Assembly: GCF_009914755.1 (NCBI RefSeq)
Contig: NC_060926.1
Reading direction: 5' to 3' (one strand)
Length of the DNA stretch: 64,000 bases
Origin: the human T2T-CHM13v2.0 reference genome, Homo sapiens
The position numbers were made by a program, and so were the translations under genes. Positions within the stretch are counted from its first letter, which is position 1. Each line of letters begins with the position of its first letter. The notes beneath the pieces are model-generated. The model did no database searches, was not told the origin of the DNA, and worked only from the letters and a program-made list of their open reading frames with translations. Positions 1 to 64,000 of the stretch are shown here, one piece after another.

Positions 1-21
1 CCCCTGAAAACTAGACAGAAG

Positions 22-700
22 CATTCTCAGAATCTTATTTGTGATGTGCGCCCTCAACTAACAGTGTTGAAGCTTTCTTTTGATAGAGCAGTTTTGAAAC
101 ACTCTTTTTGTAAAATCTGCAAGAGGATATTTGGATAGCTTTGAGGATTTCGTTGGAAACGGGATTGTCTTCATATAAACTCTAGACAGAAGCATTCTCA
201 GAAGCTTCATTGGGATGTTTCAATTGAAGTCACAGTGTTGAACAGTCCCTTTCATAGAGCAGGTTTGAAACACTCTTTTTGTAGTATCTGGAAGTGGACA
301 TTTGGAGCGCTCTCAGGACTGCGGTGAAAAAGGAAATATCTTCCAATAAAAGCTAGATAGAAGCAATGTCAGAAACTTTTTCATGATGTATCTACTCAGC
401 TAACAGAGTTGAACCTTCCTTTGAGAGAGCAGTTTTGAAACACTCTTTTTGTGGAATCTGCAAGTGGATATTTGTCTAGCTTTGAGGATTTCGTTGGAAA
501 CCGGATTACATATAAAAAGCAGACAGCAGCATTCCCAGAAACTTCTTTGTGAGGTTTGCATTCAAGTCACAGAGTTGAACATTCCCTTTCATAGAGCAGG
601 TTTGAAACACTCTTTTTGTAGTATCTGGATGTGGACATTTGCAGCGCTTTCAGGCCTAAGGTGAAAAAGGAAATATCTTCCCCTGAAAACTAGACAGAAG
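22..700 (+). repeat. D2Z1: Canonical tetramer HOR unit A-B-C-D (A 22-192, B 193-363, C 364-529, D 530-700); likely chromosome 2 D2Z1 type
   Basis: Monomer starts cattctcagaatc (22), cattctcagaagc (193), caatgtcagaaac (364) and cattcccagaaac (530); next A at 701. One XbaI site (tctaga, 181-186) per unit. A 680-bp XbaI tetramer of SF2 matches my recollection of D2Z1; the chromosome is not verified by alignment. Confidence 0.75.
148..164 (+). promoter_or_regulatory. CENP-B box, intact (example; the site recurs about every 340 bp in A, C and A/C monomers)
   Basis: tttcgttggaaacggga matches YTTCGTTGGAARCGGGA, with all essential bases of nTTCGnnnnAnnCGGGn. Confidence 0.97.
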
Positions 701-1335
701 CATTCTCAGAAACTTATTTGTGATGTGCGCCCTCAACTAACAGTGTTGAAGCTTTCTTTTGATAGAGCAGTTTTGAAACACTCTTTTTGTAATATCTGCA
801 AGAGGATATTAGGATAGCTTTGAGGATTTCGTTGGAAACGGGATTGTCTTCATATAAACTCTAGACAGAAGCATTCTCAGAAGCTTCATTGGGATGTTTC
901 AATTGAAGTCACAGTGTTGAACAGTTCCTTTCATAGAACAGGTTTGAAACACTCTTTTTGTAGTATCTGGAAGTGGACATTTGGAGCACTCTCAGGACTA
1001 TGGTGAAAAAGGAAATATCTTCCAATAAAAGCTACATAGAAGCAATGTCAGAAACTTTTTCATGATGTATCTACTCAGCTAACAGAGTTGAACCTTTCCT
1101 TTGAGAGAGCAGTTTTGAAACACTCTTTTTGTGGAATCTGCAAGTGGATATTTGTCTAGCTTTGAGGATTTCGTTGGAAACGGGATTACATATAAAAAGC
1201 AGACAGCAGCATTCCCAGTAACTTCTTTGTGATGTTCGCATTCAAGTCACAGAGTTGAACATTCCCTTTCATAGAGCAGGTTTGAAACACTCTTTTTGTA
1301 GTATCTGGATGTGGACATTTGGAGCGCTTTCAGGC

Positions 1336-1352
1336 CTATGGTGAAAAAGGAA
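1336..1352 (-). promoter_or_regulatory. pJalpha box (example; equivalent position in B and D monomers)
   Basis: ctatggtgaaaaaggaa is the reverse complement of the TTCCTTTTYCACCRTAG motif of A-type alphoid monomers. Confidence 0.8.
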
Positions 1353-1380
1353 ATATCTTCCCCTGAAAACTACACAGAAG

Positions 1381-2060
1381 CATTCTCAGAATCTTATTTG
1401 TGATGTGCGCCCTCAACTAACAGTGTTGAAGCTTTCTTTTGATAGAGCAGTTTTGAAACACTCTTTTTGTAAAATCTGCAAGAGGATATTTGGATAGCTT
1501 TGAGGATTTCGTTGGAAACGGGATTGTCTTCATATAAACTCTAGACAGAAGCATTCTCAGAAGCTTCATTGGGATGTTTCAATTGAAGTCACAGTGTTGA
1601 ACAGTCCCTTTCATAGAGCAGGTTTGAAACACTCTTTTTGTAGTATCTGGATGTGGACATTTGGAGCTCTTTCAGGCCTATGGTTTAAAAGGAAATATCT
1701 TCCCCTGAAAACTAGACAGAAGCATTCTCAGAAACTTATTTGTGATGTGCGCCCTCAACAAACAGTGTTGTAGCATTCTTTTGATAGAGCAGTTTTGAAA
1801 CACTCTTTTTGTGGAATCTGCAAGTGGATATTTGTCTAGCTTTCAGGATTTCGTTGGAAACGGGATTACATATAAAAAGCAGAAAGCAGCATTCCCAGAA
1901 ACTTCTTTGTGATGTTTGCATTCAAGTCACAGAGTTGAACATTCCCTTTCATAGAGCAGGTTTGAAACACTCTTTTTGTAGTATCTGGATGTGGACATTT
2001 GGAGCGCTTTCAGGCCTATGGTGAAAAAGGAAATATCTTCCCCTGAAAACTAGACAGAAG
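1381..2060 (+). repeat. Hybrid tetramer A-(B/D)-(A/C)-D with tggtttaaaa and gcattcttt markers
   Basis: The B monomer ends in D sequence (gatgtggac...tcaggcctatggtttaaaaggaaatatcttcccctg). The next monomer begins as A and ends as C. Recurs near 3079, 4439, 8512, 15641, 23455, 50301 and 54719. Confidence 0.88.
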
Positions 2061-3078
2061 CATTCTCAGAAACTTATTTGTGATGTGCGCCCTCAACTAA
2101 CAGTGTTGAACCTTTCTTTTGATAGAGCAGTTTTGAAACACTCTTTTTGTAATATCTGCAAGAGGATATTTGGATAGATTTGAGGATTTCGTTGGAAACG
2201 GGATTACATATAAAAAGCAGACAGCAGCATTCCCAGAATCTTGTTTGTGATGTTTGCATTCAAGTCACAGAGTTGAACATTCCCTTTCATAGAGCATGTT
2301 TGAAACACTCTTTTTATAGTATCTGGATGTGGACATTTGGAGCGCTTTCAGGCCTATGGTGAAAAAGGATATATCTTCTCCTGAAAACTAGACAGAAGCA
2401 TTCTCAGAATCTTATTTGTGATGTGCGCCCTCAACTAACAGTGTTGAAGCTTTCTTTTGATAGAGCAGTTTTGAAACACTCTTTTCGTAAAATCTGCAAG
2501 AGGATATTTTGATAGCTTTGAGGATTTCGTTGGAAACGGGATTGTCTTCATATAAACTCTAGACAGAAGCATTCTCAGAAGCTTCATTGGGATGTTTCAA
2601 TTGAAGTCACAGTGTTGAACAGTCCCTTTCATAGAGCAGGTTTGAAACACTCTTTTTGTAGTATCTGGAAGTGGACATTTGGAGAGATCTCAGGAATACG
2701 GTGATAAAGGAAATATCTTCCAATAAAAGCTAGATAGAAGCAATGTCAGAAACTTTTTCATGATGTATCTACTCAGCTAACAGAGTTGAACCTTTCTTTT
2801 GAGAGAGCAGTTTTGAAACACTCTTTTTGTGGAATCTGCAAGTGGATATTTGTCTAGCTTTGAGGATTTCGTTGGAAACGGGATTACATATAAAAAGCAG
2901 ACAGCAGCATTCCCAGAAACTTCTTTGTGATGTTTGCATTCAAGTCACAGAGTTGAACATTCCCTTTCATAGAGCAGGTTTGAAACACTCTTTTTGTAGT
3001 ATCTGGATGTGGACATTTGGAGCGCTTTCAGGCCTATGGTGAAAAAGGAAATATCTTCCCCTGAAAACTAGACAGAAG
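2061..3078 (+). repeat. 6-mer variant (A/C)-D-A-B-C-D, 1018 bp
   Basis: A 338-bp (A/C)-D dimer is followed by a tetramer. Linked markers are gaatcttgttt, tttttatagt, ttttcgtaaa, tattttgat and gagagatctcaggaatacggtgataa. Related copies near 5798, 7494, 9871, 11567, 19040, 22096, 25494, 31269 and 36364. Confidence 0.82.
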
Positions 3079-5626
3079 AATTCTCAGAATCTTATTTGTG
3101 ATGTGCGCCCTCAACTAACAGTGTTGAAGCTTTCTTTTGATAGAGCAGTTTTGAAACACTCTTTTTGTAAAATCTGCAAGAGGATATTTGTATAGCCTTG
3201 AGGATTTCGTTGGAAACGGTATTGTCTTCATATAAACTCTAGACAGAAGCATTCTCAGAAGCGTCATTGGGATGTTTCAATTGAAGTCACAGTGTTGAAG
3301 AGTCCCTTTCATAGAGCAGGTTTGAAACACTCTTTTTGTAGTATCTGGATGTGGACATTTGGAGCGCTTTCAGGCCTATGGTTTAAAAGGAAATATCTTC
3401 CCTTTGAAAACTAGACAGAAGCATTCTCAGAAACTTATTTGTGATGTGCGCCCTCAACTAACAGTGTTGAAGCATTCTTTTGATAGAGCAGTTTTGAAAC
3501 ACTCTTTTTGTGGAATCTGCAAGTGGATATTTGTCTAGCTTTGAGGATTTCGTTGGAAACGGGATTACATATAAAAAGCAGACAGCAGCATTCCCAGAAA
3601 CTTCTTTGTGATGTTTGCATTCAAGTCACAGAGTTCAACATTCCCTTTCATAGAGCAGGTTTGAAACACTCTTTTTGTAGTATCTGGATGTGGACATTTG
3701 GAGCGCTTTCAGGCCTATGGTGAAAAAGGAAATATCTTCCCCTGAAAACTAGACAGAAGCATTCTCAGAATCTTATTTGTGATGTGCGCCCTCAACTAAC
3801 AGTGTTGAAGCTTTCTTTTGATAGAGCAGTTTTGAAACACACTTTTTGTAAAATCTGCAAGAGGATATTTGGATAGCTTTGAGGATTTCGTTGGAAACGG
3901 GATTGTCTTCATATAAACTCTAGACAGAAGCATTCTCAGAAGCTTCATTGGGATGTTTCAATTGAAGTCACAGTGTTGAACAGTCCCTTTCATAGAGCAG
4001 GTTTGAAACACTCTTTTTGTAGTATCTGGAAGTGGACATTTGGAGCGCTCTCAGGACTGCGGTGAAAAAGGAAATATCTTCCAATAAAAGCTAGATGGAA
4101 GCAATGTCAGAAACTTTTTCATGATGTATCTACTCAGCTAACAGAGTTGAACCTTCCTTTGAGAGAGCAGTTTTGAAACACTCTTTTTGTGGAATCTGCA
4201 AGTGGATATTTGTCTAGCTTTGAGGATTTCGTTGGAAACGGGATTACATATAAAAAGCAGACAGCAGCATTCCCAGAAACTTCTTTGTGAGGTTTGCATT
4301 CAAGTCACAGAGTTGAACATTCCCTTTCATAGAGCAGGTTTGAAACACTCTTTTTGTAGTATCTGGATGTGGACATTTGGAGCGCTTTCAGGCCTATGGT
4401 GAAAAAGGAAATATCTTCCCCTGAAAACTAGACAGAAGCATTCTCAGAAACTTATTTGTGATGTGCGCCCTCAACTAACAGTGTTGAAGCTCTCTTTTGA
4501 TAGAGCAGTTTTGAAACACTCTTTTTGTAAAATCTGCAAGAGGATATTTGGATAGCTTTGAGGATTTCGTTGGAAACGGGATTGTCTTCATATAAACTCT
4601 AGACAGAAGCATTCTCAGAAGCTTCATTGGGATGTTTCAATTGAAGTCACAGTGTTGAACAGTCCCTTTCATAGAGCAGGTTTGAAACATTCTTTTTGTA
4701 GTATCTGGATGTGGACATTTGGAGCGCTTTCAGGCCTATGGTTTAAAAGGAAATATCTTCCCCTGAAAACTAGACAGAAGCATTCTCAGAAACTTATTTG
4801 TGATGTGCGCCCTCAACTAACAGTGTTGAAGCATTCTTTTGATAGAGCAGTTTTGAAACACTCTTTTTGTGGAATCTGCAAGTGGATATTTGTCTAGCTT
4901 TGAGGATTTCGTTGGAAACGGGATTACATATAAAAAGCAGACAGCAGCATTCCCAGAAACTTCTTTGTGATGTTTGCATTCAAGTCACTGAGTTGAACAT
5001 TCCCTTTCATAGAGCAGGTTTGAAACACTCTTTTTGTAGTATCTGGATGTGGACATTTGGAGCGCTTTCAGGCCTATGGTGAAAAAGGATATATCTTCCC
5101 CTGAAAACTAGACAGAAGCATTCTCAGAATCTTATATGTGATGTGCGCCCTCAACTAACAGTGTTGAAGGTTTCTTTTGATAGAGCAGTTTTGAAACACT
5201 CTTTTTGTAAAATCTGCAAGAAGATATTTGGATAGCTTTGAGGATTTCGTTGGAAACGGGATTGTCTTCATATAAACTCTAGACAGAAGCATTCTCAGAA
5301 GCTTCATTGGGATGTTTCAATTGAAGTCACAGTGTTGAACAGTCCCTTTCATAGAGCAGGTTTGAAACACTCTTTTTGTAGTATCTGGAAGTGGACATTT
5401 GGAGCGCTCTCAGGACTGCGGTGAAAAAGGAAATATCTTCCAATAAAAGCTAGATAGAAGCAATGTCAGAAACTTTTTCATGATGTATCTACTCAGCTAA
5501 CAGAGTTGAACCTTCCTTTGAGAGAGCAGTTTTGAAACACTCTTTCTGTGGAATCTGCAAGTGGATATTTGTCTAGCTTTGAGGATTTCCTTGGAAACGG
5601 GATTACATATAAAAAGCAGACAGCAG

Positions 5627-8600
5627 CATTCCCAGAAACTTCTTTGTGATGTTTGCATTCAAGTCACAGAGTTGAACATTCCCTTTCATAGAGCAGGTTT
5701 GAAACACTCTTTTTGTAGTACCTGGATTTGGACATTTGCAGCGCTTTCAGGCCTAAGGTGAAAAAGGAAATATCTTCCCCTGAAAACTAGACAGAAGCAT
5801 TCTCAGAAACTTATTTGTGATGTGCGCCCTCAACTAACAGTGTTGAAGCTTTCTTTTGATAGAGCAGTTTTGAAACACTCTTTTTGTGGAATCTGCAAGA
5901 GGATATTTGTCTAGCTTTGAGGATTTCGTTGGAAACGGGATTACATATAAAAAGCAGACAGCAGCATTCCCAGAATCTTGTTTGTGATGTTTGCATTCAA
6001 GTCACAGAGTTCAAAATTCCCTTTCAGAGAGCAGGTTTGAAACACTCTTTTTATACTATCTGGATGTGGACATTTGGAGCGCTTTCAGGCCTATGGTGAA
6101 AAAGGAAATATCTTCTCCTGAAAACTAGACAGAAGCATTCTCAGAATCTTATTTGTGATGTGCGTCCTCAACTAACAGTGTTGAAGCTTTCTTTTGATAG
6201 AGCAGTTTTGAAACACTCTTTTTGTAAAATCTGCAAGAGGATATTTTGATAGCTTTGAGGATTTCGTTGGAAACGGGATTGTCTTCATATAAATTCTAGA
6301 CAGAAGCATTCTCAGAAGCTTCATTGGGATGTTTCAATTGAAGTCACAGTGTTGAACAGTCCCTTTCATAGAGCAGGTTTGAAACACTCTTTTTGTAGTA
6401 TCTGGAAGTGGACATTTGGAGAGATCTCAGGAATACGGTGATAAGGGAAATATCTTCCAATAAAAGCTAGATAGAAGCAATGTCAGAAACTTTTTCATGA
6501 TGTATCTACTCAGCTAACAGAGTTGAACCTTCCTTTGAGAGAGCAGTTTTTAAACACTCTTTTTGTGGAATCTGCAAGTGGATATTTGTCTAGCTTTGAG
6601 GATTTCGTTGGAAACGGGATTACATATAAAAACAGACAGCAGCATTCCCAGAAACTTCTTTGTGATGTTTGCATTCAAGTCACAGACTTGAACATTCCCT
6701 TTCATAGAGCAGGTTTGAAACACTCTTTTTGTAGTATCTGGATGTGGATATTTGCAGCGATTTCAGGCCTAAGGTGAAAAAGGAAATATCTTCCCCTGAA
6801 AACTAGACAGAAGCATTCTCAGAAACTTATTTGTGATGTGCGCCCTCAACTAACAGTGTTGAACCTTTCTTTTGATAGAGCAGTTTTGAAACACTCTTTT
6901 TGTAATATCTGCAAGAGGATATTTGGATAGCTTTGAGGATTTCGTTGGAAACGGGATTGTCTTCATATAAACTCTAGACAGAAGCATTCTCAGAAGCTTC
7001 ATTGGGATGTTTCAATTGAAGTCACAGTGTTGAACAGTTCCTTTCATAGAACAGGTTTGAAACACTCTTTTTGTAGTATCTGGAAGTGGACATTTGGAGC
7101 GCTCTCAGGACTATGGTGAAAAAGGAAATATCTTCCAATAAAAGCTACATAGAAGCAATGTCAGAAACTTTTTCATGATGTATCTACTCAGCTAACAGAG
7201 TTGAACCTTTCCTTTGAGAGAGCAGTTTTTAAACACTCTTTTTGTGGAATCTGCAAGTGGATATTTGTCTAGCTTTGAGGATTTCGTTGGAAACGGGATT
7301 TCATATAAAAAGCAGACAGCAGCATTCCCAGTAACTTCTTTGGGATGTTTGCATTCAAGTCACAGAGTTGAACATTCCCTTTCATAGAGCAGGTTTGAAA
7401 CACTCTTTTTGTAGTATCTGGATGTGGACATTTGGAGCGCTTTCAGGCCTATGGTGAAAAAGGAAATATCTTCCCCTGAAAACTAGACAGAAGCATTCTC
7501 AGAAACTTATTTGTGATGTGCGCCCTCAACTAACAGTGTTGAACCTTTCTTTTGATAGAGCAGTTTTGAAACACTCTTTTTGTAATATCTGCAAGAGGAT
7601 ATTTGGATAGCTTTGAGGATTTCGTTGGAAACGGGATTACATATAAAAAGCAGACAGCAGCATTCCCAGAATCTTGTTTGTGATGTTTGCATTCAAGTCA
7701 CAGAGTTGAACATTCCCTTTCAGAGAGCAGGTTTGAAACACTCTTTTTAAAGTATCTGGATGTGGACATTTGGAGCGCTTTCAGGCCTATGGTGAAAAAG
7801 GAAATATCTTCTCCTGAAAACTAGACAGAAGCATTTTCAGAATCTTATTTTTGATGTGCGCCCTCAACTAACAGTGTTGAAGCTTTCTTTTGATAGAGCA
7901 GTTTTGAAACACTCTTTTCGTAAAATCTGCAAGAGGATATTTTGATAGCTTTGAGGATTTCGTTGGAAACGGGATTGTCTTCATATAAACTCTAGACAGA
8001 AGCATTCTCAGAAGCTTCATTGGGATGTTTCAATTGAAGTCACAGTGTTGGACAGTCCCTTTCATAGAGCAGGTTTGAAACACTCTTTTTGTAGTATCTG
8101 GAAGTGGACATTTTGAGAGATCTCAGGAATACGGTGATAAAGGAAATATCTTCCAATAAAAGCTAGATAGAAGCAATGTCAGAAACTTTTTCATGATGTA
8201 TCTACTCAGCTAACAGAGTTGAACCTTTCTTTTGAGAGAGCAGTTTTGAAACACTCTTTTTGTGGAATCTGCAAGTGGATATTTGTCTAGCTTTGAGGAT
8301 TTCGTTGGAAACGGGATTACTTATAAAAAGCAGACAGCAGCATTCCCAGTAACTTCTTTGTGATGTTTGCATTCAAGTCACAGAGTTGAACATTCCCTTT
8401 CATAGAGCAGGTTTGAAACACTCTTTTTGTAGTATCTGGATGTGGACATTTGGAGCGCTTTCAGGCCTATGGTGAAAAAGGAAATATCTTCCCCTGAAAA
8501 CTAGACAGAAGCATTCTCAGAATCTTATTTGTGATGTGCGCCCTCAACTAACAGTGTTGAAGCTTTCTTTTGATAGAGCAGTTTTGAAACACTCTTTTTG

Positions 8601-11600
8601 TAAAATCTGCAAGAGGATATTTGGATAGCTTTGAGGATTTCGTTGGAAACGGGATTGTCTTCATATAAACTCTAGACAGAAGCATTCTCAGAAGCGTCAT
8701 TGGGATGTTTCAATTGAAGTCACAGTGTTGAACAGTCCCTTTCATAGAGCAGGTTTGAAACACTCTTTTTGTAGTATCTGGATGTGGACATTTGGAGCGC
8801 TTTCAGGCCTATGGTTTAAAAGGAAATATCTTCCCCTGAAAACTAGACAGAAGCATTCTCAGAAACTTATTTGTGATGTGCGCCCTCAACTAACAGTGTT
8901 GAAGCATTCTTTTGATAGAGCCGTTTTGAAACACTCTTTTTGTGGAATCTGCAAGTGGTTATTTGTCTAGCTTTGAGGATTTCGTTGGAAACGGGATTAC
9001 ATATAAAAAGCAGACAGCAGCATTCCCAGAAACTTCTTTGTGATGTTTGCATTCAAGTCACAGAGTTGAACATTCCCTTTCATAGAGCAGGTTTGAAACA
9101 CTCTTTTTGTAGTATCTGGATGTGGACATTTGGAGCGCTTTCAGGCCTATGGTGAAAAAGGAAATATCTTCCCCTGAAAACTAGACAGAAGCATTCTCAG
9201 AATCTTATTTGTGATGTGCGCCCTCAACTAACAGTGTTGAAGCTTTCTTTTGATAGAGCAGTTTTGAAACACTCTTTTTGTAAAATCTGCAAGAGGATAT
9301 TTGGATAGCTTTGAGGATTTCGTTGGAAACGGGATTGTCTTCATATAAACTCTAGACAGAAGCATTCTCAGAAGCTTCATTGGGATGTTTCACTTGAAGT
9401 CACAGTGTTGAACAGTCCCTTTCATAGAGCAGGTTTGAAACACTCTTTTTGTAGTATCTGGAAGTGGACATTTGGAGCGCTCTCAGGACTGCGGTGAAAA
9501 AGGAAATATCTTCCAATAAAAGCTAGATAGAAGCAATGTCAGAAACTTTTTCATGATGTATCTACTCAGCTAACAGAGTTGAACCTTCCTTTGAGAGAGC
9601 AGTTTTGAAACACTCTTTTTGTGGAATCTGCAAGTGGATATTTGTCTAGATTTGAGGATTTCGTTGGAAACGGGATTACATATAAAAAGCAGACAGCAGC
9701 ATTCCCAGAAACTTCTTTGTGATGTTTGCATTCAAGTCACAGAGTTGAACATTCCCTTTCATAGAGCAGGTTTGAAACACTCTTTTTGTAGTACCTGGAT
9801 TTGGACATTTGCAGCGCTTTCAGGCCTAAGGTGAAAAAGGAAATATCTTCCCCTGAAAACTAGACAGAAGCATTCTCAGAAACTTATTTGTGATGTGCGC
9901 CCTCAACTAACAGTGTTGAAGCTTTCTTTTGATAGAGCAGTTTTGAAACACTCTTTCTGTGGAATCTGCAAGAGGATATTTGTCTAGCTTTGAGGATTTC
10001 GTTGGAAACGGGATTACATATAAAAAGCAGACAGCAGCATTCCCAGAATCTTGTTTGTGATGTTTGCATTCAAGTCACAGAGTTCAACATTCCCTTTCAG
10101 AGAGCAGGATTGAAACACTCTTTTTATACTATCTGGATGTGGACATTTGGAGCGCTTTCAGGCCTATGGTGAAAAAGGAAATATCTTCTCCTGAAAACTA
10201 GACAGAAGCATTCTCAGAATCTTATTTGTGATGTGCGTCCTCAACTAACAGTGTTGAAGCTTTCTTTTGATAGAGCAGTTTTGAAACACACTTTTTGTAA
10301 AATCTGCAAGAGGATATTTTGATAGCTTTGAGGATTTCGTTGGAAACGGGATTGTCTTCATATAAATTCTAGACAGAAGCATTCTCAGAAGCTTCATTGG
10401 GATGTTTCAATTGAAGTCACAGTGTTGAACAGTCCCTTTCATAGAGCAGGTTTGAAACACTCTTTTTGTAGTATCTGGAAGTGGACATTTGGAGAGATCT
10501 CAGGAATACGGTGATAAAGGAAATATCTTCCAATAAAAGCTAGATAGAAGCAATGTCAGAAACTTTTTCATGATGTATCTACTCAGCTAACAGAGTTGAA
10601 CCTTCCTTTGAGAGAGCAGTTTTGAAACACTCTTTTTGTGGAATCTGCAAGTGGATATTTGTCTAGCTTTGAGGATTTCGTTGGAAACGGGATTACATAT
10701 GAAAACAGACAGCAGCATTCCCAGAAACTTCTTTGTGATGTTTGCATTCAAGTCACAGACTTGAACATTCCCTTTCATAGAGCAGGTTTGAAACACTCTT
10801 TTTGTAGTATCTGGATGTGGATATTTGCAGCGATTTCAGGCCTAAGGTGAAAAAGGAAATATCTTCCCCTGAAAACTAGACAGAAGCATTCTCAGAAACT
10901 TATTTGTGATGTGCGCCCTCAACTAACAGTGTTGAACCTTTCTTTTGATAGAGCAGTTTTGAAACACTCTTTTTGTAATATCTGCAAGAGGATATTTGGA
11001 TAGCTTTGAGGATTTCGTTGGAAACGGGATTGTCTTCATATAAACTCTAGACAGAAGCATTCTCAGAAGCTCCATTGGGATGTTTCAATTGAAGTCACAG
11101 TGTTGAACAGTTCCTTTCATAGAACAGGTTTGAAACACTCTTTTTGTAGTATCTGGAAGTGGACATTTGGAGCGCTCTCAGGACTATGGTGAAAAAGGAA
11201 ATATCTTCCAATAAAAGCTACATAGAAGCAATGTCAGAAACTTTTTCATGATGTATCTACTCAGCTAACAGAGTTGAACCTTTCCTTTGAGAGAGCAGTT
11301 TTTAAACACTCTTTTTGTGAAATCTGCAAGTGGATATTTGTCTAGCTTTGAGGATTTCGTTGGAAACGGGATTACATATAAAAAGCAGACAGCAGCATTC
11401 CCAGTAACTTCTTTGGGATGTTTGCATTCAAGTCACAGAGTTGAACATTCCCTTTCATAGAGCAGGTTTGAAACACTCTTTTTGTAGTATCTGGATGTGG
11501 ACATTTGGAGCGCTTTCAGGCCTATGGTGAAAAAGGAAATATCTTCCCCTGAAAACTAGACAGAAGCATTCTCAGAAACTTATTTGTGATGTGCGCCCTC

Positions 11601-13430
11601 AACTAACAGTGTTGAACCTTTCTTTTGATAGAGCAGTTTTGAAACACTCTTTTTGTAATATCTGCAAGAGGATATTTGGATAGCTTTGAGGATTTCGTTG
11701 GAAACGGGATTACATATAAAAAGCAGACAGCAGCATTCCCAGAATCTTGTTTGTGATGTTTGCATTCAAGTCACAGAGTTGAACATTCCCTTTCAGAGAG
11801 CAGGTTTGAAACACTCTTTTTAAAGTATCTGGATGTGGACATTTGGAGCGCTTTCAGGCCTATGGTGAAAAAGGAAATATCTTCTCCTGAAAACTAGACA
11901 GAAGCATTCTCAGAATCTTATTTGTGATGTGCGCCCTCAACTAACAGTGTTGAAGCTTTCTTTTGATAGAGCAGTTTTGAAACACTCTTTTCGTAAAATC
12001 TGCAAGAGGATATTTTGATAGCTTTGAGGATTTCGTTGGAAACGGGATTGTCTTCATATAAACTCTAGACAGAAGCATTCTCAGAAGCTACATTGGGATG
12101 TTTCAATTGAAGTCACAGTGTTGGACAGTCCCTTTCATAGAGCAGGTTTGAAACACTCTTTTTGTAGTATCTGGAAGTGGACATTTTGAGAGATCTCAGG
12201 AATACGGTGATAAAGGAAATATCTTCCAATAAAAGCTAGATAGAAGCAATGTCAGAAACTTTTTCATGATGTATCTACTCAGCTAACAGAGTTGAACCTT
12301 TCTTTTGAGAGAGCAGTTTTGAAACACTCTTTTTGTGGAATCTGCAAGTGGATATTTGTCTAGCTTTGAGGATTTCGTTGGAAACGGGATTACTTATAAA
12401 AAGCAGACAGCAGCATTCCCAGTAACTTCTTTGTGATGTTTGCATTCAAGTCACAGAGTTGAACATTCCCTTTCATAGAGCAGGTTTGAAACACTCTTTT
12501 TGTAGTATCTGGATGTGGACATTTGGAGCGCTTTCAGGCCTATGGTGAAAAAGGAAATATCTTCCCCTGAAAACTAGACAGAAGCATTCTCAGAAACTTA
12601 TTTGTGATGTGCGCCCTCAACTAACAGTGTTGAAGCATTCTTTTGATAGAGCCGTTTTGAAACACTCTTTTTGTGGAATCTGCAAGTGGTTATTTGTCTA
12701 GCTTTGAGGATTTCGTTGGAAACGGGATTACATATAAAAAGCAGACAGCAGCATTCCCAGAAACTTCTTTGTGATGTTTGCATTCAAGTCACAGAGTTGA
12801 ACATTCCCTTTCATAGAGCAGGTTTGAAACACTCTTTTTGTAGTATCTGGATGTGGACATTTGGAGCGCTTTCAGGCCTATGGTGAAAAAGGAAATATCT
12901 TCCCCTGAAAACTAGACAGAAGCATTCTCAGAATCTTATTTGTGATGTGCGCCCTCAACTAACAGTGTTGAAGCTTTCTTTTGATAGAGCAGTTTTGAAA
13001 CACTCTTTTTGTAAAATCTGCAAGAGGATATTTGGATAGCTTTGAGGATTTCGTTGGAAACGGGATTGTCTTCATATAAACTCTAGACAGAAGCATTCTC
13101 AGAAGCTTCATTGGGATGTTTCACTTGAAGTCACAGTGTTGAACAGTCCCTTTCATAGAGCAGGTTTGAAACACTCTTTTTGTAGTATCTGGAAGTGGAC
13201 ATTTGGAGCGCTCTCAGGACTGCGGTGAAAAAGGAAATATCTTCCAATAAAAGCTAGATAGAAGCAATGTCAGAAACTTTTTCATGATGTATCTACTCAG
13301 CTAACAGAGTTGAACCTTCCTTTGAGAGAGGAGTTTTGAAACACTCTTTTTGTGGAATCTGCAAGTGGATATTTGTCTAGATTTGAGGATTTCGTTGGAA
13401 ACGGGATTACATATAAAAAGCAGACAGCAG
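5627..13430 (+). repeat. Tandem duplication, 4073-bp (24-monomer) unit; second copy lacks a 342-bp dimer
   Basis: Private variants pair at offset 4073: gtacctggatttgg ~5717/9790, aaattctaga ~6291/10364, ttaaagtatc ~7747/11820, ttggacagtc ~8048/12121. They then pair at offset 3731: gagccgtttt ~8917/12648, tcacttgaag ~9390/13121. Confidence 0.88.
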
Positions 13431-16400
13431 CATTCCCAGAAACTTCTTTGTGAGGTTTGCATTCAAGTCACATAGTTGAACATTCCCTTTCATAGAGCAG
13501 GTTTGAAACACTCTTTTTGTAGTATCTGGATGTGGACATTTGCAGCGCTTTCAGGCCTAAGGTGAAAAAGGAAATATCTTCCCCTGAAAACTAGACAGAA
13601 GCATTCTCAGAAACTTATTTGTGATGTGCGCCCTCAACTAACAGTGTTGAAGCTTTCTTTTGATAGAGCAGTTTTGAAACACTCTTTTTGTAATATCTGC
13701 AAGAGGATATTAGGATAGCTTTGAGGATTTCGTTGGAAACGGGATTGTCTTCATATAAACTCTAGACAGAAGCATTCTCAGAAGCTCCATTGGGATGTTT
13801 CAATTGCAGTCACAGTGTTGAACAGTCCCTTTCATAGAGCAGGTTTGAAACACTCTTTTTGTAGTATCTGGAAGTGGACTTTTGGAGCGCTCTCAGGACT
13901 GCGGTGAAAAAGGAAATATCTTCCAATAAAAGCTAGATAGAAGCAATGTCAGAAACATTTTCATGATGTATCTACTCAGCTAACAGAGTTGAACCTTCCT
14001 TTGAGAGAGCAGTTTTGAAACACTCTTTTTGTGGAATCTGCAAGTGGATATTTGTCTAGCTTTGAGGATTTCGTTGGAAACGGGATTACATATAAAAAGC
14101 AGACAGCAGCATTCCCAGAAACTTCTTTGTGATGTTTGCATTCAAGTCACAGAGTTGAACATTCCCTTTCATAGAGCAGGTTTGAAACACTCTTTTTGTA
14201 GTATCTGGATGTGGACATTTGGAGCGTTTTCAGGCCTATGGTGAAAAAGGAAATATCTTCCCCTGAAAACTAGACAGAAGCATTCTCAGAATCTTATTTG
14301 TGATGTGCGCCCTCAACTAACAGTGTTGAACCTTTCTTTTGATAGAGCAGTTTTGAAACACTCTTTTTGTAAAATCTGCAAGAGGATATTTGGATAGCTT
14401 TGAGGATTTCGTTGGAAACGGGATTGTCTTCATATAAACTCTAGACAGAAGCATTCTCAGAAGCTTCATTGGGATGTTTCAATTGAAGTCACAGTGTTGA
14501 ACAGTCCCTTTCATAGAGCAGGTTTGAAACACTCTTTTTGTAGTATCTGGAAGTTGACATTTGGAGCGCTCTCAGGACTACGGTGAAAAAGGAAATATGT
14601 TCCAATAAAAGCTAGATAGAAGCAATGTCAGAAACTTTTTCATGATGTATCTACTCAGCTAACAGAGTTGAACCTTTCTTTTGAGAGAGCAGTTTTGAAA
14701 CACTCTTTTTGTGGAATCTGGAAGTGGATATTTGTCTAGCTTTGAGGATTTCGTTGGAAACGGGATTACATATAAAAAGCAGACAGCAGCATTCCCAGTA
14801 ACTTCTTTGTGATGTTTGCATTCAAGTCACAGAGTTGAACATTCCCTTTCATAGAGCAGGTTTGAAACACTCTTTTTGTAGTATCTGGATGTGGACATTT
14901 GGAGCGCTTTCAGGCCTATGGTGAAAAAGGAAATATCTTCCCCTGAAAACTAGACAGAAGCATTCTCAGAATCTTATTTGTGATGTGCGCCCTCAACTAA
15001 CAGTGTTGAAGCTTTCTTTTGATAGAGCAGTTTTGAAACACTCTTTTTGTAAAATCTGCAAGAGGATATTTGGATAGCTTTGAGGATTTCGTTGGAAACG
15101 GGATTGTCTTCATATAAACTCTAGACAGAAGCATTCTCAGAAGCTTCATTGGGATGTTTCAATTGAAGTCACAGTGTTGAACAGTTCCTTTCATATAACA
15201 GGTTTGAAACACTCTTTTTGTAGTATCTGGAAGTGTACATTTGGAGCGCTCTCAGGACTATGCTGAAAAAGGAAATATCTTCCAATAAAAGCTACATAGA
15301 AGCAATGTCAGAAACTTTTTCATGATGTATCTACTCAGCTAACAGAGTTGAACCTTTCCTTTGAGAGAGCAGTTTTGAAACACTCTTTTTGTGGAATCTG
15401 CAAGTGGATATTTGTCTAGCTTTGAGGATTTCGTTGGAAACGGGATTACATATAAAAAGCAGACAGCAGCATGCCCAGTAACTTCTTTCTGATGTTTGCA
15501 TTCAAGTCACAGAGTTGAACATTCCCTTTCATAGAGCAGGTTTGAAACACTCTTTTTGTAGTATCTGGATGTGGACATTTGGAGCGCTTTCAGGCCTATG
15601 GTGAAAAAGGAAATATCTTCCCCTGAAAACTAGACAGAAGCATTCTCAGAATCTTATTTGTGATGTGCGCCCTCAACTAACAGTGTTGAAGCTTTCTTTT
15701 GATAGAGCAGTTTTGAAACACTCTTTTTGTAAAATCTGCAAGAGGATATTTGGATAGCTTTGAGGATTTCGTTGGAAACGGGATTGTCTTCATATAAACT
15801 CTAGACAGAAGCATTCTCAGAAGCGTCATTGGGATGTTTCAATTGAAGTCACAGTGTTGAACAGTCCCTTTCATAGAGCAGGTTTGAAACACTCTTTTTG
15901 TAGTATCTGGATGTGGACATTTGGAGCGCTTTCAGGCCTATGGTTTAAAAGGAAATATCTTCCCCTGAAAACTAGACAGAAGCATTCTCAGAAACTTATT
16001 TGTGATGTGCGCCCTCAACTAACAGTGTTGAAGCATTCTTTTGATAGAGCAGTTTTGAAACACTCTTTTTGTGGAATCTGCAAGTGGATATTTGTCTAGC
16101 TTTGAGGATTTCGTTGGAAACGGGATTACATATAAAAAGCAGACAGCAGCATTCCCAGAAACTTCTTTGTTATGTTTGCATTCAAGTCACAGAGTTGAAC
16201 ATTCCCTTTCATAGAGCAGGTTTGAAACACTCTTTTTGTAGTATCTGGATGTGGACATTTGGAGCGCTTTCAGGCCTATGGTGAAAAAGGAAATATCTTC
16301 CCCTGAAAACTAGACAAAAGCATTCTCAGAAACTTATTTGTGATGTGCGCCCTCAACTAACAGTGTTGAACCTTTCTTTTGATAGAGCAGTTTTGAAACA

Positions 16401-16819
16401 CTCTTTTTGTAATATCTGCAAGAGGATATTTGGATAGCTTTGAGGATTTCGTTGGAAACGGGATTGTCTTCATATAAACTCTAGACAGAAGCATTCTCAG
16501 AAGCTTCATTGGGATGTTTCAATTGAAGTCACAGTGTTGAACAGTCCCTTTCATAGAGCAGGTTTGAAACACTCTTTTTGTAGTATCTGGAAGTGGACAT
16601 TTGGAGAAATCTCAGGAATACGGTGATAAAGGAAATATCTTCCAATAAAAGCTAGATAGAAGCAATGTCAGAAACTTTTTCATGATGTATCTACTCAGCT
16701 AACAGAGTTGAACCTTTCTTTTGAGAGAGCAGTTTTGAAACACTCTTTTTGTGGAATCTGCAAGTGGATATTTGTCTAGCTTTGAGGATTTCGTTGGAAA
16801 CGGGATTACATATAAAAAG

Positions 16820-19800
16820 CAGACAGCAGCATTCCCAGAATCTTCTTTGTGATATTTGCATTCAAGTCACAGAGTTCAACATTCCCTTTCAGAGAGCAGG
16901 TTTGAAACACTCTTTTTATAGTATCTGGATGTGGACATTTGGAGCGCTTTCAGGCCTATGGTGAAAAAGGAAATATCTTCTCCTGAAAACTAGACAGAAG
17001 CATTCTCAGAATCTTATTTGTGATGTGCGTCCTCAACTAACAGTGTTGAAGCTTTCTTTTGATAGAGCAGTTTTGAAACACTCTTTTCGTAAAATCTGCA
17101 AGAGGATATTTTGATAGCTTTGAGGATTTCGTTGGAAACGGGATTGTCTTCATATAAACTCTAGACAGAAGCATTCTCAGAAGCTTCATTGGGATGTTTC
17201 AATTGAAGTCCCAGTGTTGAACAGTCCCTTTCATAGAGCAGGTTTGAAACACTCTTTTTGTAGTATCTGGAAGTGGACATTTGGAGAGATCTCAGGAATA
17301 CGGTGATAAAGGAAATATCTTCCAATAAAAGCTAGATAGAAGCAATGTCAGAACCTTTTTCATGATGTATCTACTCAGCTAACAGAGTTGAACCTTTCTT
17401 TTGAGAGAGCAGTTTTGAAACACTCTTTTTGTGGAATCTGCAAGTGGATATTTGTCTAGCTTTGAGGATTTCGTAGGAAACGGGATTACATATAAAAAGC
17501 AGACAGCAGCATTCCCAGAATCTTCTTTGTGATGTTTGCATTCAAGTCACAGAGTTGAACATTCCCTTTCATAGAGCAGGTTTGAAACACTCTTTTTGTA
17601 GTATCTGGATGTGGACATTTGGAGCGCTTTCAGGCCTATGGTGAAAAAGGAAATATCTTCTCCTGAAAACTAGACAGAAGCATTCTCAGAATCTTATTTG
17701 TGATGTGCGCCCTCAACTAACAGTGTTGAAGCTTTCTTTTGATAGAGCAGTTTTGAAACACTCTTTTTGTAAAATCTGCAAGAGGATATTTGGATAGCTT
17801 TGAGGATTTCATTGGAAACGGGATTGTCTTCATATAAACTCTAGACAGAAGCATTCTCAGAAGCTTCATTGGGATGTTTCAGTTGAAGTCACAGTGTTGA
17901 ACAGTCCCTTTCATAGAGCAGGTTTGAAACACTCTTTTTGTAGTATCTGGAAGTTGACATGTGGAGCGCTCTCAGGACTACGGTGAAAAAGGAAATGTCT
18001 TCCAATAAAAGCTAGATAGAAGCAATGTCAGAAACTTTTTCATGATGTATCTACTCAGCTAACAGAGTTGAACCTTTCTTTTGAGAGAGCAGTTTTGAAA
18101 CACTCTTTTTGTGGAATCTGGAAGTGGATATTTGTCTAGCTTTGAGGATTTCGTTGGAAACGGGATTACATATAAAAAGCAGACAGCAGCATTCCCAGTA
18201 ACTTCTTTGTGATGTTTGCATTCAAGTCACAGAGTGGAACATTCCCTTTCATAGAGCAGGTTTGAAACACTCTTTTTGTAGTATCTGGATGTGGACATTT
18301 GGAGCGCTTTCAGGCCTATGGTGAAAAAGGAAATATCTTCCCCTGAAAACTAGACAGAAGCATTCTCAGAATCTTATTTGTGATGTGCGCCCTCAACTAA
18401 CAGTGTTGAAGCTTTCTTTTGATAGAGCAGTTTTGAAACACTCTTTTCGTAAAATGTGCAAGAGGATATTTGGATAGCTTTGAGGATTTCGTTGGAAACG
18501 GGATTGTCTTCATATAAACTCTAGACAGAAGCATTCTCAGAAGCTTCATTGGGATGTTTCAATTGAAGTCACAGTGTTGAACAGTCCCTTTCATAGAGCA
18601 GGTTTGAAACACTCTTTTTGTAGTATCTGGAAGTGGACATTTGGAGCGCTCTCAGGACTGCGGTGAAAAAGGAAATATCTTCCAATAAAAGCTACATAGA
18701 AGCAATGTCAGAAACTTTTTCATGATGTATCTACTCAGCTAACAGAGTTGAACCTTCCTTTGAGAGAGCAGTTTTGAAACACTCTTTTTGTGGAATCTGC
18801 AAGTGGATATTTGTCTAGCTTTGAGGATTTCGTTGGAAACGGGATTACATATAAAAAGCAGACAGCAGCATTCCCAGAAACTTCTTTGTGATGTTTGCAT
18901 TCAAGTCACAGAGTTGAACATTCCCTTTCATAGAGCAGGTTTGAAACACTCTTTTTGTAGTATCTGGATGTGGACATTTGCAGCGCTTTCAGGCCTAAGG
19001 TGAAAAAGGAAATATCTTCCCCTGAAAACTAGACAGCAGCATTCTCAGAAACTTATTTGTGATGTGCGCCCTCAACTAACAGTGTTGAAGCTTTCTTTTG
19101 ATAGAGCAGTTTTGAAACACTCTTTTTGTGGAATCTGCAAGAGGATATTTGTCTAGCTTTGAGGATTTCGTTGGAAACGGGATTACATATAAAAAGCAGA
19201 CAGCAGCATTCCCAGAATCTTCTTTGTGATATTTGCATTCAAGTCACAGAGTTCAACATTCCCTTTCAGAGAGCAGGTTTGAAACACTCTTTTTATAGTA
19301 TCTGGATGTGGACATTTGGAGCGCTTTCAGGCCTATGGTGAAAAAGGAAATATCTTCTCCTGAAAACTAGACAGAAGCATTCTCAGAATCTTATTTGTGA
19401 TGTGCGTCCTCAACTAACAGTGTTGAAGCTTTCTTTTGATAGAGCAGTTTTGAAACACTCTTTTCGTAAAATCTGCAAGAGGATATTTTGATAGCTTTGA
19501 GGATTTCGTTGGAAACGGGATTGTCTTCATATAAACTCTAGACAGAAGCATTCTCAGAAGCTTCATTGGGATGTTTCAATTGAAGTCCCAGTGTTGAACA
19601 GTCCCTTTCATAGAGCAGGTTTGAAACACTCTTTTTGTAGTATCTGGAAGTGGACATTTGGAGAGATCTCAGGAATACGGTGATAAAGGAAATATCTTCC
19701 AATAAAAGCTAGATAGAAGCAATGTCAGAACCTTTTTCATGATGTATCTACTCAGCTAACAGAGTTGAACCTTTCTTTTGAGAGAGCAGTTTTGAAACAC

Positions 19801-21250
19801 TCTTTTTGTGGAATCTGCAAGTGGATATTTGTCTAGCTTTGAGGATTTCGTAGGAAACGGGATTACATATAAAAAGCAGACAGCAGCATTCCCAGAATCT
19901 TCTTTGTGATGTTTGCATTCAAGTCACAGAGTTGAACATTCCCTTTCATAGAGCAGGTTTGAAACACTCTTTTTGTAGTATCTGGATGTGGACATTTGGA
20001 GCGCTTTCAGGCCTATGGTGAAAAAGGAAATATCTTCTCCTGAAAACTAGACAGAAGCATTCTCAGAATCTTATTTGTGATGTGCGCCCTCAACTAACAG
20101 TGTTGAAGCTTTCTTTTGATAGAGCAGTTTTGAAACACTCTTTTTGTAAAATCTGCAAGAGGATATTTGGATAGCTTTGAGGATTTCATTGGAAACGGGA
20201 TTGTCTTCATATAAACTCTAGACAGAAGCATTCTCAGAAGCTTCATTGGGATGTTTCAGTTGAAGTCACAGTGTTGAACAGTCCCTTTCATAGAGCAGGT
20301 TTGAAACACTCTTTTTGTAGTATCTGGAAGTTGACATGTGGAGCGCTCTCAGGACTACGGTGAAAAAGGAAATGTCTTCCAATAAAAGCTAGATAGAAGC
20401 AATGTCAGAAACTTTTTCATGATGTATCTACTCAGCTAACAGAGTTGAACCTTTCTTTTGAGAGAGCAGTTTTGAAACACTCTTTTTGTGGAATCTGGAA
20501 GTGGATATTTGTCTAGCTTTGAGGATTTCGTTGGAAACGGGATTACATATAAAAAGCAGACAGCAGCATTCCCAGTAACTTCTTTGTGATGTTTGCATTC
20601 AAGTCACAGAGTGGAACATTCCCTTTCATAGAGCAGGTTTGAAACACTCTTTTTGTAGTATCTGGATGTGGACATTTGGAGCGCTTTCAGGCCTATGGTG
20701 AAAAAGGAAATATCTTCCCCTGAAAACTAGACAGAAGCATTCTCAGAATCTTATTTGTGATGTGCGCCCTCAACTAACAGTGTTGAAGCTTTCTTTTGAT
20801 AGAGCAGTTTTGAAACACTCTTTTTGTAAAATCTGCAAGAGGATATTTGGATAGCTTTGAGGATTTCGTTGGAAACGGGATTGTCTTCATATAAACTCTA
20901 GACAGAAGCATTCTCAGAAGCTTCATTGGGATGTTTCAATTGAAGTCACAGTGTTGAACAGTCCCTTTCATAGAGCAGGTTTGAAACACTCTTTTTGTAG
21001 TATCTGGAAGTGGACATTTGGAGCGCTCTCAGGACTGCGGTGAAAAAGGAAATATCTTCCAATAAAAGCTACATAGAAGCAATGTCAGAAACTTTTTCAT
21101 GATGTATCTACTCAGCTAACAGAGTTGAACCTTCCTTTGAGAGAGCAGTTTTGAAACACTCTTTTTGTGGAATCTGCAAGTGGATATTTGTCTAGCTTTG
21201 AGGATTTCGTTGGAAACGGGATTACATATAAAAAGCAGACAGCAGCATTC
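16820..21250 (+). repeat. Tandem duplication, 2377-bp (14-monomer) period
   Basis: Markers at offset 2377: gaagtcccagt ~17206/19583, tcgtaggaaa 17471/19848, TTCA box 17807/20184, gacatgtgg ~17956/20333, agagtggaac 18231/20608. Confidence 0.88.
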
Positions 21251-24200
21251 CCAGAAACTTCTTTGTGATGTTTGCATTCAAGTCACAGATTTGAACATTC
21301 CCTTTCATAGAGCAGGTTTGAAACACTCTTTTTGTAGTATCTGGATGTGGACATTTGGAGCGCTTTCAGGCCTATGGTGAAAAAGGAAATATCTTCCCCT
21401 GAAAACTAGACAGAAGCATTCTCAGAATCTTATTTGTGATGTGCGCCCTCAACTAACAGTGTTGAAGCTTTCTTTTGATAGAGCAGTTTTGAAACACTCT
21501 TTTTGTAAAATCTGCAAGAGGATATTTGGATAGCTTTGAGGATTTCGTTGGAAACGGGATTGTCTTCATATAAACTCTAGACAGAAGCATTCTCAGAAGC
21601 TTCATTGGGATGTTTCAGTTGAAGTCACAGTGTTGAACAGTCCCTTTCATAGAGCAGGTTTGAAACAGTCTTTTTGTAGTATCTGGAAGTGGACATTTGG
21701 AGCGCTCTCAGGACTGCGGTGAAAAAGGAAATATCTTCCAATAAAAGCTAGATAGAAGCAATGTCAGAAACTTTTTCATGATGTATCTACTCAGCTAACA
21801 GAGTTGAACCTTCCTTTGAGAGAGCAGTTTTGAAACACTCTTTTTGTGGAATCTGCAAGTGGATATTTGTCTAGCTTTGAGGATTTCGTTGGAAACGGGA
21901 TTACATGTAAAAAGCAGACAGCAGCATTCCCAGAAACTTCTTTGTGATGTTTGCATTCAAGTCACAGAGTTGAACATTCCCTTTCATAGAGCAGGTTTGA
22001 AACACTCTTTTTGTAGTATCTGGATGTGGACATTTGCAGCGCTTTCAGGCCTAAGGTGAAAAAGGAAATATCTTCCCCTGAAAACTAGACAGAAGCATTC
22101 TCAGAAACTTATTTGTGATGTGCGCCCTCAACTAACAGTGTTGAAGCTTTCTTTTGATAGAGCAGTTTTTAAACACTCTTTTTGTGGAATCTGGAAGTGG
22201 ATATTTGTCTAGCTTTGAGGATTTCGTTGGAAACGGGATTACATATAAAAAGCAGACAGCAGCATTCCCAGAATCTTGTTTGTGATGTTTGCATTCAAGT
22301 CACAGAGTTGAACATTCCCTTTCAGAGAGCACGTTTGAAACACTCTTTTTATAGTATCTGGATGTGGACATTTGGAGCGCTTTCAGGCCTATGGTGAAAA
22401 AGGAAATATCTTCTCCTGAAAACTAGACAGAAGCATTCTCAGAATCTTATTTGTGATGTGCGCCCTCAACTAACAGTGTTGAAGCTTTCTTTTGATAGAG
22501 CAGTTTTGAGACACACTTTTCGTAAAATCTGCAAGAGGATATTTTGATAGCTTTGAGGATTTCGTTGGAAACGGGATTGTCTTCATATAAACTCTAGACA
22601 GAAGCATTCTCAGAAGCTTCATTGGGATGTTTCAATTGAAGTCACAGTGTTGAACAGTCCCTTTCATAGAGCAGGTTTGAAACACTCTTTTTGTAGTATC
22701 TGGAAGTGGACATTTGGAGAGATCTCAGGAATACGGTGATAAAGGAAATATCTTCCAATAAAAGCTAGATAGAAGCAATGTCAGAAACTTTTTCATGTTG
22801 TATCTACTCAGCTAACAGAGTTGAACTTTTCTTTTGAGAGAGCAGTTTTGAAACACTCTTTTTGTGGAATCTGGAAGTGGATATTTGTCTAGCTTTGAGG
22901 ATTTCGTTGGAAACGGGATTACATATAAAAAGCAGACAGCAGCATTCCCAGAAACTTCTTTGTGATGTTTGCATTCAAGTCACAGAGTTGAACATTCCCT
23001 TTCATAGAGCAGGTTTGAAACACTCTTTTTGTAGTATCTGGATGTGGACATTTGGAACGCTTTCAGGCCTATGGTGAAAAAGGAAATATCTTCTCCTGAA
23101 AACTAGACAGAAGCATTCTCAGAATCTTATTTGTGATGTGCGCCCTCAACTAACAGTGTTGAAGCTTTCTTTTGATAGAGCAGTTTTGAAACACTCTTTT
23201 TGTAAAATCTGCAAGAGGATATTTGGATAGCTTTGAGGATTTCGTTGGAAACGGGATTGTCTTCATATAAACTCTAGACAGAAGCATTCTCAGAAGCTTC
23301 ATTGGGATGTTTCAGTTGAAGTCACAGTGTTGAACAGTCGCTTTCATAGAGCAGGTTTGAAACACTCTTTTTGTAGTATCTGGATGTGGACATTTGGAGC
23401 GCTTTCAGGCCTATGGTGAAAAAGGAAATATCTTCCCCTGAAAACTAGACAGAAGCATTCTCAGAATCTTATTTGTGATGTGCGCCCTCAACTAACAGTG
23501 TTGAAGCTTTCTTTTGATAGAGCAGTTTTGAAACACTCTTTTTGTAAAATCTGCAAGAGGATATTTGGATAGCTTTGAGGATTTCGTTGGAAACGGGATT
23601 GTCTTCATATAAACTCTAGACAGAAGCATTCTCAGAAGCGTCATTGGGATGTTTCAATTGAAGTCACAGTGTTGAACAGTCCCTTTCATAGAGCAGGTTT
23701 GAAACACTCTTTTTATAGTATCTGGATGTGGACATTTTGAGCGCTTTCAGGCCTATGGTTTAAAAGGAAATATCTTCCCCTGAAAACTAGACAGAAGCAT
23801 TCTCAGAAACTTATTTGTGATGTGCGCCCTCAACTAACAGTATTGAAGCATTCTTTTGATAGAGTAGTTTTGAAACACTCTTTTTGTGGAATCTGCAAGT
23901 GGATATTTGTCTAGCTTTGAGGATTTCGTTGGAAACGGGATTACATATAAAAAGCAGACAGCAGCATTCCCAGAAACTTCTTTGTGATGTTTGCATTCAA
24001 GTCACAGAGTGGAACATTCCCTTTCATAGAGCAGGTTTGAAACACTCTTTTTGTAGTATCTGGATGTGGACATTTGGAGCGCTTTCAGGCCTATGGTGAA
24101 AAAGGAAATATCTTCCCCTGAAAACTAGACAGAAGCATTCTCAGAATCTTATTTGTGATGTGCGCCCTCAACTAACAGTGTTGAAGCTTTCTTTTGATAG

Positions 24201-26470
24201 AGCAGTTTTGAAACACTCTTTTTGTAAAATCTGCAAGAGGATATTTGGATAGCTTTGAGGATTTCGTTGGAAACGGGATTGTCTTCATATAAACTCTAGA
24301 CAGAAGCATTCTCAGAAGCTTCATTGGGATGTTTCAATTGAAGTCACAGTGTTGAACAGTCCCTTTCATAGAGCAGGTTTGAAACACTCTTTTTGTAGTA
24401 TCTGGAAGTGGACATTTGGAGCGCTCTCAGGACTGCGGTGAAAAAGGAAATATCTTCCAATAAAAGCTACATAGAAGCAATGTCAGAAACTTTTTCATGA
24501 TGTATCTACTCAGCTAACAGAGTTGAACCTTCCTTTGAGAGAGCAGTTTTGAAACACTCTTTTTGTGGAATCTGCAAGTGGATATTTGTCTAGCTTTGAG
24601 GATTTCGTTGGAAACGGGATTACATATAAAAAGCAGACAGCAGCATTCCCAGAAACTTCTTTGTGATGTTTGCATTCAAGTCACAGAGTTGAACATTCCC
24701 TTTCATAGAGCAGGTTTGAAACACTCTTTTTGTAGTATCTGGATGTGGACATTTGGAGCGCTTTCAGGCCTATGGTGAAAAAGGAAATATCTTCCCCTGA
24801 AAACTAGACAGAAGCATTCTCAGAATCTTATTTGTGATGTGCGCCCTCAACTAACAGTGTTGAAGCTTTCTTTTGATAGAGCAGTTTTGAAACACTCTTT
24901 TTGTAAAATCTGCAAGCGGATATTTGGATAGCTTTGAGGATTTCGTTGGAAACGGGATTGTATTCATATAAACTCTAGACAGAAGCATTCTCAGAAGCTT
25001 CATTGGGATGTTTCAGTTGAAGTCACAGTGTTGAACAGTCCCTTTCATAGAGCAGGTTTGAAACAGTCTTTTTGTAGTATCTGGAAGTGGACATTTGGAG
25101 CGCTCTCAGGACTGCGGTGAAAAAGGAAATATCTTCCAATAAAAGCTAGATAGAAGCAATGTCAGAAACTTTTTCATGATGTATCTACTCAGCTAACAGA
25201 GTTGAACCTTCCTTTGAGAGAGCAGTTTTGAAACACTCTTTTTGTGGAATCTGCAAGTGGATATTTGTCTAGCTTTGAGGATTTCGTTGGAAACGGGATT
25301 ACATGTAAAAAGCAGACAGCAGCATTCCCAGAAACTTCTTTGTGATGTTTGCATTCAAGTCACAGAGTTGAACATTCCCTTTCATAGAGCAGGTTTGAAA
25401 CACTCTTTTTGTAGTATCTGGATGTGGACATTTGCAGCGCTTTCAGGCCTAAGGTGAAAAAGGAAATATCTTCCCCTGAAAACTAGACAGAAGCATTCTC
25501 AGAAACTTATTTGTGATGTGCGCCCTCAACTAACAGTGTTGAAGCTTTCTTTTGATAGAGCAGTTTTGAAACACTCTTTTTGTGGAATCTGGAAGTGGAT
25601 ATTTGTCTAGCTTTGAGGATTTCGTTGGAAACGGGATTACATATAAAAAGCAGACAGCAGCATTCCCAGAATCTTGTTTGTGATGTTTGCATTCAAGTCA
25701 CAGAGTTGAACATTCCCTTTCAGAGAGCAGGTTTGAAACACTCTTTTTATAGTATCTGGATGTGGACATTTGGAGCGCTTTCAGGCCTATGGTGAAAAAG
25801 GAAATATCTTCTCCTGAAAACTAGACAGAAGCATTCTCAGAATCTTATTTGTGATGTGCGCCCTCAACTAACAGTGTTGAAGCTTTCTTTTGATAGAGCA
25901 GTTTTGAGACACACTTTTCGTAAAATCTGCAAGAGGATATTTTGATAGCTTTGAGGATTTCGTTGGAAACGGGATTGTCTTCATATAAACTCTAGACAGA
26001 AGCATTCTCAGAAGCTTCATTGGGATGTTTCAATTGAAGTCACAGTGTTGAACAGTCCCTTTCATAGAGCAGGTTTGAAACACTCTTTTTGTAGTATCTG
26101 GAAGTGGACATTTGGAGAGATCTCAGGAATACGGTGATAAAGGAAATATCTTCCAATAAAAGCTAGATAGAAGCAATGTCAGAAACTTTTTCATGTTGTA
26201 TCTACTCAGCTAACAGAGTTGAACCTTTCTTTTGAGAGAGCAGTTTTGAAACACTCTTTTTGTGGAATCTGGAAGTGGATATTTGTCTAGCTTTGAGGAT
26301 TTCGTTGGAAACGGGATTACATATAAAAAGCAGACAGCAGCATTCCCAGAAACTTCTTTGTGATGTTTGCATTCAAGTCACAGAGTTGAACATTCCCTTT
26401 CATAGAGCAGGTTTGAAACACTCTTTTTGTAGTATCTGGATGTGGACATTTGGAGCGCTTTCAGGCCTAT
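20570..26470 (+). repeat. Duplicated block at 3398-bp (20-monomer) offset
   Basis: gtggaacatt 20611/24009, ttacatgtaa 21901/25299, gagacacact ~22508/25906, tcatgttg ~22793/26191. ORF-track pairs 21844/25242, 22182/25580 and 22862/26260. Confidence 0.85.
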
Positions 26471-29400
26471 GGTGAAAAAGGAAATATCTTCCCCTGAAAA
26501 CTAGACAGAAGCATTCTCAGAATCTTATTTGTGATGTGCGCCCTCAACTAACAGTGTTGAAGCTTTCTTTTGATAGAGCAGTTTTGAAACCCTCTTTTTG
26601 TAAAATCTGCAAGAGGATATTTGGATAGATTTGAGGATTTCGTTGGAAACGGGATTGTCTTCATATAAACTCTAGACAGAAGCATTCTCAGAAGCTTCAT
26701 TGGGATGTTTCAATTGAAGTCACAGTGTTGAACAGTCCCTTTCATAGAGCAGGTTTGAAACACTCTTTTTGTAGTATCTGGAAGTGGACATTTGGAGCGC
26801 TCTCAGGACTGCGGTGAAAAAGGAAATATCTTCCAATAAAAGCTAGATAGAAGCAATGTCAGAAACTTTTTCATGATGTATCTACTCAGCTAACAGAGTT
26901 GAACTTTCCTTTGAGAGAGCAGTTTTGAAACACTCTTTTTGTGGAATCTGCAAGTGGATATTTGTCTAGCTTTGAGGATTTCTTTGGAAACGGGATTACA
27001 TATAAAAAGCAGCCAGCAGCGTTCCCAGAAACTTCTTTGTGATGTTTGCATTCAAGCCACAGAGTTGAACATTCCCTTTCATAGAGCAGGTTTGAAACAC
27101 TCTTTTTGTAGTATCTGGTTGTGGACATTTGCAGCGCTTTCAGGCCTAAGGTGAAAAAGGAAATATCTTCCCCTGAAAACTAGACCGACGCATTCTCAGA
27201 AACTTATTTGTGATGTGCGCCCTCAACTAACAGTGTTGAAGCTTTCTTTTGATAGAGCAGTTTTGAAACACTCTTTTTGTAATATCTGCAAGAGGATATT
27301 TGGATAGCTTTGAGGATTTCGTTGGAAACGGGATTGTCTTCATATAAACTCTAGACAGAAGCATTCTCAGAAGCTTCATTGGGATGTTTCAATTGAAGTC
27401 ACAGTGTTGAACAGTTCCTTTCATAGAACAGGTTTGAAACACTCTTTTTGTAGTATCTGGAAGTGGACATTTGGAGCGCTCTCAGGACTATGGTGAAAAA
27501 GGAAATATCTTCCAATAAAAGCTACATAGAAGCAATGTCAGAAACTTTTTCATGATGTATCTACTCAGCTAACAGAGTTGAACCTTTCCTTTGAGAGAGC
27601 AGTTTTGAAACACTCTTTTTGTGGAATCTGCAAGTGGATATTTGTCTAGCTTTGAGGATTTCGTTGGAAACGGGATTACATATAAAAAGCAGACAGCAGC
27701 ATTCCCAGTAACTTCTTTGTGATGTTTGCATTCAAGTCACAGAGTTGAACATTGCCTTTCATAGAGCAGGTTTGAAACACTCTTTTTGTAGTATCTAGAT
27801 GTGGACATTTGCAGCGCTTTCAGGCCTGTGGTGAAAAAGGAAATATCTTCTCCTGAAAACTAGACAGAAGCATTCTCAGAATCTTATTTGTGATGTGCGC
27901 CCTCAACTAACAGTGTTGAAGCTTTCTTTTGATAGAGCAGTTTTGAAACACTCTTTTTGTAAAATCTGCAAGAGGATATTTCGATAGCTTTGAGGATTTC
28001 ATTGGAAACGGGATTGTCTTCATATAAACTCTAGACAGAAGCATTCTCAGAAGCTTCATTGGGATGTTTCAATTGAAGTCACAGTGTTGAACAGTCCCTT
28101 TCATAGAGCAGGTTTGAAACACTCTTTTTGTAGTATCTGGAAGTTGACATTTGGAGCGCTCTCAGGACTACGGTGAAAAAGGAAATATCTTCCAATAAAA
28201 GCTAGATAGAAGCAATGTCAGAAACTTTTTCATGATGTATCTACTCAGCTAACAGAGTTGAACCTTTCTTTTGAGAGAGCAGTTTTGAAACACTCTTTTT
28301 GTGGAATCTGGAAGTGGATATTTGTCTAGCTTTGAGGATTTCGTTGGAAACGGGATTACATATAAAAAGCAGACAGCAGCATTCCCAGTAACTTCTTTGT
28401 GATGTTTGCATTCAAGTCACAGAGTTGAACATTCCCTTTCATAGAGCAGGTTTGAAACACTCTTTTTGTAGTATCTGGATGTGGACATTTGGAGCGCTTT
28501 CAGGCCTATGGTGAAAAAGGAAATATCTTCCCCTGAAAACTAGACAGAAGCATTCTCAGAAACTTATTTGTGATGTGCGCCCTCAACTAACAGTGTTGAA
28601 GCTTTCTTTTGATAGAGCAGTTTTGAAACACTCTTTTTGTAATATCTGCAAGAGGATATTTGGATAGCTTTGAGGATTTCGTTGGAAACGGGATTGTCTT
28701 CATATAAACTCTAGACAGAAGCATTCTCAGAAGCTTCATTGGGATGTTTCAATTGAAGTCACAGTGTTGAACAGTCCCTTTCATAGAGCAGGTTTGAAAC
28801 ACTCTTTTTGTAGTATCTGGAAGTGGACATTTGGAGCGCTCTCAGGACTACGGTGATAAAGGAAATATCTTCCAATAAAAGCTAGATAGAAGCAATGTCA
28901 GAAACTTTTTCATGATGTATCTACTCAGCTAACAGAGTTGAACCTTTCTTTTGAGAGAGCAGTTTTGAAACACTCTTTTTGTGGAATCTGCAAGTGGATA
29001 TTTGTCTAGCTTTGAGGATTTCGTTGGAAACGGGATTACATATAAAAAGCAGATAGCAGCATTCCCAGAATCTTCTTTGTGATGTTTGCATTCAAGTCAC
29101 AGAGTTGAACATTCCCTTTCATAGAGCAGGTTTGAAACACTCTTTTTGTAGTATCTGGATGTGGACATTTGGAGCGCTTTCAGGCCTATGGTGAAAAAGG
29201 AAATATCTTCTCCTGAAAACTAGACAGAAGCATTCTCAGAATCTTATTTGTGATGTGCGCCCTCAACTAACAGTGTTGAAGCTTTCTTTTGATAGAGCAG
29301 TTTTGAAACACTCTTTTTGTAAAATCTGCAAGAGGATATTTGGATAGCTTTGAGGATTTCATTGGAAACGGGATTGTCTTCATATAAACTCTAGACAGAA

Positions 29401-32400
29401 GCATTCTCAGAAGCTTCATTGGGATGTTTCAATTGAAGTCACAGTGTTGAACAGTCCCTTTCATAGAGCAGGTTTGAAACAGTCTTTTTGTAGTATCTGG
29501 AAGTTGACATTTGGAGCGCTCTCAGGACTACGGTGAAAAAGGAAATATCTTCCAATAAAAGCTAGATAGAAGCAATGTCAGAAACTTTTTCATGATGTAT
29601 CTACTCAGCTAACAGAGTTGAACCTTTCTTTTGAGAGAGCAGTTTTGAAACACTCTTTTTGTGGAATCTGGAAGTGGATATTTGTCTAGCTTTGAGGATT
29701 TCGTTGGAAACGGGATTACATATAAAAAGCAGACAGCAGCATTCCCAGTAACTTCTTTGTGATGTTTGCATTCAAGTCACAGAGTTGAACATTCCCTTTC
29801 ATAGAGCAGGTTTGAAACACTCTTTTTGTAGTATCTGGATGTGGACATTTGGAGCGCTTTCAGGCCTATGGTGAAAAAGGAAATATCTTCCCCTGAAAAC
29901 TAGACAGAAGCATTCTCAGAATCTTATTTGTGATGTGCGCCCTCAACTAACAGTGTTGAAGCTTTCTTTTGATAGAGCAGTTTTGAAACACTCTTTTTGT
30001 AAAATCTGCAAGAGGATATTTGGATAGCTTTGAGGATTTCGTTGGAAACGGGATTGTCTTCATATAAACTCTAGACAGAAGCATTCTCAGAAGCTTCATT
30101 GGGATGTTTCAATTGAAGTCACAGTGTTGAACAGTCCCTTTCATAGAGCAGGTTTGAAACACTCTTTTTGTAGTATCTGGAAGTGCACATTTGGAGCGCT
30201 CTCAGGACTGCGGTGAAAAAGGAAATATCTTCCAATAAAAGCTAGATAGAAGCAATGTCAGAAACTTTTTCATGATGTATCTACTCAGCTAACAGAGTTG
30301 AACCTTCCTTTGAGAGAGCAGTTTTGAAACACTCTTTTTGTGGAATCTGCAAGTGGATATTTGTCTAGCTTTGAGGATTTCGTTGGAAACGGGATTACAT
30401 ATAAAAAGCAGACAGCAGCATTCCCAGAAACTTCTTTGTGATGTTTGCATTCAAGTCACAGAGTTGAACATTCCCTTTCATAGAGCAGGTTTGAAACACT
30501 CTTTTTGTAGTATCTGGATGTGGACATTTGGAGCGCTTTCAGGCCTATGGTGAAAGAGGAAATATCTTCCCCTGAAAACTAGACAGAAGCATTCTCAGAA
30601 TCTTATTTGTGATGTGCGCCCTCAACTAACAGTGTTGAAGCTTTCTTTTGATAGAGCAGTTTTGAAACACTCTTTTTGTAAAATCTGCAAGAGGATATTT
30701 GGATAGCTTTGAGGATTTCGTTGGAAACGGGATTGTCTTCATATAAACTCTAGACAGAAGCATTCTCAGAAGCTTCATTGGGATGTTTCAATTGAAGTCA
30801 CAGTGTTGAACAGTCCCTTTCATAGAGCAGGTTTGAAACACTCTTTTTGTAGTATCTGGAAGTGGACATTTGGAGCGCTCTCAGGACTGCGGTGAAAAAG
30901 GAAATATCTTCCAATAAAAGCTACATAGAAGCAATGTCAGAAACTTTTTCATGATGTATCTACTCAGCTAACAGAGTTGAACCTTCCTTTGAGAGAGCAG
31001 TTTTGAAACACTCTTTTTGTGGAATCTGCAAGTGGATATTTGTCTAGCTTTGAGGATTTCGTTGGAAACGGGATTACATGTAAAAAGCAGACAGCAGCAT
31101 TCCCAGAAACTTCTTTGTGATGTTTGCATTCAAGTCACAGAGTTGAACATTCCCTTTCATAGAGCAGGTTTGAAACACTCTTTTTGTAGTATCTGGATGT
31201 GGACATTTGCAGCGCTTTCAGGCCTAAGGTGAAAAAGGAAATATCTTCCCCTGAAAACTAGACAGAAGCATTCTCAGAAACTTATTTGTGATGTGCGCCC
31301 TCAACTAACAGTGTTGAAGCTTTCTTTTGATAGAGCAGTTTTGAAACACTCTTTTTGTGGAATCTGGAAGTGGATATTTTTCTAGCTTTGAGGATTTCGT
31401 TGGAAACGGGATTACATATAAAAAGCAGACAGCAGCATTCCCAGAATCTTGTTTGTGATGTTTGCATTCAAGTCACAGAGTTGAACATTCCCTTTCAGAG
31501 AGCAGGTTTGAAACACTCTTTTTATAGTATCTGGATGTGGACATTTGGAGCGCTTTCAGGCGTATGGTGAAAAAGGAAATATCTTCTCCTGAAAACTAGA
31601 CAGAAGCATTCTCAGAATCTTATTTGTGATGTGCGCCCTCAACTAACAGTGTTGAAGCTTTCTTTTGATAGAGCAGTTTTGAGACACACTTTTCGTAAAA
31701 TCTGCAAGAGGATATTTTGATAGCTTTGAGGATTTCGTTGGAAACGGGATTGTCTTCATATAAACTCTAGACAGAAGCATTCTCAGAAGCTTCATTGGGA
31801 TGTTTCAATTGAAGTCACAGTGGTGAACAGTCCCTTTCATAGAGCAGGTTTGAAACACTCTTTTTGTAGTATCTGGAAGTGGACATTTGGAGCGCTCTCA
31901 GGACTGCGGTGAAAAAGGAAATATCTTCCAATAAAAGCTACATAGAAGCAATGTCAGAAACTTTTTCATGATGTATCTACTCAGCTAACAGAGTTGAACC
32001 TTTCCTTTGAGAGAGCAGTTTTGAAACACTCTTTTTGTGGAATCTGCAAGTGGATATTTGCCTAGCTTTGAGGATTTCGTTGGAAACGGGATTACATATA
32101 AAAAGCAGACAGCAGCATTCCCAGTAACTTCTTTGTGATGTTTGCATTCAAGTCACAGAGTTGAACATTGCCTTTCATAGAGCAGGTTTGAAACACTCTT
32201 TTTGTAGTATCTGGATGTGGACATTTAGAGCGCTTTCAGGCCTGTGGTGAAAAAGGAAATATCTTCTCCTGAAAACTAGACAGAAGCATTCTCAGAATCT
32301 TATTTGTGATGTGCGCCCTCAACTAACAGTGTTGAAGCTTTCTTTTGATAGAGCAGTTTTGAAACACTCTTTTTGTAAAATCTGCAAGAGGATATTTCGA

Positions 32401-35400
32401 TAGCTTTGAGGATTTCATTGGAAACGGGATTGTCTTCATATAAACTCTAGACAGAAGCATTCTCAGAAGCTTCATTGGGATGTTTCAATTGAAGTCACAG
32501 TGTTGAACAGTCCCTTTCATAGAGCAGGTTTGAAACACTCTTTTTGTAGTATCTGGAAGTTGACATTTGGAGCGCTCTCAGGACTACGGTGAAAAAGGAA
32601 ATATCTTCCAATAAAAGCTAGATAGAAGCAATGTCAGAAACTTTTTCATGATGTATCTACTCAGTTAACAGAGTTGAACCTTTCTTTTCAGAGAGCAGTT
32701 TTGAAACACTCTTTTTGTGGAATCTGGAAGTGGATATTTGTCTAGCTTTGAGGATTTCGTTGGAAACGGGATTACATATAAAAAGCAGACAGCAGCATTC
32801 CCAGTAACTTCTTTGTGATGTTTGCATTCAAGTCACAGAGTTGAACATTCCCTTTCATAGAGCAGGTTTGAAACACTCTTTTTGTAGTATCTGGATGTGG
32901 ACATTTGGAGCGCTTTCAGGCCTATGGTGAAAAAGGAAATATCTTCCCCTGAAAACTAGACAGAAGCATTCTCAGAATCTTATTTGTGATGTGCGCCCTC
33001 AACTAACAGTGTTGAAGCTTTCTTTTGATAGAGCAGTTTTGAAACACTCTTTTTGTAAAATCTGCAAGAGGATATTTGGATAGCTTTGAGGATTTCGTTG
33101 GAAACGGGATTGTCTTCATATAAACTCTAGACAGAAGCATTCTCAGAAGCTTCATTGGGATGTTTCAATTGAAGTCACAGTGTTGAACAGTCCCTTTCAT
33201 AGAGCAGGTTTGAAACACTCTTTTTGTAGTATCTGGAAGTGGACATTTGGAGCGCTCTCAGGACTGCGGTGAAAAAGGAAATATCTTCCAATAAAAGCTA
33301 CATAGAAGCAATGTCAGAAACTTTTTCATGATGTATCTACTCAGCTAACAGAGTTGAACCTTCCTTTGAGAGAGCAGTTTTGAAACACTCTTTTTGTGGA
33401 ATCTGCAAGTGGATATTTGTCTAGCTTTGAGGATTTCGTTGGAAACGGGATTACATATAAAAAGCAGACAGCAGCATTCCCAGAAACTTCTTTGTGATGT
33501 TTGCATTCAAGTCACAGAGTTGAACATTCCCTTTCATAGAGCAGGTTTGAAACACTCTTTTTGTAGTATCTGGATGTGGACATTTGGAGCGCTTTCAGGC
33601 CTATGGTGAAAAAGGAAATATCTTCCCCTGAAAACTAGACAGAAGCATTCTCAGAATCTTATTTGTGATGTGCGCCCTCAACTAACAGTGTTGAAGCTTT
33701 CTTTTGATAGAGCAGTTTTGAAACACTCTTTTTGTAAAATCTGCAAGAGGATATTTGGATAGCTTTGAGGATTTCGTTGGAAACGGGATTGTCTTCATAT
33801 AAACTCTAGACAGAAGCATTCTCAGAAGCTTCATTGGGATGTTTCAGTTGAAGTCACAGTGTTGAACAGTCCCTTTCATAGAGCAGCTTTGAAACACTCT
33901 TTTTGTAGTATCTGGAAGTGGACATTTGGAGCGCTCTCAGGACTGCGGTGAAAAAGGAAATATCTTCCAATAAAAGCTACATAGAAACAATGTCAGAAAC
34001 TTTTTCATGATGTATCTACTCAGCTAACAGAGTTGAACCTTCCTTTGAGAGAGCAGTTTTGAAACACTCTTTTTGTGGAATCTGCAAGTGGATATTTGTC
34101 TAGCTTTGAGGATTTCGTTGGAAACGGGATTACATATAAAAAGCAGACAGCAGCATTCCCAGAAACTTCTTTGTGATGTTTGCATTCAAGTCACAGAGTT
34201 GAACATTCCCTTTCATAGAGCAGGTTTGAAACACTCTTTTTGTAGTATCTGGATGTGGACATTTGGAGCGCTTTCAGGCCTATGGTGAAAAAGGAAATAT
34301 CTTCCCCTGAAAACTAGACAGAAGCATTCTCAGAATCTTATTTGTGATGTGCGCCCTCAACTAACAGTGTTGAAGCTTTCTTTTGATAGAGCAGTTTTGA
34401 AACGCTCTTTTTGTAAAATCTGCAAGAGGATATTTGGATAGCTTTGAGGATTTCGTTGGAAACGGGATTGTCTTCATATAAACTCTAGACAGAAGCTTTC
34501 TCAGAAGCTTCATTGGGATGTTTCAATTGAAGTCACAGTGTTGAACAGTCCCTTTCATAGAGCAGGTTTGAAACACTCTTTTTGTAGTATCTGGAAGTGG
34601 ACATTTGGAGCGCTCTCAGGACTGCGGTGAAAAAGGAAATATCTTCCAATAAAAGCTAGATAGAAGCAATGTCAGAAACTTTTTCATGATGTATCTACTC
34701 AGCTAACAGAGTTGAACCTTCCTTTGAGAGAGCAGTTTTGAAACACTCTTTTTGTGGAATCTGCAAGTGGATATTTGTCTAGCTTTGAGGATTTCTTTGG
34801 AAACGGGATTACATATAAAAAGCAGCCAGCAGCGTTCCCAGAAACTTCTTTGTGATGTTTGCATTCAAGCCACAGAGTTGAACATTCCCTTTCATAGAGC
34901 AGGTTTGAAACACTCTTTTTGTAGTATCTGGTTGTGGACATTTGCAGCGCTTTCAGGCCTAAGGTGAAAAAGGAAATATCTTCCCCTGAAAACTAGACAG
35001 ACGCATTCTCAGAAACTTATTTGTGATGTGCGCCCTCAACTAACAGTGTTGAAGCTTTCTTTTGATAGAGCAGTTTTGAAACACTCTTTTTGTAATATCT
35101 GCAAGAGGATATTTGGATAGCTTTGAGGATTTCGTTGGAAACGGGATTGTCTTCATATAAACTCTAGACAGAAGCATTCTCAGAAGCTTCATTGGGATGT
35201 TTCAATTGAAGTCACAGTGTTGAACAGTTCCTTTCATAGAACAGGTTTGAAACACTCTTTTTGTAGTATCTGGAAGTGGACATTTGGAGCGCTCTCAGGA
35301 CTATGGTGAAAAAGGAAATATCTTCCAATAAAAGCTACATAGAAGCAATGACAGAAACTTTTTCATGATGTATCTACTCAGCTAATAGAGTTGAACCTTT

Positions 35401-37869
35401 CCTTTGAGAGAGCAGTTTTGAAACACTCTTTTTGTGGAATCTGCAAGTGGATATTTGTCTAGCTTTGAGGATTTCGTTGGAAACGGGATTACATATAAAC
35501 AGCAGACAGCAGCATTCCCAGTAACTTCTTTGTGATGTTTGCATTCAAGTCACAGAGTTGAACATTGCCTTTCATAGAGCAGGTTTGAAACACTCTTTTT
35601 GTAGTATCTGGATGTGGACATTTGGAGCGCTTTCAGGCCTGTGGTGAAAAAGGAAATATCTTCTCCTGAAAACTAGACAGAAGCATTCTCAGAATCTTAT
35701 TTGTGATGTGCGCCCTCAACTAACAGTGTTGAAGCTTTCTTTTGATAGAGCAGTTTTGAAACACTCTTTTTGTAAAATCTGCAAGAGGATATTTCGATAG
35801 CTTTGAGGATTTCATTGGAAACGGGATTGTCTTCATATAAACTCTAGACAGAAGCATTCTCAGAAGCTTCATTGGGATGTTTCAATTGAAGTCACAGTGT
35901 TGAACAGTCCCTTTCATAGAGCAGGTTTGAAACACTCTTTTTGTAGTATCTGGAAGTTGACATTTGGAGCGCTCTCAGGACTACGGTGAAAAAGGAAATA
36001 TCTTCCAATAAAAGCTAGATAGAAGCAATGTCAGAAACTTTTTCATGATGTATCTACTCAGCTAACAGAGTTGAACCTTTCTTTTGAGAGAGCAGTTTTG
36101 AAACACTCTTTTTGTGGAATCTGGAAGTGGATATTTGTCTAGCTTTGAGGATTTCGTTGGAAACGGGATTACATATAAAAAGCAGACAACAGCATTCCCA
36201 GAAACTTCTTTGTGATGTTTGCATTCAAGTCACAGAGTTGAACATTTCCTTTCATAGAGCAGGTTTGAAACACTCTTTTTGTAGTATCTGGATGTGGACA
36301 TTTGCAGCGCTTTCAGGCCTAAGGTGAAAAAGGAAATATCTTCCCCTGAAAACTAGACAGAAGCATTCTCAGAAACTTATTTGTGATGTGCGCCCTCAAC
36401 TAACAGTGTTGAAGCTTTCTTTTGATAGAGCAGTTTTGAAACACTCTTTTTGTGGAATCTGCAAGTGGATATTTGTCTAGCTTTGAGGATTTCGTTGGAA
36501 ACGGGATTACATATAAAAAGCAGACAGCAGCATTCCCAGAATCTTCTTTGTGATGTTTGCATTCAAGTCACAGAGTTCAACATTCCCTTTCAGAGAGCAG
36601 GTTTGAAACACTCTTTTTATCGTATCTGGATGTGGACATTTGGAGCGCTTTCAGGCCTATGGTGAAAAAGGAAATATCTTCTCCTGAAAACTAGACAGAA
36701 GCATTCTCAGAATCTTATTTGTGATGTGCGCCCTCAACTAACAGTGTTGAAGCTTTCTTTTGATAGAGCAGTTTTGAAACACTCTTTTCGTAAAATCTGC
36801 AAGAGGATATTTTGATAGCTTTGAGGATTTCGTTGGAAACGGGATTGTCTTCATATAAACTCTAGACAGAAGCATTCTCAGAAGCTTCATTGGGATGTTT
36901 CAATTGAAGTCACAGTGTTGAACAGTCCCTTTCATAGAGCAGGTTTGAAACACTCTTTTTGTAGTATCTGGAAGTGGACATTTGGAGAGATCTCAGGAAT
37001 ACGGTGATAAAGGAAATATCTTCCAATAAAAGCTAGATAGAAGCAATGTCAGAAACTTTTTCATGATGTATCTACTCAGCTAACAGAGTTGAACCTTTCT
37101 TTTGAGAGAGCAGTTTTGAAACACTCTTTTTGTGGAATCTGCAAGTGGATATTTGTCTAGCTTTGAGGATTTCGTTGGAAACGGGATTACATATAAAAAG
37201 CAGACAGCAGCATTCCCAGAAACTTCTTTGTGATGTTTGCATTCAAGTCACAGAGTTGAACATTCCCTTTCCTAGAGCAGGTTTGAAACACTCTTTTTGT
37301 AGTATCTGGATGTGGACATTTGGAGCGCTTTCAGGCCTATGGTGAAAAAGGAAATATCTTCCCCTGAAAACTAGACAGAAGCATTCTCAGAATCTTATTT
37401 GTGATGTGCGCCCTCAACTAACAGTGTTGAAGCTTTCTTTTGATAGAGCAGTTTTGAAACACTCTTTTTGTAAAATCTGCAAGAGGATATTTGGATAGCT
37501 TTGAGGATTTCGTTGGAAACGGGATTGTCTTCATATAAACTCTAGACAGAAGCATTCTCAGAAGCTTCATTGGGATGTTTCAATTGAAGTCACAGTGTTG
37601 AACAGTCCCTTTCATAGAGCAGGTTTGAAACACTCTTTTTGTAGTATCTGGAAGTGGACATTTGGAGCGCTCTCAGGACTGCGGTGAAAAAGGAAATATC
37701 TTCCAATAAAAGCTACATAGAAGCAATGTCAGAAACTTTTTCATGATGTATCTACTCAGCTAACAGAGTTGAACCTTCCTTTGAGAGAGCAGTTTTGAAA
37801 CACTCTTTTTGTGGAATCTGCAAGTGGATATTTGTCTAGCTTTGAGGATTTCGTTGGAAACGGGATTAC

Positions 37870-40800
37870 ATATAAAAAGCAGCCAGCAGCGTTCCCAGAA
37901 ACTTCTTTGTGATGTTTGCATTCAAGTCACAGAGTTGAACATTCCCTTTCATAGAGCAGGTTTGAAACACTCTTTTTGTAGTATCTGGTTGTGGACATTT
38001 GCAGCGCTTTCAGGCCTAAGGTGAAAAAGGAAATATCTTCCCCTGAAAACTAGACAGAAGCATTCTCAGAAAGTTATTTGTGATGTGCGCCCTCAACTAA
38101 CAGTGTTGAAGCTTTCTTTTGATAGAGCAGTTTTGAAACACTCTTTTTGTAATATCTGCAAGAGGATATTTGGACAGCTTTGAGGATTTCGTTGGAAACG
38201 GGATTGTCTTCATATAAACTCTAGACAGAAGCATTCTCAGAAGCTTCATTGGGATGTTTCAATTGAAGTCACAGTGTTGAACAGTTCCTTTCATAGAACA
38301 GGTTTGAAACACTCTTTTTGTAGTATCTGGAAGTGGACATTTGGAGCGCTCTCAGGACTATGGTGAAAAAGGAAATATCTTCCAATAAAAGCTACATAGA
38401 AGCAATGTCAGAAACTTTTTCATGATGTATCTACTCAGCTAACAGAGTTGAACCTTTCCTTTGAGAGAGCAGTTTTGAAACACTCTTTTTGTGGAATCTG
38501 CAAGTGGATATTTGTCTAGCTTTGAGGATTTCGTTGGAAACGGGATTACATATAAAAAGCAGACAGCAGCATTCCCAGTAACTTCTTTGTGATGTTTGCA
38601 TTCAAGACACAGAGTTGAACATTCCCTTTCATAGAGCAGGTTTGAAACACTCTTTTTGAAGTATCTGGATGTGGACATTTGGAGCGCTTTCAGGCCTATG
38701 GTGAAAAAGGAAATATCTTCCCCTGAAAACTAGACAGAAGCATTCTCAGAAACTTATTTGTGATGTGCGCCCTCAACTAACAGTGTTGAACCTTTCTTTT
38801 GATAGAACAGTTTTGAAACACTCTTTTTGTAATATCTGCAAGAGGATATTTGGATAGCTTTGAGGATTTCGTTGGAAACGGGATTGTCTTCATATAAACT
38901 CTAGACAGAAGCATTCTCAGAAGCTTCATTGGGATGTTTCAATTGAAGTCACAGTGTTGAACAGTCCCTTTCATAGAGCAGGTTTGAAACACTCTTTTTG
39001 TAGTATCTGGAAGTGGACATTTGGAGCGCTCTCAGGACTACGGTGATAAAGGAAATATCTTCCAATAAAAGCTACATAGAAGCAATGTCAGAAACTTTTT
39101 CATGATGTATCTACTCAGCTAACAGAGTTGAACCTTTCTTTTGAGAGAGCAGTATTGAAACACTCTTTTTGTGGAATCTGCAAGTGGATATTTGTCTAGC
39201 TTTCAGGATTTCGTTGGAAACAGGATTACATATAAAAAGCAGACAGCAGCATTCCCAGAAACTTCTTTGTGATGTTTGCATTCAAGTCACAGAGTTGAAC
39301 ATTCCCTTTCATAGAGCAGGTTTGAAACACTCTTTTTGTAGTATCTGGATGTGGACATTTGGAGCGCTTTCAGGCCTATGGTGAAAAAGGAAATATCTTC
39401 CCCTGAAAACTAGACAGAAGCATTCTCAGAATTTTATTTGTGATGTGCGCCCTCAACTAACAGTGTTGAAGCTTTCTTTTGATACAGCAGTTTTGAAACA
39501 CTCTTTTTGTAAAATCTGCTAGAGGATATTTGGATAGCTTTGAGGATTTCTTTGGAAACGGGATTGTCTTCATATAAACTCTAGACAGAAGCATTCTCAG
39601 ATGCTTCATTGGGATGTTTCAATTGAAGTCACAGTGTTGAACAGTCCCTTTCATAGAGCAGGTTTGAAACACTCTTTTTGTAGTATCTGGATGTGGACAT
39701 TTGGAGCGCTTTCAGGCCTATGGTGAAAAAGGAAATATCTTCCCCTGAAAACTAGACAGAAGCATTCTCAGAAACTTATTTGTGATGTGCCCCCTCAACT
39801 AACAGTGTTGAAGCTTTCTTTTGATAGAGCAGTTTTGAAACACTCTTTTTGTGGAATCTGCAAGTGGATATTTGTCTAGCTTTGAGGATTTCGTTGGAAA
39901 CGGGATTACATATAAAAAGCAGACAGCAGCATTCCCAGAATCTTCTTTGTGATGTTTGCATTCAAGTCACAGAGTTGAACATTCCCTTTCATAGAGCAGG
40001 TTTGAAACACTCTTTTTGTAGTATCTCGATGTGGACATTTGGAGCGCTTTCAGGCCTATGGTGAAAAAGGAAATATCTTCTCCTGAAAACTAGACAGAAG
40101 CATTCTCAGAATCTTATTTGTGATGTGCGCCCTCAACTAACAGTGTTGAAGCTTTCTTTTGATAGAGCAGTTTTGAAACACTCTTTTTGTAAAATCTGCA
40201 AGAGGATATTTGCATAGCTTTGAGGATTTCATTGGAAACGGGATTGTCTTCATATAAACTCTAGACAGAAGCATTCTCAGAAGCTTCATTGGGATGTTTC
40301 AATTGAAGTCACAGTGTTGAACAGTCCCTTTCATAGAGCAGGTTTGAAACACTCTTTTTGTAGTATCTGGAAGTGGACATTTGGAGCGCTCTCAGGACTA
40401 CGGTGAAAAAGGAAATATCTTCCAATAAAAGCTACATAGAAGCAATGTCAGAAACTTTTTCATGATGTATCTACTCAGCTAACAGAGTTGAACCTTTCTT
40501 TTGAGAGAGCAGTTTTGAAACACTCTTTTTGTGGAATCTGCAAGTGGATATTTGTCTAGCTTTGAGGATTTCGTTGGAAACAGGATTACATATAAAAAGC
40601 AGACAGCAGCATTCCCAGAAACTTCTTTGTGATGTTTGCATTCAAGTCACAGAGTTGAACATTCCCTTTCATAGAGCAGGTTTGAAACACTCTTTTTGTA
40701 GTATCTGGATGTGGACATTTGGAGCGCTTTCAGGCCTATGGTGAAAAAGGAAATATCTTCCTCTGAAAACTAGACAGAAGCATTCTCAGAATTTTATTTG

Positions 40801-43800
40801 TGATGTGCGCCCTCAACTAACAGTGTTGAAGCTTTCTTTTGATAGAGCAGTTTTGAAACACTCTTTTTGTAAAATCTGCTAGAGGATATTTGGATAGCTT
40901 TGAGGATTTCTTTGGAAACGGGATTGTCTTCATATAAACTCTAGACAGAAGCATTCTCAGATGCTTCATTGGGATGTTTCAATTGAAGTCACAGTGTTGA
41001 ACAGTCCCATTCATAGAGCAGGTTTGAAACACTCTTTTTGTAGTATCTGGATGTGGACATTTGGAGCGCTTTCAGGCCTATGGTAAAAAAGGAAATATCT
41101 TCCCCTGAAAACTAGACAGAAGCATTCTCAGAAACTTATTTGTGATGTGCCCCCTCAACTAACAGTGTTGAAGCTTTCTTTTGATAGAGCAGTTTAGAAA
41201 CACTCTTTTTGTGGAATCTGCAAGTGGATATTTGTCTAGCTTTGAGGATTTCGTTGGAAACGGGATTACATATAAAAAGCAGACAGCAGCATTCCCAGAA
41301 TCTTCTTTGTGATGTTTGCATTCAAGTCACAGAGTTGAACATTCCCTTTCATAGAGCAGGTTTGAAACACTCTTTTTGTAGTATCTCGATGTGGACATTT
41401 GGAGCGCTTTCAGGCCTATGGTGAAAAAGGAAATATCTTCTCCTGAAAACTAGACAGAAGCATTCTCAGAATCTTATTTGTGATGTGCGCCCTCAACTAA
41501 CAGTGTTGAAGCTTTCTTTTGATAGAGCAGATTTGAAACACTCTTTTTGTAAAATCTGCAAGAGGATATTTGCATAGCTTTGAGGATTTCATTGGAAACG
41601 GGATTGTCTTCAAATAAACTCTAGACAGAAGCATTCTCAGAAGCTTCATTGGGATGTTTCAATTGAAGTCACAGTGTTGAACAGTCCCTTTCATAGAGCA
41701 GGTTTGAAACACTCTTTTTGTAGTATCTGGAAGTGGACATTTGGAGCGCTCTCAGGACTACGGTGAAAAAGGAAATATCTTCCAATAAAAGCTACATAGA
41801 AGCAATGTCAGAAACTTTTTCATGATGTATCTACTCAGCTAACAGAGTTGAACCTTTCTTTTGAGAGAGCAGTTTTGAAACACTCTTTTTGTGGAATCTG
41901 CAAGTGGATATTTGTCTAGCTTTGAGGATTTCGTTGGAAACAGGATTACATATAAAAAGCAGACAGCAGCATTCCCAGAAACTTCTTTGTGATGTTTACA
42001 TTCAAGTCACAGAGTTGAACATTCCCTTTCATAGAGCAGGTTTGAAACACTCTTTTTGTAGTATCTGGATGTGGACATTTGGAGCGCTTTCAGGCCTATG
42101 GTGAAAAAGGAAATATCTTCCCCTGAAAACTAGACAGAAGCATTCTCAGAATTTTATTTGTGATGTGCGCCCTCAACTAACAGTGTTGAAGCTTTCTTTT
42201 GATAGAGCAGTTTTGAAACACTCTTTTTGTAAAATCTGCTAGAGGATATTTGGATAGCTTTGAGGATTTCTTTGGAAACGGGATTGTCTTCATATAAACT
42301 CTAGACAGAAGCATTCTCAGATGCTTCATTGGGATGTTTCAATTGAAGTCACAGTGTTGAACAGTCCCTTTCATAGAGCAGGTTTGAAACACTCTTTTTG
42401 TAGTATCTGGATGTGGACATTTGGAGCGCTTTCAGGCCTATGGTGAAAAAGGAAATATCTTCCCCTGAAAACTAGACAGAAGCATTCTCAGAAACTTATT
42501 TGTGATGTGCCCCCTCAACTAACAGTGTTGAAGCTTTCTTTTGATAGAGCAGTTTTGAAACACTCTTTTTGTGGAATCTGCAAGTGGATATTTGTCTAGC
42601 TTTGAGGATTTCGTTGGAAACGGGATTACATATAAAAAGCAGACAGCAGCATTCCCAGAATCTTCTTTGTGATGTTTGCATTCAAGTCACAGAGTTGAAC
42701 ATTCCCTTTCATAGAGCAGGTTTGAAACACTCTTTTTGTAGTATCTCGATGTGGACATTTGGAGCGCTTTCAGGCCTATGGTGAAAAAGGAAATATCTTC
42801 TCCTGAAAACTAGACAGAAGCATTCTCAGAATCTTATTTGTGATGTGCGCCCTCAACTAACAGTGTTGAAGCTTTCTTTTGATAGAGCAGATTTGAAACA
42901 CTCTTTTTGTAAAATCTGCAAGAGGATATTTGCATAGCTTTGAGGATTTCATTGGAAACGGGATTGTCTTCAAATAAACTCTAGACAGAAGCATTCTCAG
43001 AAGCTTCATTGGGATGTTTCAATTGAAGTCACAGTGTTGAACAGTCCCTTTCATAGAGCAGGTTTGAAACACTCTTTTTGTAGTATCTGGAAGTGGACGT
43101 TTGGAGCGCTCTCAGGACTACGGTGAAAAAGGAAATATCTTCCAATAAAAGCTACATAGAAGCAATGTCAGAAACTTTTTCATGATGTATCTACTCAGCT
43201 AACAGAGTTGAACCTTTCTTTTGAGAGAGAAGTTTTGAAACACTCTTTTTGTGGAATCTGCAAGTGGATATTTGTCTAGCTTTGAGGATTTCGTTGGAAA
43301 CGGGATTACATATAAAAAGCAGCCAGCAGCGTTCCCAGAAACTTCTTTGTGATGTTTGCATTCAAGTCACAGAGTTGAACATTCCCTTTCATAGAGCAGG
43401 TTTGAAACACTCTTTTTGTAGTATCTGGTTGTGGACATTTGCAGCGCTTTCAGGCCTAAGGTGAAAAAGGAAATATCTTCCCCTGAAAACTAGACAGAAG
43501 CATTCTCAGAAACTTATTTGTGATGTGCGCCCTCAACTAACAGTGTTGAAGCTTTCTTTTGATAGAGCAGTTTTGAAACACTCTTTTTGTAATATCTGCA
43601 AGAGGATATTTGGACAGCTTTGAGGATTTCGTTGGAAACGGGATTGTCTTCATATAAACTCTAGACAGAAGCATTCTCAGAAGCTTCATTGGGATGTTTC
43701 AATTGAAGTCACAGTGTTGAACAGTTCCTTTCATAGAACAGGTTTGAAACACTCTTTTTGTAGTATCTGGAAGTGGACATTTGGAGCGCTCTCAGGACTA

Positions 43801-46800
43801 TGGTGAAAAAGGAAATATCTTCCAATAAAAGCTACATAGAAGCAATGTCAGAAACTTTTTCATGATGTATCTACTCAGCTAACAGAGTTGAACCTTTCCT
43901 TTGAGAGAGCAGTTTTGAAACACTCTTTTTGTGGAATCTGCAAGTGGATATTTGTCTAGCTTTGAGGATTTGGTTGGAAACGGGATTACATATAAAAAGC
44001 AGACAGCAGCATTCCCAGTAACTTCTTTGTGATGTTTGCATTCAAGACACAGAGTTGAACATTCCCTTTCATAGAGCAGGTTTGAAACACTCTTTTTGAA
44101 GTATCTGGATGTGGACATTTGGAGCGCTTTCAGGCCTATGGTGAAAAAGGAAATATCTTCCCCTGAAAACTAGACAGAAGCATTCTCAGAAACTTATTTG
44201 TGATGTGCGCCCTCAACTAACAGTGTTGAACCTTTCTTTTGATAGAACAGTTTTGAAACACTCTTTTTGTAATATCTGCAAGAGGATATTTGGATAGCTT
44301 TGAGGATTTCGTTGGAAACGGGATTGTCTTCATATAAACTCTAGACAGAAGCATTCTCAGAAGCTTCATTGGGATGTTTCAATTGAAGTCACAGTGTTGA
44401 ACAGTCCCTTTCATAGAGCAGGTTTGAAACACTCTTTTTGTAGTATCTGGAAGTGGACATTTGGAGCGCTCTCAGGACTACGGTGATAAAGGAAATATCT
44501 TCCAATAAAAGCTACATAGAAGCAATGTCAGAAACTTTTTCATGATGTATCTACTCAGCTAACAGAGTTGAACCTTTCTTTTGAGAGAGCAGTATTGAAA
44601 CACTCTTTTTGTGGAATCTGCAAGTGGATATTTGTCTAGCTTTCAGGATTTCGTTGGAAACAGGATTACATATAAAAAGCAGACAGCAGCATTCCCAGAA
44701 ACTTCTTTGTGATGTTTGCATTCAAGTCACAGAGTTGAACATTCCCTTTCATAGAGCAGGTTTGAAACACTCTTTTTGTAGTATCTGGATGTGGACATTT
44801 GGAGCGCTTTCAGGCCTATGGTGAAAAAGGAAATATCTTCCCCTGAAAACTAGACAGAAGCATTCTCAGAATTTTATTTGTGATGTGCGCCCTCAACTAA
44901 CAGTGTTGAAGCTTTCTTTTGATACAGCAGTTTTGAAACACTCTTTTTGTAAAATCTGCTAGAGGATATTTGGATAGCTTTGAGGATTTCTTTGGAAACG
45001 GGATTGTCTTCATATAAACTCTAGACAGAAGCATTCTCAGATGCTTCATTGGGATGTTTCAATTGAAGTCACAGTGTTGAACAGTCCCTTTCATAGAGCA
45101 GGTTTGAAACACTCTTTTTGTAGTATCTGGATGTGGACATTTGGAGCGCTTTCAGGCCTATGGTGAAAAAGGAAATATCTTCCCCTGAAAACTAGACAGA
45201 AGCATTCTCAGAAACTTATTTGTGATGTGCCCCCTCAACTAACAGTGTTGAAGCTTTCTTTTGATAGAGCAGTTTTGAAACACTCTTTTTGTGGAATCTG
45301 CAAGTGGATATTTGTCTAGCTTTGAGGATTTCGTTGGAAACGGGATTACATATAAAAAGCAGACAGCAGCATTCCCAGAATCTTCTTTGTGATGTTTGCA
45401 TTCAAGTCACAGAGTTGAACATTCCCTTTCATAGAGCAGGTTTGAAACACTCTTTTTGTAGTATCTCGATGTGGACATTTGGAGCGCTTTCAGGCCTATG
45501 GTGAAAAAGGAAATATCTTCTCCTGAAAACTAGACAGAAGCATTCTCAGAATCTTATTTGTGATGTGCGCCCTCAACTAACAGTGTTGAAGCTTTCTTTT
45601 GATAGAGCAGTTTTGAAACACTCTTTTTGTAAAATCTGCAAGAGGATATTTGCATAGCTTTGAGGATTTCATTGGAAACGGGATTGTCTTCATATAAACT
45701 CTAGACAGAAGCATTCTCAGAAGCTTCATTGGGATGTTTCAATTGAAGTCACAGTGTTGAACAGTCCCTTTCATAGAGCAGGTTTGAAACACTCTTTTTG
45801 TAGTATCTGGAAGTGGACATTTGGAGCGCTCTCAGGACTACGGTGAAAAAGGAAATATCTTCCAATAAAAGCTACATAGAAGCAATGTCAGAAACTTTTT
45901 CATGATGTATCTACTCAGCTAACAGAGTTGAACCTTTCTTTTGAGAGAGCAGTTTTGAAACACTCTTTTTGTGGAATCTGCAAGTGGATATTTGTCTAGC
46001 TTTGAGGATTTCGTTGGAAACAGGATTACATATAAAAAGCAGACAGCAGCATTCCCAGAAACTTCTTTGTGATGTTTGCATTCAAGTCACAGAGTTGAAC
46101 ATTCCCTTTCATAGAGCAGGTTTGAAACACTCTTTTTGTAGTATCTGGATGTGGACATTTGGAGCGCTTTCAGGCCTATGGTGAAAAAGGAAATATCTTC
46201 CTCTGAAAACTAGACAGAAGCATTCTCAGAATTTTATTTGTGATGTGCGCCCTCAACTAACAGTGTTGAAGCTTTCTTTTGATAGAGCAGTTTTGAAACA
46301 CTCTTTTTGTAAAATCTGCTAGAGGATATTTGGATAGCTTTGAGGATTTCTTTGGAAACGGGATTGTCTTCATATAAACTCTAGACAGAAGCATTCTCAG
46401 ATGCTTCATTGGGATGTTTCAATTGAAGTCACAGTGTTGAACAGTCCCATTCATAGAGCAGGTTTGAAACACTCTTTTTGTAGTATCTGGATGTGGACAT
46501 TTGGAGCGCTTTCAGGCCTATGGTAAAAAAGGAAATATCTTCCCCTGAAAACTAGACAGAAGCATTCTCAGAAACTTATTTGTGATGTGCCCCCTCAACT
46601 AACAGTGTTGAAGCTTTCTTTTGATAGAGCAGTTTAGAAACACTCTTTTTGTGGAATCTGCAAGTGGATATTTGTCTAGCTTTGAGGATTTCGTTGGAAA
46701 CGGGATTACATATAAAAAGCAGACAGCAGCATTCCCAGAATCTTCTTTGTGATGTTTGCATTCAAGTCACAGAGTTGAACATTCCCTTTCATAGAGCAGG

Positions 46801-49800
46801 TTTGAAACACTCTTTTTGTAGTATCTCGATGTGGACATTTGGAGCGCTTTCAGGCCTATGGTGAAAAAGGAAATATCTTCTCCTGAAAACTAGACAGAAG
46901 CATTCTCAGAATCTTATTTGTGATGTGCGCCCTCAACTAACAGTGTTGAAGCTTTCTTTTGATAGAGCAGATTTGAAACACTCTTTTTGTAAAATCTGCA
47001 AGAGGATATTTGCATAGCTTTGAGGATTTCATTGGAAACGGGATTGTCTTCAAATAAACTCTAGACAGAAGCATTCTCAGAAGCTTCATTGGGATGTTTC
47101 AATTGAAGTCACAGTGTTGAACAGTCCCTTTCATAGAGCAGGTTTGAAACACTCTTTTTGTAGTATCTGGAAGTGGACATTTGGAGCGCTCTCAGGACTA
47201 CGGTGAAAAAGGAAATATCTTCCAATAAAAGCTACATAGAAGCAATGTCAGAAACTTTTTCATGATGTATCTACTCAGCTAACAGAGTTGAACCTTTCTT
47301 TTGAGAGAGCAGTTTTGAAACACTCTTTTTGTGGAATCTGCAAGTGGATATTTGTCTAGCTTTGAGGATTTCGTTGGAAACAGGATTACATATAAAAAGC
47401 AGACAGCAGCATTCCCAGAAACTTCTTTGTGATGTTTGCATTCAAGTCACAGAGTTGAACATTCCCTTTCATAGAGCAGGTTTGAAACACTCTTTTTGTA
47501 GTATCTGGATGTGGACATTTGGAGCGCTTTCAGGCCTATGGTGAAAAAGGAAATATCTTCCTCTGAAAACTAGACAGAAGCATTCTCAGAATTTTATTTG
47601 TGATGTGCGCCCTCAACTAACAGTGTTGAAGCTTTCTTTTGATAGAGCAGTTTTGAAACACTCTTTTTGTAAAATATGCTAGAGGATATTTGGATAGCTT
47701 TGAGGATTTCTTTGGAAACGGGATTGTCTTCATATAAACTCTAGACAGAAGCATTCTCAGATGCTTCATTGGGATGTTTCAATTGAAGTCACAGTGTTGA
47801 ACAGTCCCATTCATAGAGCAGGTTTGAAACACTCTTTTTGTAGTATCTGGATGTGGACATTTGGAGCGCTTTCAGGCCTATGGTAAAAAAGGAAATATCT
47901 TCCCCTGAAAACTAGACAGAAGCATTCTCAGAAACTTATTTGTGATGTGCCCCCTCAACTAACAGTGTTGAAGCTTTCTTTTGATAGAGCAGTTTAGAAA
48001 CACTCTTTTTGTGGAATCTGCAAGTGGATATTTGTCTAGCTTTGAGGATTTCGTTGGAAACGGGATTACATATAAAAAGCAGACAGCAGCATTCCCAGAA
48101 TCTTCTTTGTGATGTTTGCATTCAAGTCACAGAGTTGAACATTCCCTTTCATAGAGCAGGTTTGAAACACTCTTTTTGTAGTATCTCGATGTGGACATTT
48201 GGAGCGCTTTCAGGCCTATGGTGAAAAAGGAAATATCTTCTCCTGAAAACTAGACAGAAGCATTCTCAGAATCTTATTTGTGATGTGCGCCCTCAACTAA
48301 CAGTGTTGAAGCTTTCTTTTGATAGAGCAGATTTGAAACACTCTTTTTGTAAAATCTGCAAGAGGATATTTGCATAGCTTTGAGGATTTCATTGGAAACG
48401 GGATTGTCTTCAAATAAACTCTAGACAGAAGCATTCTCAGAAGCTTCATTGGGATGTTTCAATTGAAGTCACAGTGTTGAACAGTCCCTTTCATAGAGCA
48501 GGTTTGAAACACTCTTTTTGTAGTATCTGGAAGTGGACATTTGGAGCGCTCTCAGGACTACGGTGAAAAAGGAAATATCTTCCAATAAAAGCTACATAGA
48601 AGCAATGTCAGAAACTTTTTCATGATGTATCTACTCAGCTAACAGAGTTGAACCTTTCTTTTGAGAGAGCAGTTTTGAAACACTCTTTTTGTGGAATCTG
48701 CAAGTGGATATTTGTCTAGCTTTGAGGATTTCGTTGGAAACAGGATTACATATAAAAAGCAGACAGCAGCATTCCCAGAAACTTCTTTGTGATGTTTACA
48801 TTCAAGTCACAGAGTTGAACATTCCCTTTCATAGAGCAGGTTTGAAACACTCTTTTTGTAGTATCTGGATGTGGACATTTGGAGCGCTTTCAGGCCTATG
48901 GTGAAAAAGGAAATATCTTCCCCTGAAAACTAGACAGAAGCATTCTCAGAATTTTATTTGTGATGTGCGCCCTCAACTAACAGTGTTGAAGCTTTCTTTT
49001 GATAGAGCAGTTTTGAAACACTCTTTTTGTAAAATCTGCTAGAGGATATTTGGATAGCTTTGAGGATTTCTTTGGAAACGGGATTGTCTTCATATAAACT
49101 CTAGACAGAAGCATTCTCAGATGCTTCATTGGGATGTTTCAATTGAAGTCACAGTGTTGAACAGTCCCTTTCATAGAGCAGGTTTGAAACACTCTTTTTG
49201 TAGTATCTGGATGTGGACATTTGGAGCGCTTTCAGGCCTATGGTGAAAAAGGAAATATCTTCCCCTGAAAACTAGACAGAAGCATTCTCAGAAACTTATT
49301 TGTGATGTGCCCCCTCAACTAACAGTGTTGAAGCTTTCTTTTGATAGAGCAGTTTTGAAACACTCTTTTTGTGGAATCTGCAAGTGGATATTTGTCTAGC
49401 TTTGAGGATTTCGTTGGAAACGGGATTACATATAAAAAGCAGACAGCAGCATTCCGAGAATCTTCTTTGTGATGTTTGCATTCAAGTCACAGAGTTGAAC
49501 ATTCCCTTTCATAGAGCAGGTTTGAAACACTCTTTTTGTAGTATCTCGATGTGGACATTTGGAGCGCTTTCAGGCCTATGGTGAAAAAGGAAATATCTTC
49601 TCCTGAAAACTAGACAGAAGCATTCTCAGAATCTTATTTGTGATGTGCGCCCTCAACTAACAGTGTTGAAGCTTTCTTTTGATAGAGCAGATTTGAAACA
49701 CTCTTTTTGTAAAATCTGCAAGAGGATATTTGCATAGCTTTGAGGATTTCATTGGAAACGGGATTGTCTTCAAATAAACTCTAGACAGAAGCATTCTCAG

Positions 49801-50110
49801 AAGCTTCATTGGGATGTTTCAATTGAAGTCACAGTGTTGAACAGTCCCTTTCATAGAGCAGGTTTGAAACACTCTTTTTGTAGTATCTGGAAGTGGACGT
49901 TTGGAGCGCTCTCAGGACTACGGTGAAAAAGGAAATATCTTCCAATAAAAGCTACATAGAAGCAATGTCAGAAACTTTTTCATGATGTATCTACTCAGCT
50001 AACAGAGTTGAACCTTTCTTTTGAGAGAGAAGTTTTGAAACACTCTTTTTGTGGAATCTGCAAGTGGATATTTGTCTAGCTTTGAGGATTTCGTTGGAAA
50101 CGGGATTACA
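37870..50110 (+). repeat. Tandem duplication, 5440-bp (32-monomer) unit; second copy has one extra 1360-bp octamer (6800 bp)
   Basis: Offset 5440: agccagcagcgttcc 37881/43321, tggacagctt 38171/43611, caagacac ~38603/44043, gatacagcag 39481/44921. acagtcccat occurs three times (41001, 46441, 47801). Offset 6800: gatgtttaca 41991/48791, aagtggacgt 43091/49891. Confidence 0.9.
39421..40780 (+). repeat. Octamer HOR unit A'-(B/D)-(A/C)-D'-A''-B-C'-D (example)
   Basis: Monomer starts at 39421, 39592, 39763, 39930, 40101, 40272, 40443 and 40610; next unit at 40781. Boxes: 39547 TTCT broken, 39889 intact, 40227 TTCA broken, 40569 CAGG broken. Confidence 0.9.
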
Positions 50111-52002
50111 TATAAAAAGCAGACAGCAGCATTCCCAGAAACTTCTTTGTGATGTTTGCATTCAAGTCACAGAGTTGAACATTCCCTTTCATAGAGCAGG
50201 TTTGAAACACTCTTTTTGTAGTATCTCGATGTGGACATTTGGAGCGCTTTCAGGCCTATGGTGAAAAAGGAAATATCTTCCCCTGAAAACTAGACAGAAG
50301 AATTCTCAGAATCTTATTTGTGATGTGCGCCCTCAACTAACAGTGTTGAAGCTTTCTTTTGATAGAGCAGTTTTGAAACACTCTTTTTGTAAAATCTGCA
50401 AGAGGATATTTGGATAGCTTTGAGGATTTCGTTGGAAACGGGATTGTCTTCATATAAACTCTAGACAGAAGCATTCTCAGAAGCGTCATTGGGATGTTTC
50501 AATTGAAGTCACAGTGTTGAACAGTCCCTTTCATAGAGCAGGTTTGAAACACTCTTTTTGTAGTATCTGGATGTGGACATTTGGAGCGCTTTCAGGCCTA
50601 TGGTTTAAAAGGAAATATCTTCCCCTGAAAACCAGACAGAAGCATTCTCAGAAACTTATTTGTGATGTGCGCCCTCAACTAACAGTGTTGAAGCATTCTT
50701 TTGATAGAGCAGTATTGAAACACTCTTTTTGTGGAATCTGCAAGTGGATATTTGTCTAGCTTTGAGGATTTCGTTGGAAACGGGATTACATATAAAAAGC
50801 AGACAGCAGCATTCCCAGAAACTTCTTTGTGATGTTTGCATTCAAGTCACAGAGTTGAACATTCCCTTTCATAGAGCAGGTTTGAAACACTCTTTTTGTA
50901 CTATCTGGATGTGGACATTTGGAGCGCTTTCAGGCCTATGGTGAAAAAGGAAATATCTTCCCCTGAAAACTAGACAGAAGCATTCTCAGAATCTTATTTG
51001 TGATGTGCGCCCTCAACTAACAGTGTTGAAGCTTTCTTTTGATAGAGCAGTTTTCAAAGACTCTTTTTGTAAAATCTGCAAGAGGATATTTGGATAGCTT
51101 TGACGATTTCGTTGGAAACGGGATTGTCTTCATATAAACTCTAGACAGAAGCATTCTCAGAAGCTTCATTGGGATGTTTCAATTGAAGTCACAGTGTTGA
51201 ACAGTCCCTTTCATAGAGCAGGTTTGAAACACTCTTTTTGTAGTATCTGGAAGTGGACATTGGGAGAGATCTCAGGAATACGGTGATAAAGGAAATATCT
51301 TCCAATAAAAGCTAGATAGAAGCAATGTCAGAAACTTTTTCATGATGTATCTACTCAGCTAACAGAGTTGAACCTTTCTTTTGAGAGAGCAGTTTTGAAA
51401 CACTCTTTTTGTGGAATCTGCAAGTGGATATTTGTCTAGCTTTGAGGATTTCGTTGGAAACAGGATTACATATAAAAAGCAGATAGCAGCATTCCCAGAA
51501 ACTTCTTTGTGATGTTTGCATTCAAGTCACAGAGAAGAACATTCCCTTTCATAGAGCAGGTTTGAAACACTCTTTTTGTAGTATCTGGATGTGGACATTT
51601 GGAGCGCTTTCAGGCCTATGGTGAAAAAGGAAATATCTTCCCCTGAAAACTAGACAGAAGCATTCTCAGAATTTTATTTGTGATGTGCGCCCTCAACTAA
51701 CAGTGTTGAAGCTTTCTTTTGATAGAGCAGTTTTGAAACACTCTTTTTGTAAAATCTGCTAGAGGATATTTGGATAGCTTTGAGGATTTCTTTGGAAACG
51801 GGATTGTGTTCATATAAACTCTAGACAGAAGCATTCTCAGATGCTTCATTGGGATGTTTCAATTGAAGTCACAGTGTTGAACAGTCCCTTTCATAGAGCA
51901 GGTTTGAAACACTCTTTTTGTAGTATCTGGATGTGGACATTTGGAGCGCTTTCAGGCCTATGGTGAAAAAGGAAATATCTTCCCCTGAAAACTAGACAGA
52001 AG

Positions 52003-52678
52003 CATTCTCAGAAACTTATTTGTGATGTGCCCCCTCAACTAACAGTGTTGAAGCATTCTTTTGATAGAGCAGTTTTGAAACACTCTTTTTGTGGAATCTG
52101 CAAGTGGATATTTGTCTAGCTTTGAGGATTTCGTTGGAAACGGGATTACATATAAAAAGCAGACAGCAGCATTCCCAGAATCTTCTTTGTGATGTTTGCA
52201 TTCAAGTCACAGAGTTGAACATTCCCTTTCATAGAGCAGGTTTGAAACACTCTTTTTGTAGTATCTGGATGTGGACATTTGGAGCGCTTTCAGGCCTATG
52301 GTGAAAAAGGAAATATCTTCTCCTGAAAACTAGACAGAAGCATTCTCAGAATCTTATTTGTGATGTGCCCCCTCAACTAACAGTGTTGAAGCATTCTTTT
52401 GATAGAGCAGTTTTGAAACACTCTTTTTGTGGAATCTGCAAGTGGATATTTGTCTAGCTTTGAGGATTTCGTTGGAAACGGGATTACATATAAAAAGCAG
52501 ACAGCAGCATTCCCAGAATCTTCTTTGTGATGTTTGCATTCAAGTCACAGAGTTGAACATTCCCTTTCATAGAGCAGGTTTGAAACACTCTTTTTGTAGT
52601 ATCTCGATGTGGACATTTGGAGCGCTTTCAGGCCTATGGTGAAAAAGGAAATATCTTCTCCTGAAAACTAGACAGAAG
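52003..52678 (+). repeat. Local tandem duplication of a 338-bp (A/C)-D dimer
   Basis: ORF-track pairs 52016/52354 and 52089/52427. Both copies carry gatgtgccccctc and gcattcttt, with intact boxes at 52129 and 52467. Confidence 0.85.
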
Positions 52679-55600
52679 CATTCTCAGAATCTTATTTGTG
52701 ATGTGCGCCCTCAACTAACAGTGTTGAAGCTTTCTTTTGATAGAGCAGATTTGAAACACTCTTTTTGTAAAATCTGCAAGAGGATATTTGCATAGCTTTG
52801 AGGATTTCATTGGAAACGGGATTGTCTTCAAATAAACTCTAGACAGAAGCATTCTCAGAAGCTTCATTGGGATGTTTCAATTGAAGTCACAGTGTTGAAC
52901 AGTCCCTTTCATAGAGCAGGTTTGAAACACTCTTTTTGTAGTATCTGGAAGTGGACATTTGGAGAGATCTCAGGAATACGGTGATAAAGGAAATATCTTC
53001 CAATAAAAGCTAGATAGAAGCAATGTCAGAAACTTTTTCATGATGTATCTACTCAGCTAACAGAGTTGAACCTTTCTTTTGAGAGAGCAGTTTTGAAACA
53101 CTCTTTTTGTGGAATCTGCAAGTGGATATTTGTCTAGCTTTGAGGATTTCGTTGGAAACAGGATTACATATAAAAAGCAGACAGCAGCATTCCCAGAAAC
53201 TTCTTTGTGATGTTTGCATTCAAGTCACAGAGTTGAACATTCCCTTTCATAGAGCAGGTTTGAAACACTCTTTTTGTAGTATCTGGATGTGGACATTTGG
53301 AGCGCTTTCAGGCCTATGGTGAAAAAGGAAATATCTTCCCCTGAAAACTAGACAGAAGCATTCTCAGAATTTTATTTGTGATGTGCGCCCTCAACTAACA
53401 GTGTTGAAGCTTTCTTTTGATAGAGCAGTTCTGAAACACTCTTTTTGTAAAATCTGCTAGAGGATATTTGGATAGCTTTGAGGATTTCTTTGGAAACGGG
53501 ATTGTCTTCATATAAACTCTAGACAGAAGCATTCTCAGATGCTTCATTGGGATGTTTCAATTGAAGTCACAGTGTTGAACAGTCCCTTTCATAGAGCAGG
53601 TTTGAAACACTCTTTTTGTAGTATCTGGATGTGGACATTTGGAACGCTTTCAGGCCTATGGTGAAAAAGGAAATATCTTCCCCTGAAAACTAGACAGAAG
53701 CATTCTCAGAAACTTATTTGTGATGTGCCCCCTCAACTAACAGTGTTGAAGCTTTCTTTTGATAGAGCAGTTTTGAAACACTCTTTTTGTGGAATCTGCA
53801 AGTGGATATTTGTCTAGCTTTGAGGATTTCGTTGGAAACGGGATTACATATAAAAAGCAGACAGCAGCATTCCCAGAATCTTCTTTGTGATGTTTGCATT
53901 CAAGTCACAGAGTTGAACATTCCCTTTCATAGAGCAGGTTTGAAACACTCTTTTTGTAGTATCTCGATGTGGACATTTGGAGCGCTTTCAGGCCTATGGT
54001 GAAAAAGGAAATATCTTCTCCTGAAAACTAGACAGAAGCATTCTCAGAATCTTATTTGTGATGTGCGCCCTCAACTAACAGTGTTGAAGCTTTCTTTTGA
54101 TAGAGCAGATTTGAAACACTCTTTTTGTAAAATCTGCAAGAGGATATTTGCATAGCTTTGAGGATTTCATTGGAAACGGGATTGTCTTCAAATAAACTCT
54201 AGACAGAAGCATTCTCAGAAGCTTCATTGGGATGTTTCAATTGAAGTCACAGTGTTGAACAGTCCCTTTCATAGAGCAGGTTTGAAACACTCTTTTTGTA
54301 GTATCTGGAAGTGGACATTTGGAGCGCTCTCAGGACTACGGTGAAAAAGGAAATATCTTCCAATAAAAGCTACATAGAAGCAATGTCAGAAACTTTTTCA
54401 TGATGTATCTACTCAGCTAACAGAGTTGAACCTTTCTTTTGAGAGAGCAGTTTTGAAACACTCTTTTTGTGGAATCTGCAAGTGGATATTTGTCTAGCTT
54501 TGAGGATTTCGTTGGAAACGGGATTACATATAAAAAGCAGACAGCAGCATTCCCAGTAACTTCTTTGTGATGTTTGCATTCAAGTCACAGAGTTGAACAT
54601 TCCCTTTCATAGAGCAGGTTTGAAACACTCTTTTTGTAGTATCTGGATGTGGACATTTGGAGCGCTTTCAGGCCTATGGTGAAAAAGGAAATATCTTCCC
54701 CTGAAAACTAGACAGAAGAATTCTCAGAATCTTATTTGTGATGTGCGCCCTCAACTAACAGTGTTGAAGCTTTCTTTTGATAGAGCAGTTTTGAAACACT
54801 CTTTTTGTAAAATCTGCAAGAGGATATTTGCATAGCTTTGAGGATTTCGTTGGAAACGGGATTGTCTTCATATAAACTCTAGACAGAAGCATTCTCAGAA
54901 GCGTCATTGGGATGTTTCAATTGAAGTCACAGTGTTGAACAGTCCCTTTCATAGAGCAGGTTTGAAACACTCTTTTTGTAGTATCTGGATGTGGACATTT
55001 GGAGCGCTTTCAGGCCTATGGTTTAAAAGGAAATATCTTCCCCTGAAAACTAGACAGAAGCATTCTCAGAAACTTATTTGTGATGTGCGCCCTCAACTAA
55101 CAGTGTTGAAGCATTCTTTTGATAGAGCAGTATTGAAACACTCTTTTTGTGGAATCTGCAAGTGGATATTTGTCTAGCTTTGAGGATTTCGTTGGAAAAG
55201 GAATTACATATAAAAAGCAGACAGCAGCATTCCCAGAAACTTCTTTGTGATGTTTGCATTCAAGTCACAGGGTTGAACATTCCCTTTCATAGAGCAGGTT
55301 TGAAACACTCTTTTTGTAGTATCTGGATGTGGACATTTGGAGCGCTTTCAGGCCTATGGTGAAAAAGGAAATATCTTCCCCTGAAAACTAGACAGAAGCA
55401 TTCTCAGAAACTTATTTGTGATGTGCGCCCTCAACTAACAGTGTTGAAGCTTTCTTTTGATAGAGCAGTTTTCAAACACTCTTTTTGTAAAATCTGCAAG
55501 AGGATATTTGGATAGCTTTGAGGATTTCGTTGGAAACGGGATTGTCTTCATATAAACTCTAGACAGAAGCATTCTCAGAAGCTTCATTGGGATGTTTCAA

Positions 55601-58600
55601 TTGAAGTCACAGTGTTGAACAGTCCCTTTCATAGAGCAGGTTTGAAACACTCTTTTTGTAGTATCTGGAAGTGGACATTTGGAGAGATCTCAGGAATACG
55701 GTGATAAAGGAAATATCTTCCAATAAAAGCTAGATAGAAGCAATGTCAGAAACTTTTTCATGATGTATCTACTCAGCTAACAGAGTTGAACCTTTCTTTT
55801 GAGAGAGCAGTTTTGAAACACTCTTTTTGTGGAATCTGCAAGTGGATATTTGTCTAGCTTTGAGGATTTCGTTGGAAACAGGATTACATATAAAAAGCAG
55901 ACAGCAGCATTCCCAGAAACTTCTTTGTGATGTTTGCATTCAAGTCACAGAGTTGAACATTCCCTTTCATAGAGCAGGTTTGAAACACTCTTTTTGTAGT
56001 ATCTCGATGTGGACATTTGGAGCGCTTTCAGGCCTATGGTGAAAAAGGAAATATCTTCTCCTGAAAACTAGACAGAAGCATTCTCAGAACCTTATTTGTG
56101 ATGTGCGCCCTCAACTAACAGTGTTGAAGCTTTCTTTTGATAGAGCAGTTTTGAAACACTCTTTTTGTAAAATCTGCAAGAGGATATTTGCATAGCTTTG
56201 AGGATTTCATTGGAAACGGGATTGTCTTCATATAAACTCTAGACAGAAGCATTCTCAGAAGCTTCATTGGGATGTTTCCATTGAAGTCACAGTGTTGAAC
56301 AGTCCCTTTCATAGAGCAGGTTTGAAACACTCTTTTTGTAGTATCTGGAAGTGGACATTTGGAGCGCTCTCAGGACTACGGTGAAAAAGGAAATATCTTC
56401 CAATAAAAGCTACATAGAAGCAATGTCAGAAACTTTTTCATGATGTATCTACTCAGCTAACAGAGTTGAACCTTTCTTTTGAGAGAGCAGTTTTGAAACA
56501 CTCTTTTTGTGGAATCTGCAAGTGGATATTTGTCTAGCTTTGAGGATTTCGTTGGAAATAGGATTACATATAAAAAGCAGACAGCAGCATTCCCAGAAAC
56601 TTCTTTGTGATGTTTGCATTCAAGTCACAGAGTTGAACATTCCCTTTCATAGAGCAGGTTTGAAACACTCTTTTTGTAGTATCTGGATGTGGACATTTGG
56701 AGCGCTTTCAGGCCTATGGTGAAAAAGGAAATATCTTCCCCTGAAAATTAGACAGAAGCATTCTCAGAATTTTATTTGTGATGTGCGCCCTCAACTAACA
56801 GTGTTGAAGCTTTCTTGTGATAGAGCAGTTTTGAAACACTCTTTTTGTAAAATCTGCTAGAGAATATTTGGATAGCTTTGAGGATTTCTTTGGAAACGGG
56901 ATTTTCTTCATATAAACTCTAGACAGAAGCATTCTCAGATGCTTCATTGGGATGTTTCAATTGAAGTCACAGTATTGAACAGTCCCTTTCTTACAGCAGG
57001 TTTGAAACACTCTTTTTGTAGAATCTGGATGTGGACATTTGGAGCGCTTTCATGCCTATGGTGAAAAAGGAAATATCTTCCCCTGAAAACTAGACAGAAG
57101 CATTCTCAGAAACTTATTTGTGATGTGCCCCCTCAACTAACAGTGTTGAAGCTTTCTTTTGATAGAGCAGTTTTCAAACACTCTTTTTGTAAAATCTGCA
57201 AGAGGATATTTGGATAGCTTTGAGGATTTCGTTGGAAACGGGATTGTCTTCATATAAACTCTAGACAGAAGCATTCTCAGAAGCTTCATTGGGATGTTTC
57301 AATTGAAGTCACAGTGTTGAACAGTCCCTTTCATAGAGCAGGTTTGAAACACTCTTTTTGTAGTATCTGGAAGTGGACATTTGGAGAGATCTCAGGAATA
57401 CGGTGATAAAGGAAATATCTTCCAATAAAAGCTAGATAGAAGCAATGTCAGAAACTTTTTCATGATGTATCTACTCAGCTAACAGAGTTGAACCTTTCTT
57501 TTGAGAGAGCAGTTTTGAAACACTCTTTTTGTGGAATCTGCAAGTGGATATTTGTCTAGCTTTGAGGATTTCGTTGGAAACAGGATTACATATAAAAAGC
57601 AGACAGCAGCATTCCCAGAAACTTCTTTGTGATGTTTGCATTCAAGTCACAGAGTTGAACATTCCCTTTCATAGAGCAGGTTTGAAACACTCTTTTTGTA
57701 GTATCTGGATGTGGACATTTGGAGCGCTTTCAGGCCTATGGTGAAAAAGGAAATATCTTCCCCTGAAAACTAGACAGAAGCATTCTAAGAAACTTATTTG
57801 TGATGTGCGCCCTCAACTAACAGTGTTGAAGCTTTCTTTTGATAGAGCAGTTTTGAAACACTCTTTTTGTAAAATCTGCAAGAGGATATTTGGATAGCTT
57901 TGTGGATTTCTTTGGAAACGGGATTGTCTTCATATAAACTCTAGACAGAAGCATTCTCAGATGCTTCATTGGGATGTTTCAATTGAAGTCACAGTGTTGA
58001 ACAGTCCCTTTCATAGAGCAGGTTTGAAACACTCTTTTTGTAGTATCTGGATGTGGACATTTGGAGCGCTTTCAGGTCTATGGTGAAAAAGGAAATATCT
58101 TCCCCTGAAAACTAGACAGAAGCATTCTCAGAAACTTATTTGTGATGTGCCCCCTCAACTAACAGTGTTGAAGCTTTCTTTTGATAGAGCAGTTTTGAAA
58201 CACTCTTTTTGTGGAATCTGCAAGTGGATATTTGTCTAGCTTTGAGGATTTCGTTGGAAACGGGATTACATATAAAAAGCAGACAGCAGCATTCCCAGAA
58301 TCTTCTTTGTGATGTTTGCATTCAAGTCACAGAGTTGAACATTCCCTTTCATAGAGCAGGTTTGAAACACTCTTTTTGTAGTATCTCGATGTGGACATTT
58401 GGAGCGCTTTCAGGCCTATGGTGAAAAAGGAAATATCTTCTCCTGAAAACTAGACAGAAGCATTCTCAGAATCTTATTTGTGATGTGCGCCCTCAACTAA
58501 CAGTGTTGAAGCTTTCTTTTGATAGAGCAGTTTTGAAACACTCTTTTTGTAAAATCTGCAAGAGGATATTTGCATAGCTTTGAGGATTTCATTGGAAACG

Positions 58601-61600
58601 GGATTGTCTTCATATAAACTCTAGACAGAAGCATTCTCAGAAGCTTCATTGGGATGTTTCAATTGAAGTCACAGTGTTGAACAGTCCCTTTCATAGAGCA
58701 GGTTTGAAACACTCTTTTTGTAGTATCTGGAAGTGGACATTTGGAGCGCTCTCAGGACTACGGTGAAAAAGGAAATATCTTCCAATAAAAGCTACATAGA
58801 AGCAATGTCAGAAACTTTTTCATGATGTATGTACTCAGCTAACAGAGTTGAACCTTTCTTTTGAGAGAGCAGTTTTGAAACACTCTTTTTGTGGAATCTG
58901 CAAGTGGATATTTGTCTAGCTTTGAGAATTTCGTTGGAAACAGGATTACATATAAAAAGCAGACAGCAGCATTCCCAGAAACTTCTTTGTGATGTTTGCA
59001 TTCAAGTCACAGAGTTGAACATTCCCTTTCATAGAGCAGGTTTGAAACACTCTTTTTGTAGTATCTGGATGTGGACATTTGGAGCGCTTTCAGGCCTATG
59101 GTGAAAAAGGAAATATCTTCCCCTGAAAACTAGACAGAAGCATTCTCAGAATTTTATTTGTGATGTGCGCCCTCAACTAACAGTGTTGAAGCTTTCTTTT
59201 GATAGAGCAGTTTTGAAACACTCTTTTTGTAAAATCTGCTAGAGGATATTTGGATAGCTTTGAGGATTTCGTTGGAAACGGGATTGTCTTCATATAAACT
59301 CTAGACAGAAGCATTCTCAGATGCTTCATTGGGATGTTTCAATTGAAGTCACAGTGTTGAACAGTCCCTTTCATAGAGCAGGTTTGAAACACTCTTTTTG
59401 TAGTATCTGGATGTGGACATTTGGAGCGCTTTCAGGCCTATGGTGAAAAAGGAAATATCTTCCCCTGAAAACTAGACAGAAGCATTCTCAGAAACTTATT
59501 TCTGATGTGCCCCCTCAACTAACAGTGTTGAAGCTTTCTTTTGATAGAGCAGTTTTGAAACACTCTTTTTGTGGAATCTGCAAGTGGATATTTGTCTAGC
59601 TTTGAGGATTTCGTTGGAAACGGGATTACATATAAAAAGCAGACAGCAGCATTCCCAGAATCTTCTTTGTGATGTTTGCATTCAAGTCACAGAGTTGAAC
59701 ATTCCCTTTCATAGAGCAGGTTTGAAACACTCTTTTTGTAGTATCTCGATGTGGACATTTGGAGCGCTTTCAGGCCTATGGTGAAAAAGGAAATATCTTC
59801 TCCTGAAAACTAGACAGAAGCATTCTCAGAATCTTATTTGTGATGTGCGCTCTCAACTAACAGTGTTGAACCTTTCTTTTCATAGAGTAGTTTTGAAACA
59901 CTCTTTTTGTAAAATCTGCAAGAGGATATTTGCATAGCTTTGAGGATTTCATTGGAAACGGGATTGTCTTCATATAAACTCTAGACAGAAGCATTCTCAG
60001 AAGCTTCATTGGGATGTTTCAATTGAAGTCACAGTGTTGAACAGTCCCTTTCATAGAGCAGGTTTGAAACACTCTTTTTGTAGTATCTGGAAGTGGACAT
60101 TTGGAGCGCTCTCAGGACTACGGTGAAAAAGGAAATATCTTCCAATAAAAGCTACATAGAAGCAATGTCAGAAACTTTTTCATGATGTATCTACTCAGCT
60201 AACAGAGTTGAACCTTTCTTTTGAGAGAGCAGTTTTGAAACACTCTTTTTGTGGAATCTGCAAGTGGATATTTGTCTAGCTTTGAGGATTTCGTTGGAAA
60301 CAGGATTACATATAAAAAGCAGACAGCAGCATTCCCAGAAACTTCTTTGTGATGTTTGCATTCAAGTCACAGAGTTGAACATTCCCTTTCATAGAGCAGG
60401 TTTGAAACACTCTTTTTGTAGTATCTGGATGTGGACATTTGGAGCGCTTTCAGGCCTATGGTGAAAAAGGAAATATCTTCCCCTGAAAACTAGACAGAAG
60501 CATTCTCAGAATTTTATTTGTGATGTGCGCCCTCAACTAACAGTGTTGAAGCTTTCTTTTGATAGAGCAGTTTTGAAACACTCTTTTTGTAAAATCTGCT
60601 AGAGGATATTTCGATAGCTTTGAGGATTTCGTTGGAAACGGGATTGTCTTCATATAAACTCTAGACAGAAGCATTCTCAGATGCTTCATTGGGATGTTTC
60701 AATTGAAGTCACAGTGTTGAACAGTCCCTTTCATAGAGCAGGTTTGAAACACTCTTTTTGTAGTATCTGGATGTGGACATTTGGAGCGCTTTCAGGCCTA
60801 TGGTGAAAAAGGAAATATCTTCCCCTGAAAACTAGACAGAAGCATTCTCAGAAACTTATTTCTGATGTGCCCCCTCAACTAACAGTGTTGAAGCTTTCTT
60901 TTGATAGAGCAGTTTTGAAACACTCTTTTTGTGGAATCTGCAAGTGGATATTTGTCTAGCTTTGAGGATTTCGTTGGAAACGGGATTACATATAAAAAGC
61001 AGACAGCAGCATTCCCAGAATCTCCTTTGTGATGTTTGCATTCAAGTCACAGAGTTGAACATTCCCTTTCATAGAGCAGGTTTGAAACACTCTTTTTGTA
61101 GTATCTCGATGTGGACATTTGGAGCGCTTTCAGGCCTATGGTGAAAAAGGAAATATCTTCTCCTGAAAACTAGACAGAAGCATTCTCAGAATCTTATTTG
61201 TGATGTGCGCCCTCAACTAACAGTGTTGAAGCTATCTTTTGATAGAGCAGTTTTGAAACACTCTTTTTGTAAAATCTGCAAGAGGATATTTGCATAGCTT
61301 TGAGGATTTCATTGGAAACGGGATTGTCTTCATATAAACTCTAGACAGAAGCATTCTCAGAAGCTTCATTGGGATGTTTCAATTGAAGTCACAGTGTTGA
61401 ACAGTCCCTTTCATAGAGCAGGTTTGAAACACTCTTTTTGTAGTATCTGGAAGTGGACATTTGGAGCGCTCTCAGGACTACGGTGAAAAAGGAAATATCT
61501 TCCAATAAAAGCTACATAGAAGCAATGTCAGAAACTTTTTCATGATGTATCTACTCAGCTAACAGAGTTGAACCTTTCTTTTGAGAGAGCAGTTTTGAAA

Positions 61601-64000
61601 CACTCTTTTTGTGGAATCTGCAAGTGGATATTTGTCTAGCTTTGAGGATTTCGTTGGAAACAGGATTACATATAAAAAGCAGACAGCAGCATTCCCAGAA
61701 ACTTCTTTGTGATGTTTGCATTCAAGTCACAGAGTTGAACATTCCCTTTCATAGAGCAGGTTTGAAACACTCTTTTTGTAGTATCTGGATGTGGACATTT
61801 GGAGCGCTTTCAGGCCTATGGTGAAAAAGGAAATATCTTCCCCTGAAAACTAGACAGAAGCATTCTCAGAATTTTATTTGTGATGTGCGCCCTCAACTAA
61901 CAGTGTTGAAGCTTTCTTTTGATAGAGCAGTTTTGAAAAACTCTTTTTGTAAAATCTGCTAGAGGATATTTCGATAGCTTTGAGGATTTCGTTGGAAACG
62001 GGATTGTCTTCATATAAACTCTAGACAGAAGCATTCTCAGATGCTTCATTGGGATGTTTCAATTGAAGTCACAGTGTTGAACAGTCCCTTTCATAGAGCA
62101 GGTTTGAAACACTCTTTTTGTAGTATCTGGATGTGGACATTTGGAGCGCTTTCAGGCCTATGGTGAAAAAGGAAATATCTTCCCCTGAAAACTAGACAGA
62201 AGCATTCTCAGAAACTTATTTCTGATGTGCCCCCTCAACTAACAGTGTTGAAGCTTTCTTTTGATAGAGCAGTTTTGAAACACTCTTTTTGTGGAATCTG
62301 CAAGTGGATATTTGTCTAGCTTTGAGGATTTCGTTGGAAACGGGATTACATATAAAAAGCAGACAGCAGCATTCCCAGAATCTCCTTTGTGATGTTTGCA
62401 TTCAAGTCACAGAGTTGAACATTCCCTTTCATAGAGCAGGTTTGAAACACTCTTTTTGTAGTATCTCGATGTGGACATTTGGAGCGCTTTCAGGCCTATG
62501 GTGAAAAAGGAAATATCTTCTCCTGAAAACTAGACAGAAGCATTCTCAGAATCTTATTTGTGATGTGCGCCCTCAACTAACAGTGTTGAAGCTATCTTTT
62601 GATAGAGCAGTTTTGAAACACTCTTTTTGTAAAATCTGCAAGAGGATATTTGCATAGCTTTGAGGATTTCATTGGAAACGGGATTGTCTTCATATAAACT
62701 CTAGACAGAAGCATTCTCAGAAGCTTCATTGGGATGTTTCAATTGAAGTCACAGTGTTGAACAGTCCCTTTCATAGAGCAGGTTTGAAACACTCTTTTTG
62801 TAGTATCTGGAAGTGGACATTTGGAGCGCTCTCAGGACTACGGTGAAAAAGGAAATATCTTCCAATAAAAGCTACATAGAAGCAATGTCAGAAACTTTTT
62901 CATGATGTATCTACTCAGCTAACAGAGTTGAACCTTTCTTTTGAGAGAGCAGTTTTGAAACACTCTTTTTGTGGAATCTGCAAGTGGATATTTGTCTAGC
63001 TTTGAGGATTTCGTTGGAAACAGGATTACATATAAAAAGCAGACAGCAGCATTCCCAGAAACTTCTTTGTGATGTTTGCATTCAAGTCACAGAGTTGAAC
63101 ATTCCCTTTCATAGAGCAGGTTTGAAACACTCTTTTTGTAGTATCTGGATGTGGACATTTGGAGCGCTTTCAGGCCTATGGTGAAAAAGGAAATATCTTC
63201 CCCTGAAAACTAGACAGAAGCATTCTCAGAATTTTATTTGTGATGTGCGCCCTCAACTAACAGTGTTGAAGCTTTCTTTTGATAGAGCAGGTTTGAAACA
63301 CTCTTTTTGTAAAATCTGCTAGAGGATATTTGGATAGCTTTGAGGATTTCTTTGGAAACGGGATTGTCTTCATATAAACTCTAGACAGAAGCATTCTCAG
63401 ATGCTTCATTGGGATGTTTCAATTGAAGTCACAGTGTTGAACAGTCCCTTTCATAGAGCAGGTTTGAAACACTCTTTTTGTAGTATCTGGATGTGGACAT
63501 TTGGAGCGCTTTCAGGCCTATGGTGAAAAAGGAAATATCTTCCCCTGAAAACTAGACAGAAGCATTCTCAGAAACTTATTTCTGATGTGCCCCCTCAACT
63601 AACAGTGTTGAAGCTTTCTTTTGATAGAGCAGGTTTGAAACACTCTTTTTGTGGAATCTGCAAGTGGATATTTGTCTAGCTTTGAGGATTTCGTTGGAAA
63701 CGGGATTACATATAAAAAGCAGACAGCAGCATTCCCAGAATCTTCTTTGTGATGTTTGCATTCAAGTCACAGAGTTGAACATTCCCTTTCATAGAGCAGG
63801 TTTGAAACACTCTTTTTGTAGTATCTCGATGTGGACATTTGGAGCGCTTTCAGGCCTATGGTGAAAAAGGAATTATCTTCTCCTGAAAACTACACAGAAG
63901 CATTCTCAGAATCTTATTTGTGATGTGCGCCCTCAACTAACAGTGTTGAAGCTTTCTTTTGATAGAGCAGTTTTGAAACATTCTTTTTGTAAAATCTGCA

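What the first reader, a model, noticed from the sequence alone, without database searches (positions are those of the whole stretch)
39209..64000. Expanding octamer HOR that has lost three of four CENP-B boxes
Seen: in the 1360-bp unit the four box sites read tttcTttggaaacggga (39547), intact (39889), tttcAttggaaacggga (40227) and tttcgttggaaacAgga (40569), and this pattern repeats. By manual count 29 of 73 sites are intact after 39.2 kb, versus about 104 of 115 before. Established: TTCG and CGGG are essential for CENP-B binding. Inference: a young, homogenised variant with one functional box per 1360 bp instead of one per 340 bp is amplifying. Three of its roughly ten diagnostic substitutions hit essential box bases, which looks like enrichment. 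It could alter CENP-B occupancy, nucleosome phasing or CENP-A positioning. It may already be catalogued in T2T HOR-haplotype annotations.
Basis: partly seen in the sequence, partly recalled or inferred. Interest (0 to 1): 0.8.

Follow-up and report, generated by a model that had tools for sequence, protein, structure and literature searches.

The report
Local alpha-satellite patch with decayed CENP-B boxes
A 26-kb stretch of the human chromosome 2 centromere repeat array has lost most of its CENP-B protein binding sites because a few ordinary mutations rode along on recently duplicated repeat units; it is a small, local and probably harmless variant far from the working kinetochore.

Summary
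In detail: 104 of 115 box sites are intact before 39,209 and 29 of 73 after.

- **The 8-mer is older than the box losses.** The 1,360-bp unit is a structural variant of the 680-bp D2Z1 4-mer. It contains a hybrid dimer. It is common nearby with intact boxes: 20 of 49 octamers outside the patch have four intact boxes, and only 1 is gtBa (three boxes dead).
- **The three mutations are not new.** All three sit at CpG sites and already occur outside the patch, at 6–21% of the same octamer slots. Two are widespread across the array.
- **The box enrichment disappears.** Half of the unit's 16 CpGs lie in boxes. The naive P of 0.003 becomes 0.28 under a CpG-aware null.
- **The patch is small.** It ends about 1.4 kb beyond the window and covers about 26 kb, with 16 clean octamers. 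It lies about 1.87 Mb from the published CHM13 centromere dip region (PMC11060027).
- **It is recently duplicated.** A 5.44-kb block is repeated with 3 mismatches.

Verdict: ordinary CpG decay that hitchhiked on a local tandem duplication. CENP-B occupancy and methylation were not tested.

The parts
1..39208 (+). Box-rich part of the D2Z1 array. It is mostly Q-P 680-bp 4-mers, with Q-S-P (about 1,018 bp) 6-mers and scattered Q-P-R-P 8-mers. 104 of 115 box sites are intact.
39209..64000 (+). Box-poor patch of Q-P-R-P 1,360-bp octamers, with 29 of 73 box sites intact. It continues about 1.4 kb beyond the window, to about chr2:92,507,400. Over the whole patch 31 of 78 sites are intact.
39209..40568 (+). 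One typical octamer in P-R-P-Q register. P starts with the dead box CAGG (39209). R starts with the dead box TTCT (39547). P starts with an intact box (39889). Q starts with the dead box TTCA (40227).
39547..39888 (+). An R dimer, the hybrid that makes the unit an 8-mer. It is Q-like in alignment columns 1–145, P-like in about 146–285, and Q-like again from about 300. Of 48 P/Q diagnostic columns, 26 read q and 22 read p.
37849..43288 (+). Copy A of a 5,440-bp block made of two 4-mers plus three octamers.
43289..50088 (+). Copy B of the same block. It differs from copy A by 3 mismatches in 5,440 bp. It also carries one extra octamer (46,009–47,368 against 47,369–48,728) that differs from its neighbour by 1 bp.
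58929..63008 (+). Three octamers of the gBBa subtype, in which the R box is intact (2 of 4 boxes intact). Their R dimers share a private variant (242C) that is also found on TTCT-bearing R dimers.

Best explanation
This is a small local haplotype of the chromosome 2 active alpha-satellite array, named D2Z1 / S2C2H1L in the literature.

The unit is an existing 8-monomer structural variant of the 4-monomer HOR. It consists of four box-to-box dimers, Q-P-R-P. R is a Q dimer whose central third carries P sequence.

One lineage of this 8-mer combined three single-base changes. Each hits the G of a CpG inside a CENP-B box: TTCG>TTCA in Q, CGGG>CAGG in the P after Q, and TTCG>TTCT in R. All three already existed as variants in the array.

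That lineage was then copied by nested tandem duplications of multi-unit blocks. The mechanism (unequal exchange or break-induced replication) is inferred, not shown. The result is a patch of about 26 kb in which only about 40% of box sites keep the nine-base core.

Box loss is a passive by-product. Boxes hold half of all CpGs in this repeat, so CpG decay hits them first, and duplication multiplies whatever the copied unit carries.

Expected effect (inferred, not tested): lower CENP-B binding within the patch, and no measurable effect on the kinetochore. The kinetochore in CHM13 sits about 1.87 Mb away.
For: - **Structure.** There are three dimer classes, and R is a clean Q/P/Q mosaic.
- **The 8-mer predates box loss.** Of 49 octamers outside the patch, 20 have four intact boxes and only 1 is gtBa. 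Of 71 R dimers outside the patch, 57 start with the canonical box and 1 more keeps the core motif.
- **The variants already existed.** Frequencies of the three variants in the same slots of 53 reference octamers are 0.21, 0.06 and 0.17. TTCT with Q/R flank has 175 exact hits genome-wide; the first 100 listed are all on chr2, and 11 of them lie in the patch. TTCA with Q flank has 94 hits, 75 on chr2 and 15 of those in the patch. CAGG with P flank has 39 hits, 27 on chr2 and 16 of those in the patch.
- **CpG null.** Of 11 diagnostic substitutions, 4 are at CpG sites and 3 of those are in boxes. There are 16 CpGs per unit, 8 in boxes. Hypergeometric P is 0.285, against a naive P of 0.0026.
- **Box CpGs behave like other CpGs.** Distinct alleles per site are 1.75 for box CpGs, 1.92 for other CpGs and 0.94 elsewhere.
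- **Recent duplication.** A 5,440-bp block is repeated with 3 mismatches, and two adjacent octamers differ by 1 bp. 55% of patch dimers have an identical twin within the 264 kb, against 22% elsewhere. In the bin starting at 92,482,001 the figure is 86%.
- **Limits of the patch.** Per 10-kb bin, intact boxes are 9/29, 14/30 and 17/29 in the patch, and 20/28 to 29/29 in the other 24 bins of 264 kb. Eight spot samples across the array give 210 of 231 intact.
- **Distance from the kinetochore.** The chr2 CDR is at 94,370,512–94,542,621 (PMC11060027, Table 1, passage read).
Against: - Only 2 of the 4 CpG-site changes are transitions, the classic deamination product. The other two are G>T and G>C. 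Simple 5mC deamination therefore explains the pattern less neatly than 'CpG decay' suggests.
- Outside the patch, box CpGs are lost in fewer copies (82 of 1,424, 5.8%) than non-box CpGs (169 of 1,424, 11.9%). This could mean boxes are normally under some constraint. In that case the patch would be a real departure and not just neutral drift. These counts are of copies, not independent events.
- The most box-poor 10 kb is also the most recently duplicated 10 kb. My explanation treats this coincidence as chance.
- Only 344 kb of an array spanning at least 92.32–94.67 Mb was read.
- Methylation and CENP-B occupancy were not examined.
Confidence: 0.8

Rival explanations
1. An early stage of the HOR 'life cycle' in Rice's break-induced-replication model. 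A longer HOR (8-mer instead of 4-mer) gains an expansion advantage, accumulates CENP-B box mutations, and is beginning to take over part of the array.
For: The longer unit carries the box mutations and shows the most recent duplications in the 264 kb read. [quoted passage not shown]
Against: The same 8-mer is common with intact boxes, so greater length did not bring box loss with it. The patch is about 26 kb, bounded on both sides. It is far from the CDR, where that model places frequent BIR (PMC11060027). Box-rich blocks just past the patch (window coordinates about 68,786–75,585) also share long runs of private variants, which points to block duplication there too. I did not count mismatches for those blocks.
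Confidence: 0.1
2. Box loss is causal. Removing CENP-B binding locally changes chromatin or replication so that tandem duplication becomes more likely, or box loss is itself favoured by selection.
For: Only the coincidence of the lowest box density (9 of 29) with the highest share of identical twin dimers (86%) in the same 10-kb bin.
Against: This is one coincidence in one locus. The later two-thirds of the patch (bins 92,492,001 and 92,502,001) is box-poor (14/30 and 17/29) but has only background levels of identical twins (0.30 and 0.31, against 0.22 elsewhere). The box hits are not enriched once CpG content is modelled.
Confidence: 0.05
3. Assembly artefact: collapsed or mis-joined repeats in the reference produce an apparent run of near-identical box-poor units.
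For: None from my calls. Near-identical multi-kb repeats are the kind of sequence that is hard to assemble.
Against: The copies carry an orderly nested pattern of private variants and differ at a few positions. That pattern fits real duplicates, not a collapsed repeat. Read-level validation could not be done here.
Confidence: 0.03

Closest known systems
HOR haplotypes (HOR-haps) and HOR structural variants in T2T-CHM13 centromeres (Altemose et al., bioRxiv 10.1101/2021.07.12.452052; passages read)
   Same: It is a contiguous cluster of HOR copies that share diagnostic variants and a variant monomer order inside one active array. It shows local recent duplications. That work describes splitting active arrays into HOR-haps in general, and PMC9811134 (passages read) refers to older and younger HOR-haps on chr2.
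   Different: In that work the youngest HOR-haps usually lie in the middle of arrays and under CENP-A. This patch lies on the p-arm side, about 1.87 Mb from the CDR. I could not see the HOR-hap, structural-variant or CENP-B-box tracks or supplements, so I cannot say how this patch is labelled there.
Rice's BIR 'HOR life cycle' model, as summarised by Talbert and Henikoff (PMC8997354, section 5 read)
   Same: A longer HOR built from A/B dimers carries mutated CENP-B boxes and has expanded by block duplication.
   Different: The model puts expansion at the kinetochore core, which is not the case here. The 8-mer form also exists widely without box loss.
Box-poor alpha-satellite arrays such as the chromosome 21 alpha21-II array or DYZ3 on the Y (recalled, except that PMC8997354 states the Y lacks CENP-B boxes)
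   Same: Alpha satellite with few or no functional CENP-B boxes.
   Different: Those are whole arrays or families without boxes. This is a 26-kb island inside a box-rich active array. The boxes are lost by single-base changes and are still recognisable.

Membership tests
Alpha satellite SF2-type A/B dimeric HOR array (D2Z1 / S2C2H1L) | About 171-bp monomers arranged as about 340-bp dimers | tested here: met
   TRF finds periods 171 and 338 over 30,003–64,000. Box-to-box spacing is 338, 341 or 342 bp.
Alpha satellite SF2-type A/B dimeric HOR array (D2Z1 / S2C2H1L) | A CENP-B box in every second monomer, alternating with a pJalpha-type site | tested here: met
   There are 188 box-homologous sites, all on the + strand. 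There are 117 exact pJalpha motifs, all on the − strand. PMC9549924 section 16 names S2C2H1L as one of the SF2 HORs with frequent pJalpha sites.
Alpha satellite SF2-type A/B dimeric HOR array (D2Z1 / S2C2H1L) | A 4-monomer (680-bp) canonical HOR on chromosome 2 | tested here: inconclusive
   Alternating Q-P dimers (338+342 bp) dominate the first domain and most samples. The location is chr2:92.44–92.51 Mb (hub annotation). I did not compare with a named reference HOR sequence, and the '4-mer' label is recalled.
Functional CENP-B box | The nine-base core NTTCGNNNNANNCGGGN (PMC4904201, passage read) | tested here: not met
   The core is met at 29 of 73 sites from 39,209 on and not met at 44 of 73. 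Actual binding and CpG methylation were not tested.
HOR-haplotype / structural-variant HOR | Copies share diagnostic variants, a variant monomer order and a contiguous location | tested here: met
   There are 11 diagnostic substitutions at 67–87% frequency in 15 patch octamers against 53 reference octamers. The hybrid dimer R defines the 8-mer. The patch is contiguous.
Kinetochore-associated zone of recent HOR expansion | Near-identical recent duplications | tested here: met
   A 5,440-bp block is repeated with 3 mismatches. 86% of dimers in one 10-kb bin have an identical twin.
Kinetochore-associated zone of recent HOR expansion | Overlap with the CDR / CENP-A peak | tested here: not met
   The published chr2 CDR is at 94,370,512–94,542,621 (PMC11060027, Table 1). 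The window ends at 92,506,000. The assembly version behind those coordinates was not checked.

The most novel reading that the evidence does not exclude
The patch may be a polymorphic, box-depleted and pJalpha-rich 8-mer haplotype caught early in its expansion. In other human chr2 centromere haplotypes it could occupy a large share of D2Z1. There it could lower CENP-B loading or shift where CENP-A sits. That would give a natural allelic series for testing how CENP-B box density affects centromere strength.
Probability: 0.08. Interest if true: 0.55.

Novelty: new member of a known kind. Interest (0 to 1): 0.22.

Why it matters
As it stands, it matters little. It covers about 1% of an array spanning at least 2.3 Mb and lies far from the kinetochore of this genome.

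It has three modest uses:
- It is a clean worked example of how CENP-B boxes are lost. Boxes hold half of the repeat's CpGs, so CpG decay hits them first, and block duplication multiplies the result.
- It shows that apparent 'targeting' of boxes must be tested against a CpG-aware null.
- It supplies a specific marker for population surveys of chr2 centromere haplotypes: the CAGG box variant with its P-dimer flank, followed 338 bp downstream by the TTCT variant.

Tried and rejected
- **First diagnostic list, superseded.** Using only in-window references gave 17 substitutions. The R reference had only 7 copies. I replaced it with 53 octamers from outside the patch, which gave 11.
- **K-mer dimer classifier, abandoned.** It left most dimers unclassified. 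I replaced it with an alignment-based mosaic call. Eight dimers of unusual length (outside 330–350 bp) were dropped before that alignment: 884 found, 876 aligned. The four later samples L025–L028 were scanned for boxes only and were not typed.
- **Ungapped whole-region lag scan, uninformative.** Phase shifts spoiled the search for large duplications. Reading per-dimer private variants worked instead.
- **TRF limit.** TRF cannot report periods above 500 bp, so it could not confirm 680 or 1,360 bp.
- **Allele-count measure saturates.** Singleton and rare-allele counts per site have at most 3 alleles per site, so they are only a rough check.
- I used two smaller samples instead.
- **Papers with nothing on this chr2 patch.** HORmon (PMC9248890, passages), HiCAT (PMC10053651, passages), PMC5052062 (term found only in references), PMC2173396 (passages), bioRxiv 10.64898/2026.07.22.740206 (passages) and PMC12350169 (one passage on mobile-element insertions in D2Z1).
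- **Papers and notes not available.** The journal version of Altemose et al. was not held. Earlier scan findings were not open.
- **Searches behind 'not found in print'.** Full-text searches for 'S2C2H1L' (5 papers), for 'D2Z1' with 'higher-order repeat' and 'T2T-CHM13', and for 'HOR-hap' with 'CENP-B box' and 'alpha satellite'. None of the listed papers I opened describes this patch. Supplements and browser tracks were not seen.
Full report
**1. The observation**

A scan for every 17-mer within three mismatches of the canonical box found 188 sites. All are on the + strand and are spaced 338, 341 or 342 bp apart.

The nine-base core is NTTCGNNNNANNCGGGN (PMC4904201, passage read). By that test, 104 of 115 sites are intact before 39,209 and 29 of 73 from 39,209 on.

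The dead boxes are almost all of three kinds. Window-wide there are 20 TTCA ('a'), 15 CAGG ('g') and 14 TTCT ('t').

**2. What the 1,360-bp unit is**

Box-to-box dimers fall into three classes:
- P: 338 bp, 98 copies.
- Q: 341 or 342 bp, 65 copies.
- R: 342 bp, 24 copies.

P and Q differ at about 55 alignment positions. R is about 31–33 positions from each. R is a clean mosaic. It is Q-like in columns 1–145, P-like in about 146–285, and Q-like again from about 300. Of 48 diagnostic columns, 26 read q and 22 read p.

The first domain is mostly Q-P (680 bp) with some 6-mers and scattered Q-P-R-P. The second domain is a run of Q-P-R-P. So the octamer is a structural variant with a hybrid dimer. 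It is not a pair of 4-mers told apart only by point changes.

In the patch the slots read as follows:

| Slot | Box state |
|---|---|
| Q | TTCA (dead) |
| P after Q | CAGG (dead) |
| R | TTCT (dead), or intact in some units |
| P after R | intact |

**3. Extent**

The window's own genome could be searched, and 280 kb of flanking and sample sequence was fetched.

In a contiguous 264 kb (chr2:92,322,001–92,586,000), intact boxes per 10-kb bin are 9/29, 14/30 and 17/29 in the patch. The other 24 bins range from 20/28 to 29/29.

The patch runs from 92,481,209 to about 92,507,400. It therefore ends about 1.4 kb past the window. Eight 10-kb spot samples between 92.75 and 94.45 Mb give 210 of 231 intact.

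So the patch is a real local outlier. It is about 26 kb of an array that spans at least 92.32–94.67 Mb.

**4. The octamer predates the box loss, and the variants already existed**

Of these, 20 have four intact boxes, 7 read BBBa, and only 1 reads gtBa. Inside the patch there are 16: 10 gtBa, 3 gBBa, 1 gtBB, 1 BBBB and 1 BBxB.

Against 53 reference octamers from outside the patch, the patch consensus (15 octamers) differs at 11 positions. The three box variants are already present in the same slots of the reference set at 0.21 (a), 0.06 (g) and 0.17 (t).

Exact 25-mer searches of the whole genome gave these counts:

| Variant and flank | Hits genome-wide | On chr2 | In the patch |
|---|---|---|---|
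| TTCT with Q/R flank | 175 | first 100 listed all on chr2, up to 94.06 Mb | 11 of the 100 listed |
| TTCA with Q flank | 94 | 75 | 15 |
| CAGG with P flank | 39 | 27 | 16 |

Two of the three changes are thus old and widespread. Only the CAGG variant is mainly local.

**5. The enrichment claim**

Three of the 11 diagnostic substitutions hit the 36 essential box bases of the 1,360-bp unit. The naive binomial P is 0.0026.

The reference octamer has 16 CpGs, and 8 of them are the two CpGs of each box. Four of the 11 substitutions are at CpG sites, and three of those are in boxes. P(at least 3 of 4 in boxes) is 0.285.

Box and non-box CpG sites also show similar allele diversity: 1.75 and 1.92 distinct alleles per site, against 0.94 elsewhere.

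Two caveats apply:
- Only two of the four CpG-site changes are transitions. The others are G>T and G>C.
- Outside the patch, box CpGs are lost in fewer copies than non-box CpGs: 82 of 1,424 against 169 of 1,424. This would fit mild constraint on boxes elsewhere. These are copy counts, not independent events.

**6. Is it young and amplifying?**

Locally, yes. Same-slot dimers in the patch differ by 1.0–1.6%, against 2.3–2.9% in the first domain.

Reading private variants unit by unit shows a 5,440-bp block at window 37,849–43,288, made of two 4-mers plus three octamers. It recurs at 43,289–50,088 with 3 mismatches. The second copy also has one extra octamer that differs from its neighbour by 1 bp.

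55% of patch dimers have an identical twin within the 264 kb, against 22% elsewhere. The bin at 92,482,001 reaches 86%. The later two-thirds of the patch is at background levels (0.30 and 0.31).

Box-rich blocks just beyond the patch also share long runs of private variants. I did not count their mismatches. The scale is small: 11 gtBa octamers in all the sequence typed.

**7. Position relative to the kinetochore**

A published table gives the CHM13 chr2 CDR as 94,370,512–94,542,621, with 378 boxes (2.20 per kb) (PMC11060027, passage read). That is about 1.87 Mb from the window. My 10-kb sample inside that interval has 25 of 30 intact.

PMC9811134 (passages read) reports that CHM13 CENP-A on S2C2H1L sits on an older HOR-hap at a zone of recent expansion. 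By those coordinates that is not this patch.

Effects on CENP-B occupancy, phasing or CENP-A were not tested.

**8. Comparison with what is known**

The kind is known:
- HOR structural variants and HOR-haps within active arrays (bioRxiv 10.1101/2021.07.12.452052, passages read).
- The idea that longer HORs tend to pick up CENP-B box mutations and expand by block duplication (Rice's model, as summarised in PMC8997354, section 5 read).

I found no text describing this particular patch. I could not see supplements or browser tracks, where it is probably implicit.

**9. Verdict**

The explanation is ordinary: CpG-site variants that already existed in the array hitchhiked on a small, recent, local tandem duplication of an existing 8-mer variant, far from the active kinetochore.

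Noticed in passing
window 1-64000, − strand; wider view chr2:92,322,001-92,586,000: The pJalpha-type motif (TTCCTTTTYCACCRTAG) changes in the opposite direction to the boxes. There are 55 exact motifs before 39,209 (1.4 per kb) and 62 after (2.5 per kb). In 10-kb bins the patch has 25/30, 23/29 and 28/29 intact, against about 40–60% in 4-mer-rich bins. The box-intact octamer region at 92.352–92.392 Mb also has 80–87%, so this is a property of the 8-mer structure (R carries P's A-type segment) and not of box loss.
   Followed up: partly
window 58929-63688 and chr2:92,515,204 (outside the window): R dimers that share the private variant 242C occur both with the TTCT box and with an intact box. 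This implies either a reversion or gene conversion of the box, or a recurrent mutation, within one sub-lineage.
   Followed up: no
window 26976 and 34792: The same TTCG>TTCT change also occurs twice in P dimers of the first domain. That is a different slot from the R dimers of the patch. So the change is either recurrent or was moved between paralogous boxes.
   Followed up: no
all mosaic dimers in chr2:92,322,001-92,586,000: Several further hybrid dimer classes exist: ppq 35, pqq 9 and qpp 8 copies. Their breakpoints fall in the two stretches that have no P/Q diagnostic sites. One of these stretches includes the CENP-B box itself, so exchange at or near the box cannot be excluded.
   Followed up: no
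chr9:45.46-45.49 Mb, chr18:15.6-21.0 Mb, chr20:26.39-26.88 Mb (genome hits, outside the window): The 25-mers carrying the dead-box variants also match related SF2-type arrays on other chromosomes: 4 on C9 and 8 on C18 for CAGG, and 13 on C20 for TTCA. The same CpG-site box changes therefore recur, or are shared, across related arrays.
   Followed up: no
chr2:92,322,001-92,342,000 (L020, L019): The leftmost 20 kb sampled has many dimers of mixed mosaic type and the highest nearest-neighbour distances, with a mean of 11.4 differences in bin 92,332,001. This fits an older, more diverged layer at the p-arm edge of the array.
   Followed up: no
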